From a virus (taxonomy: Duplodnaviria > Caudoviricetes), in IMG/VR virus record IMGVR_UViG_3300028048_003124: a DNA stretch of 64,000 nucleotides. One strand, 5' to 3'. Each line of letters begins with the position of its first letter. Positions within the stretch are counted from its first letter, which is position 1. Shown piece by piece: positions 1 to 64,000 of this stretch. The translations under genes and the position numbers were made by a program. The notes under the pieces were generated by a model. It was not told where the DNA came from. It did no database searches and saw nothing but the letters and a program-made list of their open reading frames with translations.

Positions 1-204
1 ATGAATAGATCGTTGATAAATCGAACAGCATCTCAAATATCGGAGAAAGCCAAAAGCCTTCAAATATTTACTTATGATACTTTGTGCAAAGAATTGAGTA
101 CTATACCAGAAAGTAAGATAAAAGCATTATGTATCGACTGGCTCTTGAACAATCCCGATATTGAAGTATATCACGATATCTACTGGTTTAAAAATCAGGA
201 GTGA
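1..204 (+). CDS. Hypothetical protein, possibly the 3' part of a gene truncated by the window edge
   Basis: Open frame from base 1 to TGA at 202-204; no upstream context and no recognisable motif. Confidence 0.4.
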   Translation: MNRSLINRTASQISEKAKSLQIFTYDTLCKELSTIPESKIKALCIDWLLNNPDIEVYHDIYWFKNQE

Positions 205-501
205 GCGGTATAAGCCCAACAATCGTCTTGGATTTCTGAATAGCTGACTAAACCCGCATCGCATAAGTCATCTAATACCTCAAGAATCAAATCTACATCA
301 TTGATCTGGTTTTGCCTACATACAAATAATAATCCTGAGATACTGAAGGGCTTTTCAATGTAAAAAACAGCGACCTTGAGGCTAAGAGTTACTTGTTAAA
401 TGTTGAGTTCTATATCTTTTTTCAAGAGGTAGTTGTTCTCTTGGTTTACATCGAGATATCAGTAAGGGTACTTAATTTTATTTAATAAAGGAGAATATAA
501 A

Positions 502-1569
502 ATGGCAGAAGGTAAACGAACTGTAGCGGATATTATAATAGACAGGTTTCTTAAGGATGTAGATGAAAAGGAGTCTATGCCGTGGCAGAGACCTTACGAA
601 AGGTATAATGCTTTCAATTACTTTACAAAAATACCATATAGGGGTATCAACAGGTTAATTCTTCCTTTTGGAGAGTATATTACAAAAAACCAAATCCAAC
701 AGTATAACAAGGAGAAAGGTTATCTAATTTATGAGAATGGTAAGTTTGTTGGTACGAAACCTGAAGCGTACCGTTTTGTAAAAGGTATTCAGTGGATACC
801 AGTAGTATTCTTTAAAAGAGAGGTCAAGGATGCTTCTATAGAGGAGTTTGCGGAAGAATATCCAGACAGAGTTGTTGACTTGTCGGATGACGGAAGATTT
901 GTTGGTCGAATTGGTGCGTGGTCGTACAGGGTACATAAAGGCGGTTTGGTAAAAGAAAGAAAAATTCTTAGATACTACGAAGTTGCAGATAGAAAATTCT
1001 TTCAAAATGCAGCAGGTGAGTGCTTACCTAGTAGGATTGAAACAGGTGAGGTTAAAATCACCAAATCTCGCCCAAAAGACGTACTCGAGAGCTATATAGA
1101 AAGAGAAGGTATTTCTGTAGATTATAAATACGCAGGTACTCCAAGTTATGTTCCTGATCTTGACCTAATTCGTCTCAATCCTTATATGAGAGATGGCGAC
1201 AATGCCGAGGATAAGTGGTTCTCAGTTGCTTTTCATGAAGCAGGTCATAGTACTGGTGCAAAAGGTAGGTTAAATAGGGAAGGCGTAGTACATGTCAATA
1301 AGGAAGATGAGGATAAGTACGCTCAAGAAGAGGTAATTGCAGAAATCTGTTGTTGTTTGTGTTGTGCAGAAACAGGGGTTTATACTTTTAACTCTTCAGG
1401 AATGTCAGATTATGATAATAATATAGCTTATGTACAATCGTGGAAGAAGCGTGTAAAGGACTGGGGTAGTAAGTTCATATATCTTGTATCTCAGGCTGAT
1501 AAGGCTTTTAACTTTATATGCCAAGACCCTGATAATGAGATACCAGATACTAATGAAGAGGGGGCATAA
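502..1569 (+). CDS. ardC: ArdC-like antirestriction protein (ssDNA-binding N-domain plus zincin metallopeptidase domain)
   Basis: N-terminal PWQRP...N..T..PYRGIN..L motif; C-terminal HEAGHSTG..RLNR...YAQEEVIAE...YVQSW; SD AAGGAG upstream. Confidence 0.85.
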   Translation: MAEGKRTVADIIIDRFLKDVDEKESMPWQRPYERYNAFNYFTKIPYRGINRLILPFGEYITKNQIQQYNKEKGYLIYENGKFVGTKPEAYRFVKGIQWIPVVFFKREVKDASIEEFAEEYPDRVVDLSDDGRFVGRIGAWSYRVHKGGLVKERKILRYYEVADRKFFQNAAGECLPSRIETGEVKITKSRPKDVLESYIEREGISVDYKYAGTPSYVPDLDLIRLNPYMRDGDNAEDKWFSVAFHEAGHSTGAKGRLNREGVVHVNKEDEDKYAQEEVIAEICCCLCCAETGVYTFNSSGMSDYDNNIAYVQSWKKRVKDWGSKFIYLVSQADKAFNFICQDPDNEIPDTNEEGA

Positions 1570-1571
1570 TT

Positions 1572-1817
1572 ATGGCGGAAAGGTTAAAAAGGCAAACTGT
1601 TCAAATGACAGTAGATAATATAAATGAAGAGTTGAGAGGTTTAGGAAAGTCTTGTTCTGTATCTATTAGTAAGACTTATGAGTATTTTACTGTTAGTTTA
1701 AATGTTGGAGGGTTGTCTACAGCATCTAGTTTTCTATACAGTGGTACTTTAAGAGAGTGTTTTACTTATTTACAAGGTATGATACAGTCTATAAACATTA
1801 TTTTGTATAAGAGATAG
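1572..1817 (+). CDS. Hypothetical protein
   Basis: 81-aa ORF 2 nt after ardC, with GAGG upstream. Confidence 0.7.
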   Translation: MAERLKRQTVQMTVDNINEELRGLGKSCSVSISKTYEYFTVSLNVGGLSTASSFLYSGTLRECFTYLQGMIQSINIILYKR

Positions 1818-1898
1818 TGTGTTATTTTACACGGAGGTATAGAGGGGATTTATTGCGGTTAGTATGATCGCTTAAGAATAAATAATCTTGGTGATATT

Positions 1899-3056
1899 AT
1901 GAAGTATAAAGATTTCTTTACATATATGGCTAGAATTGAAACATTTGCTAGGCGTAAAGCATTAGAGGAGAATGGCTACAAGAATGGGTATGATAAAGCA
2001 TCTTGGAATTTTTCCTACAGAGATGATATGTTAAATGTAGGTAATAAGCTAGCTTTTATCTCAGACATAATTGGGGTAGATGGTGTTTCTGCAAAAGATT
2101 TAAAAGCCAAGTTAAAAGAGATTTGTGATCAATTACTCCCATGGATGGGCATACCAGAGAGAAATGTATCAGAGATAGAATTCTCTGGTGCTTTTGTATC
2201 AATAACAGCTGATGGTAATACTTATACTAGAAGTTTATATGAGCTGTTAAAAGTATTACCTGATTTTAAAGCAGAGGTAGACGAGGGTAATATTTTTCCA
2301 ACGAGTTTCGGAGAATTAGACAGGTATCTAAGTCAATTTTTTGGAGTAAATGCATTTGATACAAGAGCTTTAAAAATAGAGCTAAGAGACTCAGGCTTTG
2401 TATGTATTTACTCTAAAAGATTAGCTTTGAGTAGTGTCGCATCCTCTGCTGTTGTAAAAGGCGAGACGGTTTATATATACAAGCATAAGACGTTTGGTAT
2501 TGTAGTTACTTTTTCTATATTAGAGGCGGCAGATAATAGGAGTTTTATCAACAATCCAACAATTTTAATTCCCATTAAAGGCAAATCTCTATTATTAGAC
2601 GGCGTATTAAATGGTTGGAAGAGTGCTGACTATTATTACTATAAGAAGTTACAACACGGGTTTTCCAGAGATTTACATAATGTATATGGTGTTTCTGAGT
2701 ATCCAATAGCTGATAGTTTGGTAGGAAAGTTCTCTATAGCAGGTTATGCATTAATATCTCAATCTGATGCTTTATCTCATCTTGGAGTTAAGATAAGAGA
2801 TGGTTTAAGTGATAAAGACATTTTAACAATTCCTAAAGAGGTATACAGTTCAAGGGATTTGATTGTCATGGTGTCAGTCATGGAGCTAAGGGCTAGAACG
2901 GCAGATGGTTTATCTCTTTTATACCCGAGAGATGCTATGCTGTCTGTATATGATATGTGTCAAACGGCTTTTCTTTCTAATTACAGTCAATGTAAGTGTT
3001 TATTAAACAGGTGTGAGTTTATTATCAAAAAAGAGTATGGTTTAAATACTTGGTAA
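1899..3056 (+). CDS. Hypothetical protein
   Basis: 385-aa ORF, GGTG SD, no recognisable motif. Confidence 0.8.
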   Translation: MKYKDFFTYMARIETFARRKALEENGYKNGYDKASWNFSYRDDMLNVGNKLAFISDIIGVDGVSAKDLKAKLKEICDQLLPWMGIPERNVSEIEFSGAFVSITADGNTYTRSLYELLKVLPDFKAEVDEGNIFPTSFGELDRYLSQFFGVNAFDTRALKIELRDSGFVCIYSKRLALSSVASSAVVKGETVYIYKHKTFGIVVTFSILEAADNRSFINNPTILIPIKGKSLLLDGVLNGWKSADYYYYKKLQHGFSRDLHNVYGVSEYPIADSLVGKFSIAGYALISQSDALSHLGVKIRDGLSDKDILTIPKEVYSSRDLIVMVSVMELRARTADGLSLLYPRDAMLSVYDMCQTAFLSNYSQCKCLLNRCEFIIKKEYGLNTW

Positions 3057-3068
3057 GTGGTGTAAAAG

Positions 3069-3446
3069 ATGTCAGTATCTAGTAATTACATTGTAAATCA
3101 TTTAGAAGAAAAGTTATGGACTTTTATAAAGAGAAACAGGGTATTAGGTGAGAATGTAATAATTTTAGTCAGTAAGAGTTGCAATCAGAAATATTATGAA
3201 GAAGCATTATATCTTATGTGCAGGGCTGGCTTTAATGTGATGACTGTATTCTTTGAAGACATAATAAAGGTAGGTTACAACGGTAGTTTAAGAGGAGCTT
3301 GTTTATTTTTAAGTACCAGATATTCTGGAAAGGTTTTGGCAATGCGGGGAAAAGAAGGAAGATGGAATTTTCTTAGTATTGAAAACGGTGTTGTCAAAAA
3401 ATATGATTATAATACTAATAATTACAAGAGTTGGTGTTCTTTATGA
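3069..3446 (+). CDS. Hypothetical protein, paralog of the next gene
   Basis: Shares G(F/Y)NV.(T)VFF(Y)E, RGK.G and KYD(Y/F).TN motifs with 3443-3799. Confidence 0.75.
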   Translation: MSVSSNYIVNHLEEKLWTFIKRNRVLGENVIILVSKSCNQKYYEEALYLMCRAGFNVMTVFFEDIIKVGYNGSLRGACLFLSTRYSGKVLAMRGKEGRWNFLSIENGVVKKYDYNTNNYKSWCSL

Positions 3447-3799
3447 TCAATAAGTATCAAAGTGTTTTTGATTTAATGTTATCTGAGGGTTTTATTGGTG
3501 ATAGGCTTGTTTTATTTGTATCAATTGGTGCTGATAAGCTTCATATTGAAAATATCGTTAAAAGGGCAAAATCTATAGGATACAATGTAGAGGTGTTCTT
3601 TTATGAAAACTTTACAAACGCCAAGGGTATTAATTGTATAAAGGAAGCTATCCTAAGTTATACAAACCATGCTTCTTTTTGTATGCCAAGACTATTTTTA
3701 GGAGCTAGGGGCAAGAAGGGTGAAATACAGGCTTTTTCTGTTAGAGATAACTGCTTAATGAAGTATGACTTTAGTACAAATAGGTGGAAACACTGTTAA
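3443..3799 (+). CDS. Hypothetical protein, paralog of the previous gene
   Basis: ATGA start/stop overlap at 3443-3446; similar to the upstream ORF along its length. Confidence 0.75.
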   Translation: MINKYQSVFDLMLSEGFIGDRLVLFVSIGADKLHIENIVKRAKSIGYNVEVFFYENFTNAKGINCIKEAILSYTNHASFCMPRLFLGARGKKGEIQAFSVRDNCLMKYDFSTNRWKHC

Positions 3800-3823
3800 T
3801 TAGGGAGTAAGGAGTTTTTGTTC

Positions 3824-4528
3824 ATGGTTACGATGACAATGGGTTTGCGGGAGTTTAATCAGTATAAAGAGGGTTGTGCATTTTACTGCAAGGATGGTAG
3901 AATGCTGTTATACTTAGGAAGAAGTATTGATGGCAAAAGACTCTTTGCATGGGTTGATTGTATAATGGCAATTGATAAAATGAATAGAGACCCAGAATAT
4001 CTAAACTTAGAGCTTGTAAAAAGCAGATTAGAGGTTAGTATAAACTCATTAATAAAATCTGACAATCTACTGATAGGTGCATATAAAACTCTGCCTAATT
4101 TAGTAGATTGTGTCGGAGATTTTTCCAGTATGCCTATTGTGCAGGCTTTAATAAAGAAGTATTCCGTATCTGTAAAAGCCGTTAAAGAAAATAGGGAAAA
4201 GAGAAACTCTCTCCAATTAAAGAAGGGTTATATTTATAAAAAGGTAAATGTTTCTTTTACAGAGGAGTACCTATACCTAGGGTATCAGACTGTACAGATT
4301 GAGAGCATTTATAACGTAAACAGTTACGTTAGAAAAGTACATTTATTTATGTATGTAACAGAAGAGGATAAAAGAGACTTACAAGAATCTTTTAAGTATC
4401 GTGTCAGGTTTGGATATGATGGTAACTTTTCAATAAACTTTAAAAAAGCTGACTTAAAGGAAGTGGGTTTTGGTATGGAAGTTAACTTAGATCCAAACCA
4501 GATACTATTTTTGGGCAGAGGAAGATAA
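3824..4528 (+). CDS. Hypothetical protein
   Basis: SD AAGGAG at 3809-3814 favours ATG 3824; two LYLG-containing beta-rich segments. Confidence 0.75.
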   Translation: MVTMTMGLREFNQYKEGCAFYCKDGRMLLYLGRSIDGKRLFAWVDCIMAIDKMNRDPEYLNLELVKSRLEVSINSLIKSDNLLIGAYKTLPNLVDCVGDFSSMPIVQALIKKYSVSVKAVKENREKRNSLQLKKGYIYKKVNVSFTEEYLYLGYQTVQIESIYNVNSYVRKVHLFMYVTEEDKRDLQESFKYRVRFGYDGNFSINFKKADLKEVGFGMEVNLDPNQILFLGRGR

Positions 4529-4565
4529 TATAGGTCTAAATATAAATTATCATGGAGGTTGTAAT

Positions 4566-5714
4566 ATGCAGAAACGTGTATTGATTGTAGACTTCAACCA
4601 TCAAGTGCATACATATTACCATTCAAACCATAGACTATCGACAAGAGTTGTGGTGGATGGTCATGTGGTGGAGAAAGATACTACAATTCAAAATGGTTGT
4701 ATTAAGAATATTCATAGATGGTCTCAGGGTGGGGTATATCCCACTGCAGTATGCTTTGATAGACCTGTTCCAGCTAGAAAGGCTTTTTGGCAGAAGGCTT
4801 TTGCAGATATGAAGATTGGTAGCGGAAATGAATATAAGGGCAATAGAAAACCTATGTCAGACGCTATGATGGAGGGTATCACTGATTGCGAGGCTTTGTT
4901 AAGGCTTGGTGGAGTTTCTTGCTTCTCAAGAAGAAATTATGAGGCTGATGATCTAATTTATGCTTGTGTACAGAGGGCAAAAGAGAAGTACCCAGACTAT
5001 AAGATAGATGTGGTAACTAATGATGCAGACTTATTGTCTTTAGTTGATGATACTGTAAGTGTATTCCTCAGAAGTAAGAAAATTACATGGGCTGAGAATA
5101 ATGAGATAAAAAAGCTACATTATGTACAGGTAACTCCTGAAAACTATCAGAGTATTGTAGAAGATTTATCTGCATACAAAGGTTTTCTAATTCCGTATAA
5201 TACGATCTTACTACATAAGTTGCTGAGGGGTGATTCTTCGGATCATTTTGGTCGAAAAGAGATAAGCAGAATGTTTCCGAAATCTAAGTACAATGTTATG
5301 ATTGAGGAAATGATGGCTGATAACATAAACTTTGAAGAGATATTCAGGTATAGCAAACCAAGGTATGAGATTTATAACTCTCAAACAATGGAAATCTTTG
5401 AGGGTACTATGGAAGAGGCAAAAAGGTCGCCCATAAGAAATGTTTTAAAACTTCGTATGTTAGACTCAGAGGAGTTAGAGATGATACTTGAGCTGTTGGG
5501 AGAATATACTAAATTATCTGAACAGCAGTTAAAGATTATCAGGTGCGTATATCTGGGTATGAATCTAAATCAGCCATACGCAAACCCTGATAAGCTACTT
5601 TCTCGTCATGAGTATGTGGTTGGCAAAACAGAGAAAACTGATATTGAAAAGTTTGACGAGATTAAGTTAAACAATGCTGTATCTACACTAAAAATACGAT
5701 TAAACATTAAATAA
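4566..5714 (+). CDS. 5'-3' exonuclease / flap endonuclease (stand-alone PolA N-domain or T4 RNase H-like)
   Basis: LIVD, CFD, YKGNR, EADD, NDADL and GDSSD catalytic motifs in the expected order. Confidence 0.88.
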   Translation: MQKRVLIVDFNHQVHTYYHSNHRLSTRVVVDGHVVEKDTTIQNGCIKNIHRWSQGGVYPTAVCFDRPVPARKAFWQKAFADMKIGSGNEYKGNRKPMSDAMMEGITDCEALLRLGGVSCFSRRNYEADDLIYACVQRAKEKYPDYKIDVVTNDADLLSLVDDTVSVFLRSKKITWAENNEIKKLHYVQVTPENYQSIVEDLSAYKGFLIPYNTILLHKLLRGDSSDHFGRKEISRMFPKSKYNVMIEEMMADNINFEEIFRYSKPRYEIYNSQTMEIFEGTMEEAKRSPIRNVLKLRMLDSEELEMILELLGEYTKLSEQQLKIIRCVYLGMNLNQPYANPDKLLSRHEYVVGKTEKTDIEKFDEIKLNNAVSTLKIRLNIK

Positions 5715-5718
5715 TACA

Positions 5719-5751
5719 GACCCCAGTTTAGTACAAACTGGGGTTTTATTT
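5719..5751 (+). terminator. Intrinsic terminator
   Basis: ACCCCAGTTT-agtac-AAACTGGGGT stem-loop followed by TTTATTT. Confidence 0.85.
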
Positions 5752-5842
5752 GTAAGGAATACATCCCACTAAAGAAAGCGGGTATTTAGATCCAAGAACT
5801 TTTTAAGTATTTTAGTTTATTTTGCAAGGAGGTATGCCTTTT

Positions 5843-7087
5843 ATGCGTACATCGTATAATGGAAGAAATGGTAGGGATGGTTACAAAGAACCTAGGGTGG
5901 ATAAAGTAGATACTGGTGATGTATATACTTTTGATAATAATGAAAGTAATTCATTGGATGATAGTAATGTGGAGAGTATTCCTGCTACTGATAATTTTGT
6001 TGACGAGTTTATACAGAAGTCAGAGGTGCCTGATAATTTTGCGGATTCTGGTGAAAAAGAGGATGAAGAGTTTCCTGCTTTAGAAGAGAATCCTTTAAAT
6101 GAAATGGCTAAGCAGGCTTTTATAGATTTAGCAAATGAAGCTTACAATAGGTATCATGCTGTTGAAGATCAGGGTGATAACTATGATAATTATGATGAGA
6201 ACTATGACGAAGTACCTGAAAAGAAGAAAATGTCAACATGGGCTAAGGTTGCCATTATTCTTGGGAGTATCCTTTTAGCTACAGCTTTAGTCGTAGGCAC
6301 ATTGTTTTTGACTGGTAAAATAGGAAAGAAGAATGAAACTCCTAAGGTAGATGTTGTATCTTCTGATAGCATAAAGAGTGATATACAGTCTCAGATAGAT
6401 AAGCTGTATGTTGATAATCTAAAATCAGATATAAAAGATGGGTACACCGTCAGTGATTTAGATTCTATAAAAGACTTAGTGTCTAAATTAGATGAAAAAG
6501 ATTCTAAAGATTTCCTTGACGAGTTATCTACCATAGAGTTATATTTAACTGATATTAAGAAGGTCAATACTTATGCTGATCTTAGTTATAACATAGAGCC
6601 TGATTATGTTGGAGAAGATTTAAGGCAAGCTCAAAGAAATACAGAGAGTTATACAGTTGCTGGTCTAAAAGCTACAATGACTTCTAAGATAAAAGACATA
6701 ACAGATGATAGAGATGCTTATCTTGGATTAAAAGGCGAGTTGAAGCTTATAAAGGATCCTATAAACTATGACGAAACCTTATACAAAGGTAAGATAAGTG
6801 ATATAAAACACACTGTAAACAAGGAAGATTTACAATCTATGAGTGACAGTTTAGTAGCTGAGAAGGAATTGGCAAAAGCTGAGAAGGCTTTAAAGGAAGC
6901 CGAAGATCAGAAAGCCAAAGAGGAGGCTCAGTCTGCCTTAGAAGCTGCTCAGAAGAAACAAAAAGAGATGGAGTCGCAGTTAGAGGCTGCTCAAAAGGCT
7001 TTAAGTGAGGCTCAGAGTGCTACTCAACCTAATGAAGATAATAAGGGTTCTGAGAAGCCAACAGAGGTAAGCAGTGCTTCTGAATAA
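5843..7087 (+). CDS. Bitopic membrane protein: acidic N-region, one TM, helical outer domain weakly MapZ-like, C-terminal coiled coil
   Basis: SD AAGGAGG at 5826-5832; KKK followed by hydrophobic VAIILGSILLATALVVGTLFL; AEK/EAAQKK heptads near the C-terminus. Confidence 0.75.
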   Translation: MRTSYNGRNGRDGYKEPRVDKVDTGDVYTFDNNESNSLDDSNVESIPATDNFVDEFIQKSEVPDNFADSGEKEDEEFPALEENPLNEMAKQAFIDLANEAYNRYHAVEDQGDNYDNYDENYDEVPEKKKMSTWAKVAIILGSILLATALVVGTLFLTGKIGKKNETPKVDVVSSDSIKSDIQSQIDKLYVDNLKSDIKDGYTVSDLDSIKDLVSKLDEKDSKDFLDELSTIELYLTDIKKVNTYADLSYNIEPDYVGEDLRQAQRNTESYTVAGLKATMTSKIKDITDDRDAYLGLKGELKLIKDPINYDETLYKGKISDIKHTVNKEDLQSMSDSLVAEKELAKAEKALKEAEDQKAKEEAQSALEAAQKKQKEMESQLEAAQKALSEAQSATQPNEDNKGSEKPTEVSSASE

Positions 7088-7102
7088 TAAGAGAGGTAAT
7101 AT

Positions 7103-7918
7103 ATGGGAAAGACGTTAGAGGATTTATTTATAAGGGAGTTTAGGTCTGCTGTATCAAATGTAGGATATAAGGATATATACAAAGTGCCTATACCGCAGAT
7201 TTGTGATAGTTGGAGTGTAAGCGGAACAGAACTTTATGCAGTAAAGGGTATTCAGGGTTCAAACTATGCATTTCTAAATAAAACTATTGTAAAGAGATTA
7301 CCTAGAGACGCAGTCGCTAAGCGCAGGGTAATTGATAAGGCAACTCGTTCTTATGCTATTGAGGACGGAAAGTTTAAGTATGAAGATTATCAAGTGCCTA
7401 CTGGAAGTATAGTAGTGTTGTCGACTGTAAATATAGGTCTATCCTATAAAGAATATAGAAGACCTACAAAAGACGGGTATGGCTACATAGACTTCGTTCA
7501 AAGAGGAAATGTCGTAGAGTATATGTATGTTTTACCTAAAAAGGTATTATACAAGGTTAATCAGACGGCATTAGCTTTGTCGGTAAAAAACATGAAGAAT
7601 TACTCAGGTTCTGGGTACATGACATGGGACATGGGTATGATTTTTCTTCATGTAATACCATATAAGCCAAACTCGAAGTACGAGGGAACTAGAATACTAA
7701 AAACAGGGTACTGGACAGATTATTCCTCTGATATAAAAAGTATTACAGCCTATTGGCAGCAGATAGGAGTTATTCCTAATATTGCTCTTTGCAGTATAAG
7801 TGATGGTACAAACTTGGCTGTAAAAGGGACAGTAGTCGGCTATGATAGTTATGTTCCTGTTGAAAGTTTGGCTTTAAGTGATAAAGAGGTTTATGGCTCA
7901 AATAGTGAAGAAACGTAA
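7103..7918 (+). CDS. Hypothetical protein
   Basis: 271-aa ORF with GAGGT SD. Confidence 0.8.
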   Translation: MGKTLEDLFIREFRSAVSNVGYKDIYKVPIPQICDSWSVSGTELYAVKGIQGSNYAFLNKTIVKRLPRDAVAKRRVIDKATRSYAIEDGKFKYEDYQVPTGSIVVLSTVNIGLSYKEYRRPTKDGYGYIDFVQRGNVVEYMYVLPKKVLYKVNQTALALSVKNMKNYSGSGYMTWDMGMIFLHVIPYKPNSKYEGTRILKTGYWTDYSSDIKSITAYWQQIGVIPNIALCSISDGTNLAVKGTVVGYDSYVPVESLALSDKEVYGSNSEET

Positions 7919-7935
7919 TTAAGGAGTGGGTTGTA

Positions 7936-8349
7936 GTGGCTAACGGTGAGTATTTAGCAACGATTGGTAACAGGGTTTATGTTTTTAACATAATTACAGA
8001 TGAGGGTTTTGCTTTTTCAAGTCTTGGTAGGTCTATAGAAAAAGTACTTGGTAAGTATATACTTACTCAGGCAACCTCAGCAATAGAAACAGATGTACTG
8101 AGTATACTAGGAGACGTTAACAAAAATGAATGCGAGTTATATTACATGGGTAAGAGAGCCCTTGTTAATAAAACTGCTGTTTCTGTTTACTCCATTCTAC
8201 GAAAAAGCTATCCAAAGGTATGCAAAATACCTTTGAGGGTGGTAAGAGATGAAGCTTCTGGTGTAATGCAGTTGTTAATACCGTATTCTAAGGGTATTGT
8301 GTCTATCCAAGATATAAATAAAATCCTAGGAGATTTGGTCTGGAATTAA
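7936..8349 (+). CDS. Hypothetical protein
   Basis: GTG start, AAGGAG SD at 7921. Confidence 0.75.
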   Translation: MANGEYLATIGNRVYVFNIITDEGFAFSSLGRSIEKVLGKYILTQATSAIETDVLSILGDVNKNECELYYMGKRALVNKTAVSVYSILRKSYPKVCKIPLRVVRDEASGVMQLLIPYSKGIVSIQDINKILGDLVWN

Positions 8350-8419
8350 CTTTTAGAACCTAGAAATTTGATTAGAAACAAGAAATTCTATGAAAGATTG
8401 AAGAATATTAGGGATAGGG

Positions 8420-8448
8420 TTGCTTTTTTTCCTTTTTTATGGTAAAAT
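8420..8448 (+). promoter_or_regulatory. Sigma-A-like promoter with extended -10
   Basis: TTGCTT-17 nt-TAAAAT with TG at the extended -10 position; heads the 8480-15816 gene run. Confidence 0.65.
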
Positions 8449-8479
8449 ATAAAAAACTATAAATGGGAGAAAAACTACT

Positions 8480-9796
8480 ATGCTTAGTATTAGAGACGTA
8501 ATAAACTCACCGAGAAGGAATAAGGTAAAGGTAAAAAGGTTGATGGATGTAAAAAGATATTATTTATCAATGTATAGATGCTATATGTTGATGTTGTATG
8601 ATATGAACTACATTTCTGATCCGACAAGGTACAGCGAGAAGCAGATAATCAAAAACTGCTTAGAGTTGGGTATTGATGATATATTTACATATTCTGGCAA
8701 GGTAGATATTACGTCTAGTCATATTAAGTTTGCGATGTATAAAAATAAGGAAGATACTGAAAGGTATAATTTCCTTAGTAAGTTATATAACGCTTTACGG
8801 TATAAAGAGTTGGCTCATACTGTGGATAAGTTATATGAAGAGTTTAATTATGCTGAGAAAGAAAGCAATGTAATAAAGATAACCGCTTTACCAAAAGCGG
8901 CAATGTATGTACAGAAATCTGGAATACCCTTTGATGAGGCAACAGCTCAATGTATTTCTACGTTTGCTGAGGAAACCAAAGACGATAATATCAGGGAGGG
9001 TATCTGGGAGCTAAGCCTTAAGTTGTTAGATATACCTGTCAAACATTATGAAAATGGTGTATTCGATAATAAGTTAACTCATGAAGAAGAAGTTGATTGC
9101 ATAGAGGGTATCCTAAACGGGATATTTAAGATTAATGGTGGTGAATACTCCAATAAGATACAGGATTGGTTAAAATACCATAGATGGAATTCAGAGTCAA
9201 AGTGGAAATCGGAGACTCTTGGACTTTATGATTACATATTTAGTTCTTGCGTACCTGAAATAGAGGGGTTACTTACAGAGAAGATTAATTCTATTAATGG
9301 CAACATATTAACTATATATAAAGATACTTTATATTACAATATTGAAAGAGAGTTTTACAAGATGCCTTATGGGGTATTTTCCTTAGTATGTGAGTCTGAT
9401 GGTAGTGAGACATTTCTCCCAGAGGGGGACAACGTACACGGTTTTACTGGTGAGCTATATACAGAGAAGAGGTTGCTCGATGATGGTATAACTTATGTGG
9501 GTTGTCCTATAATGATGAATAGAAGTCTTTCTAAAGTAGAGAGATTTTATGATTTAGAGCAGACAGATATTCCAACTGACAGTTGGTTTGAAGATAATAA
9601 AGACATGTCTATACAGTTTGAGGAAGTAACTGGTAACAAAATTCCTTTTAAAGAAGGAACTTTACAATATGAAATTTACACAGGTTATCTTGCTTCTCAA
9701 GAGAGTTCAGATAATCTTATAAAGACTATACATGTTTCTGATCAAGATGTATTTGAGAAAGCAAAGAAAGATGTATATAAATATATTGAGGGATGA
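8480..9796 (+). CDS. Hypothetical protein
   Basis: 438-aa ORF, GGGAG SD; ATGA overlap with the next gene. Confidence 0.8.
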   Translation: MLSIRDVINSPRRNKVKVKRLMDVKRYYLSMYRCYMLMLYDMNYISDPTRYSEKQIIKNCLELGIDDIFTYSGKVDITSSHIKFAMYKNKEDTERYNFLSKLYNALRYKELAHTVDKLYEEFNYAEKESNVIKITALPKAAMYVQKSGIPFDEATAQCISTFAEETKDDNIREGIWELSLKLLDIPVKHYENGVFDNKLTHEEEVDCIEGILNGIFKINGGEYSNKIQDWLKYHRWNSESKWKSETLGLYDYIFSSCVPEIEGLLTEKINSINGNILTIYKDTLYYNIEREFYKMPYGVFSLVCESDGSETFLPEGDNVHGFTGELYTEKRLLDDGITYVGCPIMMNRSLSKVERFYDLEQTDIPTDSWFEDNKDMSIQFEEVTGNKIPFKEGTLQYEIYTGYLASQESSDNLIKTIHVSDQDVFEKAKKDVYKYIEG

Positions 9797-10299
9797 GTTA
9801 TATGAGATTAAAGTTAAGATGTTCTGATGATGGTAAGTTTGGTTTTGTTGAGACCTTTTTACCTTATAATTATATATTAGGCGCGGTGAGAGTTGTAGCT
9901 TTGGTTAAGGTAGGTCAGGGTTTGGCAGAGCCGTACATATATAGAAAAGGTGTATTTGAGCCAGCATCCGTAATAGACGAAGAGATGGGTATTGAGAAGT
10001 ACATAAAAGCTAAGAAGCCTTTTTACTCGGTATTAGGGACTGGTAATGCTATAATCGAAGCAAGAGTAGCTTATGAGAGAGAAGGTGGTACTCTTGTTGA
10101 AAAGAGTTCCCATTATAGCTTATACATTCCAGTAAAAGGTTCTATGGAGATTATGGGAAATAACGCATACTCTGTAGTTGCAAACAGGCTATCAAACATA
10201 ACTCCAGAGATTGATAGTTGGGCATTAAATCTTATGAAAGATATTGCAAAAACCCAGCAAAATAGAGCGGAGTTTTTAAAAGCAAGATTTAATCAATAA
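9793..10299 (+). CDS. Hypothetical protein
   Basis: 168-aa ORF translationally coupled to the upstream gene. Confidence 0.78.
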   Translation: MSYMRLKLRCSDDGKFGFVETFLPYNYILGAVRVVALVKVGQGLAEPYIYRKGVFEPASVIDEEMGIEKYIKAKKPFYSVLGTGNAIIEARVAYEREGGTLVEKSSHYSLYIPVKGSMEIMGNNAYSVVANRLSNITPEIDSWALNLMKDIAKTQQNRAEFLKARFNQ

Positions 10300-10318
10300 T
10301 TAAAAGGCAGAGGGTTGT

Positions 10319-11590
10319 ATGTTAGAGTTAAACAGAGTTGGTATTTTAAGCTATATAAAAGGCAATGAGACCCACGACTTGTTGGGGGAGAAGACAAACT
10401 TTAGGCTTTTGTCATCGGGTTTGGTAAACAGGGTAGCTTCTTCAAACAAGTGGTTTGGTTTCGCAACAAGGGTATCAGATGAGCTGATAGATATTTTCTC
10501 TTTAGAGAATAAGAATGGCGAAAAACTCGGTCATATACTAGAAGAAGCTTTAGGAGATTATGACGGGTATAGGAATACATTGTACAGATACCTATTACAC
10601 GATTATCTTTGTTACTGTGAGATTCCTACAGTCATTCGTCAGAGAGACTATTCTGGTTTTAAAGACTCTTACAATAAGAGTTTGGTAACTGCTAATATCA
10701 ATGTAGTAGCAGAATGGTTGGGTATTTCTATTGATGAGGCATTAGTTAAGTATGGCTCTAGACTTGATAATTGCGGTTTTGACAGAGAAGACGGTATGTA
10801 CCCTTATGTAAAGTTGACAGTTGCCAAGAATGGAGAGCGCAAGGTAAGTAAACCAAGAAAAGACTTAGACTTAACACAGAGGGGTATAAGAATAGTCCCT
10901 CTATATGCTATTAAGGTTGGTATGCAGGTTCTTTTTGAGAAAGCTAGCAAAGATTTTTACAATGTTACTTTTATTAAAGACTCAGGTCAACGTAGAGATA
11001 TAACAGTGTGCTTTGATTATGATAAGTTACATTCTGTATATAAGGATGAAGGTTTATTAAGAGAAGCCTATGAAGGTCAATATGCAGGAGATTTCTTAAA
11101 TGTAAAAACTCTTGAAAGAGGGTATGTAAGGGTAATTGAGGTAGGTACAAATTTGAAAAACTATGCTCTAAGAAGCATTAATATGGCAAGAATAATCAAA
11201 TTTGAGAAAACAGAGCCCGACACAACGTTTATCAATATAGACCTAGATACTGTAAAAAGTACATTTCTTAGGAAGGTAGATAGTCATAGCATTAACTACA
11301 AAGAGTTTGTAGATATGTTAGATGTTATGCAAATTGGTTCAACCAGAAATCACAATGGTAAGAGGATTTCTTCAAATGCTGAATTAGAAAACTGGGTAGA
11401 AGCTCAAGAGGTTCTATTAAGCACACCGTTCATAAAACAATTAGCTTTGTTTATGATAGCAAACCCAATTTGGTTTGATGGATATACTGGGGAAGAGGGT
11501 TTAGATAAACCAGAAGACGCTTTAAATAATAGTCAGGATGATGGAGAGCTTGAGTTTGGTGATTTTGATTTAGACTTTGATTTAAATTAA
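10319..11590 (+). CDS. Hypothetical protein with a putative WYL_2/SH3-like barrel and an acidic C-terminal tail
   Basis: NVTFIKDSGQRRDI...VRVIE...LRSINMARI pattern; ends DFDLDFDLN. Confidence 0.6.
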   Translation: MLELNRVGILSYIKGNETHDLLGEKTNFRLLSSGLVNRVASSNKWFGFATRVSDELIDIFSLENKNGEKLGHILEEALGDYDGYRNTLYRYLLHDYLCYCEIPTVIRQRDYSGFKDSYNKSLVTANINVVAEWLGISIDEALVKYGSRLDNCGFDREDGMYPYVKLTVAKNGERKVSKPRKDLDLTQRGIRIVPLYAIKVGMQVLFEKASKDFYNVTFIKDSGQRRDITVCFDYDKLHSVYKDEGLLREAYEGQYAGDFLNVKTLERGYVRVIEVGTNLKNYALRSINMARIIKFEKTEPDTTFINIDLDTVKSTFLRKVDSHSINYKEFVDMLDVMQIGSTRNHNGKRISSNAELENWVEAQEVLLSTPFIKQLALFMIANPIWFDGYTGEEGLDKPEDALNNSQDDGELEFGDFDLDFDLN

Positions 11591-11614
11591 TTATACAAAA
11601 GGGAGATAACAGTT

Positions 11615-13372
11615 ATGGCTAAAAACGCAGGTAGTTTAAAATTAAAAGATCTTCTTAATCTTTTAAGATTTGGCACGGAGAGTGCCAGCTATGTTATTAA
11701 GGGGAATGTGTACAATATATTAAGTAATGAGTTAAACTATAATGGAGTACCGCAGATCCCAACTTTAGAGAGATTTTGTTCAATGTTTCCAAGTTATAGA
11801 AACTATTTATTGCGTAATTACGATATAGAGTTTAAGAGTTTACTTGGTAAGACAGTTGTACCCGATTCTGTAAAAATATCTCAGATGGCTCTTTTTGATG
11901 GTCTACTTTTTGTGTATGATTCCGCTAAAGATGTCTATTCTTTGGTATCTGCTTCTTACAAGCTGTTCCCAGCTGAAGAAGATATAGAAGCTAGAAAGAA
12001 AGCTATTGTTTTGAAAAATAAGAAGGGTGCTTTAAGATCCTACAGAGTAGATTTAGAGTATTCTGATGATGGTGAAACCGTAGAGTATAAACTGATAAAC
12101 GCAAGAGATTTTGATATTGACGACTACAAGAGTGATGATGACGATAACAAGAGGTTTTTCTTGGTTCCTATAGACATTGTTATGATGTACACAAGAGTTA
12201 TTGAGAGGTTAATCAACTCTGATAACAATATTGTGCTTGTAAAGCAGCTTTATAGTGATGGCGAAAAGGTAAGGTGCGTTACTGAAAATGATGCATTACT
12301 CAAAGAGTATTCAGATGGAATACTTACAAGGGAAGAACCTCTAAAAGTAGAGAGTAACTATGTGTCGTGTTGTTTAAGAGCTCCTGTTTTAGGAGCGCCC
12401 AGTATCTCTTTAGGTACTACTAAGATTGACATACTGAGGGTAACAAACATATCTTTAATTGATAAATCTGAGCTGTCGAAATATGGTATAGAGAAAGCAG
12501 TAAATCCGTATATCGATATGTACATAGAAAGGTATTTAACAGAGAGCATTGCTGTATTAAGTACAAAAGAAGATAAGAAGGATTTGGTAGTATTTTTAAA
12601 GAGTTTACCAAATAATCAAACGCTGATGTCAGAAGATATGAGTAAGATATCTAATGTATCTGTGTATAATTATGTAAGATCTCTTTCTACCGCTGATAAG
12701 AAAAAACTAATTCTTGACTTAGGTTTGGTAAAAGAGTGTAAAAGGTACGTAAACTACTACAACAATCTGAAGCCTAAGACTTTGTCATCTGAAGATATCG
12801 ATGATATCGGTAGTATTTTAAAGTCAAATCCTGTTAGGATAGTAATAAAGAAGTCTGACGGAAGTTTAAGTGCCTTTATGTGTACAAACTCGCATAAGGT
12901 TCTTATTGAAACATACGGCGAGGACTTTATGAAGAAGTTTGAGAGCTTTGGAGTAAAGTATTTTTATCTTGTGAACTGTGTTAACTATGAGTACAGTCCA
13001 AATAGTATGAATAGCAAGATAGCTAACAATGATGTATACAGTCATGCAGACTATGAGGTACTTGATTCTGAGGTAATTGCTTTACTAAAGAAGTATGGCT
13101 TTAATCAATCAGAGGTTGAAGTACAGTGTCTTAAAGAGTATATTCAAAAAGTCATTTCAGATATGAGTAGTTCTAAAGATGATGACTTTTTAAAGACAAT
13201 GCTTGCTCTTAAAGAGGGTGTAGACTTAAGCAAAAGCAGAAATACTGTAAGAAGTGAGAGTACTATTCTTGTCAGAGGTCTTTCAGCTTATGTTGATGGT
13301 AATGGAAAGGTTCATGAGTACTATAAAAACCTTGATACAAACAAGATTGTAAGTGCTATAGTTTTTGGTTAA
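11615..13372 (+). CDS. Hypothetical protein with putative WYL_2/SH3-like barrel(s)
   Basis: RIVIKKSDGSLSAFMCTN...YKNLDTNKIVS and an earlier LVKQLYSDGEKVRCVTEN segment. Confidence 0.55.
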   Translation: MAKNAGSLKLKDLLNLLRFGTESASYVIKGNVYNILSNELNYNGVPQIPTLERFCSMFPSYRNYLLRNYDIEFKSLLGKTVVPDSVKISQMALFDGLLFVYDSAKDVYSLVSASYKLFPAEEDIEARKKAIVLKNKKGALRSYRVDLEYSDDGETVEYKLINARDFDIDDYKSDDDDNKRFFLVPIDIVMMYTRVIERLINSDNNIVLVKQLYSDGEKVRCVTENDALLKEYSDGILTREEPLKVESNYVSCCLRAPVLGAPSISLGTTKIDILRVTNISLIDKSELSKYGIEKAVNPYIDMYIERYLTESIAVLSTKEDKKDLVVFLKSLPNNQTLMSEDMSKISNVSVYNYVRSLSTADKKKLILDLGLVKECKRYVNYYNNLKPKTLSSEDIDDIGSILKSNPVRIVIKKSDGSLSAFMCTNSHKVLIETYGEDFMKKFESFGVKYFYLVNCVNYEYSPNSMNSKIANNDVYSHADYEVLDSEVIALLKKYGFNQSEVEVQCLKEYIQKVISDMSSSKDDDFLKTMLALKEGVDLSKSRNTVRSESTILVRGLSAYVDGNGKVHEYYKNLDTNKIVSAIVFG

Positions 13373-13380
13373 GGTATAAA

Positions 13381-14127
13381 ATGATATTAAAAAGCGGTAC
13401 TTCTCGAGGAAACCAGATAAAAGTAACAAAAGATAATAATTTTATAAAAATTGATACGCCAGGTTGGTGTGAGAGTGTATCAGAGGTTGTTGCAGCTGAG
13501 TTTCAGTATCACATATCTAATCGGGTAGCTGATTTTGTAGATTATTCGTTTTGTTTAGAAGATGGTTTAAACGCTTGTATTTGTAAGAATTTCTTAAGCG
13601 AAGAAGAGTCCTTAATCTCACTTTACAGCTTAGTAAAAAGCTATAATCTCCCCAAAGAGGGTATTGATTTGGTAGATGCTATATGTGGTATTCTTATGAT
13701 GGATCACGGTATAAGTGCTTACGAATACTTAGGGTATATGTTAGAGTTAGATGCGATATTATTAAATGAGGATAGGCATTTACGAAACATATCTCTGATA
13801 AGTTCTAAGGATGGTAGTTTAAGATTTTCGCCTATATATGATAACGGTATGTCTTTATTATCTGATTGGAGGTCATATAAGACTATAGATGATATGTCAA
13901 AAGTACAGTCATGTACTTTTTCAGATGATTTCATTAAACAGGTCAAATATTTTAACCCAGAGTTACTGCTGATAGATTATAAGAGTTTATATGATAAGTT
14001 AAACGATGTTATCTGTAATACAGGTATGTACGTTAATGAGTCAAGGAAAAAGTTCTTAATAAGGGCTGTAACTGTTTTGCTTAAAAGGTTGCAAGATACA
14101 GAAGGTGTATTATGGAGAAGGATTTAG
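13381..14127 (+). CDS. HipA C-terminal-domain / CtkA-like protein kinase (HipT-like)
   Basis: GTSRGNQIK P-loop, SEVVA, CKNFL, LDAILLNEDRHLRN catalytic loop, FSPIYDNG. Confidence 0.85.
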   Translation: MILKSGTSRGNQIKVTKDNNFIKIDTPGWCESVSEVVAAEFQYHISNRVADFVDYSFCLEDGLNACICKNFLSEEESLISLYSLVKSYNLPKEGIDLVDAICGILMMDHGISAYEYLGYMLELDAILLNEDRHLRNISLISSKDGSLRFSPIYDNGMSLLSDWRSYKTIDDMSKVQSCTFSDDFIKQVKYFNPELLLIDYKSLYDKLNDVICNTGMYVNESRKKFLIRAVTVLLKRLQDTEGVLWRRI

Positions 14128-14462
14128 CTTTTCAAGTGTTCTATTTTGATAGGTTAATATGTGATAAGTATACTGATCTTTCTTGTAAATACTATTTTGA
14201 TAAGGATAAAAACCGTTTATTTTATGCTTTATCTCCTAAAGATGGGCAGTCTATTGAGGATTATTTAGAAGATAGAGTATTCCCAAAAGAAAGGGTAGAT
14301 TGTAAAGCTGTATTAAAGGAGTTGGGGTTGCATTACTATGATGTAGTTAGTATTGCAAAAGAAACCTGTGGGTATCTTTACGGTGAAGCTATTTGGATAA
14401 AGTTCCCTAATACCCCAGAAAAAACATTAAAAGATGTAATAAGAAAAAACACAGTAAAGTAA
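14112..14462 (+). CDS. HipA N-terminal-subdomain-like small protein (candidate HipS-like antitoxin)
   Basis: YLEDRVFPKER....LKELGL..YD.......T.G......WIK pattern; overlaps the kinase 3' end. Confidence 0.65.
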   Translation: MEKDLAFQVFYFDRLICDKYTDLSCKYYFDKDKNRLFYALSPKDGQSIEDYLEDRVFPKERVDCKAVLKELGLHYYDVVSIAKETCGYLYGEAIWIKFPNTPEKTLKDVIRKNTVK

Positions 14463-14475
14463 GGAGTATTGTATA

Positions 14476-15816
14476 ATGCTAGAAGAGTATAGGCAGTATT
14501 TGCTGAATATACGAAATAGTCTAATACAATGCGGAGTTGAGTTTCCTGAGGGTGCTACTGATAGTGAAACCTATGAAAGTGTATTCTACTTGGGGCTTAA
14601 GTTATCCGACATATTATATTTTTACAGGGTATTAGCTGTAAGTGGTTCAGAGTACGCATTAAAGGATTTCATTTTCCCTCTTAGTAAAACTTACAAAGAT
14701 GTCATCAGAGCAATAGCTTATGCAGAGTTTGATGAGTATATCTTACCAGATTATAAGAAGCTCATAGGCGATGATAAAGATGAGTTAGAGCTTGATGACG
14801 ATGAAGATTACTATTCGGAAGATTGTTCTGATTTAGAGGATGTTCCAGAAAAAGAGCCTGATGAGGTTGTAGCTACAGATGTAGAGGATGAGGACCTATT
14901 TACATCTATGTTTGGTGAGGCGGAGTCAGACGATGACTCCGCTTTTTTAGATGAAAGTATAGAAGATAGATTAGATAGGGAGTTTAAGTCAGCAGATACT
15001 GGTGATTTTTATGATGTACCAGATATGAATACTTCTTATAGTGTGTCAAAAGGTATACCAGCGCCTGTAATACCAGAAGATTCTGAGGAGTATGAATTCG
15101 TCAGTACTGGTGTAATACTGGAAGACTATAATCCAACAGAGAGAAGTAGTACGATAGATATTTCTCCCTCTACTGATGAAACAGGTGATATTGAATACGT
15201 AGATAGTGGTATTTTCTTAGAAGATTTTGAATCTGTGTATAATAACGATAATACTGTGCAAGATATAAGTAGTCAGCTTGATGACTATGACGACACAGAA
15301 GGGTATTATGAAGATGAGGACGAAGAGTACTCTGAGGATGAAGAGTATTCAGAGGATGAAGAGTACTATGACGACACAGAAGGTTATGCCGAGGAGGATG
15401 AAGAGGAGTACTCAGAGGACGAAGAGTATTACGACGACACTGAAGGCTACGCTGAGGAAGATGAAGAAGAATATTATGACGACACTGAAGGCTACGCTGA
15501 GGAAGATGAAGAAGAATATTATGACGACACAGAAGGTTATGCTGAAGAAGAGGATGAATACTATGACGACACAGAAGGATATGCTGAAGAAGATGATTAC
15601 CAAGAAGATGAATATACAGACGTAATTAAAGATACTACTGACAAGGATAAAAACATTGAAGATAGTGCTTCAAGTAGTACTAAGAAGAAAATGTTAAGTA
15701 GGTTAAAAGAAGACGATCTGGGTATTGTTGCGCAAGATGTAGCAAGTAAGGCAGTAACAAAAATACGCGACGGTGTGATGTCCTTCCTAAACGGAAAGAA
15801 TAGTAAGGAAGATTGA
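14476..15816 (+). CDS. Highly acidic protein with Tyr/Asp/Glu tandem repeats
   Basis: AAGGAG SD; very D/E-rich; six DDTEGY repeats. Confidence 0.8.
   Translation: MLEEYRQYLLNIRNSLIQCGVEFPEGATDSETYESVFYLGLKLSDILYFYRVLAVSGSEYALKDFIFPLSKTYKDVIRAIAYAEFDEYILPDYKKLIGDDKDELELDDDEDYYSEDCSDLEDVPEKEPDEVVATDVEDEDLFTSMFGEAESDDDSAFLDESIEDRLDREFKSADTGDFYDVPDMNTSYSVSKGIPAPVIPEDSEEYEFVSTGVILEDYNPTERSSTIDISPSTDETGDIEYVDSGIFLEDFESVYNNDNTVQDISSQLDDYDDTEGYYEDEDEEYSEDEEYSEDEEYYDDTEGYAEEDEEEYSEDEEYYDDTEGYAEEDEEEYYDDTEGYAEEDEEEYYDDTEGYAEEEDEYYDDTEGYAEEDDYQEDEYTDVIKDTTDKDKNIEDSASSSTKKKMLSRLKEDDLGIVAQDVASKAVTKIRDGVMSFLNGKNSKED
15283..15600 (+). repeat. Coding tandem repeat with a core unit of about 45 bp (YYDDTEGYAEEDEEE), 6 copies, plus YSEDEE subrepeats
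   Basis: Repeated GACGACAC(A/T)GAAGG visible in the DNA. Confidence 0.92.
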
Positions 15817-15897
15817 GAAGCTTATTTTCTACGCATAGAATGTTATATTTTTAGTGCGTATGCAAATAAAATATATCCAAAAAGGAGATAATTGCTA

Positions 15898-16830
15898 ATG
15901 ATTAATTTAACAAAAAAGAACGAGATTATTTCTCAGTTCACGGAAACCTCTAAAGAGATGTTTGAGACTGTAAACGCAAATATCGATATCGACGGCGTTA
16001 TGAGCGCTGGTGATGTTGACGGTGTCAGACTAGCTGTAAAGAAGGTACAGAACATCATGATCGCAAATACACCTTTCGGTGTTGCTGTTCCTAAGGCTTC
16101 TCTCTACGTTTCTCCGACTGGTGCTGAGGAGATTACTATTGTCAACATTACTGTTGCCAATAAGATTTCTTCCTCTAAGTCCTTTAACTTCCATAATGCG
16201 ATTACCCATGGTAACGCTAATGAGAAGGTGTTCAACTTCATGCTGAGTGTATATACTGCTCTGCTGATTGACGAGATGGTTGATGAGAACCTTGAGCGTG
16301 TCAACACAGTTCTGGCTTCTGCTGTTACAGAGGCTGGTCTTGACTACTCCGTAAAGGTTGTTTCCTCTCTGGGTAACGAGGGCAAGAAGATTGCCTTTAT
16401 GTCCGATGACGAGATCATTTTCGTTGCCGATGAGGAGCGTGTTTTCAACCTTGATAACATCATCATTCTCTTTGAAGAGACAGATGAGACCTACACTGAG
16501 GAGGTTCTGAAGAAGCATCTTCAGGTTCTCGTAGATGAGATGGCTACCGCTCAGACTACCGCTCAGCTTGTTGGTATTCATGGAGGAGCTCTTGTTGCCC
16601 ATGTTTGTGATATCAGCAAGCGTATTAAGCCTATGACCCTCATCAAGAAGGTTGTCAGCAAGAACGTTTCTAAGGTTCGTGGCAATAAAGATACTCTTGC
16701 TTACTTCAATGATGGCAAGAACTTTGCGATTCTTGCTCGTCGTGACGGTCATTTTGAGGTAATTCTTTCTCCGTTTGATACCGAGACCCTGCGTAATGTT
16801 GACATTGATGTCCTTAAGGAAATTGCGTAA
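15898..16830 (+). CDS. Hypothetical protein, probably highly expressed
   Basis: AAAGGAG SD; marked switch to TTC/ATC/AAC/GAG/AAG/CGT/GGT codons compared with neighbours; followed by a hairpin. Confidence 0.85.
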   Translation: MINLTKKNEIISQFTETSKEMFETVNANIDIDGVMSAGDVDGVRLAVKKVQNIMIANTPFGVAVPKASLYVSPTGAEEITIVNITVANKISSSKSFNFHNAITHGNANEKVFNFMLSVYTALLIDEMVDENLERVNTVLASAVTEAGLDYSVKVVSSLGNEGKKIAFMSDDEIIFVADEERVFNLDNIIILFEETDETYTEEVLKKHLQVLVDEMATAQTTAQLVGIHGGALVAHVCDISKRIKPMTLIKKVVSKNVSKVRGNKDTLAYFNDGKNFAILARRDGHFEVILSPFDTETLRNVDIDVLKEIA

Positions 16831-16856
16831 TCTCAGTTAAAGAGAATATCTTCACA

Positions 16857-16891
16857 AGGGGGTTGTCCTATAAGCAACCCCCTATAATTTT
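16857..16891 (+). terminator. Stem-loop, probable terminator
   Basis: AGGGGGTTG-9 nt-CAACCCCCT followed by ATAATTTT. Confidence 0.65.
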
Positions 16892-16905
16892 ACTAGGGGT
16901 GCGGC

Positions 16906-19275
16906 ATGGCTGTAAAGAGGTTTATAGATGTTTATCCAAATAAGGTATATTTATGGGATAAAGAAAAGAATAATTGTAGTATAGATGATATACCTGCAAA
17001 CTCTAATAGTTGTATGTATTGGTGGAGATGCTCTAAGGGGCACTCATTCAGAAACACCCCAGCAAGGGTAGGTAAGTCTGTAGATGAGGGTTGCAGAGAA
17101 TGTCAGGGTAGAACTAAAACAAACTTTGATGGTCGCTCAATACAAGATGTGTACCCAGAAATAAAGGATATTTGGGATTATGATAAGAATACTTTCTTTC
17201 CTGATGAGTTACCAGCAGACAATACTTATAAGAAAGTATGGATACGTTGTTATGAGGGGCATAGTTTCCAAGTTACTCCTTATGAAATATCTTATCTAGA
17301 TGTTTCATGTCCAGTATGTGATAAGGAGAGTACTACAAACCCAGTATTCAAGGGTATTTATAGTAAATTGAAAGTTGTGTGGGATGAAGAAGAGAATGGT
17401 TTTCCTCTTTTAATGTTTAAAAGTCCTATAAAAGAGAAGTTCTTTTTTGTGTGTGAGCACAATCATAAATACTATAAGTCTTTTAGGTATGTAAGAGACA
17501 GGCTATTAGATGGAAAGAACCCATGTCCCTATTGTTCTGGAACATCTGTAAAGTCTGGTTTTAATGATTTATTAACTAAAAGACCTGATATAGCTAAGTA
17601 TTATGATACTGATAAGAATAGTGTAAATGCTTCAAATCTATATTATAAGAACAGTGATAATAGGTATTTTATTTGTAAGAAAGGTCATAGCTTTATATCC
17701 ACTATACATAAGGTAGATAGAGCTATGATAAAATCTAATGGTAGATTAGTGGGTTGTCCTTATTGTAGTGGAGCATTACTAAAAGAAGGGTACAATGACT
17801 TTGAGAGTCAGCATCCTGAGTTAATGTATTTGTGGAATTGGGAGCTAAATGATATACTGCCGTCAGAGATATCGTGTAAAGACAATACAACTTCTGTATG
17901 GTTTAGATGTTCTAATGGTCTCAATTATAAAACCTTTATAAGCAGTGTGGTAAATAGTAATAAGGAAGGTTGTCCTTTTTGTGTAGGCAGAGTTTCTAGT
18001 AAAAATATTATTCATAAACCCTTATCAGAGGAGTACCCAGATATAGCATTACTATATGATAGTGAAAAGAATATAGCACCCTTAGGTAAATTAACACGGT
18101 ACACTGGTGGTAAATATTGGTTTATTTGTAAGAGAGGTCATAGTTTTAGGCAATCTATATCACAAGTAATAAGGAGTATAACCACTACATGCGGTTGTCA
18201 AATATGTAGTGGCAATAAGATAGTTTCTGGAATTAATGATTTTGAGTCTCAGCACCCAGAGTTGATGTATCTTTGGGATTGGAATAAAAATGATATACTC
18301 CCCTCTGAAATCTCATGCAAAAATAATTCTAAGAAGGTATGGTTGGTTTGCTCGAATGGTCATAGTTACTCTACATATATAGATTCTTTGGTTAGAAGTA
18401 AATTTGAAAGTTGTCCTCATTGTTCTCATTTTGTATCTTCTGGTAGCTTAGAGTTACAAAAGATGCTTGAAAATCATGGTGTAACTGTTCAGTTAGAGTA
18501 TGTTATGCCCAGTGGAAAGCGATTAGACTTATATTTACCAGAGAATAATATAGCTATAGAGTACAATGGAATTTACTGGCATAGTGAGCAGTTTGTAGGA
18601 AAAGACTACCACAAAGATAAGTACAAAGAGTGCGAACTTTTAGGTATAAGATTATTTTTTGTATGGGAAGATGACTGGCTAAATAAAAAAGAGATAGTTA
18701 GTAGTATGATACTTAAAAAGTTAGGCTTGCTTGATCAAATAAAAATAAATGCAAGAGATTGTAGTATTTGTACCATAGATAAAGATGTCGCCAAGGATTT
18801 TTTAGATAAGAATCACATACAGGGTTACGTAAGCGGGTTTAAGTATTTATGCTTAAAGACTAAAAGTGGTGAAGTAGTAGCTGTAATGGTATTAAGACAA
18901 AGTGGGAAAAACATTCTAATATCAAGATATGCTACAAATTTTAATGTAAGAGGTGGGTTTACTAAATTATTAAAGTATGTTGAGAGAACAGAGAATTTTG
19001 AATACTTAGAAACATTCTCAGACAATGGGGTATCAGACGGCTCCTTATATAAAAATTCTGGTTTTACCTACGCTTATGAATTAAAGCCTACTTTTTATTG
19101 TGTATATGGTTCTAAGAGGTACCATAAGTTCAATTTTAGAAGTGATAGATTTGTAAGAGATAGCGATTTAGAGTATATTGAAGGTTTAACAGAAAGAGAG
19201 TTACAGGATCTTAATGGAATAAGGCGTATTTATGACGCCGGAAAGATAAAGTGGATTAAAAAGAAGCCAAATTAA
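16906..19275 (+). CDS. Zn-ribbon-array nuclease copy 1: 7 DUF4379-like modules, Vsr/DUF559-like nuclease, GNAT/Mom-like C-domain
   Basis: Seven W/F.C..(G)H...C..C units (one with H replaced by L); LDLYLP..IAIEYNGIYWHS...VWEDDW; NHIQG, RYAT..VRGGF.KLL, FSD...DGSLY..SGF, RIYDAGK. Confidence 0.85.
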   Translation: MAVKRFIDVYPNKVYLWDKEKNNCSIDDIPANSNSCMYWWRCSKGHSFRNTPARVGKSVDEGCRECQGRTKTNFDGRSIQDVYPEIKDIWDYDKNTFFPDELPADNTYKKVWIRCYEGHSFQVTPYEISYLDVSCPVCDKESTTNPVFKGIYSKLKVVWDEEENGFPLLMFKSPIKEKFFFVCEHNHKYYKSFRYVRDRLLDGKNPCPYCSGTSVKSGFNDLLTKRPDIAKYYDTDKNSVNASNLYYKNSDNRYFICKKGHSFISTIHKVDRAMIKSNGRLVGCPYCSGALLKEGYNDFESQHPELMYLWNWELNDILPSEISCKDNTTSVWFRCSNGLNYKTFISSVVNSNKEGCPFCVGRVSSKNIIHKPLSEEYPDIALLYDSEKNIAPLGKLTRYTGGKYWFICKRGHSFRQSISQVIRSITTTCGCQICSGNKIVSGINDFESQHPELMYLWDWNKNDILPSEISCKNNSKKVWLVCSNGHSYSTYIDSLVRSKFESCPHCSHFVSSGSLELQKMLENHGVTVQLEYVMPSGKRLDLYLPENNIAIEYNGIYWHSEQFVGKDYHKDKYKECELLGIRLFFVWEDDWLNKKEIVSSMILKKLGLLDQIKINARDCSICTIDKDVAKDFLDKNHIQGYVSGFKYLCLKTKSGEVVAVMVLRQSGKNILISRYATNFNVRGGFTKLLKYVERTENFEYLETFSDNGVSDGSLYKNSGFTYAYELKPTFYCVYGSKRYHKFNFRSDRFVRDSDLEYIEGLTERELQDLNGIRRIYDAGKIKWIKKKPN

Positions 19276-19284
19276 GGAGGTAAT

Positions 19285-21438
19285 ATGGCTGTAAAGAGGT
19301 TTATAGATGTATATCCAAATAAGGTATATTTATGGGATAAAGAGAAGAATAATTGTAATATAGAGGATGTACCTGCGAATTCAGGAGTAAATAGATATTG
19401 GTGGAGATGCTCTAAAGGTCATTCTTTTAGAAACACACCAAAAAGAATAGGTCTTGCTGTAAAAGAGGGTTGTATGTATTGTCAAGGGATAGTTGACGTC
19501 AAACCCTTTAAAGGTATTTCATTACAAGATGTGTACAGTGAAGCAAAGGACATTTGGGATTATGATAGAAATCCTTTCTTCCCATCAGAGATAAGTCATT
19601 TAAGTAAGGTTTCTGTTTGGATAAGATGTTATGAGGGTCATATCTTTAAAGTTAAGGTTTGTGACCTAGCTTATAAAGATATCTTGTGTCCATATTGTAA
19701 TAAGGAAGAGGTAGCAAGAGAGAAGTACGGTAGGTTCTATAAACCTTTAAAGTTTTTATGGGATAGTGAAAAGAACGGCATAGAGTTAGAAGAATTTGAA
19801 GGCGTACAGGATGAGGATAAGTGTTGGTTTAAGTGTGAAAAAGGTCATAGTTTTTATAGAACAATAAGTGTTGTAAAAGAAAGGTTAAGCCAGGGTAGGC
19901 ATTATTGTCAATATTGCTCTGGAACAAAACTCATGAGTGGTGTAAACGATATTGAAACCGTATACCCTGAAGTAGCTAAACTATTTGATAATGATAAAAA
20001 TAATGTCAAAGCGTGTGATATAAGTTTTAAAGAGTCAAGTTTAGATTTATGGTTTAGGTGTAAGGAGGGTCATAGTTTTAGAAAAAATCTAAAGGTGGTA
20101 AAAGACGGTGTTCTAAATGGCTCTGAGGTTTGTCCATACTGCAACGGTAAAGAGTTATTGTCAGGTTTTAATGATTTAGAAACAGTAATGCCAAATGTGA
20201 CTAAGTTCTTTGATATTGGAAAAAATGGCGTAGAACCTAAAAATGTTCGGGCTTCTGATAGTTCGGATATGTGGTTTTTATGTAAGGAAGGTCATAGTTT
20301 TGTTTCTAAGTCTAGACTTGTAAGAATTGCTTTAGATAACTCAAAAGGAAGATCAGTAGGATGCCCAATATGCAAGGGGTATGTTGTGTTACCAGGATAC
20401 AATGATTTTGAGTCGAAACATAGTGATTTATTATACTTATGGGACTACGATAAGAATAGTATATTACCATCAGAGATAACAGAGAAAAACAACACTACTC
20501 CTGTTTGGTTAAAATGCTCAAATGGTCACAGTTATTTAACATACATAAATAGTTTATTAAGAAGTAAGCATGAGTGTTGCCCATATTGTTCTCATTTAAT
20601 ATCAACTGGTAGTGAAGAAGTATATAATTTTCTTTTAGATTTTGGTATATATGTTCAAAAAGAAGGAGTACTTCCAAGCAAGAAAAGGGTAGATTTATTT
20701 ATACCAAGTAAAAACATAGCTATAGAATACAACGGGGTATATTGGCATAGTGATTTATATAAAAGTAAGAATTATCATAAAGAAAAATACGATGAGTGTA
20801 AAAATTTAGGTGTACAGTTATTGTATATCTATGAAGACGATTGGAGAGATAAAACAAGTATAGTAAAGAAGATGTTATTAAAAAAGTTAGGTTGTTTAGT
20901 AGAGAGAAATGTTAATGCCAGAGATTGTTTTATAAAGGATGTATATATTGATGATGCTAAAGAGTTCTTATCTACCAATCATATACAAGGGTTTGCTTCA
21001 GGAAGTAAGTATATAGGTTTATATGAAAACAATATTTTGGTAGCTTTAATTGTCGTAAGAAGAGACGGTAGTAATCTAAATATAGTAAGATATGCTACTT
21101 CTTGTAATGTAAGAGGTGGTTTCTCTAAGCTTGTTAGGTATATAGAGAGGAATTTATCTTATGAATATCTATATACGTTTTCAGACAACGGGGTATCTGA
21201 TGGTGGTTTGTATAAGAACACTGGTTTTCAAGAAGCATATAGTTTACCGCCAGATTATATGTATGTAATAAATGATATTAGAGTTCATAAGTTTAATTAC
21301 AGGATAGATAGATTCAGAAAAGACAAAAATTTAAAATACAAAGAAGGCTTATCGGAACGTGAATTAGCTGATTTAAATGGTCTTAAGCGTATTTATGACG
21401 CTGGAAAGATAAAGTGGATAAAAAAGAAGCCAGTCTAA
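19285..21438 (+). CDS. Zn-ribbon-array nuclease copy 2 (6 modules)
   Basis: Same architecture as copy 1; near-identical gene ends; AAGGAGG SD. Confidence 0.85.
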   Translation: MAVKRFIDVYPNKVYLWDKEKNNCNIEDVPANSGVNRYWWRCSKGHSFRNTPKRIGLAVKEGCMYCQGIVDVKPFKGISLQDVYSEAKDIWDYDRNPFFPSEISHLSKVSVWIRCYEGHIFKVKVCDLAYKDILCPYCNKEEVAREKYGRFYKPLKFLWDSEKNGIELEEFEGVQDEDKCWFKCEKGHSFYRTISVVKERLSQGRHYCQYCSGTKLMSGVNDIETVYPEVAKLFDNDKNNVKACDISFKESSLDLWFRCKEGHSFRKNLKVVKDGVLNGSEVCPYCNGKELLSGFNDLETVMPNVTKFFDIGKNGVEPKNVRASDSSDMWFLCKEGHSFVSKSRLVRIALDNSKGRSVGCPICKGYVVLPGYNDFESKHSDLLYLWDYDKNSILPSEITEKNNTTPVWLKCSNGHSYLTYINSLLRSKHECCPYCSHLISTGSEEVYNFLLDFGIYVQKEGVLPSKKRVDLFIPSKNIAIEYNGVYWHSDLYKSKNYHKEKYDECKNLGVQLLYIYEDDWRDKTSIVKKMLLKKLGCLVERNVNARDCFIKDVYIDDAKEFLSTNHIQGFASGSKYIGLYENNILVALIVVRRDGSNLNIVRYATSCNVRGGFSKLVRYIERNLSYEYLYTFSDNGVSDGGLYKNTGFQEAYSLPPDYMYVINDIRVHKFNYRIDRFRKDKNLKYKEGLSERELADLNGLKRIYDAGKIKWIKKKPV

Positions 21439-21450
21439 GGAGGTAATAAT

Positions 21451-22161
21451 ATGGCTGATAATTGGGACGATATATTTAATGGTGAACCAGAGGAAAATAA
21501 CTCTGAAGTAACTGAAGAGAAAAACTCAGGCGGTAATACTGGTGGTAGTAATCAGAATGAGCCGCAAAAACCTGTAAAATTGGGCAAGTGGGCAACAGCT
21601 GGAATAGTTGTGTTTGTTGCAATTGTGGCTTTTATTCTAGTGATAACCTTACGCAGTTGTACTATTGAAAAAGAGGTAAATTCTGCTCAACAGACAGAAC
21701 CGCCAGTTGTGGAGACAAAAATAGAATCCGAACAGGCTGAGAAACCTGTGGATAGCATTGCGAAAAATCCTGATTTGAAGCAAAATAATCAGGACGTTAC
21801 TCCTACATCACCCAGCGGTAGTAACAAGGTAGATTCTGAAAAAGAAAGCAAAAAGGATACCTCATCAGGTAATGCTGATAAAAAAGTGTCTGGAGATACT
21901 GGTATAGTTGAAGTGGATACTCCAGCGCTTGGAGATGCCCAGCAATCGAAGGGTATTGTTGTTTCAAAACATTCTTATTTGTATCATAGCAGTTATGTAT
22001 ATGGGGTATCAATTTCGGTACTTGTCAATGAGAATGCTCAAACTGTTATGTATTTTTGCCCGAAAAAGACATTCGATGCATTGAATTCTACGGATGCTGT
22101 AAACGTAGTTTATCAGAGAGACAGCGCAGGTCTTATTAGTATAATATCTATATCAAAGTAA
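21451..22161 (+). CDS. Bitopic membrane protein with a low-complexity linker and a small C-terminal beta (OB-like) domain
   Basis: TM AGIVVFVAIVAFILVITL; C-terminal KGIVVSK...FDAL...AVNVVY. Confidence 0.75.
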   Translation: MADNWDDIFNGEPEENNSEVTEEKNSGGNTGGSNQNEPQKPVKLGKWATAGIVVFVAIVAFILVITLRSCTIEKEVNSAQQTEPPVVETKIESEQAEKPVDSIAKNPDLKQNNQDVTPTSPSGSNKVDSEKESKKDTSSGNADKKVSGDTGIVEVDTPALGDAQQSKGIVVSKHSYLYHSSYVYGVSISVLVNENAQTVMYFCPKKTFDALNSTDAVNVVYQRDSAGLISIISISK

Positions 22162-22385
22162 GATATTAGTCTGTTTTTTCAGATGCTTTGTTATTTTCAG
22201 AGTATACGCTAAGAGCGTAGGTTACGCGATGTTCTTTTGAACGCCCGAGGTAGGTTTATGTGTAGCATTTTGTGTAGGCTTATTTTTCTACTTTGTATGT
22301 TTTGTGTATTTTGGCGCAAAATTACTCCACCGTTTGTGCAACATTCACAAATCGTATTTTTGAGGAAAGTTTTTCGAAAAAACGC

Positions 22386-22414
22386 TTGCATTTTCTTTTC
22401 GGGTGTGCTAAGAT
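22386..22414 (+). promoter_or_regulatory. Sigma-A-like promoter with extended -10
   Basis: TTGCAT-17 nt-TAAGAT with TG at 22406-22407; palindrome TTTTTCGAAAAA immediately upstream (22370-22381). Confidence 0.7.
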
Positions 22415-22486
22415 ACAATCATCAAATCAAGCTTGGCGTAAGGCTTGATTCGGTACAACAAAATTTATTGTAAAGGAGAACAGATT

Positions 22487-23266
22487 ATGCCGTTAACTAA
22501 GAATAACACTAAGGCAGCCGCTGAGACTGCAAAGAAGGTAGAAGCCGCAGCTGTTGCTGAGGCTCCCGTGTACGATGCAGGTGTTCTGGGCAGCAAGTCC
22601 AACACTATTGCTTTCGTTGCTCCTCTTGGAGATCCCTCTCGTATCGACAACACTTATGCTCCCAACGAAAAGGGTGAGAGCACTATCGCAGGTAAGACCC
22701 CCTACATCGTAGGTTATCGTCTGAAGGCTCTCGTTGATATGGTCGTTCCCGAGTGCGGTATGGGCGCAGATGCTCGTAAGAACCTGATGACCTATGTTGA
22801 TGCTACTGGCACCAAGCAGGTTAAGGCTGGCGAGGAGTTCGACCTTACGAGATTCGAGACTGGACTTCTGCTTGCTCCCGACGAGTACAATGGTCGCATC
22901 ACTGGCGAAGGCAAGGCTTTCTCTGTTGTATATCAGCAGAAGAAGAATCCTGGAGCAGAGGCTGGTAAGATTGCTGACGTTTCCGCAGCATCCGCTATCC
23001 CGACTGTTTCGATCCGTCCTGAGTCTGGTTCCATCAAGGATTATCAGATCCTCGAAGTCCTGTCTTTCACCTCTGAGAAGGTTCCTGTTGGCAACAACGG
23101 TCACACTCAGATCCGCAAGACCAGAACCATCAATCCTGGATTCGAGAAGTTCGAGGCTCTGTGCCAGGCAGCTCCGCCTCGTGTTCGTAAGTCCAGTTCT
23201 GCTCCTAAGGCTCGCCGTAATGCGGGTGCGCAGGCGTTCCTCGATATCGTTAACAAGCGCAAGTAA
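22487..23266 (+). CDS. Hypothetical Ala/Lys-tailed protein, probably very highly expressed and monocistronic
   Basis: AAAGGAG SD; the most GC-rich and codon-biased gene in the window; own promoter and terminator. Confidence 0.85.
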   Translation: MPLTKNNTKAAAETAKKVEAAAVAEAPVYDAGVLGSKSNTIAFVAPLGDPSRIDNTYAPNEKGESTIAGKTPYIVGYRLKALVDMVVPECGMGADARKNLMTYVDATGTKQVKAGEEFDLTRFETGLLLAPDEYNGRITGEGKAFSVVYQQKKNPGAEAGKIADVSAASAIPTVSIRPESGSIKDYQILEVLSFTSEKVPVGNNGHTQIRKTRTINPGFEKFEALCQAAPPRVRKSSSAPKARRNAGAQAFLDIVNKRK

Positions 23267-23309
23267 TTCAGATTATCTCGTTTATTTCGATAAAGCGGTA
23301 GCATAGCGT

Positions 23310-23350
23310 AAGCGATGAGCAAGAGTTTCGGCTCTTGCTCATTTGCTTTA
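23310..23350 (+). terminator. Strong hairpin with TTCG loop, probable terminator
   Basis: ATGAGCAAGAG-tTTCGg-CTCTTGCTCAT followed by TTGCTTT. Confidence 0.85.
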
Positions 23351-23376
23351 TATGGAAAAGTGAATAAAGATTGTAG

Positions 23377-23419
23377 AAGGTAGTAAGACAGTTTGTATCT
23401 GTTTTACTACCTTTTCTTT
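23377..23419 (+). terminator. Second hairpin with T tail
   Basis: AAGGTAGTAAGACAG-7 nt-CTGTTTTACTACCTT followed by TTCTTT. Confidence 0.7.
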
Positions 23420-23469
23420 ATGAAGAAAGGTAAGATGGTATAAACTAATTACGAGATAGGGTGGTTGCT

Positions 23470-24321
23470 ATGAGAGTGGAAGATAACGACAAGAGGTTTT
23501 CTAGATTAGTATCTTTTAAACTACTAAAGACGATGGGTATTATTTCTATTATTTTTATGTTAATATGTTCTCTTATCTGCTTAAGGTCTGTGTCTTTAGA
23601 AGGATCATCGAAAACCGAAGGTGTTAAAGATTGTAAAATATTAGAATCAAGCGGTCGGGTAGTTAGTCCTAATGCTAAAAAGTCTGTTAATCTTGCAGAG
23701 ATAGTTGTAGAGACAACTACTCCTACAGAGAAGCCAAAAGTTAAGGAAACAGAGAAACCTACAGTAATTCCAACAGAACCTCAGACAGAAGTTCCTACGG
23801 AGTGGTACGATAATACTAATTTTGGGAATAGCATACGAAGATCAGATGTTCCAAACTACGATTGGGGTGAGGAGATAGCGACTTTTTCGTGTGAGAGCTT
23901 AGGCATAAAAGATATGCCTATAATTTATGGTTGGACGCAGTATTTATGTGATACTAATGATATAGTAATGGATCCTCATACAGGCGCCAAATTTGGTGAC
24001 AATAAAGCTATATTTATCTGTGGACACGATTACAAAGGCATGGGTAGTAAGTTACCAGAAATGAAGATAGGTGATAAGTTTTTAATAAAAACTAGATACT
24101 GTGCTAATTTTTTATACGAAGTGACCTACAGTAAGATGGCAAAATTAGACGAAGATAGTGATAGTTTTTATGGAATGTATGATTTAGATACTTGGCAACA
24201 CGCTCTGGGTAGATGGGATGAGACTAAAGATGTGGGAATATTTACTTGCTATGCTAATTCAGATGCTGGCTACAGGTGGTTTGTAAAGGGGAAGTTAGTA
24301 AAGGGTACTAAAGTGAACTAA
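23470..24321 (+). CDS. Sortase-fold protein
   Basis: N-terminal TM and T/E/P linker; LGIKDMPIIYG, ICGH (His), KIGD.F.I.T...YEV, IFTCY (Cys), downstream Arg (YRWFV). Confidence 0.8.
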   Translation: MRVEDNDKRFSRLVSFKLLKTMGIISIIFMLICSLICLRSVSLEGSSKTEGVKDCKILESSGRVVSPNAKKSVNLAEIVVETTTPTEKPKVKETEKPTVIPTEPQTEVPTEWYDNTNFGNSIRRSDVPNYDWGEEIATFSCESLGIKDMPIIYGWTQYLCDTNDIVMDPHTGAKFGDNKAIFICGHDYKGMGSKLPEMKIGDKFLIKTRYCANFLYEVTYSKMAKLDEDSDSFYGMYDLDTWQHALGRWDETKDVGIFTCYANSDAGYRWFVKGKLVKGTKVN

Positions 24322-24506
24322 TGCGTAAAACAAGAATTATGATGAATACTGGTATGGTTTTAGACAAAAATACTATGGAACCAGCAGTAGTACCGTATGA
24401 GAAGTCAAAATATTTAGAATTGTTTACTTGTACCGATGAATGGGGTATGAATTACCGTTACTTGGTTAGGGCGTACCTTGCGGACGGAGTAGTTTTATGT
24501 GACTAA
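24321..24506 (+). pseudogene. Small ORF matching the C-terminal catalytic strands of a second sortase
   Basis: LELFTC.......RYLVRA parallels IFTC......RWFVKG of the upstream gene; no His motif and no TM. Confidence 0.5.
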
Positions 24507-24548
24507 GAGCTTTGGTACGTAAACTTTAACATTAAGGGTGAAGTAATT

Positions 24549-25829
24549 ATGGCAGAGAATATTTCTTTTGCAAGAAAATACAGACCAACAAGTCTTGAGG
24601 GTTATGTTGGTAATAAAGTGGCAAAAGATAGAGTACAAAGGTATTTGAAGAAGGGTAGACCACAGACTGTTCTGCTAACTGGTAGCAGTGGTTGTGGTAA
24701 AACTACATTAGCCAGAATACTTGCTAAGGAGTATTTATGCGTAGATAGAGATGATGAGAAGGGTGCTTGCGGAGAATGCTTTTCTTGTACTATGATGGAT
24801 GAGTATATTAGGACTGGTGCTACTGAAGATATAGCAGATATTTATGAGATTGACTCAGCGGACAAGTCTGGAAAAAAGGACATAGACGCAATGCTCGGTA
24901 GTATGGAATACCCTCCAATGGCTGGAGATTGGAAGGTTTACATCATTGATGAGGTTCATTTATTGAGCCAAGGAGCTATGGGCAGACTTTTAAAATCCAT
25001 AGAAGAGCCGCCTGAGTATGTTCTAATGATTTTCTGTACTACAAATCCTGAGAAGTTACTACCAACCATAAGAAATAGGTGTCAGCTTAAGCTAGATATA
25101 ACAAAGCCAAGCACTGCTGATATTGTAAAGTTACTGGAGAGGGTGTGCCTTGAAGAGGGTAAGGATTACAATATACAAGGCTTGCGTATGTTAGCGGTAA
25201 GAAGTGATAATGTAGTCAGAGATGCTTTAAACAATATTGAGTGTGTATTAACATCAAGAGGAGATGCCACTGATAAGAGTGTAAGTGAAGAATTTCGTGA
25301 GGTATCTGATAAACTTGTTTTTGATTTCTATAAAAGTTTATTAGAGAAAGACTACATGGGGTACATTGATGTTATGTACACTATAAAGACTTCATTTTCT
25401 TTTGAACAATTCCTGATTTCTTTAACGAACTTCACCAAAAGAGGTATATACATAATAAATGGTGTAGAGGTCGAGGGCTTGTCTGTTGATGAATTAAAGG
25501 CATATACAAAGTTATTTAAACAGATAAAACCAACAGTAATAAGTACAATACTTTCTACTTTAAGGCGTATGAATGTTGGTGATATTGAAGCTAATTTTAT
25601 GTCTTTTGTGTATGCAGATCTAGATGGAGATATCGGTAAAGAGACCAGGGTAGTGGTAGCACCAACGGAGGGTACTTCTGTTTCAGATGAGACAAAATTT
25701 AGGAATAGCAATTTGGAAAAACTAGAATCTGCTAAACTGTCAAAAGGTTCTGAGGCTCTGGTAGGAGAGATGGAAACTCTTGGTATCGAGGATATGTCAG
25801 ACTTTTTTGATTTAGAAAAAGTTGAGTAG
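24549..25829 (+). CDS. dnaX: DNA polymerase III gamma/tau-like clamp-loader ATPase
   Basis: ARKYRP, Walker A GSSGCGKTT, Zn motif C..ACGECFSC, KVYIIDEVH, LLKSIEEPP, TIRNRC, VRDA. Confidence 0.92.
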   Translation: MAENISFARKYRPTSLEGYVGNKVAKDRVQRYLKKGRPQTVLLTGSSGCGKTTLARILAKEYLCVDRDDEKGACGECFSCTMMDEYIRTGATEDIADIYEIDSADKSGKKDIDAMLGSMEYPPMAGDWKVYIIDEVHLLSQGAMGRLLKSIEEPPEYVLMIFCTTNPEKLLPTIRNRCQLKLDITKPSTADIVKLLERVCLEEGKDYNIQGLRMLAVRSDNVVRDALNNIECVLTSRGDATDKSVSEEFREVSDKLVFDFYKSLLEKDYMGYIDVMYTIKTSFSFEQFLISLTNFTKRGIYIINGVEVEGLSVDELKAYTKLFKQIKPTVISTILSTLRRMNVGDIEANFMSFVYADLDGDIGKETRVVVAPTEGTSVSDETKFRNSNLEKLESAKLSKGSEALVGEMETLGIEDMSDFFDLEKVE

Positions 25830-25848
25830 TTTATTGGAGGACTTAAAA

Positions 25849-26724
25849 ATGACAAAACAAAAAATGTGTGCTAGATTAGCTCTATTAGCCCTATCATTTG
25901 TGGTAGTTATGTTGCTGTTTACTGCAATTAAGCTACCAATGATTGATACTGTTTACGCAGCGAACGGTCTTGAAGATGATCTGTACAGCCAGCAGGAAAC
26001 TCAGACACCTACTGAGAGTTCTGATAATGTATTAGGTGGTTTACAAGATTCGACTATTGCGCCTGATGATAAGAGTGTTTCTGATTGGCTAAAACAGCAG
26101 AGAACCTTGCAGCCAGATCAGTTAAAGAAGGCTTCTGAGACTATGAGCCCGTTGGTAAAACTGTTAGGTTATGCAGCAGGTGGCATTATCATTCTTACAG
26201 TTGCTGGAGTTACTGTTATAACTGCACTAGATTTACTATACATTGCTGTACCGCCAGTAAGAGGTTTCCTATATAAAGGAGGAGCCGATGCAGGTATGGC
26301 AGGCGGAATGCCAGGTATGGGCATGGGAATGAGAGGACGCATGGGAATGATGGGTGGCTCTATGGGAGGAGCCCAGCAAGGTGTAGGAGCCAGACAGTGG
26401 GTATCTGATGAAGCAGTTGCTTGTGCAGCTCTGCTAGGAGGAGGAGCCCAAGCCCAAGGAGGTGCCATGGCTGGTGGTATGATGGGTGGAATGATGGGCG
26501 GTTACGGCGGTATGGCTCAGATGGGTGCCAACCAACAGCAAGCCCAGTCCACTAAGAGTGTTATCGGTATGTACTTCAAGAAGAGGATCTTCTTCATGAT
26601 TCTACTTGCTTTGTGTATAATTGTTCTGACTTCAAGTGCAATAATGAACTGCGGCGTTAATCTCGCTGAGTGGTTCTTAAAGATCGTTAACATGCTTAAC
26701 GGAAAGATGTCAGCAGGGGTATAA
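25849..26724 (+). CDS. Pilin/VirB2-like membrane protein, paralog 1 (with Gly/Met-rich inserts)
   Basis: GGAGG SD; signal peptide ending VYA-A; two hydrophobic helices with DLLYIAVPPVR, VSDEA and YFKKRI motifs shared with 28290 and 31661. Confidence 0.6.
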   Translation: MTKQKMCARLALLALSFVVVMLLFTAIKLPMIDTVYAANGLEDDLYSQQETQTPTESSDNVLGGLQDSTIAPDDKSVSDWLKQQRTLQPDQLKKASETMSPLVKLLGYAAGGIIILTVAGVTVITALDLLYIAVPPVRGFLYKGGADAGMAGGMPGMGMGMRGRMGMMGGSMGGAQQGVGARQWVSDEAVACAALLGGGAQAQGGAMAGGMMGGMMGGYGGMAQMGANQQQAQSTKSVIGMYFKKRIFFMILLALCIIVLTSSAIMNCGVNLAEWFLKIVNMLNGKMSAGV

Positions 26725-26746
26725 AAGAGAAAGGGGGTAGCATTTA

Positions 26747-27031
26747 ATGTCTAGCGAATTATTTGATTACATAAAAGAGAAGTATTCAAAAAGTGGTGAA
26801 AAAAGTGCTACCCTTGAGCAAATGAGCAGGCAGAGGGTAAAGAATACTATATCAAATCTGTGTAAAAAGTACTTGCAGGAAGCAGGTCAGGTATTTACAT
26901 TTGAGGTAACAAGAAAAGATTTACCTTATGCAATTATTGCTATTGATGAGGAGCCACTTAAATCTATGTATAATATACAACAAATTTCTGAGACTATCTT
27001 CCAAGTAAGCTTGAAAGAATTGGAACTCTAG
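26747..27031 (+). CDS. Hypothetical protein
   Basis: 94-aa ORF with AGGGGG SD. Confidence 0.75.
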   Translation: MSSELFDYIKEKYSKSGEKSATLEQMSRQRVKNTISNLCKKYLQEAGQVFTFEVTRKDLPYAIIAIDEEPLKSMYNIQQISETIFQVSLKELEL

Positions 27032-27066
27032 AATATTTGTTGCAGAAAGGTTGTAGGTTATTTACT

Positions 27067-27567
27067 ATGGTAGTAAATTACAGAGAGACCCACACAGCTC
27101 AAATAGCTGAGGAATTAAAGATTACCAAGAAAGATGTGGATGATATTCTGCTAAACTACTTTGGGTATCTTGAAACTAAGTTACGAATTGGAGAAACTGT
27201 AAGGGTTTTAGGAATATGTTATATTAAAAACCCAGAGAGCAAAACAGATGTAAAAGAGACTTTGTCCTATATTGCAAAAGAGTTATCTGATGTTCTAGGT
27301 ATCGGAACTGAAACGATAAAGAGGGTGTTGAACACCTTAGAGAGAAATATCATAAAAGGTATTGTAAAAGGTGAAGCGCACAATATAAGAGGATTAGTAA
27401 GGGTACGTTGTATTGTTGATGAAGTTGGAGAACCGCATGTAAGGATAAAGAAGTCTACCAAGTATAATGGTGATCCAAAATACATTGTAACATTAAACTC
27501 GTTTAAACGTAAGGTTTATAAGGAGTTTAATAGTAAGAAAGCTCTGGAGGAAAGAAATGCAGGGTAA
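27067..27567 (+). CDS. HU/IHF-like DNA-binding protein with two tandem HU-like units
   Basis: IAEELKITKKDVDDIL......L..GETVRVLG and LSDVLGIGTETIKRVL......I.KGEAHNIRGL both match the HU body pattern. Confidence 0.65.
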   Translation: MVVNYRETHTAQIAEELKITKKDVDDILLNYFGYLETKLRIGETVRVLGICYIKNPESKTDVKETLSYIAKELSDVLGIGTETIKRVLNTLERNIIKGIVKGEAHNIRGLVRVRCIVDEVGEPHVRIKKSTKYNGDPKYIVTLNSFKRKVYKEFNSKKALEERNAG

Positions 27568-28243
27568 GACGCACAGAATAGGTGGGGCTTTAAGTGCCTT
27601 GATAGGGTATACCGTGTTGGAGAGCAACGGTATGCTCTTACCTAATGTAAGTCCACTATTACAGTTAACGGTTATATATCCTTTTGCATTATATGGTAGT
27701 GTAATGTCTGATTTAGATCATGGATATCAATCTATTCCAGCTAAAGATCCTATTAGCGTCGGAATAAACAAGGTCTTGCATTTGTCAACGGGTATAAGAA
27801 AGAAGACAGGAAAAAACATTCCTATCTTAAATCTTTTTGATGCCAAACATAGAAGTTGGCAGACCCATTCATTACTGTGGTTGCTTCTACTAATAGGATT
27901 ATGGCTATGGCTAATGCTTTCAGGTCAGAGTATAGATATTGGTAAGATAACGATGGATGTTGTTAGTTTATCTATTCTCAAACTAATATTAACAGGGTTA
28001 TTATTAGGTCTGATAAGTCATCTGTTGTTAGATGCTATAACCCCAGATGGTATTTGGTTTATCATACCTAGTGTAATAATGCGTAAGAAGGTTACATTCA
28101 GTCTTGTTCCAAAAAAGAAGTTTTTTGCAACTGGTGGACCATGGGAGCGTCTTATAGAACTGTTGATGTGGATAGTTATAATTGTTTTAACTATATATAC
28201 TATTTATCTTGCGACTCCGTATAGGATTTCTTTTGGCGGTTAA
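27557..28243 (+). CDS. Membrane metal-dependent hydrolase (YdjM/DUF457 family)
   Basis: M.GKTH, SDLDH, HRSWQTHS and SHLLLDAIT..G motifs with several TM helices. Confidence 0.88.
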   Translation: MQGKTHRIGGALSALIGYTVLESNGMLLPNVSPLLQLTVIYPFALYGSVMSDLDHGYQSIPAKDPISVGINKVLHLSTGIRKKTGKNIPILNLFDAKHRSWQTHSLLWLLLLIGLWLWLMLSGQSIDIGKITMDVVSLSILKLILTGLLLGLISHLLLDAITPDGIWFIIPSVIMRKKVTFSLVPKKKFFATGGPWERLIELLMWIVIIVLTIYTIYLATPYRISFGG

Positions 28244-28289
28244 GCTAATTTTGATAGCTATATAGGGTTGGCAGAAGGAGGAAAGACGT

Positions 28290-29186
28290 ATGTTAAAGTC
28301 AAAAAAGGGTTGTAACAGAAACGGGTTTGCTCGCTTTGTCAGCTTATTCGTGGTTGTCATGATGGTTATGTCTGTCATTATGTTTAGTATGCTTTCCGTT
28401 GGAGCTGCTAGTGCTGATGATCAGGCTCTTAGCGATCTGTCTAAGGGTGTAGCAAGTTCTCTGTCAGGTAATCAGTATGACGTAGAAGGCGGAGGAACAA
28501 TGCAGGGTAGTGAGCTGTTTGAGCAGGATGAAAACTACTCTGATACTTATGTACAGACTATCAATGAGAAAAACTTCAATAAGCTAACTAGTAAAGCTCA
28601 GACTGAGCTTGTTACTGATATAGCTGAGGAGTCTAATTCTCTGGCTGATAATTCTAACAACAGCATCTCTGATGAGACTGTACAGAACTGGTGGAAACAG
28701 TTACAGACAAAGAAGGGTGCAGGTAGTAAGTTTCTTAATGTTATTCTTGAGAATACTAAACCTGACTTTGTAAAAGCAAACCAGATTTATGCTCCATTTA
28801 GTGGTATCGTTGGTACGATTATGGGTGTAATTGCTGTAGTTGGTATGGGTTTACTTGGAATCGTACTTGTTGCCGATATCTTCTATATCGTAATACCGCC
28901 AGTTCGTATGATGGTTGCTGAAGAAGGCGGTCAGCCAGGAGAGGGTAGAAGCTCAAGAACTGGTAAATCTAAGTTATTCAGTGATGATGCTTTGTATGCA
29001 GTAAAGATAGCTGAGGAATCAAGTGACGGTGGCGGTTCTAAGAAGCAGGCTTTAGGTGTGTATCTGAAGAGGCGTATACCGATGCTAATACTACTAGGAA
29101 TTTGTCTGATGTACCTCGTCTCAGGCTCCATTTATACCCTTGTGGGCTATATTCTTGACCTTGTGAGCGGCTTCATTGGCTTTTAA
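28290..29186 (+). CDS. Pilin/VirB2-like membrane protein, paralog 2
   Basis: Signal peptide; PFSGIVGTIMG, DIFYIVIPPVR, FSDDA and YLKRRI motifs. Confidence 0.6.
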   Translation: MLKSKKGCNRNGFARFVSLFVVVMMVMSVIMFSMLSVGAASADDQALSDLSKGVASSLSGNQYDVEGGGTMQGSELFEQDENYSDTYVQTINEKNFNKLTSKAQTELVTDIAEESNSLADNSNNSISDETVQNWWKQLQTKKGAGSKFLNVILENTKPDFVKANQIYAPFSGIVGTIMGVIAVVGMGLLGIVLVADIFYIVIPPVRMMVAEEGGQPGEGRSSRTGKSKLFSDDALYAVKIAEESSDGGGSKKQALGVYLKRRIPMLILLGICLMYLVSGSIYTLVGYILDLVSGFIGF

Positions 29187-29210
29187 AGTAGTATAGACAT
29201 TGTAATAAGT

Positions 29211-29244
29211 AAGGCTTCACTGCTTCAGTGAAGCCTTTTCTTTT
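29211..29244 (+). terminator. Intrinsic terminator
   Basis: AAGGCTTCACTG-ctt-CAGTGAAGCCTT followed by TTCTTTT. Confidence 0.9.
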
Positions 29245-29334
29245 GTTGGCAGTAAATTAGACTTTGTTTTCTAGAATACATAATAAAAAAGTGTAAGTAT
29301 TTTAGTATGTTAAAGTTTACAGGAGGTTTGTTAA

Positions 29335-31530
29335 ATGAAGCATATTATAATATTGGATAGTATTTTTATTGGAGATGATTGGAGAAATAAAAGTATAGAT
29401 GAAAAAGTAGCTTGTAGGTGTTTAGTATGCGGAAAGAGTAGGGTATTAACAATAAAACAGGCATTAAAGTATTATGAACACAGAAACCCTCAATATAATA
29501 AAGTACCTATTTGTGAAGATTGTTTAAAAGGTCAATCAACTGCAAATAACTTAATACCTTTAAATATTAAGTCAAATATCTCTATAACAACGATGAAAGA
29601 GATATACAGTGGTTTTGAAGATGTAGTATCTGATTACTTTAGTAGTGACATGAGTACTGCAGTTTTTGCTACTAAGTGTATTAGATGTGGAAAGAACTAT
29701 TATGATACTTATAATACAATAGTAAGAAAAGGAGAATTCGTATGTACAAGCTGTCACAAGAGGGGTATTTACGCTGAAAGATTAGGCTACAGAACTCTAA
29801 GCGAGATGGTACCAAATATAGAGAAATACTGGTCAGATAAAAATAGTTTACAACCTAGCGAGATACGTTTAAAGAGTACGGCAAGAGAAAAATTTTATAC
29901 AACTTGTCCTTTATGTGGTAAGGAGACGCATAAACGGTATGATGCTATACTGCGTAGTGGACCATACTGTGGACCGTGTGCAAGAAGGGTAAATGTATCA
30001 AAGGAGGAGACATTACGCTATTTATATCCAAGGGTTGCTGATATGTATGATGCATCTGATAGAAATGTATTATCCTCAGATAAGATTAGGTCAACTTCTA
30101 AGGGAGATTTTTATTTTAGGTGTAGTATTTGTGGAGAGGTATTTAAGAAGAGTTTAGCAAATATGGTAAAGGCTTTTGAAAGTGATAGTTCGTTTAAGGG
30201 ATGTCCGATATGTGCAGGTCATGAAATTAGAAAGGGTATCAACGATATAACAAGTGGTAAAAATCCATTAGCCTTAAAGTATTGGGATTATAATAAAAAT
30301 TTATCAGATGGTATAAAACCAGAAGATTTGAGTTACAAGTCGACAAGGAAAGTTTGGTTTAGATGTGGGAAGGGGCATAGTTTTTATAGGAGTGTATATA
30401 AAATACTAAGTTGTAATGAAAATAGTTATGGAAAAGGTTGCCCGATATGTTCTGGGAGAAAGGTAGAAGTTGGTGTAAACGATGTAGGAAGTACAAACCC
30501 AGATATTTTATCGAGGTGGGACTACGAACGTAATGAAGAGTTGGGAGTAAGACCAACAGATGTAACATCTTGTAGCAATAAAACTATATGGGCAAAGTGC
30601 AAGTTATGCGGTATGTCTTATCTAACAGAGGTGCAGTATCTTACAGGAGGGTTGGTTAATACTTGTGGGAATTGTCGTAAACGTAATTATAGTATAGCAG
30701 AGAAGGAGTTAGCTGATTATATACGCGATTTAGGGTTCTCGGTTGAAGAGGAGGTTCAAATAGGTAACCATTATAGTGTAGACATAGTGATAAGAGAAAA
30801 AGGTATAGCTATAGATTATAATGGTTTGTACTGGCATAGTGATAGGTATAGAGATAAATGGTACCACTACAATAAAATGGTTTTATGTAGAGACAGAGTT
30901 GGCTTAGACCTATATTATATTTGGGAGGATTGGTACAAGGAAAGACCTGATATTGTAAAATCTTGGTTAAGAAATATACTTGGTAAAAGTAATGATATAA
31001 AGATAGGAGCCAGAGAATGCAAAGCAGGGTATGTAAATACTGCATCTGCTATAGACTTTTTAAATAAACACCACATACAAGGTGCAGTTTCTTGTTCATA
31101 TTATATGGCTTTATATAAGGAGGGTATTGGTATTGCAGCTTTAATGGCTTATTCTGTAACTAGTAAAGGTTTGTACATACAAAGGTATTGTACTTCTTGT
31201 AAAGTACAAGGGGGTTTTAGTAAGTTACTTAATGAGGTATTAAAGACCGTAAATGTTGATACAGTTTATACTTTTTCAGATAATTCTATATCTTCTGGAT
31301 CATTATATGCTAGCACAGGTTTTATAATAGATAGTGAACTTAACCCAGACTATAGCTATTTAGTAGGTAATAAAAGAGAGCATAAATTCAATTATAGAAA
31401 GGCTCGTTTTGAGAAAGATAAAAACTTATATTATGAGGACGGAATGACAGAAAAGGAGTTAGCTGAGGTAAATGGCTTATACAGGGTGTATGACGCTGGA
31501 AAGGTACGGTGGGTAAAATACTTAAAATAG
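29335..31530 (+). CDS. Zn-ribbon-array nuclease copy 3 (6 modules, mostly C4 type)
   Basis: CxxC...CxxC and CxxGH...CxxC units; VDIVI..KGIAIDYNGLYWHS, IWEDW; HHIQG, RYCT..VQGGFSKLL, RVYDAGK. Confidence 0.85.
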   Translation: MKHIIILDSIFIGDDWRNKSIDEKVACRCLVCGKSRVLTIKQALKYYEHRNPQYNKVPICEDCLKGQSTANNLIPLNIKSNISITTMKEIYSGFEDVVSDYFSSDMSTAVFATKCIRCGKNYYDTYNTIVRKGEFVCTSCHKRGIYAERLGYRTLSEMVPNIEKYWSDKNSLQPSEIRLKSTAREKFYTTCPLCGKETHKRYDAILRSGPYCGPCARRVNVSKEETLRYLYPRVADMYDASDRNVLSSDKIRSTSKGDFYFRCSICGEVFKKSLANMVKAFESDSSFKGCPICAGHEIRKGINDITSGKNPLALKYWDYNKNLSDGIKPEDLSYKSTRKVWFRCGKGHSFYRSVYKILSCNENSYGKGCPICSGRKVEVGVNDVGSTNPDILSRWDYERNEELGVRPTDVTSCSNKTIWAKCKLCGMSYLTEVQYLTGGLVNTCGNCRKRNYSIAEKELADYIRDLGFSVEEEVQIGNHYSVDIVIREKGIAIDYNGLYWHSDRYRDKWYHYNKMVLCRDRVGLDLYYIWEDWYKERPDIVKSWLRNILGKSNDIKIGARECKAGYVNTASAIDFLNKHHIQGAVSCSYYMALYKEGIGIAALMAYSVTSKGLYIQRYCTSCKVQGGFSKLLNEVLKTVNVDTVYTFSDNSISSGSLYASTGFIIDSELNPDYSYLVGNKREHKFNYRKARFEKDKNLYYEDGMTEKELAEVNGLYRVYDAGKVRWVKYLK

Positions 31531-31532
31531 AA

Positions 31533-31572
31533 ATAGAGTATCCATAAAAGATACTCTATGGGTATTATATTT
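31533..31572 (+). terminator. Stem-loop after nuclease copy 3
   Basis: ATAGAGTATC-7 nt-GATACTCTAT; weak T tail. Confidence 0.45.
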
Positions 31573-31660
31573 AGAATTGTTGTTTTAATTATGTAGAGTA
31601 TTGTAATTGCTATTAGGTACTTATTGTATAGATTATAGATGTATAGGAGTTGACTAAGAT

Positions 31661-32440
31661 ATGGCAAAAAGCAAATTTAATAAGTATGTATTGGCTATAT
31701 TTTTAGCACTGGTTTGTTTGTTAAGTAGTGTTTCTGTTGTATATGCAGTAGATGTAGATGCTATGTTATCTATAGATGCAGCTTCAACAGGATTGGTACA
31801 AAACATTTGCTCAGAGGCTAATAAATATGCTAAATCAGGAAGTCCTGTTTTAGCATGTAGCTCTGGCACAAACACTCTTACTTTCAGTAATAAGAATTAT
31901 GCTAAGCTGGAGCATGATGAGAAAGAAGATTTCATGGAGGCTGCTTTAAGTGCTACAACAAAGTCAGGTCTTAATAAGAAACAGAAAAATAAGGTATATA
32001 ATTTTATAGCAGGACAAGATACTCCTATAACAAATTCTATGAAATACTTACAGAGTGACGCATCTACGGATTTCTTAGAAGCAAAAAAGATTTTTGATCC
32101 GTTTAGTGGTGTTGTAGGAACTATATTAGGTGTATTAACAACTGCTATTTTCTTATTTTCAGCACTATCTATACTTATAGATATAATGTACTTAGTATTA
32201 CCAGGGCTACAGGCAATACTTGAAAGAGGAGAGGAGAACAAACGTCCATTATTTGTAAGTAATGAGGCATATACAGCAAAAAAGGACTCAGAGAAAGATA
32301 GTGAGTATAAAAATGTGTTAAGCCTTTACATAAAAAGGCGTATTGGTTTAATAATTGCTATGGCAATATGTATTGGGTACTTGATAAGTGGAAAGATGTA
32401 TGATGTAATTGCATATTTTGTAGATGCGTTTACGTTGTAA
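31661..32440 (+). CDS. Pilin/VirB2-like membrane protein, paralog 3
   Basis: Signal peptide ending VYA-V; PFSGVVGTILG, DIMYLVLP, VSNEA and YIKRRI motifs. Confidence 0.6.
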   Translation: MAKSKFNKYVLAIFLALVCLLSSVSVVYAVDVDAMLSIDAASTGLVQNICSEANKYAKSGSPVLACSSGTNTLTFSNKNYAKLEHDEKEDFMEAALSATTKSGLNKKQKNKVYNFIAGQDTPITNSMKYLQSDASTDFLEAKKIFDPFSGVVGTILGVLTTAIFLFSALSILIDIMYLVLPGLQAILERGEENKRPLFVSNEAYTAKKDSEKDSEYKNVLSLYIKRRIGLIIAMAICIGYLISGKMYDVIAYFVDAFTL

Positions 32441-32454
32441 TATTGGAGGAATAA

Positions 32455-35400
32455 GTGATGAAGTTAGCAAGAAAAGGTAAAAACTTAACTAAAAGAATAG
32501 TAAGTTTACTGTTAGTAATAACAGTTCTTGTAGGAACAATTATCGTAGGGGTAGTGAGCGTTAATGCTGATTCCAACGATAGAATTGCTACTTATATAAG
32601 ACTTGCAGCTGACGGCTCTATAACTGATGGAGATACATCAGGAATGACTGAAGATCAATTGCGTTTTCTTGGTTTGTACTTAAGTAACTTCTATATTCCT
32701 TTTGGTACAGAGCTTGGTACAAATAATGACGATATTACAAATTCAACTAAAGAAGATATGGTAAAATCCTTACAGCAAAAGTTGGCGTTTTCCGAGGAAT
32801 TATCTAAATCTTTAGTAGAAACAATCTTTGGGTATACCAGAAGTAGCATGAAAGAGTTGAGTTTGTATGTAAGCGAACATTATCACGATGGGTATGAGAA
32901 GGTAAATTTAGTAGCCCCAAATTACTATAACTTTTTAAAGATTATGAGTGGAAGATCTGCTGATATTATATCAAACTACTCTTCAGATTCATCAAAAGAT
33001 GGTCTTTCAAAATCTGCTTATGATAAAAATTATAGTGATCTTTCTTCTGAGCAGCAAAAAAATATTGAAACATTACAACATTTGTCAACATACAGGTACG
33101 CTTATTGGGGTTACGAGGATGGTAGTGGTGTAGTTCCTGTATTTGATGCTAAGCTACAGAGAGACGCTGGACTAGAAAAGACAGCAAACTATACACCGTC
33201 CCAGATAGCTTTCTTTAAGTGTTTGGAGTCATGTAACATAGATTACGGTTATGGTTATTCTTTTTCTGATTTCAATGCTAACGATGATGTAGATTACGCT
33301 TCTTTGATAAAAGATATTTCAGACGAGGATGCTATGAAGATGACTATGTTTGGTCAGAAAATGGCAGTAGATTGTTTTGGAGATATAGTAGCTTTAGGTG
33401 CAAATCACCAAATTGTTGCAGTACCAGGTTGTATAAACCCGTATTCTTGGATTCCAGTTGATGAGAATGGTGAGGATGATTTTGCAGCTGGAAGTTATTA
33501 TAATATGATTAATTCGATAAGTATTGTTCAGTCTCAAACATCCTCTTCAAATGGTAGTGAGTTAGTTTCTGATTGTGAGAAGTTTGATATAAAAGATTAT
33601 GTTAATGCGCTTCATGGGGGTGTAGATCCTAGTACTCAAACAAGTGATCCTACAAGATATAAACTAGGTACAATAAATGAGTCTGATCCATATGTAAAAT
33701 CTCGGAAAGAGTATTTAGAAAAGCATTATAATGGCAGATTAATTTTTAAAGCTAATTTTGAAGTTTTAAATGATAACCTATCGTCGTTAAAACAAGAATA
33801 TGAGGGTGCAGGAAATAACGCAGACGGTGGATATAATATATTAGCAATAAGGAAAGCCAGGGGTTCTGTTAATTCTAAATTAACAGAGGATGGGTTTTTA
33901 GGCATACCGCTAAGCACTGATTTCCTCAAATTCTTGATAAAGGCTACTGATGGTTTTAGAAGCGCTTACCCTAATGATAAAACATATAGGTACGCAACAA
34001 GAAGTGGTAGTGGTGAACCAACAGATGCGTGGTATCTTAAAACAACAACTTATGATGTAGTTGCTCCAATACATAATGATTCCTTTGGTGCTGTTTTTAG
34101 TTTTAGTGAAGATGTATACAAGAGTTCTGATAACTCATATGCAGAAGAAACTCATTTACCAGTCTTAATGTCTAATGCTGTTTTTATAGATAGCTTAGGA
34201 GCATATAAGGGTAAAGATACTATAGATTACAAGGCTTTCAATGTAGCTTCTTTTGTAGACGATAGTGGAAGTGTTGCAGACTCTGCTAAGAATGCAAGCA
34301 TAATGTCCCACTCTTTTGGTAACATGTATAAAGATATAAAATCTGGAAAACTTAGTGTTCCAACAGAGGCTTCTGAACAAGCCTTAAGCTTACTGTATGT
34401 CACTTATTGTTGGGCTTGTTTATATGATAACAACTCAAAAAAAGATACAATAGGCAAACTTGGGTACAGGTTTAATGTAGATGGCTTACCTACTATGAGT
34501 AATTCTCCTTTATCTTTAGGTGATGAGGCTTTGGAAGGTAGTGATGCCCAACTAGATGCTATCAAGAATTGGACATATTACATTCTTCACCCAACAAAAG
34601 GTTTCAACTATGTCAGAATATGGTTAACTAATAAAATAAATCATTTATTACTAGGTTTCCATAGTGATATGGTAGGTACTAATGGAGTAGGGGCAACAGT
34701 GGGTATCACTAAATACAGAAGTAATATGGGTTATGTAACGATGCCAGATTTATCTGAGATAAATTGGACTAATCGCATAATTCAGTTGTATAATGATTGC
34801 ATACCATTTTTTATAGTAATCCTACTAATACTTATGTTGATTGCTTTCATTGTTGGAGCTCTTAATCTACAACACGCAATTATAGGTTTGCTAATATTTG
34901 CAGTATTTACTTTATTACCTGTTCCTATGATAAATGGAGCGGTTAGTTATAGTAATAGAATATCTCAAAATGTGTACGGAGATAAGTTCACGTATTGGGC
35001 ATTAGTCCAGCAAGAGTCATATGCATCAGCTATAGATGAGGCAGCAAATGCTACAGGAGATGGTAATAGTTCTTATGAGAATTATTTGCGAACGTTGTAT
35101 GCAGAGAATGAAAAGGTTTATAGCAATCAAGGTACTGAGAGCATACTCGTAAAATGGCAAGCTCCTAAGAAGATGGCATCATTAGTATTAACAGAAGCAG
35201 ATGCAAAAACTCTTGGCGGTCTTAATGAGACAGGTGTAAAGATGCTGAGGGGTATGCTAAATAACACATATAGTGGTCAAAGCTATGTAGATGATGAAGA
35301 TGCTGTCTATATGTATAGAAGTTATTTAGATATAAACAACTTTAGTAGATATATCTACAATAGCATAGATTCCAATAATGTGAAGTATAGGAGTTTAGCT

Positions 35401-37941
35401 TCTGCAAAGAAAACTAATTGGAAGTCTTTACCCTCAGATTCTAGATTAAATGCTATAAACAACGATATGGTTGATTACATGAATGAAGGGTACACTAATG
35501 GTGAAAATTTTGATCAGACAAAAACCTTTGATAATCAGAAGTATATTTATGTACCATTAACAAGTAATATAATTAATGATGTATTAGTTGATTATGATAA
35601 GATAAAAGATTTCAGTGACTCAAACGATATGATAAATATAAATGCTGATATCTTTAATTTCGGATTACCTCAGTTTAATCAATCATCATCTAGTTTTGCT
35701 GATAAGTGGGGTGTAGAAACATTTGCAGCAACAGGTGGTATAACAGATGATGGAAGAAAAACTGAATTAGGTAAGGTGTTGTCAAATTACTCTGAGGAAG
35801 ACTTTGTTGGTCTTGCTTCTTATGGTCTGTACTCAGAGAACCCTTATTATTACTTCTCTTGGAAGTTATACTCAGATGGTTTAAAAGCCGACAGTACAGG
35901 CAGTAAAGAAGGGTATAAAAACCTGCTACTTCAAAAAGGAGAAGGCGGCTATTTCTATAACACTGAAAATAACGGTAATAAAGAATTAAAGGACTTCATG
36001 AATATGAAGGGACTTTTCACTTATATAATACCGTATATGAAGCAGTGTAATGATATGGTACGCGAGTGGGATGATACTTTTGGAATATATGTATATGACG
36101 GTATACCAACTGAAGAAGGTCACTGGAATGAAATGACTACTGATGAGATGAAGGCTAAGTATTGGCATAATCTCAATGTAACAAGGTTATATTGTATATA
36201 CTGTCCATGGGTAGATGTTATGTATGATTGCTCTTATGCTAAGAGTGAGACTATAAATGTTATGGGAGAAAGGGTAACGATAGATGACCCGTTAGATCCT
36301 CAAAAGTACCCGTCATCTCGTCCCATGATTTTCTCAGCATCAGAGATGGCTGACTATGGGTTATCCGAAGCAGATCTAACTAAAGTAGAAAAGAAGATAC
36401 TACGTTGTAATGAGAAGTTTGAGGAACGTATGTATGAGTTATTGAATTACTATACGTTCAGTGATATAACTTTAAATTCAGCGGCAGCTATCAATTGTGC
36501 TTTCGTATTCAATAATACTTTTAGTGAAAACGGAATATTCACAGATAACCATAATATATACCCTCAATCTTTTGATTTGTCAAACTTCTCATATGATGCA
36601 TTCTTAAGATTAATTCTATCAAATGCAACTAGCGAAGATTTGTTAGAGGCTTCTGAGAGTTTGGATAATGGTACAGCTACTGGTGATGCTAGTGGTGATT
36701 TCTATGAGAGATTGGTAAATAGGTCTAGTACGATAACTGTTATAGTTATGTTAATACTTGACGTATTATCAGTATATTTAATACCTGCATTCAGAATATT
36801 CTTCTTAGTTGCGATATTCTTTGCAGCTATACTGATTGTATTAACTTCCGCTTTCAGAATTGAAGCCAGTGCAAAGTTCCTGAGGAAAGTGGGTATGCAG
36901 TTTGTAGTACCATTACTATCATTCTTTGCAGCAACAATAGGATTTTCTTTAGTAATGTCCTTATTTGTTGGAGTTGGAAATAATGCTGTGACTCAGACTG
37001 GTATATTTATATCATTAGGAGACCCAGTAGTAACGATGTTAGTAATGATCGCCTTAGATTTAATTCTACTGTTTATATACTGGAAGATAATAAAAAATGT
37101 TCTAAAGTATATAAGAGGTGACGCTAAAGCTGTAGGCGGTTTTGTAACAGGTCTTGGCGCAGCAACAGTTGGTTTAGTAGCAGGAGCTGTGGCAGCTGGT
37201 GCAGGAGGAGTACAAGGTTTTGGAAAAAGTGCTTCTAGACGGTTTAATAATTGGAGAAATCGCAACCTGCAAAAGAAGGGTAATAAGTCCTTAGAAGAGA
37301 TAGCAAACAATAAGGGTATGCCTGCGCAGGATGGTACAGGTGTTGAAAACGGTAGAGCCAATGAGAGAGGCGCAGGAGGTTCTGCTGAGCATGCTGAAGA
37401 TGCTGCTCGTAATAGGGACTTAGAAAAAGATAAGGGTGAAACTCCAGATATTAAGAGAGAAGTTGACGCCGAGGAGAGAAAGGCTGAGATTGATTCTAAA
37501 GCTGCATCTGGAGATATCGAAGGCTCTGATAACGATGATAGAAAGAGTCACATATCTTATGATACTGTTGGTTCAAATACTGGTTCTGAATCGGCAGACT
37601 CTCTAAACAACAAGGCATCTTCTGGTGCTAATATTGGTAGTAACAGTGATGTAACTACCAATAGAGCACCTAGAGAGAAGGTAAAACAGGGTTATAAGCC
37701 TGACGCCTATGATAGAGAAGAGGCAAGAAGGAGAGGTATACCGTCCAACAGGAGAGAAGGTAGTGATGCTATAAATCGAAGTGTTGGTAGTAGAGACGTT
37801 AAAAGAGACCGTGTTCCTCGCTCTAATAATGGTGGAAATAAGAGAGCTACCGATAGGGGTAGTAAGCCAGTAGAAACCCGACCAAACAGGGAGAAGGTAT
37901 CGAAACCTAAGAAAGATCCTAGAATACACGGTAATAAATAA
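32455..37941 (+). CDS. Giant (1828 aa) polytopic membrane protein, VirB6-like candidate
   Basis: Signal peptide (VNA-D); a central TM pair and a cluster of several TMs near the C-terminus; Gly/Ala stretch then a charged low-complexity tail; T4SS gene context. Confidence 0.6.
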   Translation: MMKLARKGKNLTKRIVSLLLVITVLVGTIIVGVVSVNADSNDRIATYIRLAADGSITDGDTSGMTEDQLRFLGLYLSNFYIPFGTELGTNNDDITNSTKEDMVKSLQQKLAFSEELSKSLVETIFGYTRSSMKELSLYVSEHYHDGYEKVNLVAPNYYNFLKIMSGRSADIISNYSSDSSKDGLSKSAYDKNYSDLSSEQQKNIETLQHLSTYRYAYWGYEDGSGVVPVFDAKLQRDAGLEKTANYTPSQIAFFKCLESCNIDYGYGYSFSDFNANDDVDYASLIKDISDEDAMKMTMFGQKMAVDCFGDIVALGANHQIVAVPGCINPYSWIPVDENGEDDFAAGSYYNMINSISIVQSQTSSSNGSELVSDCEKFDIKDYVNALHGGVDPSTQTSDPTRYKLGTINESDPYVKSRKEYLEKHYNGRLIFKANFEVLNDNLSSLKQEYEGAGNNADGGYNILAIRKARGSVNSKLTEDGFLGIPLSTDFLKFLIKATDGFRSAYPNDKTYRYATRSGSGEPTDAWYLKTTTYDVVAPIHNDSFGAVFSFSEDVYKSSDNSYAEETHLPVLMSNAVFIDSLGAYKGKDTIDYKAFNVASFVDDSGSVADSAKNASIMSHSFGNMYKDIKSGKLSVPTEASEQALSLLYVTYCWACLYDNNSKKDTIGKLGYRFNVDGLPTMSNSPLSLGDEALEGSDAQLDAIKNWTYYILHPTKGFNYVRIWLTNKINHLLLGFHSDMVGTNGVGATVGITKYRSNMGYVTMPDLSEINWTNRIIQLYNDCIPFFIVILLILMLIAFIVGALNLQHAIIGLLIFAVFTLLPVPMINGAVSYSNRISQNVYGDKFTYWALVQQESYASAIDEAANATGDGNSSYENYLRTLYAENEKVYSNQGTESILVKWQAPKKMASLVLTEADAKTLGGLNETGVKMLRGMLNNTYSGQSYVDDEDAVYMYRSYLDINNFSRYIYNSIDSNNVKYRSLASAKKTNWKSLPSDSRLNAINNDMVDYMNEGYTNGENFDQTKTFDNQKYIYVPLTSNIINDVLVDYDKIKDFSDSNDMININADIFNFGLPQFNQSSSSFADKWGVETFAATGGITDDGRKTELGKVLSNYSEEDFVGLASYGLYSENPYYYFSWKLYSDGLKADSTGSKEGYKNLLLQKGEGGYFYNTENNGNKELKDFMNMKGLFTYIIPYMKQCNDMVREWDDTFGIYVYDGIPTEEGHWNEMTTDEMKAKYWHNLNVTRLYCIYCPWVDVMYDCSYAKSETINVMGERVTIDDPLDPQKYPSSRPMIFSASEMADYGLSEADLTKVEKKILRCNEKFEERMYELLNYYTFSDITLNSAAAINCAFVFNNTFSENGIFTDNHNIYPQSFDLSNFSYDAFLRLILSNATSEDLLEASESLDNGTATGDASGDFYERLVNRSSTITVIVMLILDVLSVYLIPAFRIFFLVAIFFAAILIVLTSAFRIEASAKFLRKVGMQFVVPLLSFFAATIGFSLVMSLFVGVGNNAVTQTGIFISLGDPVVTMLVMIALDLILLFIYWKIIKNVLKYIRGDAKAVGGFVTGLGAATVGLVAGAVAAGAGGVQGFGKSASRRFNNWRNRNLQKKGNKSLEEIANNKGMPAQDGTGVENGRANERGAGGSAEHAEDAARNRDLEKDKGETPDIKREVDAEERKAEIDSKAASGDIEGSDNDDRKSHISYDTVGSNTGSESADSLNNKASSGANIGSNSDVTTNRAPREKVKQGYKPDAYDREEARRRGIPSNRREGSDAINRSVGSRDVKRDRVPRSNNGGNKRATDRGSKPVETRPNREKVSKPKKDPRIHGNK

Positions 37942-37968
37942 TTGTAGCATAAAGAGGAGGTTATTCTA

Positions 37969-39579
37969 ATGATTATACTTTTAATTGTTTTATTATGGAT
38001 AATTAGTATAGCATTAAGGATAACCTCCTCTGGTATAAGAACAGTAAATAGTGTTTCAAATAAGGTATCAAAACTTGCCGATAAATCAAAAGATAAAATA
38101 GAGGGTAAATTAGATGTAAAGAAAGATGTGGAAGATGTAAAAATACAGAATGGTGTTAGAGGTGTAAGAAAAACAGCTAGAAAAGCAAAAGATTTAGTAG
38201 TAAAAGCAACAACAAGGGTAATAGGTGCAGTACGAATTATAATAGATTGGCTTCGAAGAATTCTATTGTTAATACTACCAGAGATATTGCTTCTTGATTT
38301 AATAGTATTTTTGGTTTTAGTAGTAATAGCTTCTAGTGTTTTATTATTTTATGATAAGTTTGCAGAGATTAAATCAGATACTTCCTCATCTTCTTCAAGT
38401 CAGACGGTTACTGATGGTGGTAAAAGTAAGTTATTGATAATAGGTGATTCTAGAACAGTATTACTTGGCACTGTGTTGTTTGGTTTGTCAGATAAAGATC
38501 ATACTATAAAATCTAGTACAGATACTGGTGATTATATATACGCAAAAGGCGCAGAAGATTTAAGTTGGGTGAAAGATAATATAAAAGAGATTGATGATCT
38601 TGTAGATGGCGATACCGCAGTAATGTTTAACATGGGTGTTAATGATGTAGCTAATAGGAAAGCTGGATCTTCTGTAGAGCCTGTAAGTGCTTATGTTGAT
38701 TTCTTAAATGATCATTACAAGACATGGAAAGATAAGGGTGCAGATGTTTATTTTGTAAGCACTGGACCTACTAATGATGAAGCTGTAAGTGATCCAAACT
38801 ATAAGATAAACTCGGAAATAAAAGAGTTTAACAAAGGTGTAAAAGATGGTATGAATAGCGAAATAGGCTATGTTGACATATATTCCGCCATAGAAAGTGA
38901 TGTAATGAGTAAAGCCACAGAGGATGGTATACATTATTACGGGAAAGATATAAATCAAAAGATATATGATGAAATGGCAAAACACAAGGGTAGTGGTTCT
39001 ATTGAGAAAAAGTCAAAAGTTTTGATAATTGGCGACAGTAGAATGGTAGGACTGGCTACTTCTGTATTAGGAATGTCGTCAACTAAGTCAACATATAGCG
39101 GTAATTCTTGGGATTTTGTTGATGATACAAAAGATAATATTCATGTTTACGCCATGGTAAGTATGGGTTTGTCTTGGACAAAATCTAATTTGGATGAAAT
39201 AAATGGGTATATTGATTCCGATACTGCTGTTGTATTTGCAATGGGAGCAAATGACTTGTCTGGCGATAAAGATGGTGCATCCTATATTGAGTTCCTGAAT
39301 GATCAACAGCCTAAGTGGGCAGAAAAAGGTGCTTCTGTTTTCTTTGCAAGCGAGACCGCAATTGATGAGAGTAAGTATACGGGTTATTCAAATAGTGATG
39401 TAGAAAACTTTAATTCTAAGATAAAAAGTGGAGTAAATTCAAAAGTTGGGTACATTGATTTGTACTCAGCAACAAAAGATATGATAGCAACTGGAGATCA
39501 TTCTCCTGACGGTCTGCATTATGACTCAGATGTGTATGAGAAAATGTTAGATTCGATAAAATCTTCAGCAATGAAATAA
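37969..39579 (+). CDS. Membrane-anchored protein with two tandem SGNH/GDSL hydrolase domains
   Basis: IIGDSR twice, MGVND and MGAND, DGIHY and DGLHY; N-terminal hydrophobic helices. Confidence 0.88.
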   Translation: MIILLIVLLWIISIALRITSSGIRTVNSVSNKVSKLADKSKDKIEGKLDVKKDVEDVKIQNGVRGVRKTARKAKDLVVKATTRVIGAVRIIIDWLRRILLLILPEILLLDLIVFLVLVVIASSVLLFYDKFAEIKSDTSSSSSSQTVTDGGKSKLLIIGDSRTVLLGTVLFGLSDKDHTIKSSTDTGDYIYAKGAEDLSWVKDNIKEIDDLVDGDTAVMFNMGVNDVANRKAGSSVEPVSAYVDFLNDHYKTWKDKGADVYFVSTGPTNDEAVSDPNYKINSEIKEFNKGVKDGMNSEIGYVDIYSAIESDVMSKATEDGIHYYGKDINQKIYDEMAKHKGSGSIEKKSKVLIIGDSRMVGLATSVLGMSSTKSTYSGNSWDFVDDTKDNIHVYAMVSMGLSWTKSNLDEINGYIDSDTAVVFAMGANDLSGDKDGASYIEFLNDQQPKWAEKGASVFFASETAIDESKYTGYSNSDVENFNSKIKSGVNSKVGYIDLYSATKDMIATGDHSPDGLHYDSDVYEKMLDSIKSSAMK

Positions 39580-39580
39580 T

Positions 39581-39621
39581 AGAGTAAGCTGACTTAATAC
39601 TGTCAGCTTACTTTTTTGTTT
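39581..39621 (+). terminator. Intrinsic terminator
   Basis: AGTAAGCTGAC-8 nt-GTCAGCTTACT followed by TTTTTGTTT. Confidence 0.88.
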
Positions 39622-39686
39622 GAGATATAGTTATATTAGAACTTAGAAACAGGTAATTGTTATGTTCAACTCTTAGGGGGTATTTT

Positions 39687-40769
39687 ATGCGAAAAGAAGA
39701 CGTTACTGGAATGCAGCCTCAAATGGGCGACATTAGTATTACTTTACCTATAACATTTGACTATTCTGGTGGTAGAAAAGATAGAAATAAAAGTATAAGG
39801 ATATGGGCTATAATTGTAAGTGTAATAGGTGTAATTGTAGCAGTTGGTATTCTGTTTGGAAAAAATGAGTTTTATATTAAGGTGCCATTATCTATACTAA
39901 TATTTTATGGTGTGCTTTTAATTATTCGTTATCTCTTTTTTAAAGAGGGGAAACGTAAAGAAGATTATAAAGCTATGATAGATAATGATTATGAAATGTC
40001 TTACAAAGAAATATGGGGTATTTATTCAGTAGAGGACACTCATCCTTACTATTGTAGGTTTAGAAATGGTAAGAGTGGTGTTTATATAAGATTAAACAAA
40101 GATGTAATTCTTGGAAAATATAGCGAGTCTGAGTATGAACATTATGAGGCTGTTGCTGATGCTTATAATTTAGCAGGAGCTGGAAAAGTTCAAATGGTTC
40201 ATATTGATTATATGGATAATGTAGGTTCAGATGAAAGACTAGAGGAGAGTTTCATAGCGATAGAGGGTGTTAGTAACCCTGATATCAAAGATATTTTAAC
40301 GGATATCTATAGTTATCAGCAGGCAAATATGCAGCGTCGTGTATCTACTTTTGATGTGTATGCCTTTTTATGGACTGGTAACGATATAACAGCATGGAAT
40401 ACTATTATTCGTATTCTAAATTGCTTTCTAGAAGCAAATTATCGTAGCTATCAGGTATTAGATGAGCGTGAGCTTAGGGAGTTAACAAAATCTGTGTTCA
40501 ATCTAAATGATTTTTCAATTACAGATGCTTCTGCTTCTGCCTTTAATACTGATGATACTGCTTCAATAAAACCAATCTCTATTTCTGACGTAGACGGAAA
40601 CATCAGGGTAATAAATAAGACCTCTCTTGAAAAAGAAGAGGAAAAGAAGTTACATAGAGAAGAGGAAATAGCTACTCAGAAGGAGATATTAAGGCGTAAA
40701 AGAGAAAAGAAAAATAAAAAGAAGAAACCGACTTCTGAAGAGGTTGATGTTTATAATGATATATTTTAA
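39687..40769 (+). CDS. Two-TM conjugation protein (VirB3/PrgI-TrsD-like candidate)
   Basis: AGGGGG SD; two adjacent N-terminal TMs plus a cytoplasmic domain; first gene of the run containing VirB4. Confidence 0.5.
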   Translation: MRKEDVTGMQPQMGDISITLPITFDYSGGRKDRNKSIRIWAIIVSVIGVIVAVGILFGKNEFYIKVPLSILIFYGVLLIIRYLFFKEGKRKEDYKAMIDNDYEMSYKEIWGIYSVEDTHPYYCRFRNGKSGVYIRLNKDVILGKYSESEYEHYEAVADAYNLAGAGKVQMVHIDYMDNVGSDERLEESFIAIEGVSNPDIKDILTDIYSYQQANMQRRVSTFDVYAFLWTGNDITAWNTIIRILNCFLEANYRSYQVLDERELRELTKSVFNLNDFSITDASASAFNTDDTASIKPISISDVDGNIRVINKTSLEKEEEKKLHREEEIATQKEILRRKREKKNKKKKPTSEEVDVYNDIF

Positions 40770-40789
40770 TAGAAAGGGTTGTTTTAATA

Positions 40790-42358
40790 ATGTTAGTAAT
40801 GTTATCTTGTGGACCTAGTAGTGGTAAAATAATAAAAACTATTTCTACTCAGATAGATAATATAGACTTTCATAGTTTTCAAAATGTAGAGGAGTTTATA
40901 CATCAGTGTCAGTTACGACATCTGGCTTTTGATAGGCTTGTATTCACTAGTAAGTTCACTTCAAGTGAGGAGGATATGTCCTCTTTGTGTGATTTTGTAA
41001 GAAGCGATCTTGGTAGTGTTGAGATTGTAATGATACTATCTAAAAACCAAAAGAACTACGAGGGTATTTTTAAGGAGTATTTTGACAGTCCAACATACAC
41101 TGTTATGTATGTAGATAATCCTACTACAAAATGTATTGTAGATGCTGTAAATCTACCGATAATAGATGTAAAAGCTAGGTACTATAATTTGGATAAGCCA
41201 AAGGATGTTGAGAGTCATAAAAATTCTAAATTTGGATTATTCAAAGGCGGAAAAAAGAATAAAGAAAATAATTCGCAGAATCAAAATTCTGGTAATGATA
41301 GTTCTGAAAGTACGCAGAATGCTGGAGATACTGAAGAGAGCAATAGCTCAGATAACGTCGAAAAGAATGATCGTAATCTATCGGAGAATATTGGAGACTT
41401 GAATGGTACAGGTCTTTCCTCGGAAGCTGATAATCAAGAAAAACCTGAATTTGGTTTTGATGGGTTTAGTCCTGTTGCTAACGAAAACGTAGTTGCGGAT
41501 AATTCTGAACCATCAACAGACGATTTAGATTTAAACATCGGAGAATACGGTATGATGCATTCAGACTCTGGTTTTGTTGGCGATGATGATTTATCAGAGT
41601 TAGAAGAGTATGCTCGTACTCATAATACTGTAGAAGAGCCTACCAATGTTGTTCAAAGTAAACCTATTAGACAAAGGGCTTCTGAGTTAGTCAAACCTAG
41701 TGGTAGTGACGATAATAAGCCTCCTGTAGAGAAGTATGAGTCCGTAAAAGAGGATCGCCCTGTTTATACTAAAAAGGCTTCTACAGATATTATATTTGTA
41801 ACAGGTTTGCGTGGCTCAGAGGCTACAATAACAGTAGTAAATACAGCTGTTGATATGTCTAAGGAAGGCAAAAGAGTACTAATAATTGACTTAGACGACA
41901 ACCAAAGCGGAGTATTGTCTTTCATTGATGTAAATTCTTACTATTTGAGAGGTTGTTTTAATGGTATAAAAACTAGGAAAATTTATTCGGAGGATGGAGT
42001 AGATATCCTTTCCAATGGGTATGATAAGCCTATAAGCAATGATGATGTAAAAAACTTACTATCAAGTGAATTACTGACTAGGTATGATACAGTTATAGTA
42101 GATTGCCCATTAGACTGCTTACCTTTAGTAGAAGATTCTCTATTTGATAAAGGTGAAGTATGGGTATGTTGTATTCCAGATTTAAGCAAACTGGTTGAGA
42201 CTACTATGAAGCTCAACGATAGAAGCAGTGTTTCCTTGAAGAAGAATATTATCATAAACTCTAATTGTAGAGTTATTTCTAGTGATGATATTTACGATGA
42301 AGATGTTGATATGTTAAAGAGAGATTTTGTATTTCCTAATGGTTGTTGGTTGGATTAA
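40790..42358 (+). CDS. Receiver-like N-domain, acidic linker and degenerate ParA/MinD-like domain (TadZ/CpaE-like layout)
   Basis: IIFVTGLRGSEAT (Walker A lacking the canonical lysines), GKRVLIIDLD, GVDIL, YDTVIVDCP. Confidence 0.65.
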   Translation: MLVMLSCGPSSGKIIKTISTQIDNIDFHSFQNVEEFIHQCQLRHLAFDRLVFTSKFTSSEEDMSSLCDFVRSDLGSVEIVMILSKNQKNYEGIFKEYFDSPTYTVMYVDNPTTKCIVDAVNLPIIDVKARYYNLDKPKDVESHKNSKFGLFKGGKKNKENNSQNQNSGNDSSESTQNAGDTEESNSSDNVEKNDRNLSENIGDLNGTGLSSEADNQEKPEFGFDGFSPVANENVVADNSEPSTDDLDLNIGEYGMMHSDSGFVGDDDLSELEEYARTHNTVEEPTNVVQSKPIRQRASELVKPSGSDDNKPPVEKYESVKEDRPVYTKKASTDIIFVTGLRGSEATITVVNTAVDMSKEGKRVLIIDLDDNQSGVLSFIDVNSYYLRGCFNGIKTRKIYSEDGVDILSNGYDKPISNDDVKNLLSSELLTRYDTVIVDCPLDCLPLVEDSLFDKGEVWVCCIPDLSKLVETTMKLNDRSSVSLKKNIIINSNCRVISSDDIYDEDVDMLKRDFVFPNGCWLD

Positions 42359-42376
42359 CAGTAGGGTGGTAAGGTT

Positions 42377-43621
42377 ATGAATATATTGGTTTCTGATTCA
42401 ACTATATCTTATAAAAATTGGATAGTTGTTAGAACTATTAAAGATGCTTTAAGTGTCGTAGGATTTGTTGAAGGGTTAGTATATCATAAAAGTCAAGAAA
42501 AGTCTGAGGACAAGATAAAGTTTATGACAGAGTTTTCTAAAAAGCATACAAGTTGTAAGATAGTATATTTGTGTGCCAAGGATAAGGCTGATAATGCTCT
42601 TAAGATGTTGATAACAGGTGGTCTTAACGGCAAGTATGTAGACGATGAGTTTTATCTTGAGAGTGATAGAGAGCTAAATACTCTTTTAGTAGATTCTGCT
42701 ATGATTGTAAAATCTTCTGATCTATCGGGTATTGATGTGCTGAGAGATTTCTTTAATAGGTACACTTCTGGTGATAAGCCAATATCTAAAAGGTATTTGT
42801 CGATTGTAAAATCTGCGGCAATAGAGCTAAGTGAGGCTTATGCAGAGAAAAATAAAGAGATATTAGAGATGTCTGAGTCTGCGGCTGAGATATTCTCTAA
42901 CTCGATAGATTTAATAGCTCAGATGCGTGAGCAGCAAGAGTCTTTAGAAAAGGATATAAAATCTATAAGAGATAGAAGTGCTGAGATGACTTCATACTCG
43001 CAGCCAGCAAGGGCAATAGGTGGATCAGTTTTATTCTACCCCAGAGTTAATTATTTAAAGAACAAAGCTATAATACGCATAAAAGATATTGGAGATTGTC
43101 CTTATGTTACATCATTTTGTATAGGTTTTAGAGAGTATTTAGAGAGAATAAAAAGTGTAAGACCAAAACTAATCGTAATAGAGGGTAATGGTCATATAAA
43201 AAGAGATTGCTACCCAGACTTCAAGTGGGTAGTAAATGAAAATAAGAACGATATTAGAAACTATTATGATAAAGTGGTTTTTACAAACTGTCCAACAACT
43301 GTAATAATGTCTAAGTTGTTAGATGATAGTGATTATGATACATTTATTGTATTAGATAAGACTGAGAATTATAAAGACCATATCTTAAACAGTAAGGGTT
43401 TAGTAATATATTCGATTGCTTCTGAGCGTTTTATAACTCAGTTAAAATTACCTAAAAAGGATTGCATAACATTAATAAAAGAAGTGAAAGGCACTCTGTT
43501 TAGTTTACCTTTCTTTTCAGATTATCCTAAAAGAGATGATCAGAGAATGAATATGTACTTACGAGAGTGTTCCGATAGGTATAACATTTTATTTAGTGCT
43601 AGGCTTGGAAATACTTTATAA
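42377..43621 (+). CDS. Hypothetical protein with a central coiled coil and a possibly decayed ParA-like C-domain
   Basis: Heptad stretch QMREQQESLEKDIKSIRD; RPKLIVIE and DYDTFIVLD segments. Confidence 0.6.
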   Translation: MNILVSDSTISYKNWIVVRTIKDALSVVGFVEGLVYHKSQEKSEDKIKFMTEFSKKHTSCKIVYLCAKDKADNALKMLITGGLNGKYVDDEFYLESDRELNTLLVDSAMIVKSSDLSGIDVLRDFFNRYTSGDKPISKRYLSIVKSAAIELSEAYAEKNKEILEMSESAAEIFSNSIDLIAQMREQQESLEKDIKSIRDRSAEMTSYSQPARAIGGSVLFYPRVNYLKNKAIIRIKDIGDCPYVTSFCIGFREYLERIKSVRPKLIVIEGNGHIKRDCYPDFKWVVNENKNDIRNYYDKVVFTNCPTTVIMSKLLDDSDYDTFIVLDKTENYKDHILNSKGLVIYSIASERFITQLKLPKKDCITLIKEVKGTLFSLPFFSDYPKRDDQRMNMYLRECSDRYNILFSARLGNTL

Positions 43622-43641
43622 GTATTTAGAAAGAGGTTACT

Positions 43642-45705
43642 ATGTGGCTATTTAAGAAAACAGAGCATCCAGATGTGAAAATATCAGCAACTAAGTTTTG
43701 GGTGCACTACATAATGACTCACTTGCGTAGAAATGTAAGTATGTACCCTAAGTTAAGGGATTACAACTTCTATGCTAATGAGAATGCTACAATGAGTGGT
43801 AAGACTAGGATAACATACTATTACACGATAGACGGATATCCTATCGAGACTCCTATAGATTTTAGAGCTGATATAAGAGATGTAACAGCTTCTGATGTTA
43901 AGGTATCTTTCATATCTACGTTTGAGCCTACAAGAATAGATTGGAACAGTGCTCAAATGCGTTCTAAGTTGAAGACTTGGCAAAACATTGAGGAAGATTC
44001 TGTTGAGGTAACTAGTTATAACTATAATAAGTATGCTACAAGTTTGACCAGTAGAGAAAGAAGAAAAGACTCGATAGTGTATTTGACAGATGCTGGTCAA
44101 AGAAAACGTAACCTATTTAAATACAGAACACTGATGGTAGTAAGTGGTTACAGAGGAGAAAATTTTGATAAGTCTATCTTTGAAATTGAGGAGCACTGCA
44201 AGTCTATCGATATGAAGATAACAAGGGTAGAGGAAGATTTAGGCGAGTTTTTAAAGGCTTTTAGCCCATTTTCTGCCCAGTTGACTAGCAAGATATTAAA
44301 ACAGGTAGGTAATAACACTTTACCTGATGAACAGATAGCCAGATTTAGTACTTACGCGCAGGGTAAGATAGGCAAGAGTGGTATTATGTTTGGAACAGAT
44401 ATACACTCTGGTTTTGCCGTTTACAAGCAGGTAAAGAAATCAGATGTAGATGCCGAGAACATACTTATAACAGCTGAGACCGGTGGTGGTAAGTCTTATT
44501 TTGCAAAGTATTTATTATTACAATTGTTGGCGTATGATTACTTTAATGGTACTATAAATGATATAGAAGGCTCTGAGTATCTGCCTTTAGCAAATTACCT
44601 AAGTCATAATGACAAAGTGGTAATATTAAATATGGCAGAGGGTCAAGGTTGTTATTATGACCCATTTGAAATATCTCTAACTGGTGTCGAGAAGTTAGAT
44701 GCTGACCTTTTTACTTTCTGTAAGTCATTCACAAACACGATATTTAGGGTATTGATAGGTGAAACATTACTAGACACTAATGATTGGGCGCAAAAGATTG
44801 TAAACAATGCGATTGCTTTAGCATATTCTGAGTTAGGTGTTAAAGAGAGCGACAGTTCTACTTGGGAGAACACCAAAGGTTATGACTTATTTTATGTATA
44901 TTCCAAGTTCAAGGATTTGTACCTTGAGTGTATAAGACTTAAAGATGCAAGAGAGGAAGATTTAGCGTTAAGCCAGAGGTATAAGTTGAACCCAGAGTAT
45001 TTAGATACGCTTGATAAGGTTGTTGCAAAGCTATCAGAGTATTTTGAACCTTTTGAAAGAGGTGGAATACGTTCAGACGTATTTAAGAACAGGGTAACTC
45101 TTAGCGATATTGTTGATGCTAAGTTACTTGTAAACTCGTTTGGTATGGAAGGAAGATCTGCAACAACTGTAGATAAAACTCAGATGGCTTTGACTCAGAT
45201 ATCAGCAGCAAACATATCATATATACGGAGTATTTTCTCGAAAGCTCAAGGTAAGTTTAATTTCAAGGTCTGGGAGGAGTTCCAAAGATGGGGGCAATTT
45301 CCAGGTAGTGCAATAACTATTAAAACGGCTATAACTGGTGGTCGTAAGTTGGGTGATGTTAATTTTATTATTACTAATAATGTAAAAGAGTTATTAGATG
45401 ATGATAGATTTGCTATCTTTGATAATATTACTTCTTTTGCAATAGGTGCTATTGCTTCTCAGAGTACTAGAACTCGTTTATGCGAAGAGTTGTCTGTACC
45501 AAATCTACAGGTAGAGTTAGACAGCATAGTATTAAATAAGGGTAATACAGAGACTTTTGAGAGTAGTAACATGTTACAGAGTAAGTACGACAAGGCTTTC
45601 CTTGTTTGTCTTGATAAGACGGTATCAACTATTGCGAAAGCCGAGTTACCATATCACATAGCTACAAGCTCTATATTTAAGACTGGTGTAGATATAAGAA
45701 AGTAG
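43642..45705 (+). CDS. virB4: VirB4/ConE-like conjugation ATPase
   Basis: NILITAETGGGKS (Walker A), DIEGSEY..L, YDPF, KVWEEF (Walker B), GRKLG...IITN. Confidence 0.8.
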   Translation: MWLFKKTEHPDVKISATKFWVHYIMTHLRRNVSMYPKLRDYNFYANENATMSGKTRITYYYTIDGYPIETPIDFRADIRDVTASDVKVSFISTFEPTRIDWNSAQMRSKLKTWQNIEEDSVEVTSYNYNKYATSLTSRERRKDSIVYLTDAGQRKRNLFKYRTLMVVSGYRGENFDKSIFEIEEHCKSIDMKITRVEEDLGEFLKAFSPFSAQLTSKILKQVGNNTLPDEQIARFSTYAQGKIGKSGIMFGTDIHSGFAVYKQVKKSDVDAENILITAETGGGKSYFAKYLLLQLLAYDYFNGTINDIEGSEYLPLANYLSHNDKVVILNMAEGQGCYYDPFEISLTGVEKLDADLFTFCKSFTNTIFRVLIGETLLDTNDWAQKIVNNAIALAYSELGVKESDSSTWENTKGYDLFYVYSKFKDLYLECIRLKDAREEDLALSQRYKLNPEYLDTLDKVVAKLSEYFEPFERGGIRSDVFKNRVTLSDIVDAKLLVNSFGMEGRSATTVDKTQMALTQISAANISYIRSIFSKAQGKFNFKVWEEFQRWGQFPGSAITIKTAITGGRKLGDVNFIITNNVKELLDDDRFAIFDNITSFAIGAIASQSTRTRLCEELSVPNLQVELDSIVLNKGNTETFESSNMLQSKYDKAFLVCLDKTVSTIAKAELPYHIATSSIFKTGVDIRK

Positions 45706-45715
45706 GGGTTATTTT

Positions 45716-46603
45716 ATGATAAAAAAGGTTTTTGGCAATAAAAAACTATTGTTAGCTATAATAGCTGGTTTTTTGGTGCTTGTTCTGATTATAGGTGGAA
45801 CTATAAGTTCCCATAACAAGCAGAAAGAGAAGGAGAAATCCGAAGCAGAGGCAAGGGAGCGTATGGAGCAGGAAGAAGCTGATATGCTCAATAATTCTGA
45901 CTTTCTTTTAATAAATAAACAGGAAGATTTAAGAAAAAAGTATGGAGCTCTACCAGAAGGGTATATCTGGGACTTTGATGGCTCATTACTGAGTCTTGGT
46001 GATAAGTCTATGTCTGCTGAAGAGGTTCTATATGCATATCTAAATGGTGTAAAAACTTTAGACTTCTCCTCTGTACAGAAGTTTTCTAGAAATAGTATGG
46101 TTGTTGAAACTTATTCAGAGTACTTCAATGAGTCAGCGAGATATAATGATTACAAAGAGAGTTTTATGCGTAATATGTATCGATCTTGTATGTTGTCTAT
46201 ACAGACCGATAAAGTAATAAGTAATACTGTTTTTGCAGAAAACAAACAGGTGTTTACTATAAAAGTAAGTATGTTAGATTTGACTACAAAGGATTTCTGG
46301 CAGAAAGATAAGGAAACTATATACAAAAACTTACAGTTATATAAGAAAGATGAAGCAGATGATACAAAGGGTGATATCTACCTCTATGATTACATAAACA
46401 GATATTATTCTAGTGAAGATGCAGCTAGGAGAGATGTAACTTTTGATATTACACTAGAAAGGTATGCTGATTTGGATACAGGTTGGTTAGTAAGTATAGA
46501 TACAGATGTAGATGCGGCTTGTAGATATGCTGATGGTACTTTAGTTGTCCAGTATATTAAAGAGTGCTTTGCTTCAGAGGCATATGATTATTTTAATAAA
46601 TAA
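45716..46603 (+). CDS. Bitopic membrane protein (VirB8/NTF2-like candidate)
   Basis: N-terminal TM; AEEVLYAYL helix; C-terminal DITLERY....GWLV strand pair; directly after virB4. Confidence 0.5.
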   Translation: MIKKVFGNKKLLLAIIAGFLVLVLIIGGTISSHNKQKEKEKSEAEARERMEQEEADMLNNSDFLLINKQEDLRKKYGALPEGYIWDFDGSLLSLGDKSMSAEEVLYAYLNGVKTLDFSSVQKFSRNSMVVETYSEYFNESARYNDYKESFMRNMYRSCMLSIQTDKVISNTVFAENKQVFTIKVSMLDLTTKDFWQKDKETIYKNLQLYKKDEADDTKGDIYLYDYINRYYSSEDAARRDVTFDITLERYADLDTGWLVSIDTDVDAACRYADGTLVVQYIKECFASEAYDYFNK

Positions 46604-46611
46604 GTTAGGTT

Positions 46612-46806
46612 GTGGTTAAAATTAGGTTTACAAGTACTGATTTATGGTTAACACTCTTAATTATAGTTGTTGCATTTTTGTTTTCGCACATGACTACCGA
46701 TAGAGATATGCCAAAAAACATGAGAACTGTAGCTTGGGTAGTATTTATAATACTTTCGTTACTATACTTAATATTTGGGGTAATTGTGGCAGGAAAGGTT
46801 GGTTAA
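46612..46806 (+). CDS. Small two-TM membrane protein
   Basis: 64 aa with two hydrophobic helices; fills the gap between neighbouring genes. Confidence 0.7.
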   Translation: MVKIRFTSTDLWLTLLIIVVAFLFSHMTTDRDMPKNMRTVAWVVFIILSLLYLIFGVIVAGKVG

Positions 46807-46808
46807 TT

Positions 46809-49154
46809 ATGCCTGATTTTGATAGAATGCGTGCTGAACATGATTTTAATATGAACCCACCTGTAAGTGCCCCAGGTCAAGGAGATGATGGTTGGGGGGA
46901 TTTATTTAGCCAACCCTCTCAAGAGCCAATGCAAGGAACACCAATGGGTAGTGACGTTGATATAAACAGCATACTTAATGGTCAAGGTAATATGGGCGGA
47001 GTTCCAGGAATACCAGGTATGCAGGGTGGTATTGGCGGTGTAAATGGGATGCCTAACCAGTTCGGAAATATGCAGCAGAGTCAAACTTTTGGAGACAAGG
47101 TCTCAGAGGGTATTGATAAGGCGGCTGTAGCTTCCGCAAAGGGTTTATGGAGTTACATAAAGTATGTAGTTAAGTCATTTACAAATAACACCAATAATGA
47201 TTGGAACGCTTTAGGCGCAAAGTACTTCAAAGTTTCCTCGATTATAGCAATTGTTGGTGTTGTACTGTTATTGTTAAGGCTTATTGGGGTACATATTGCT
47301 GGAGATTTGCCGTTATTTACGGCAGGTGTTTTTGGTTTTGCAGTTGGATTGTGCATGACAATATTTATTCCAAAAACAAAGGAGGAACCAGTAGTTGAGG
47401 ATGTTAATCAGGAGGTTAATGTAAACCCTGATACAAATTATTCTGATTGGGATGAAGATACCTATCAAGAAGAGTATGAAGAGGAATCCTATGATGACGA
47501 GGATTGGGGTTCAGACGAATCTTACGATAGTTTTGATGATATAGATGACAGCTTATTTGCGAGTAATGATGATTTCAATGCAAAAGAAGCGGTATCTACT
47601 TTACCTGATATACCGTCAGGGCAGTATACAAGGCAGTTTTTATTTGAAACATTTTCCAAAGTGTTGCCATCAGTAAATCCTAATTTCATGCAGATGGTTT
47701 CTGTTAGTGATACTGATGATGAGTTTCTAACGTTTGAGGACTTTTTGCTTAGAGCAGCAGGTCAGACTGGTGCTAAAGAAGAGAAGTTGGAAGAGATACA
47801 GATGGTAGAAATGTATAAGAACCTGTTCTTAATACGCTTAATAGCAACAAGACCTGCAGGATTGAAAGAAAAAGAGATCGCTGACGGTGTTGCTGATTTG
47901 TATAAACGTGATGAGTACGGAGCAACAATAGAGGGTAGAGAAGGCGTATTCGGTAGAGTAAATTCTCAGGTAGGTAGACTAATAATAGATATTTTCCTAT
48001 CAAAGAATGTTATGGTATCTCTTGGTGATGTGTTTAGGCAGAAGTCTGAATTCTTACTAGACATAAATAACACGATGCCTTTAATCTGGGGTATTAGTGA
48101 GATGGGAAAAGTATTCTGCTATGATGGAATGAAAGATGGTAATGGAGGAATGCTTATAAGTGGTGAGGCAAGAAGTGGTAAGTCATGGAAAGGTCAGTCT
48201 CTTATTGCTCAGATGTGTATGTTCCGCTCGCCTAAAGAGCTAAACTTTTATTTCTATGATGTTAAGGGTATTGCTTCTGACTATGCTTATTTAAGCAAAG
48301 TACTTCCTCACTGTAAGGGTTTTTGTGGTGAAGCTTTAAAGTTCAATAATAGTATAGAGAGTATACTAAACAGAGAGAATAAGCGTAGAACTGCTCTGCT
48401 TGGAGGAAAATATACTAATGTTAAGGATTATAATAAAGATCATCCTTATGATAAAATTCCAACTATTTATTTTGTTATAGATGAGATGGCTACGGCTATG
48501 TCGGAAATGATGGATAAAGATATAGAGATCCGTAAGAAGTTTGATTCTCTATTAAAGCAGATAGCCACTAAGTACCCATATTTAGAGTTAAAGTTGTTAC
48601 TATTTCCACACAGAATTGTTAACGACATTATAAACAAGACTGTTTCCTCTATGATTTCCACTCGTTCTGTAATGGGTAATGTGCCAGCTGAGGAGTTAAA
48701 GAACGCTCTTGATGTTAAAAACTTTCAGTATTCTTTGGTAAAGACTGGTGATATGGCAATCAAGTCGAGTTCAATTAATAGTGGTAATGTTGTATATAGT
48801 CACTCAGAGGTACTGTCTACCAGTGAGCAGACGAATCGTAAGATATTTGACTATATAGGTGAGGTGTGGCGTAAGTTAGAGCCAGATTGTAAACCTATGG
48901 TAGAAGATGGTATTTCTTCTGAAACTACAGGAAGAAATATAAGAAAAGAAAGCAAGCCTGCAAGAGATAATTCGGTATTTGACGAAGACTTCTCTTATAG
49001 TCCTAAAAACAGTAAGGACTCAGGTTTTGCTGACGCTGTCGGTGTAGATGATTTAGAGGAAGAGTTTGGTATTTCTTCAGATGTTGATGAGTCTTTTTGG
49101 GATGATAAATTAAAGGATTCAGATTCTGACAGTTTTTGGGATAACTTCAGCTAA
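46809..49154 (+). CDS. FtsK/SpoIIIE-family ATPase, candidate coupling protein (TcpA-like)
   Basis: Two TMs; PLIWG, MLISGEARSGKS (Walker A), SPKEL.FY.YDVKG, E..RR, IYFVIDE (Walker B); start moved to ATG 46809. Confidence 0.85.
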   Translation: MPDFDRMRAEHDFNMNPPVSAPGQGDDGWGDLFSQPSQEPMQGTPMGSDVDINSILNGQGNMGGVPGIPGMQGGIGGVNGMPNQFGNMQQSQTFGDKVSEGIDKAAVASAKGLWSYIKYVVKSFTNNTNNDWNALGAKYFKVSSIIAIVGVVLLLLRLIGVHIAGDLPLFTAGVFGFAVGLCMTIFIPKTKEEPVVEDVNQEVNVNPDTNYSDWDEDTYQEEYEEESYDDEDWGSDESYDSFDDIDDSLFASNDDFNAKEAVSTLPDIPSGQYTRQFLFETFSKVLPSVNPNFMQMVSVSDTDDEFLTFEDFLLRAAGQTGAKEEKLEEIQMVEMYKNLFLIRLIATRPAGLKEKEIADGVADLYKRDEYGATIEGREGVFGRVNSQVGRLIIDIFLSKNVMVSLGDVFRQKSEFLLDINNTMPLIWGISEMGKVFCYDGMKDGNGGMLISGEARSGKSWKGQSLIAQMCMFRSPKELNFYFYDVKGIASDYAYLSKVLPHCKGFCGEALKFNNSIESILNRENKRRTALLGGKYTNVKDYNKDHPYDKIPTIYFVIDEMATAMSEMMDKDIEIRKKFDSLLKQIATKYPYLELKLLLFPHRIVNDIINKTVSSMISTRSVMGNVPAEELKNALDVKNFQYSLVKTGDMAIKSSSINSGNVVYSHSEVLSTSEQTNRKIFDYIGEVWRKLEPDCKPMVEDGISSETTGRNIRKESKPARDNSVFDEDFSYSPKNSKDSGFADAVGVDDLEEEFGISSDVDESFWDDKLKDSDSDSFWDNFS

Positions 49155-49177
49155 AATGCTGTAGGAGGGTTGTTAAT

Positions 49178-50092
49178 ATGGTGCAAACAGTAAAAGTATC
49201 TGGTAATACAGAAGATATATTTAGTTGTATAGACTTTTATCAAAATATTTCTGTTGTAGGTTTGCAGTCTATTGATGACTTAAGAAAAGTATATATAAAG
49301 ATGTATCTTGATGACTATAAGCACAGGTATGCTTATAGGCAGAGAAAGAAAAAGGCTGTAAGCGAGGAAAAGGCTAAAGTTGAGAAAACTGTTCTTCTTG
49401 ACAAGGATATTAATTCTGTTGAGAAAGTCGAAGAGGTTGTTCAGCCTGTTGAAGAGGTAAATAATGACCCAGAAGAAAGTGTCAACTCTAATACAGATGA
49501 AAGAGAAGCATACATAGCAAGACTATGGAAAGAGAAATATCCGATAGCAGAATACGTAAATAGGGGTACCTACATAGAGGATGTGGTTGTAAAGAAACAA
49601 CCAGCCCCTGTTGAGGTAAAAGATGTTGAGTATGTTAAGACTGGAGTTATTTTAGAAGATTTTGTTGTTCCTAGCAAGGCTGATGTGACTACTGTCGCTG
49701 AGAGTGTAGAGGCTGAGTCTACTAAAGAACCAATAGTATATGTTCAGCGTGGTGTTATTTTAGAAGATGTAGTATCAAAGGTTTCTACAGATTATGTTTC
49801 ATTTGCTTCTGAGGAAGATATAGTAAAACCAAAAATAAAAGAAAAATCAGAGGGTAAGGTAGAAGAAAGATATACTGAAGCCCCAAGAGAACATAAACCT
49901 AAACGCAAAAAAGTAGCAACTAAAAAAGAACCCGAAAAAACCGAAGTATATAAAAATGTTAGAGATTACGTAAAGAGAAATCCAGGATGTGTATTAAATG
50001 ACCTACTAGGGTATTTCTCTCAAAAAGAAGTACAAAGGGCTTTAATGGGAGCTAAGGTTGTACAAAGAAAAAAGAAATTTTATGTGGTTTAA
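49178..50092 (+). CDS. Hypothetical protein with three YV..G..(L/I)ED repeats and a possible C-terminal winged helix
   Basis: EYVNRGTYIED, EYVKTGVILED, VYVQRGVILED; VRDYVKRNPGC... Confidence 0.7.
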   Translation: MVQTVKVSGNTEDIFSCIDFYQNISVVGLQSIDDLRKVYIKMYLDDYKHRYAYRQRKKKAVSEEKAKVEKTVLLDKDINSVEKVEEVVQPVEEVNNDPEESVNSNTDEREAYIARLWKEKYPIAEYVNRGTYIEDVVVKKQPAPVEVKDVEYVKTGVILEDFVVPSKADVTTVAESVEAESTKEPIVYVQRGVILEDVVSKVSTDYVSFASEEDIVKPKIKEKSEGKVEERYTEAPREHKPKRKKVATKKEPEKTEVYKNVRDYVKRNPGCVLNDLLGYFSQKEVQRALMGAKVVQRKKKFYVV

Positions 50093-50103
50093 TTGGTGAT
50101 ATT

Positions 50104-50481
50104 ATGCAGATAACTAGAGTTATTTACAACGATGATGGTTTTAAGGCTAAAGAGGCATTGGCAGTGTGTTCAATAATTTTTGATGACTGCTTCAAATTAA
50201 AGGGTATTAGTTTATATAAAGGACCCGATGGGTATTATCTTACTTTTCCAAGTAGGCAAGATGTGTATAAAAAAGTAAGAAAGTTAAATGAGGATTTAGA
50301 TATAAAGTTTCCAGAGAATACTAGAGAAAAAGGTAACTCTAATAAGTCGTATGAAGAGTTTTTTCATCCAGTGTCAAATAAGATGTATAGTTATATGTTA
50401 AGCACTATAATAGATGGTTTTGAGAAGAATGAGTCTGATATAAGAGGTCATTTTTCGAAAGTTTCTTACAGGTTATCTTAA
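50104..50481 (+). CDS. spoVG: SpoVG-family nucleic-acid-binding protein
   Basis: MQITRV...LAVCSIIFDDCFKLKGI....G.DG..LTFPSR...YEEFFHPV, with an insertion of about 25-30 aa. Confidence 0.82.
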   Translation: MQITRVIYNDDGFKAKEALAVCSIIFDDCFKLKGISLYKGPDGYYLTFPSRQDVYKKVRKLNEDLDIKFPENTREKGNSNKSYEEFFHPVSNKMYSYMLSTIIDGFEKNESDIRGHFSKVSYRLS

Positions 50482-50501
50482 TTTATTAAGGGGTTGTAGT
50501 T

Positions 50502-52085
50502 TTGTCTAGAGCTAAGGAAGTAGTTTACTACAGAAATAGATTAAAAGGCACCAAGCTGTCTGAGTCTGACTGTGATGTTCTTGAGAACCTACTGAAAGTG
50601 GACGCTCAAAACGGGTATATAAAAGATTTGCAGAATATAATATGGGAATTAGATCCATCAGATGTAGAGTTGTTAAAAAATACTAAAGATAACACTTTTC
50701 TGACAATGAAGAAAGGTATGCTAACAAACATACAAACTGTCGGTGTAGCCTATATGTATTTTGCAAAGAGTTTAATACTTGGAGATTCTGTTGGATTAGG
50801 TAAAACTGTAGAGATTTGTGGTCTTTGTAACTTATTAGAGTCTAAGATGCTAAAAAATAATCAAGAGTTTAGGTGTCTTTATTTAACAGAGAAAAATCTG
50901 TTACAGCAGACTAGGGATAAGTTTATCAAATTTACTGGAAACTACACAGAGCTTGTATGGGGTGAAAAAAAGTACGTTCAAAAGTTTTGTTCAGATAACT
51001 CTGAGTATATTCAATACAGTGTTGTAGGAGCTCACTCATTATTAACAAATCCTATCTTTCAGGAGTACCTCATTGCATATAAAAGACGTAATGGCTGTTA
51101 CCCATTTGATCTACTGGTAATTGATGAGGCTGGAGATGTTCTTAAAAACTCAAAGACGAAGACATATAAGGACGCTATGCAAATCAGAGATATGTTCGAA
51201 AGGGTAATAATCCTGAATGCAACTTCCTTTGAGAAAGAACTGGGTATGTTTTATAATCAAATTCATTTTGTTGATAAGACTTTTTTACCAACTAAGACAG
51301 AATTTCAGAAAGAGTATGAGATTAAGGATTATACTGGACCATACCCTCGATTTTCGGGTAAATATCAAAACCAAGATAAGTTTAAGAGCTTAGTTGCTTA
51401 TAGGTACTTAGCTAGAACTCGCAAGAGCACTGGAGCAACAATGACAAATTGTTCAGCTGATGTTGTTGTAGTACCTTTAAGTCAAGAGCAGAAGGAACTT
51501 TTAAAAATAACAAGTATGCCTAGTATGGTATATGATTGCCCATCTTACTTTGGAACTGGTGTTGATACCAATGAAGAGACAACTCCCAAATTGGCAGCGC
51601 TGGTAAAAATATTAACAGATACTTGGGCAGATGAAAGTGAAATACTTGTTTACTCTCGTTATAAAGAGGCTCAAGATAATATAAAATATACTCTACAAGA
51701 GTATGATATAGACTGCTATATACTTAATGGTGATTCTTCAAAAGATGAGAGAGAAGCAGTAATAAATGCCTTTAAATTAGGAGACATAAGGGTACTAATA
51801 ACAAATGTACAAAAAGGCTTAGATTTTGGTAATTGTAACCATTGTATATTTTATAATTATGATAGTAATCCGAATAACATGGTACAATTTGAGGGTAGAA
51901 TGACTAGAAGCTACAATATTGATAATAAGCACGTCATATTGTTAATATCTAGGGGTAAGGAATTAAGGGCTTTCAAGAAAGTAGCAGTTGAGAGAGCAAC
52001 AGCTAGTGATATCTTCGCAGGAAGTGATTATTCTTGTGTGTTAAGCATATTGTTAGATAGCGGTAAGATTGCTGAATTAAAATAA
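50502..52085 (+). CDS. SNF2-like superfamily 2 helicase
   Basis: LILGDSVGLGKT, LLVIDEA, ILNAT, ILVYSRY, KGLDF, QFEGRMTR. Confidence 0.88.
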   Translation: MSRAKEVVYYRNRLKGTKLSESDCDVLENLLKVDAQNGYIKDLQNIIWELDPSDVELLKNTKDNTFLTMKKGMLTNIQTVGVAYMYFAKSLILGDSVGLGKTVEICGLCNLLESKMLKNNQEFRCLYLTEKNLLQQTRDKFIKFTGNYTELVWGEKKYVQKFCSDNSEYIQYSVVGAHSLLTNPIFQEYLIAYKRRNGCYPFDLLVIDEAGDVLKNSKTKTYKDAMQIRDMFERVIILNATSFEKELGMFYNQIHFVDKTFLPTKTEFQKEYEIKDYTGPYPRFSGKYQNQDKFKSLVAYRYLARTRKSTGATMTNCSADVVVVPLSQEQKELLKITSMPSMVYDCPSYFGTGVDTNEETTPKLAALVKILTDTWADESEILVYSRYKEAQDNIKYTLQEYDIDCYILNGDSSKDEREAVINAFKLGDIRVLITNVQKGLDFGNCNHCIFYNYDSNPNNMVQFEGRMTRSYNIDNKHVILLISRGKELRAFKKVAVERATASDIFAGSDYSCVLSILLDSGKIAELK

Positions 52086-52090
52086 CAATT

Positions 52091-52130
52091 GGGTTGATAC
52101 TATAGTTTGTAGTATTAACCCTATTATTTT
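52091..52130 (+). terminator. Stem-loop, probable terminator
   Basis: GGGTTGATACTA-7 nt-TAGTATTAACCC followed by TATTATTTT. Confidence 0.7.
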
Positions 52131-52142
52131 AGGTGGTTAATT

Positions 52143-53393
52143 ATGAAGAATATTGTTAAATTTGTTGTATGTATGGCATTGATATTCAGTATAATGATTT
52201 GTTCTACAGTCAATGTAAGTGCATATTTATATAAACCATCAGACATGGATTCAGCAGAACAGTTGAAGCACGTAGAATATTGGACTCAGTTCGATGATCC
52301 TTGGGCAAATGATCCGATTGGAAATACTGGTTCCACATATCATGGGGCTGGATGTTCAACCTATTCAGCAGCATATATGCTTGTAAAAATGGGTTTATTA
52401 GATCCAAAGAAGGGTGATACCGCAAAGACTTTAATAGATAAAGCTGAGAACTGCTCAACATATATGTGGAATGGTAAAGGTGTGAGCTATTATTTCAATT
52501 ATGATGAAATAGATAAATTATACCCAGATATAAAGTATGAGGGTAGAGCGGATTACAACACTGTACCTATAGATGAGGCTGTAACTGTTGCAAAAAAGAA
52601 AATCAGCGAAGGGTATTATTGCATAATGCAGGTCGAGGGTACAGCGAAATCAGGTGCTCATGCAGGTCATATGATATTTATAGATGGTGTTACCTCTGAT
52701 GGAAAAATGAGTGTAGGTGATAGTGGTTTTGGACCAGGAACAACTTTAGAAGATATTTATGAAATGTCCACCTTAACTTCATGGTACTTAGAGTTGTTTT
52801 CGTATAAGGTTCCTTGTAACGAGCAGCCATCTATATATGATGATACAGCAATAAGGACAGGAGAGAGTTCCTACACAAAAGCTGATGAAGCAGCTTATAT
52901 AGATTTAGTAAGTGAGTGGCAACTAGTTGGCATGCCTGAGAAATCAAAATTGAATGAAAACGTAGTGAGGGTAACGAATTCTTCTGATGATGGTAATGCT
53001 CTTAAATTAGAGGAAAAAGAAAACATAGCGTCAATTTTAGAAAGTAAAAAAGCTCAAACGCCAACATTGGCTCAGATACTTGGAACAATAATGTCAGTAG
53101 TCGGTTTAATAATACTTGCATATTCTTTACTATTGTTGATAGGCTTTTTCCTAGATAGGTTTAATTCATTTATAGATGTGTCTATAGTTGGTATATTAAC
53201 TTTTGGGAAGATAAAAATAGTAACAAAAGAGGAACGAAGGCAGATGAGTGAAGAAGAGGCAAAAAGAAGTGGCTACTCAACAGGTGCTAAACTGCTCTTA
53301 TTGTTATTAGTTTTGTGTATAATTGGTGGTTTGATGTTAAGCGGAACAATATTAAAGGTAGTATATCTGGTAACAGGAAAGATACTTGGGTAG
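52143..53393 (+). CDS. Exported C39-like (papain-fold) peptidase with C-terminal membrane anchor, paralog 1
   Basis: Signal peptide; QFDDPW, GCS (Cys), GHMIFIDG (His), VGDS (Asp); SEWQLVGMP; TMs around FFLDRFN. Confidence 0.75.
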   Translation: MKNIVKFVVCMALIFSIMICSTVNVSAYLYKPSDMDSAEQLKHVEYWTQFDDPWANDPIGNTGSTYHGAGCSTYSAAYMLVKMGLLDPKKGDTAKTLIDKAENCSTYMWNGKGVSYYFNYDEIDKLYPDIKYEGRADYNTVPIDEAVTVAKKKISEGYYCIMQVEGTAKSGAHAGHMIFIDGVTSDGKMSVGDSGFGPGTTLEDIYEMSTLTSWYLELFSYKVPCNEQPSIYDDTAIRTGESSYTKADEAAYIDLVSEWQLVGMPEKSKLNENVVRVTNSSDDGNALKLEEKENIASILESKKAQTPTLAQILGTIMSVVGLIILAYSLLLLIGFFLDRFNSFIDVSIVGILTFGKIKIVTKEERRQMSEEEAKRSGYSTGAKLLLLLLVLCIIGGLMLSGTILKVVYLVTGKILG

Positions 53394-53402
53394 AGGTGTA
53401 TA

Positions 53403-54650
53403 ATGAAACTACTTAAAAGATTTATAGTAATTACGCTCATCCTTTCTATAATTTCTATAAGTATAATAAGTACATCAGCTTTTGTACGGGCTGAGGATAG
53501 CCTTGCTTCAGTAGAAAACTGGTGTCAGTGGTTAGACCCTTGGGCAAATGAGTCGGCATATGGAAATACGGGAACAGGATATGACATAGCTAACAATTGC
53601 TGCTCATATTACAGCGTAGCGTATATGTTAGTAAAGATGGGTATATATGATCCAAAGAAGGGTGATAACGCTGGTACATTTTTTAAAGCAATGAGAGAGA
53701 AAGGTTGTATAGATGGTGATAGCAATTGGCTGTGTCACTTTAAAGATGTACCTAAAGTATATCCTGAGGTTGAGTTTGTAGACTCAGGATCTGACGATGG
53801 TAGGTGGGCAGAAGCTACTGGATCTTGGGATAGTTGTAAGGCTTGGTACAAAGAGAAGTACAATGAGGGTTATTATATTTGTTTATGCTTTACATCGGCA
53901 GCAAGTAACGGACATTTTGTATTTATAGATGGTTTCACAGAGGATGGTAAGACAAGTGTAGGAGATTGCGGCTATGAGGGTGGTACTGTATTAGAAGACC
54001 TACATTCGAGTATATCGGCATCAAGCTGTTTTTTATTTAAGTATAAGAAACCGTGTAATGAACAGCCATCCATTTATGATGGAACAGCCCTAAGAACTGG
54101 TACGGATAATGATTTAACTTCAGAAGAACAATCTCAGTATGACTCGATAGTATCAGAATGGCAATTAATGGGTATGCCAGAGAAGTCAAAAATATATGAG
54201 AGAGCAGAGGCAGTAATACAAGAGATAGGTAAGATTAAAAATCTTGGTTCAAGGGAGAATTTAGATATAGAGCACACTCAAAGTTTGATATCTATAAAAG
54301 AAAGCATGGAAGCTCAAAAAATGACAGCTGAGAAGATAATGAGTATCATTTGTTCATTGGTGGGTTTATTAATGGAGGTATATGTTTTATTACTATTGTT
54401 AGCGTTCTTTTTTGACAGATTTAATAATTTTTTAGATGCGAGTGTAGTAAGTATATTAAGTTTTGGAAAGTTAAATGTACTTTCAAAGTATGAAATGCAG
54501 ATGGTGACAGAAAAGGAGAAAGCAGAAAAAGGTTATATATCTTATACCAATTTCTTTATAAAACTTCTGGTAATATCACTAATAGGTGGTCTTTTATTAT
54601 CTGGAGTATTATTAAAAGGTATATTTTTTATTATAAGAAAAATTGTTTAA
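53403..54650 (+). CDS. C39-like peptidase, paralog 2
   Basis: QWLDPW, CCS, GHFVFIDG, VGDC; SEWQLMGMP; FFFDRFN. Confidence 0.75.
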   Translation: MKLLKRFIVITLILSIISISIISTSAFVRAEDSLASVENWCQWLDPWANESAYGNTGTGYDIANNCCSYYSVAYMLVKMGIYDPKKGDNAGTFFKAMREKGCIDGDSNWLCHFKDVPKVYPEVEFVDSGSDDGRWAEATGSWDSCKAWYKEKYNEGYYICLCFTSAASNGHFVFIDGFTEDGKTSVGDCGYEGGTVLEDLHSSISASSCFLFKYKKPCNEQPSIYDGTALRTGTDNDLTSEEQSQYDSIVSEWQLMGMPEKSKIYERAEAVIQEIGKIKNLGSRENLDIEHTQSLISIKESMEAQKMTAEKIMSIICSLVGLLMEVYVLLLLLAFFFDRFNNFLDASVVSILSFGKLNVLSKYEMQMVTEKEKAEKGYISYTNFFIKLLVISLIGGLLLSGVLLKGIFFIIRKIV

Positions 54651-54665
54651 TTTTTGGAGGTTGTA

Positions 54666-55688
54666 ATGTTGAAAATGGTCAAAATAACAAGATATATCGT
54701 GGTTTCAGTATTTATGCTGAGTATTCTGCTAATAAACAGTATAAGTGTTGGCGCATACGCTAACAATATAGATTACGGAGTAGGTATTGATAAGTTATCA
54801 GAAAGCCCAGAGAATTGGATACAAGGTAGTATCCCTAATGTAAACAAAGAAACAATTTCGGGTACTGACTCCACAAGCTCGATTGCGAGTAGTGCTTGTA
54901 GTTCTTTTGCAATGACTTATGCCTTAGTAAAGATGGGTATATATAATCCTGCAAATGGAGATAATCCATATTCACTAATAAAAGTTTTAAGAGAAAAGAA
55001 TCTGATATTCCCAGGAGCAGAGTGGGGTTATTTTGATTTTACAAGAGTTAATGAAGTTGATAAATCCGTACATTATGAGTGGAGAGACGATACAGTAAAG
55101 GGTATGAATTTTGATCAAGCTATTAAATACATAAAAGGCTTGTGGAACGAAGGATATTACGTTGTTGCCATAGTATATGGTGGACCAACGAGAGGTCATT
55201 GTATTTTCATAGATGGTATAAATGAAGACGGTTCAATAAGTATAGGCGACAGTGGTTTTGTTGGTACAACTTGGGAAGAAACTTATGGAAAGTATGATAT
55301 GAGATTTTCGTATCTTGAGGTAATGAGTTGTGATGGAAAACCGTTTTTAAACCAACCATCTATATATGATGATAATATATTAAGAGCTGTTTCAGATAAG
55401 GAAGTTGAAGATTACAATGTATTGTTATATGAGACAGATGTAGAAGACATGAGGGTAAAATCTCATAATATTGCTAAGATTGAGTTGCAGTCTTTATCTT
55501 TTAATTCTTACCCAGAGGTACCAGGAAGAGGTATTATAGATGTTGAAGATTTAGATAATATTGAGATTAAAAAAGATGTAGATTGGTTTTTAATATCAAA
55601 TATATTGTTTCAGATATTCCTACTGTTTATAATAATGTTTTATATAAGGAATATGAGAGTATCTCAGATTCAAAAAAGGAGATATTAA
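54666..55688 (+). CDS. C39-like peptidase, paralog 3 (different C-terminus, single TM)
   Basis: GGAGG SD; WIQ, ACS, GHCIFIDG, IGDS, QPSIYD. Confidence 0.75.
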   Translation: MLKMVKITRYIVVSVFMLSILLINSISVGAYANNIDYGVGIDKLSESPENWIQGSIPNVNKETISGTDSTSSIASSACSSFAMTYALVKMGIYNPANGDNPYSLIKVLREKNLIFPGAEWGYFDFTRVNEVDKSVHYEWRDDTVKGMNFDQAIKYIKGLWNEGYYVVAIVYGGPTRGHCIFIDGINEDGSISIGDSGFVGTTWEETYGKYDMRFSYLEVMSCDGKPFLNQPSIYDDNILRAVSDKEVEDYNVLLYETDVEDMRVKSHNIAKIELQSLSFNSYPEVPGRGIIDVEDLDNIEIKKDVDWFLISNILFQIFLLFIIMFYIRNMRVSQIQKRRY

Positions 55689-55689
55689 T

Positions 55690-56826
55690 ATGCCTAAGAG
55701 GTTAGTTAGTGTACTTTTGGTGCTGTTAGTAGTAATAAGCATATCTACATTTAATGTAAAAGCAGCTGATGAGGAGTACAAGACTTTTATGCAGATAGAT
55801 GATAGATGGAGATACAAGCATTTTGGTAATGGCGATGAGATAGGCGCTACAGGTTGTTGGATGGTATCTTACTGCATACTATTTGCTTTTGCAGACCCAT
55901 CTTTAAGAGATGTAAATAAGTGGAATCCAGGAATAATGGGGGAAGAAGGAGGGTACTTACATTTCGATGAAAGCAGTTGTATCACAGATCCAAACCCTAT
56001 AAAAGGACCATTAACTTATGTAGGAAGCGAATCTTACTATTCAAAAGAGGATGTAAATAATGCTTGTAAGCAAGCAATAAAAGAAGGAAAGTATATAATA
56101 GCTTGGTCTGACTTTTCAGGGACTCACTTCAGTCCAGTAACTGGTTGGGATAAAGAGGGCGATCATCCATATATTCACGATGTAGGGTATTACCCTCCAG
56201 AAGAGGGATATGATAGGTTTACAAGTACTGGTATAACAAAATTGTTTTTTTATGAGAGTAGTATGGAGCCTTCGTATGCTTCATATAATGGTGAAATAGT
56301 AGGCAGTTATGAGCAGGATAATGCGGATACTAAGTCATCAGAAGATTTAGGTGAGATATTATCAGAGTGGGATTTAACTGGAATGCCATTGAGGTCAAAG
56401 ATAGCAGCAGAGTATTTGATACCATCAGTAGAAGAGATCCAAGAAGGTAAAGATAAATACAATATGCTTCAAATTAAAGAAAACATTGATCTAAGAAAAA
56501 AATCATCATTAAATATTGCTAATATTGCTGTAACTGTTTTTGGTATTTTATTAATGGTGTATGGTTTATTACTACTAATATCATTCTTTTTTGACAGGTT
56601 TAATAATTTTTTTGATTTTTCATTAATAAGCGTACTATCTATAGGGCGAATAAAATTGGCAGATAGTGGAGAGGTAATAACAGATGAGATGAGAAAGCAG
56701 GGGTTTGTAACAAGCACAACTTTATTGATACGTATAGGTGTAATAGAGTTAATAGGTGGTTTACTTGTATCTGGCGTGATAGTTCGTTTAATATTTAAGA
56801 TAGTGCAGGCTATAATTGTGAATTGA
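55690..56826 (+). CDS. C39-like peptidase, paralog 4 (divergent catalytic domain)
   Basis: QIDDRW, GCW, THF, IHD; SEWDLTGMP; FFFDRFN. Confidence 0.72.
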   Translation: MPKRLVSVLLVLLVVISISTFNVKAADEEYKTFMQIDDRWRYKHFGNGDEIGATGCWMVSYCILFAFADPSLRDVNKWNPGIMGEEGGYLHFDESSCITDPNPIKGPLTYVGSESYYSKEDVNNACKQAIKEGKYIIAWSDFSGTHFSPVTGWDKEGDHPYIHDVGYYPPEEGYDRFTSTGITKLFFYESSMEPSYASYNGEIVGSYEQDNADTKSSEDLGEILSEWDLTGMPLRSKIAAEYLIPSVEEIQEGKDKYNMLQIKENIDLRKKSSLNIANIAVTVFGILLMVYGLLLLISFFFDRFNNFFDFSLISVLSIGRIKLADSGEVITDEMRKQGFVTSTTLLIRIGVIELIGGLLVSGVIVRLIFKIVQAIIVN

Positions 56827-56831
56827 GATAT

Positions 56832-56887
56832 GCTACATACGTTGAGGTTTTCTGTAGAGGCTTTCTTCGTATGTAGCTTTTCTTTTT
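56832..56887 (+). terminator. Stem-loop with T tail closing the peptidase array
   Basis: GCTACATACG...CGTATGTAGC followed by TTTTCTTTTT. Confidence 0.65.
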
Positions 56888-56922
56888 CGGATAGCTATGT
56901 GTTTTTATTGGAAGGTTTGTGT

Positions 56923-57246
56923 ATGGCGGTATATGATTTAAAAAGGGTGACTAAAGCCTATGTAAGTGGCTTTTATAAATATATAAATTTTAAGAAACTA
57001 AACGATGCTTCGGCTAGTGGTTTATATGATTTATTCTCTTATAGTTTAAAGAATATATATGGTTTACCCCCATCCGAGAAAGGGTACTATATAGATATGT
57101 ATGGAGATAGTTGTATAGATTATTTAAAGAAGTTAAAGGGTGTACCGAAAAGGATTGATAGGTTAGGCTCTACCGAAAGGTTGAGCATTGTGACTATGTG
57201 TCAGAGTTATTTTGTGGCTGTTGATTATGTACACTTTAATAAATAA
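56923..57246 (+). CDS. Hypothetical protein
   Basis: Start moved to ATG 56923 (GGAAGG SD) because the upstream part of the ORF overlaps the terminator. Confidence 0.65.
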   Translation: MAVYDLKRVTKAYVSGFYKYINFKKLNDASASGLYDLFSYSLKNIYGLPPSEKGYYIDMYGDSCIDYLKKLKGVPKRIDRLGSTERLSIVTMCQSYFVAVDYVHFNK

Positions 57247-57257
57247 GAGGTTGTAGT

Positions 57258-58082
57258 ATGGGTATTAAAAACCATTTTGAGGACTGTCCTTATAACTGTA
57301 ATATGTTCGGTAAGTTGCTTGATCCTAATACTGGAAACATGATAGACTGCCCCCATTGTTCTAAACTAAAAAAGGAGATGCTTGCTAAGGGTGTTGCAGT
57401 AGAAGAGGATGAAAATAGGACATTACCTTTAGCGGAGCTATTGGGTATAAAGTCTAAATATCTTTCTAAAAACTTTGTCTTTGATACTCTAATACCTGAG
57501 GGTGAGTGTCTTTTTTTAGAAGATGATAGTATTGATTTTGTTAAACGAGAAACAGAGGCTTTATACCATACGCTATCATTAGGGGAATTACCTGAGTACA
57601 GTGTATGCTTTGGTATATCTATAAAGGGTAGGGCTGATAGATTGGCTTATCCTTTATTAGCGACCAGTTATCTTAAAGGTTTGAGTGTAGGTAAGTTTAT
57701 AACCTGTAGTGAATTAAGCAGACTACAATTAAAGGGTAGTGATGAGTACGATAGTTATATATCTTCAGATGTTCAAATCATTTTAATAGGAGAGGGTAGT
57801 ACAAAGGGTGAAATCTCTTGTGCAAAGGGTTTAATGCAGTCAAGAGCATTAAAAGGTAAACCGACAATTTTTATAACTACTTGGACGATAGAAGCTTGTA
57901 GTCTAATGCTTGGGTATTTAGATGATACAGATAATATGCTGTTGGCTAGACCTGTATTTGTAAAGTATAAGAATAGTGGAAAGTCCTCTAATTACATTAA
58001 CAAATTGACAGGTGTAGAGAACGATAGGTATGATGAAGAAACCGACATGGGTGGACAGGGTTTTTCAATTGCAGATTTATAA
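57258..58082 (+). CDS. DnaC/IstB-like AAA+ protein with an N-terminal Zn finger and degenerate nucleotide motifs
   Basis: CPYNC...CPHC; DVQIILIGE (Walker B position); SRALKGKPTIFITT; no GxxGxGKT. Confidence 0.55.
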   Translation: MGIKNHFEDCPYNCNMFGKLLDPNTGNMIDCPHCSKLKKEMLAKGVAVEEDENRTLPLAELLGIKSKYLSKNFVFDTLIPEGECLFLEDDSIDFVKRETEALYHTLSLGELPEYSVCFGISIKGRADRLAYPLLATSYLKGLSVGKFITCSELSRLQLKGSDEYDSYISSDVQIILIGEGSTKGEISCAKGLMQSRALKGKPTIFITTWTIEACSLMLGYLDDTDNMLLARPVFVKYKNSGKSSNYINKLTGVENDRYDEETDMGGQGFSIADL

Positions 58083-58106
58083 TATAAGTAAAGAGAGGTT
58101 GTAATT

Positions 58107-59267
58107 ATGAAATATAATGATGTAGTTTTTCGTAATCCAATTAAGGTTGTAACTTGTGAGAGTGTTACAGAAGGTCATCCTGATAAGTTATGTGATATTA
58201 TATCAGATTCTATTCTTGATGCATATCTTTCAAAAGATAAGAATGCAAGAGTAGCTTGTGAGACTATTGCTAAGGATAATACGATTATCCTAGTAGGTGA
58301 GGTATCAAGTAATGCTTACGTTGATAGAAGAAAAGTCGTATCTAAGGTACTGAAGAAAGTAGGGTATGACGATGAGGAGTTGTGGGGTACCGATTACAAA
58401 ACATTTAAACTGATAGACTTGTTGGGAAGTCAGTCGAAAGATATAAGCAAAGCCGTAAACAAGGAAAAAATACAAGCAGGAGACCAGGGGATTATGTATG
58501 GGTATGCTTGTGATGAGACAGATTGTTTCATGCCTTTAGCTTATGTTTTGGCAACAAGATTGGTAAAGAAGTTAGCAGAGGAGAGAAAGTCTGGGCATTC
58601 AAACTTCTTGGGACCTGATGGTAAGGCTCAGGTATCTGTTGTGTATTATGATGATGGTACTTATGAGGTAGCTAATGTTGTAATTTCATCCCAGCATTTT
58701 ACAATATCTTTAGATAAAGATAAGGAGCTTGAAATTCTTCGTAAGAGTATTCTTGATTATGTTGTGAAGCCAGTATTGGGTGCATTAATGCCACGAGAGG
58801 GTGCTGTGTTTATCAATCCAGCTGGAAGATTTGCTATTGGTGGACCTACTGGAGATAGCGGTTTAACTGGTAGGAAGTTGATGGTCGATACCTATGGTGG
58901 TGTAGCCCATCATGGTGGTGGTGCTTTCAGTGGTAAAGATCCAAGTAAGGTAGATAGAAGTGGTGCATATTTTGCAAGATGGCTAGCTAAGCTAGTAGTA
59001 TGTAGGGGTATCGCTAGTGAATGTGAGGTTATGTTATCTTACATGATAGGAAGATCTGAAACGACGAGTGTACTCGTTAATGCAAAATACAATGAAGGTT
59101 ATAAATTAAGAGATGTTTTAGATATTGTTGAGGAGTTTGATAGCTCTCCTCAGGGTATTATTGATAGGTTTAAACTATTTGATATTCATAACTATTCAAG
59201 TGTTGCAGCCTATGGACATTTTGGTGAAAATGCCAAGGATATGCCTTGGGAGAACGTTGAATTATAA
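58107..59267 (+). CDS. metK: S-adenosylmethionine synthetase
   Basis: ESVTEGHPDK, AGDQG, PDGKAQV, GDSGLTGRK, GGGAFSGKDPSKVDRS, YGHFG. Confidence 0.97.
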   Translation: MKYNDVVFRNPIKVVTCESVTEGHPDKLCDIISDSILDAYLSKDKNARVACETIAKDNTIILVGEVSSNAYVDRRKVVSKVLKKVGYDDEELWGTDYKTFKLIDLLGSQSKDISKAVNKEKIQAGDQGIMYGYACDETDCFMPLAYVLATRLVKKLAEERKSGHSNFLGPDGKAQVSVVYYDDGTYEVANVVISSQHFTISLDKDKELEILRKSILDYVVKPVLGALMPREGAVFINPAGRFAIGGPTGDSGLTGRKLMVDTYGGVAHHGGGAFSGKDPSKVDRSGAYFARWLAKLVVCRGIASECEVMLSYMIGRSETTSVLVNAKYNEGYKLRDVLDIVEEFDSSPQGIIDRFKLFDIHNYSSVAAYGHFGENAKDMPWENVEL

Positions 59268-59286
59268 ACAACTTGTTATATTAAGA

Positions 59287-59336
59287 TAACGGTATTAATT
59301 GTAAGTTTTTGCTTATATTAATGCCGTTAATTTTTT
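59287..59336 (+). terminator. Intrinsic terminator after metK
   Basis: TAACGGTATTAAT...ATTAATGCCGTTA followed by ATTTTTT. Confidence 0.7.
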
Positions 59337-59703
59337 AGATATAGATTTTTAGTCTGGTATGGCAGACTAATTAAAAACTATGAGATAGAAGTAAAAGTAT
59401 TATAAATTAGAAGTAGGTTGTTTAAGATTTTTTCCTAAATTTGATTTATTTAATGTTTAATAGATTATATGGTTTTTGGTAAAGATTATTAAATAAAAAT
59501 TTCTTAGAATTGTGTATTTTATATAGATTGTATCAAAGAATTTTAGTTATTTTTATGTGTTTAGTTTCTTGTAGGTATAGTAATTTTTTATTTTGTTTTA
59601 AAATAAATATTCCAAGAAGGATCTTTTTAGTTTAACTAAAGAGTCTTTAGTTTTAACTTAAATAAAGATTGCCTATATTATAATTTTAAAAGGAGCAAAA
59701 ACA

Positions 59704-61251
59704 ATGGGGTATACGCCTAAGATTTATAGGGTTGCAGATATGTTAAAGGGTGTTGAGTATGATAATAATTTCAAAGATGATGATGTTTACTTTTGGTCGA
59801 CTCCAAGAGGAGATGGTTATGGAACAGTAAAAGATATGGTAGAAACTTGTGGTTTGTACGATAAGTATGAGTTTATGTGTAAATATTGTAATGTAAAAAC
59901 CTTAAAGATGGGTGTAAGTATCGTAAACACTGGTTTATTGTGCAAGGATTGTGCAAAAACAAGTTATTATGTCAACACATGGTCAAAGGTTTTTCCGTTT
60001 TTTGATAAGATGTATGATTCGGAAAAGAATACTGTTCCTCTTGAAAGGTTAAGGAGAAGTGATAATAAGAATGATTACTGGTTTGTATGTGAAAAAGGTC
60101 ATAGTTTTACTTCAAAAATAAGAGGGGTATTAAATAGTACAACTGGTTTTCATGGTTGTCCTGTGTGCTCTGGAAGGAGTTTAGTAGAGGGTAATTCACT
60201 ATATGATGTTTTTGGAGATATGGTAGACGGGTATTGGGATTATGGCAAGAATGACAGTAACGGACTAAAACCTGATATGATAGCTCCTCATTCAAATGTC
60301 AGGGCTTTTTGGAGGTGTATTAATTGTGGTAAGACCTATGAACAGCCGATATGTAATAGGGTAGTTTCAGTAGGGTATTGTCCTGATTGCGTGAGTAAGA
60401 TGTACCAGTCGTCTGGAGAGGCTGAACTGGCTGATTGGCTTAGTAGGTATGTCGATGTAGTTGAAAGGTATAAATTCGCAGGAAGGGGTACAGAGTTAGA
60501 TATTTATATACCATCAAAGCATATAGGCATAGAGTTTAATGGTATATATTATCACTCTGATGCGATATTAACCGATAAGAATAGTGACTATAAAAAGTAT
60601 AAGAAAGCAGAAGAGAGGGGTATAACCTTTATGTGTGTGTCTGGGAGGACGACTGGAAGTACAAGAAAGACTTGGTAAAGCTAATGATACTAAGGAAATT
60701 AGGTTTAAGCACCGAGAGGAAGGTAAATGCAAGAGATTGTAGGGTAGTTAAAAGCTCTGGTTCTTCTGGGTTGTTAGATAGTTATCACATTCAAGGAAAG
60801 GTAAATGTAGGCTGTAAATATTATCACTTAGTTGAGAAAAATGGTAATGTAGTAGCCGAGTTAGCCTATAAACAAGATGAAGAGAGTGTATACATAATCA
60901 GATATGGCAGCTCCTGAATAGTAAGGGGGTGGTTTTTCTAAGATTTTGAGCGTATTAAAGTCAACCGAAGGGTGTAAGATTATTTACACCTTCTCGGATA
61001 ACTCTGTATCTGACGGTAGTATGTATAGGGTGTGTGGTTTCAGAAAGGTAGAAGATTTGAGACCAGATTACTCCCACGTATCCAAGGGTAGAAGGGTACA
61101 TAAATCAAACTTTCGGAAGGACAGATTCCTCAAAGACGAGGGATTGATTTACAAGGAAGGGTTAACTGAGAAAGAATTAGCTATGGTAAACGGATTAAAC
61201 AGGGTATATGATTATGGCAAGGTACGTTGGGAGTTAGCTGTTGAGAAATAG
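59704..61251 (+). pseudogene. Zn-ribbon-array nuclease copy 4 (3 modules), interrupted
   Basis: Three ORF pieces are collinear with the intact paralogs; extra TG at 60632-60640, TGA at 60915-60917, extra G in the run at 60925-60929. Confidence 0.85.
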
Positions 61252-61280
61252 TAATCTATTGAGAAGGGTATAGAGAGCAA

Positions 61281-61838
61281 ATGAGGAAGATAGTATTTGT
61301 AGATATGGACGGTGTAGTAGCCCGTTATGAGAGGTGGGCTTACCGTGGCAGAATTATAGATGATGTAAGAGAGAAAGAACCCATCTTTACGCAGAAGGGT
61401 AGTAAGTTTTTCAGAACTTGTAAACCTGATTTAAATGCAATAAGGATGGTAAAAGGCTTAAACAGTATAAACTCCTTATCAGTAATGGTATTATCAGGGG
61501 TATCATCAGGGGAAGTTGGTGAGGAGCAGATAGAAGATAAGTCCTACTGGTTAAAGAAAAATATGCATTTCCTAAACGAAACACAACAGCTATTCACAAG
61601 TGGTAGTAAGGTAGCAGAGGCTTGTAACTTTTTAGGTATAAGGAAACTAAACAAAGACTTAATTTTAATAGATGATTTTAATGGCAACCTGTTAGAGTGG
61701 GAGAAGGCTGGAGGAGTGGCAATAAAGTATATCAATGGGGTAAACTCAGAGAGCAGCTGGAATGGTTTAAAGGTAAGAAGCGATAGTGTTGTAGGGGATA
61801 TAGTAGTTATAATGAATACATTGGGTATAGTTTGTTAG
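61281..61838 (+). CDS. HAD-family 5'(3')-deoxyribonucleotidase-like phosphatase
   Basis: VFVDMDGV, VLS, K..WL, ILIDD...NL..W..AGG.AI. Confidence 0.82.
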   Translation: MRKIVFVDMDGVVARYERWAYRGRIIDDVREKEPIFTQKGSKFFRTCKPDLNAIRMVKGLNSINSLSVMVLSGVSSGEVGEEQIEDKSYWLKKNMHFLNETQQLFTSGSKVAEACNFLGIRKLNKDLILIDDFNGNLLEWEKAGGVAIKYINGVNSESSWNGLKVRSDSVVGDIVVIMNTLGIVC

Positions 61839-61863
61839 GCGTTTGTAAAAAGGAGTGTTTTGT

Positions 61864-63879
61864 ATGATATATAAATTAGAGGACTATGTTGTAAATGCGG
61901 AAAAATTGTCGATGGACAAAGTATACACTTGGAGTATATTGGGTAATTTATATGACGGGACTGTACAAGATTTTATAGAGAGTACGCTAGATGTCGGTGT
62001 TACATACTCATTTGTGTGTAATAATTGTGGTAAAGTGTGTACTAAAGGTGTAAATTCAATATTAAGGGGTGGACTTTTGTGCGCACCTTGTGCAAGGGCA
62101 GTGGGGAGACAGAAAAAGAAATTGGAGAAAGGTTTAAGCTTGTACAATTATTACCCAGTTGTTGCAGAGTGGTTTGATAATGCAGGAAATGGTGTCAGTT
62201 CTAAAGATGTGTATTTTAACTCTCAAGATAAGTATTTGTTCAAATGTCCAAAGTGTGGGGTAATATACAAGAAGGCTCTTAATCTTGTGGTAAACTCTTA
62301 TGTAAAGCATAACTCAAACGGATGTAGGGTATGTGCAGGATATCAGGTATTGGAGGGTTTTAATGATATAACTGCGAGAAATAAACCATCAGCAGAGTAT
62401 TGGGACGAGGAGAAAAATGGAATACCAAGTAATAGGGTATTGTGGAGTGACCAAAATCCTCGATGGTTTAGATGTCCTGAGGGGCACTCTTATCAAAGAA
62501 CACCTTTCAGAATGTTAAACTCCTATAATAAGGGTATAGATGGTAAAGACCTATGTCCTATATGTAAAGGAACTGAGGTGCTGAAAGGATACAATGACAT
62601 AGCGTCTAGGAATCCTTTGGCACTAAGATACTGGGATTATGATAAGAATGGTGATAATACTCCAGAGACCGTTTATTACAGGTCTCACGTTCAGTACTGG
62701 TTTCGTTGTGGAGAGGGGCATAGTTTTCTAAAAAGACCTAATGAGTTTTATCTGCAACTGAACAATGTAGGTATGTCTGCTGAGGGTTGTCCTGTGTGTT
62801 CTGGAAATAGGTTTTCTGGTGGTGTTAACGATTTATTAACAAAGTATGGAGAAACAGTTGAAAAGTATTGGGATTATGAGAAGAACACAGAGAGACCTGA
62901 AGAGGTGTTCGCCTATTCAGGGAAAGAGTATTGGTGGAAATGTGTAAAATGTGGGAAAAGTTTCTTGCTTGACAACGACAGAAGGGTGCGAGGTTTAGGT
63001 TTGTGTGAAGATTGCAGGGTAATAAAATCTGTCAGTACTTTTGAAATTGAGGTTTACAATGAGGTGAAGAAACTGTACTTAAACGCTGAAAGTCAGGTAC
63101 AGTTTGATGGGATGACATACGATATCTACGTGCCAGATAGGAAATTAGTTATTGAGTGTAATGGTGTGTATTGGCATTCAGATGCCGTAAGTAGGTATAC
63201 AGATGGAAATCATAATAAAAAGAGGCTCAATACTCTAAGAAAGAATAGGTTGTCCCTATTTGTAATATGGGAAGATCAGTGGGTAACAAATAAAGACCTG
63301 GTTCTGAGGGTATTAAAAAGAAAACTTGGTAAGAGTACTGAAAAGAAGGTAAATGCCAGAGACTGTGTAGTATCTGAACAAGGAAGTAGTTCAGGGGTAA
63401 TACAAAACAATCATATTCAAGGTGATGTGGGTGTTGGTTGTAGATATGTTTCATTGGAGCTAAACGGGTATCCTGTGGCAGAGATAGCCTATAAGTTAGA
63501 TGAGAATGGTTTATACATATGTAGGTATGCAACAAACAGTCTTGTTAGAGGTGGTTTTTCGAAGTTATTAAAATATCTGATTGATACAGCTTGTGATGAT
63601 GGATGTTGTATATACACCTTTTCAGATAATAGTATATCTGACGGAAACCTATATAGGGTATGTGGTTTTGAAAAAGTTGATGAGTTAGCATCTGATTATA
63701 TGTATGTCTATAAAGATATAAGGTATCATAAATTTAACTTTCGAAAGAGTAGATTTAAAAAAGACCCTAATTTAAAATTTGAGGAGGGTATGACTGAAAG
63801 AGAATTAGCAAACCTTAATAAAATATACAGGGTATATGATTATGGCAAGGTAAAGTGGCAATTGATAGTAAAAAAGTAA
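61864..63879 (+). CDS. Zn-ribbon-array nuclease copy 5 (5 modules)
   Basis: AAAGGAG SD; five Zn modules; YDIYVP..LVIECNGVYWHS, IWEDQW; NHIQG, RYAT..VRGGFSKLL, RVYDYGK. Confidence 0.85.
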   Translation: MIYKLEDYVVNAEKLSMDKVYTWSILGNLYDGTVQDFIESTLDVGVTYSFVCNNCGKVCTKGVNSILRGGLLCAPCARAVGRQKKKLEKGLSLYNYYPVVAEWFDNAGNGVSSKDVYFNSQDKYLFKCPKCGVIYKKALNLVVNSYVKHNSNGCRVCAGYQVLEGFNDITARNKPSAEYWDEEKNGIPSNRVLWSDQNPRWFRCPEGHSYQRTPFRMLNSYNKGIDGKDLCPICKGTEVLKGYNDIASRNPLALRYWDYDKNGDNTPETVYYRSHVQYWFRCGEGHSFLKRPNEFYLQLNNVGMSAEGCPVCSGNRFSGGVNDLLTKYGETVEKYWDYEKNTERPEEVFAYSGKEYWWKCVKCGKSFLLDNDRRVRGLGLCEDCRVIKSVSTFEIEVYNEVKKLYLNAESQVQFDGMTYDIYVPDRKLVIECNGVYWHSDAVSRYTDGNHNKKRLNTLRKNRLSLFVIWEDQWVTNKDLVLRVLKRKLGKSTEKKVNARDCVVSEQGSSSGVIQNNHIQGDVGVGCRYVSLELNGYPVAEIAYKLDENGLYICRYATNSLVRGGFSKLLKYLIDTACDDGCCIYTFSDNSISDGNLYRVCGFEKVDELASDYMYVYKDIRYHKFNFRKSRFKKDPNLKFEEGMTERELANLNKIYRVYDYGKVKWQLIVKK

Positions 63880-63908
63880 AGATTGCTCTAAAAACCTTAT
63901 AGACAGGG

Positions 63909-63937
63909 TTGTATTAATAGTAGAAATATGGTAAAAT
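63909..63937 (+). promoter_or_regulatory. Sigma-A-like promoter with extended -10
   Basis: TTGTAT-17 nt-TAAAAT with TG; same flanks (AGGGTTG and TATGGTAAAATATA) as the 8420 promoter. Confidence 0.65.
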
Positions 63938-63986
63938 ATATTTAGAATCAAATTTAGGTTCTTATTTCGTATAAGGAGTGAAAACT

Positions 63987-64000
63987 ATGGCTGATAAAAG
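63987..64000 (+). CDS. Start of the next gene (MADK...), truncated by the window
   Basis: AAGGAG SD and ATG downstream of a promoter. Confidence 0.55.

Follow-up and report, generated by a model that had tools for sequence, protein, structure and literature searches.

The stretch of DNA analysed here (64,000 nucleotides, hereafter the window) contains five related genes that join a string of zinc modules to a nuclease and to a relative of the phage Mu protein Mom, and it raises the question of what such genes are doing in one element. Our answer, to which we attach a probability of roughly 0.85, is that these are genes for free-standing homing endonucleases, from the EDxHD (Vsr-like) family and its Hef-like branch, and that they reside in intergenic sites of a rumen element of approximately 225 kb that is phage- or plasmid-like. 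A preliminary description of this DNA had offered two readings, a reprogrammable single-gene restriction/modification-like system or a growing set of free-standing homing endonucleases, and the second fits the data because the genes are present in some close relatives and absent from others (at intergenic sites in the case of c3 to c5), because one copy has decayed, and because the copies match homing endonuclease profiles of the PHROG collection over their full length.

Results

Architecture of the five-copy family

Parsing with a regular expression and MAFFT bore out the description of five paralogs with a conserved C-terminal part and with 7, 6, 6, 3 and 5 zinc modules, all of them on the + strand and one of them broken (Table 1). 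The shared C-terminal part of about 290 aa gives 301 aligned columns with 38-57% identity and 71 invariant columns. The chain begins with the DUF4379 array, continues with a Vsr-like nuclease and ends with a C-terminal domain of 178 aa. The ATG from which c5 is counted is also the start used by its 98%-identical ortholog in contig L003. The stop codons of the copies overlap the ribosome-binding sites of the genes downstream, and in relatives c5 lies directly upstream of gyrB. An open reading frame between c4 and c5 (61281-61838) is a gene of its own, and its PHROG match is described as 5'-3' deoxyribonucleotidase-like. Rfam found no intron RNA in the window, and a Pfam search of the proteins found no SAM methyltransferase domain.

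Table 1. Positions of the five gene copies and of their parts in the window
Feature	Position	Strand	Description
c1	16906..19275	+	intact Hef-like homing endonuclease, 789 aa, 7 DUF4379 zinc modules
c1 nuclease	about 18430-18738	+	
c1 Mom-like GNAT domain	18739..19272	+	part used for the model
c2	19285..21438	+	intact tandem paralog, 717 aa, 6 modules
c2 GNAT domain	20902-21435	+	
c3 ORF	29335-31530	+	731 aa, 6 modules, own ribosome-binding site
c3 cassette	29289..31533	+	2245 bp, indel relative to L002, sited at a terminator hairpin
c4	59704..61251	+	pseudogene, 3 modules, three lesions
c5	61864..63879	+	intact, 671 aa counted from the ATG, 5 modules
c5 module 4	62593..62814	+	DUF4379 zinc module, modelled
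c5 GNAT domain	63352-63876	+	

The modules follow the consensus ..ND....P....WD..KN...P.......WF.C..GHSF(12-25 variable)CP.C.G, in which C39, C66 and C69 are invariant across 26 modules. The stretch that separates the two ligand pairs does indeed differ, in length and in sequence, in nearly every module. Pfam DUF4379 (PF14311) matches far beyond chance, at E-values of 1e-17 to 2e-44 and with scores of 61-150 bits where the cut-off is 24.5. A structural check on a single module had been suggested; the AF2 model of module 4 of c5 has a pLDDT of 88.6, and in the PDB its best matches come from trypanosome mitoribosomes, namely the DUF4379 protein mt-SAF33 (TM 0.66-0.69). The modules are DUF4379 treble-clef zinc fingers.

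The call of a Vsr-type nuclease also stood: the family profile of this domain matches I-Bth0305I (PDB 3R3P), the prototype of the EDxHD/Vsr-like enzymes (PMC3239194), with an E-value of 2.8e-8 (9e-4 for a single sequence), while Pfam MTES_1575 scores 19-34 bits, under its cut-off of 38.2. Hef-type enzymes have been placed in the EDxHD family (PMC3239194). The active-site D (D[LI][YFV]), E and N (IE/DYNG) and H (YWHS) of I-Bth0305I are present here too and are invariant in all four intact copies, but D222, the Asp with which the EDxHD motif closes, aligns to a His in all copies. The two systems share a homologous nuclease core with modules lying N-terminal to it; unlike the copies described here, I-Bth0305I is encoded in an intron, carries NUMOD/HTH modules and lacks a GNAT domain, its chain stopping after the nuclease.

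The C-terminal domain is a relative of Mom

From its model, the C-terminal domain can be assigned confidently to the GNAT fold with Mom among its relatives, in keeping with the GNAT/Mom-like domain that had been proposed. The AF2 model of the c1 domain has a pLDDT of 96.5, and Foldseek ranks the Mu Mom crystal structure first among its matches (8BV8; E 1.2e-7, TM 0.60). In VIA-align comparisons the domain reaches Z scores of 13-15 with GNATs; Mom takes rank 44 with a Z of 13.3, below the best value of 15.0, which rules it out as the single closest GNAT by that method. Pfam Mom (PF25680) gives the c1 domain 24.7 bits, under the gathering cut-off of 27.1, and only four of 32 family members reach an E-value of 0.01.

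Mom residues were mapped by an hhalign alignment of the family profile with the single Mu Mom sequence, a weak match (E 0.06) whose map is supported by the match in fold. On this weak map, five of the seven Mom active-site residues compared (H58, Y59, R111, S124, D149, R151 and Y159) are kept, their equivalents in the C-domain being H26, R63, S/T75, D95 and Y104; Y59 aligns to Ile, and the R151 position is variable in the family (C/T/S/E). In the 150 closest representative clusters, the same weak map finds the S124 equivalent kept in 134 and those of H58, R111, D149 and Y159 in 144-150. At GNAT active-site positions the polar residues H26, R63, S/T75, D95, Y104, H129 and K130 are near-invariant over the 150 clusters. 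Mu Mom (PMC13219725) and the family have in common the GNAT fold and, as far as this weak map goes, the equivalents of H58, R111, S124, D149 and Y159 and the motif HKFN-x-(F/Y)R-x-x-RF; the family differs in scoring under the Pfam Mom cut-off and in having neither an R151 equivalent nor the HTH-like insertion of Mom (175-209), with a gap opposite Mom 176-198 and a short beta-hairpin at that place in the model. Both R151 and the insertion are essential in Mu Mom (PMC13219725). The C-domain shows no evident CoA-binding motif of the canonical GNAT kind. What Mom carries out is a tRNA-dependent modification of N6 of adenine in dsDNA. Acetyl-CoA, named earlier as the candidate donor, is no longer the obvious choice, since Mu Mom works with Gly-tRNAGly (PMC13219725).

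The genes belong to the Hef-like family

PHROG 559 and PHROG 3339, both annotated 'homing endonuclease', match with E-values of 1e-59 to 1e-91 over profile positions of about 145-601 of 607. The match runs the full length of nuclease plus C-terminal domain in c1, c2, c3 and c5, and the two halves of c4 match separately. A tblastn search matched 475 phage records, the best of them annotated Hef-like, although identity to any phage record is only 25-37%. The C-domain alone matches 268 phage records, 254 of which cover at least 80% of it, and the annotations include Hef168, F-LimVII and Hef-like, bearing out the likeness of the C-terminus to Hef-like endonucleases that had been remarked upon; among the matches are F-LimVII, PA5oct, Lak phages and a copy in AR9 that stands under an RNA polymerase beta' annotation. 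The family comprises about 10,400 representative protein clusters, and in the best 150 of these a single chain nearly always carries both nuclease and GNAT domain. By their sequences, the five genes are members of this known and very large Hef-like homing endonuclease family.

Presence and absence in rumen relatives

The preliminary description had called for a comparison of related elements. Relatives were retrieved by exact-protein look-ups as rumen metagenome contigs of 88-96% identity, and empty sites were found for c2, c3, c4 and c5. Contig L002 (96% identical in nucleotides) has a c1 ortholog of 97.6% identity (19 of 789 residues differ) and lacks c2 and c3. The c3 difference is a clean insertion or deletion of 2245 bp; divergence beside it is only mildly raised, with no clear co-conversion tract. 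L003 and L004 lack c4, which is present in L005 and L006 at the same site as an intact gene of five modules. The c5 gene is present in L003 and missing from L006 and L004; in L004 it has been deleted, and 115 bp of filler occupy the gap. The c3, c4 and c5 gaps are intergenic, their junctions running from a terminator hairpin or the stop codon of the upstream gene to the ribosome-binding site of the next gene. The second copy sits in tandem after c1 and is flanked by a repeat of approximately 75 nt that consists of the 3' end of the gene, the stop codon and the ribosome-binding site, and its absence from L002 could be a deletion through this repeat. In general, absence from a relative may reflect a deletion as well as a site that was never invaded.

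A megablast search of phage records with 20 kb of the window gave no match, two scans of IMG/VR with neighbouring proteins found no relatives there, the exact c1 protein has no database record, and most neighbouring genes fall in no PHROG or Pfam family. The host element may be a phage or a conjugative element and is not necessarily a phage.

Decay of c4 and selection on c5

The fourth copy had been described as broken. It is a pseudogene, as that implied, but its damage is not one simple break: there is an extra TG in a (TG)4 run (60632-60639), a TGA stop codon (60915-60917) and an extra G in the run at 60925-60929. Contigs from four other bovine-gut runs, belonging to four studies, have an intact c4 at all three places; the lesions are found in this genome only. 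A one-base loss in the G run near 60618 was considered as the cause of the frameshift and was ruled out, since these contigs show a TG expansion. The 5' part of c4, upstream of 60154, differs from that of the intact five-module ortholog P0167; the pair has five modules against three, with the breakpoint at the conserved second ligand pair. Only 5% of c4 words occur in two RNA runs.

The fifth copy is under strong purifying selection, its Mom-like part included: dN/dS against the L003 ortholog is 0.058 for the gene and 0.057 for the GNAT part alone.

Discussion

Under the homing endonuclease reading, the N-terminal string of DUF4379 modules would bind a long DNA site near the insertion point of the gene itself, the Vsr-like PD-(D/E)xK domain would cut alleles that lack the gene, and recombinational repair would copy the gene into the cut allele. 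Arrays may recombine at the conserved second ligand pair (GCPxCSG), changing the number of modules. The GNAT domain, which is related to Mu Mom, conserves a constellation of active-site residues and most likely retains an activity on DNA; this could be base modification or base-flipping binding, in the service of self-protection or of target recognition. A bolder version, which we think rather unlikely, is that the domain is an active base-modifying enzyme, possibly aminoacyl-tRNA-dependent as Mu Mom is, that marks the endonuclease's own resident recognition sites. Each gene would then be a self-immunising cut-and-protect unit on a single chain with its specificity set by a recombining zinc-module array. 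There is a real, if minority, chance that the truth lies at the other extreme and that these are homing endonucleases without any modification chemistry, the GNAT domain being a catalytically dead relic that serves only as a platform for DNA binding or dimerisation. I-Bth0305I works without such a domain (PMC3239194), and the variable R151 position, the missing HTH-like insertion and the lack of an evident CoA-binding motif all point in that direction, but near-invariant polar residues at the active site over 150 clusters exceed the needs of a scaffold, as does a dN/dS of 0.06.

Two further explanations would take the genes out of the selfish class altogether. They might be restriction-modification-like weapons on a single chain, tools of defence or exclusion in which the nuclease turns on host or competitor DNA that lacks the chemical mark set by the Mom-like domain on the element's own adenines; the one candidate modifier in such a system is the GNAT domain. 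In jumbo phages, Mom-REase fusions have been predicted to protect through Mom and to restrict through the nuclease (PMC7824862, section 3.4.7), and the apparent retention of most Mom catalytic residues, the purifying selection and the near-constant pairing of nuclease and GNAT domain on one chain, in the best 150 of about 10,400 clusters, are all in agreement with it. We judge it distinctly improbable even so. Five diverged paralogs with different arrays, predicted to bind DNA, are not what it would lead one to expect, and copies gained or lost singly between genomes of 88-96% identity, one of them decayed, make the pattern of selfish homing genes and not that of a maintained defence. In addition, Mom R151 and the essential insertion are missing, a member in AR9 stands under an RNA polymerase beta' annotation, and relatives lie inside phage introns of groups I and II (PMC12350094). 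Domestication, in which the copies would be neither mobile nor selfish and would serve the element as site-specific nucleases in recombination, genome processing or the exclusion of related elements, is more improbable still: c5 and its ortholog are strongly conserved, and the position of c5 beside gyrB and the overlap of stop codons with downstream ribosome-binding sites indicate integration into local expression, yet for each copy but c1 there is a close relative that does without it, and c4 is in decay.

As homing endonucleases, the genes are an ordinary find: the family is huge, it is named in phage annotation, and its components have been described in print, both zinc-module arrays with an EDxHD nuclease (PMC12350094) and Mom with a restriction-type nuclease, the same joining as here (PMC7824862). 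What is new is the set of occupied and empty sites of c2 to c5 among related rumen contigs, the intact c4 found elsewhere and the purifying selection on c5. They amount to a natural experiment, with the occupied and the empty site of three copies known to the exact base; together with the ortholog pair of five and three modules, these sites are ready substrates for the first tests of cleavage and specificity by a DUF4379 array. Across thousands of homing endonucleases the Mom-like domain is a constant part and keeps its active-site residues; given the use of Gly-tRNAGly by Mom, the domain's role is a cheap question to ask.

The enzymes of phage introns (groups I and II) that join CapR/DUF4379/DUF723 arrays to an EDxHD/Vsr-like nuclease have three to five zinc modules of approximately 60 aa ahead of the nuclease; the modules are regarded as likely to bind DNA, and the group is a large outgroup of thousands of members (PMC12350094). 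The copies described here differ in being free-standing, with no intron found by Rfam, in having up to seven modules and in possessing the additional Mom-like domain. Also among the closest known systems are Hef of the T-even phage U5 and the Hef-like genes of the Campylobacter NCTC12673/CP220 group, LIMEstone1 (F-LimIII/VII/VIII/X), AR9/PBS1 and PA5oct, which have the same order of parts, the same C-terminal domain of about 180 aa and the full-length match to PHROG 559/3339; the differences lie in the element, here an uncultured one, and again in arrays of up to seven modules. Hef-like systems also have many intergenic copies per genome (PMC3296691), as does this element, and by tblastn the Campylobacter phages have 9-12 family places in each genome.

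Homing endonuclease genes in a rumen element

The five genes c1 to c5 are Hef-like homing endonuclease genes residing in a poorly understood rumen element of about 225 kb. We regard them as free-standing because searches of the window detected neither intron RNA nor tRNA. Each gene encodes three parts: an array of zinc modules, a nuclease of about 100 amino acids and a C-terminal domain of 178 amino acids (the C-domain). The last 290 or so residues are 38-57% identical between copies. The preliminary description of a five-copy family of paralogs that share a conserved C-terminal part was accurate, as were its module counts.

Positions and zinc-module counts of the five paralogs
Gene	Position in window	Zinc modules
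c1	16906-19275	7
c2	19285-21438	6
c3	29335-31530	6
c4 (broken)	59704-61251	3
c5	61864-63879	5

Every intact copy aligns to PHROG 559 and 3339, labelled "homing endonuclease", along almost the entire profile (E 1e-59 to 1e-91). A tblastn search matched 475 phage records, the best of them annotated "Hef-like homing endonuclease", and found 9-12 family places per genome in Campylobacter phages; four Hef-like free-standing genes have been described in one phage (PMC3296691). The overall gene design is already covered by the literature, in the EDxHD family, which includes the Hef-type enzymes (PMC3239194), in the large homing endonuclease gene group that combines CapR/DUF4379/DUF723 arrays with EDxHD nucleases (PMC12350094), and in the jumbo-phage fusions of Mom domains to restriction-fold nucleases, for which a protect-and-restrict role was predicted (PMC7824862). 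The restriction-modification-like function that had been proposed for c1 to c5 is in print as a prediction.

Zinc modules and nuclease

The zinc modules follow a consensus of about 70 amino acids, ND..P..WD..KN..P..WF.C..GHSF(variable)CP.C.G, with C..CG replacing C..GH in some, and they belong to Pfam DUF4379, annotated as "probable treble clef zinc finger", with E values of 1e-17 to 2e-44 and scores well over the cut-off. A single module, modelled from 26 modules of the window, reached a pLDDT of 88.6, and its sole meaningful PDB neighbours were DUF4379 proteins (trypanosome mitoribosomes; TM 0.66-0.69). The nuclease has the motifs D..., IE/DYNG.YWHS and WED, and matches the I-Bth0305I catalytic domain (3R3P) with E 9e-4 as a single sequence and 2.8e-8 as a family profile; Pfam MTES_1575, Vsr and DUF559 are weaker matches. 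Its active-site D, E, N and H are invariant. A further residue, the one aligned with the final Asp of EDxHD, is a His. The array is most likely a DNA binder and the Vsr-like domain most likely a DNA cutter. The earlier idea that the array is "reprogrammable" found no support in any of our data.

Relationship of the C-domain to Mom

The predicted fold of the C-domain has a pLDDT of 96.5. In Foldseek the Mu Mom crystal structure (8BV8; E 1.2e-7, TM 0.60) ranks first among its PDB matches, and numerous GNAT acetyltransferases come next; VIA-align gave Z 13-15 against GNATs and 13.3 against Mom, and the Pfam Mom model scored 24.7 bits, just below its cut-off of 27.1. On these scores the predicted GNAT fold is firm and a specific kinship with Mom is likely. 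Mom transfers glycine from Gly-tRNAGly to the N6 of adenine, using the active-site residues H58, Y59, R111, S124, D149, R151 and Y159, and it also requires an HTH-like insertion that spans residues 175-209 (PMC13219725). A weak hhalign alignment (E 0.06) pairs H26, R63, S/T75, D95 and Y104 of the C-domain with H58, R111, S124, D149 and Y159 of Mom, and the motif HKFN-x-(F/Y)R-x-x-RF is common to both in this weak alignment; of the 150 closest clusters, counted by representatives, 134-150 conserve these five C-domain positions. The C-domain, in contrast, lacks two features that Mom needs: in the same weak alignment the position equivalent to R151 is variable among those 150 clusters, and a short hairpin stands where Mom has the HTH-like insertion.

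Comparison of c5 with its orthologue in the related contig L003 found 48 synonymous and 12 non-synonymous differences (dN/dS 0.058; 0.057 for the GNAT part alone); c1 differs from its counterpart in the contig L002 by few changes (dN/dS about 0.20). Both the conservation of its polar residues and the low dN/dS speak for a GNAT domain that still has some role; it may be an active modifier, act as a binding module or serve in self-protection. Nothing in our data speaks for acetyl-CoA, the donor suggested earlier.

An exhaustive HMMER search found the C-domain in approximately 10,400 representative clusters, and in the 150 best of these it is almost always C-terminal in proteins of 450-900 amino acids. 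The C-domain alone was found in 268 phage records; carriers include the LIMEstone-type F-LimVII, PA5oct, Lak megaphages and AR9, where it lies beneath an RNA polymerase beta' annotation.

Presence, absence and decay of the copies

Exact-protein look-ups provided five related rumen metagenome contigs (L002-L006). In L002, which is 96% identical to the window in DNA, c1 is directly adjoined by the gene that follows c2 in the window, and c3 is absent. The c3 difference is a clean one of 2245 bp that spans 29289-31533 and is located at a terminator hairpin; the site recurs in imperfect copies on either side of c3, and divergence beside the gene is raised only slightly. The gene c4, whose region was found in bovine-gut runs of nine studies, is missing from L003 and L004, where the empty site is 7 bp long and is bounded by a terminator hairpin and the next gene's ribosome-binding site; exactly there, L005 and L006 carry an intact, five-module orthologue of 674 amino acids. 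L003 has c5 (98% amino acid identity), L006 has 36 bp in its place, and L004 has lost it by a deletion that also took the end of an upstream 185-amino-acid gene. In L004 a 115-bp filler (10425-10539; about 50% G+C), which resembles no sequence in the window, replaces all but the last 15 or so nucleotides of c5; it represents a scar of repair or else a join made in assembly. The empty sites lie at L002 13050-13155 for c3, L003 7930-8010 for c4 and L006 3120-3230 for c5. These differences may represent gain or loss, in either direction.

For c2, deletion from L002 could account for the absence, since a repeat of about 75 nt brackets the gene. This unit (gene 3' end, stop codon, ribosome-binding site, ATGGCTG) occurs at 19230-19290 and 21393-21455, where c1 and c2 each have a stop codon overlapping the ribosome-binding site (TAAGGAGGTAAT) of the gene downstream. 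The two genes are collinear paralogs with 40-75% internal nucleotide identity, which climbs to 98% and 91% over the first 30 codons and to 93% over the final 15. The repeat could have driven gene conversion at the ends as well as the loss of c2.

The broken c4 has three lesions: one TG too many in a (TG)4 run, a TGA stop, and a G run that is longer by one G. At each of these places the intact sequence stands in contigs of four further runs, which come from four studies. Upstream of 60154 the window is wholly unlike those contigs and P0167, an intact five-module orthologue. Because the sequences part just before GCPVCSG, the join falling just 5' of this second ligand pair of a module, the three-module array of the window corresponds to a five-module array elsewhere.

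The surrounding element

A SAM synthetase gene with three MetK domains in Pfam (58107-59267) and c4 together (58022-61266) stand where L003 (6311-7991) and L004 (8325-9986) carry an unrelated 339-amino-acid gene. Identity to these contigs shifts from 71-79% upstream to 93-97% downstream, so the element is a mosaic. The segment of about 1.07 kb at 13380-14450, swapped for 41 bp in L002, is another strain-variable cassette; its 248-amino-acid ORF (13381-14127) has a weak HipA_C-like kinase match (25 bits, under the cut-off). The window has a G+C content of 33-42%. Nearly all long ORFs lie on the + strand, and most large neighbouring genes match no PHROG or Pfam family. Between 22001 and 24000 local G+C reaches 42% and GC skew is low; the stretch matched no Rfam family, and ORFs on both strands overlap (22445-23266, +; 22493-23104, -). 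Recognisable genes in the window include replication-like ones of phage type (clamp loader, 5'-3' exonuclease, SNF2 helicase) and conjugation- or surface-like ones (an ArdC-like protein, FtsK/HerA-type ATPases, a ParA-like protein, a sortase-like protein and a GDSL lipase).
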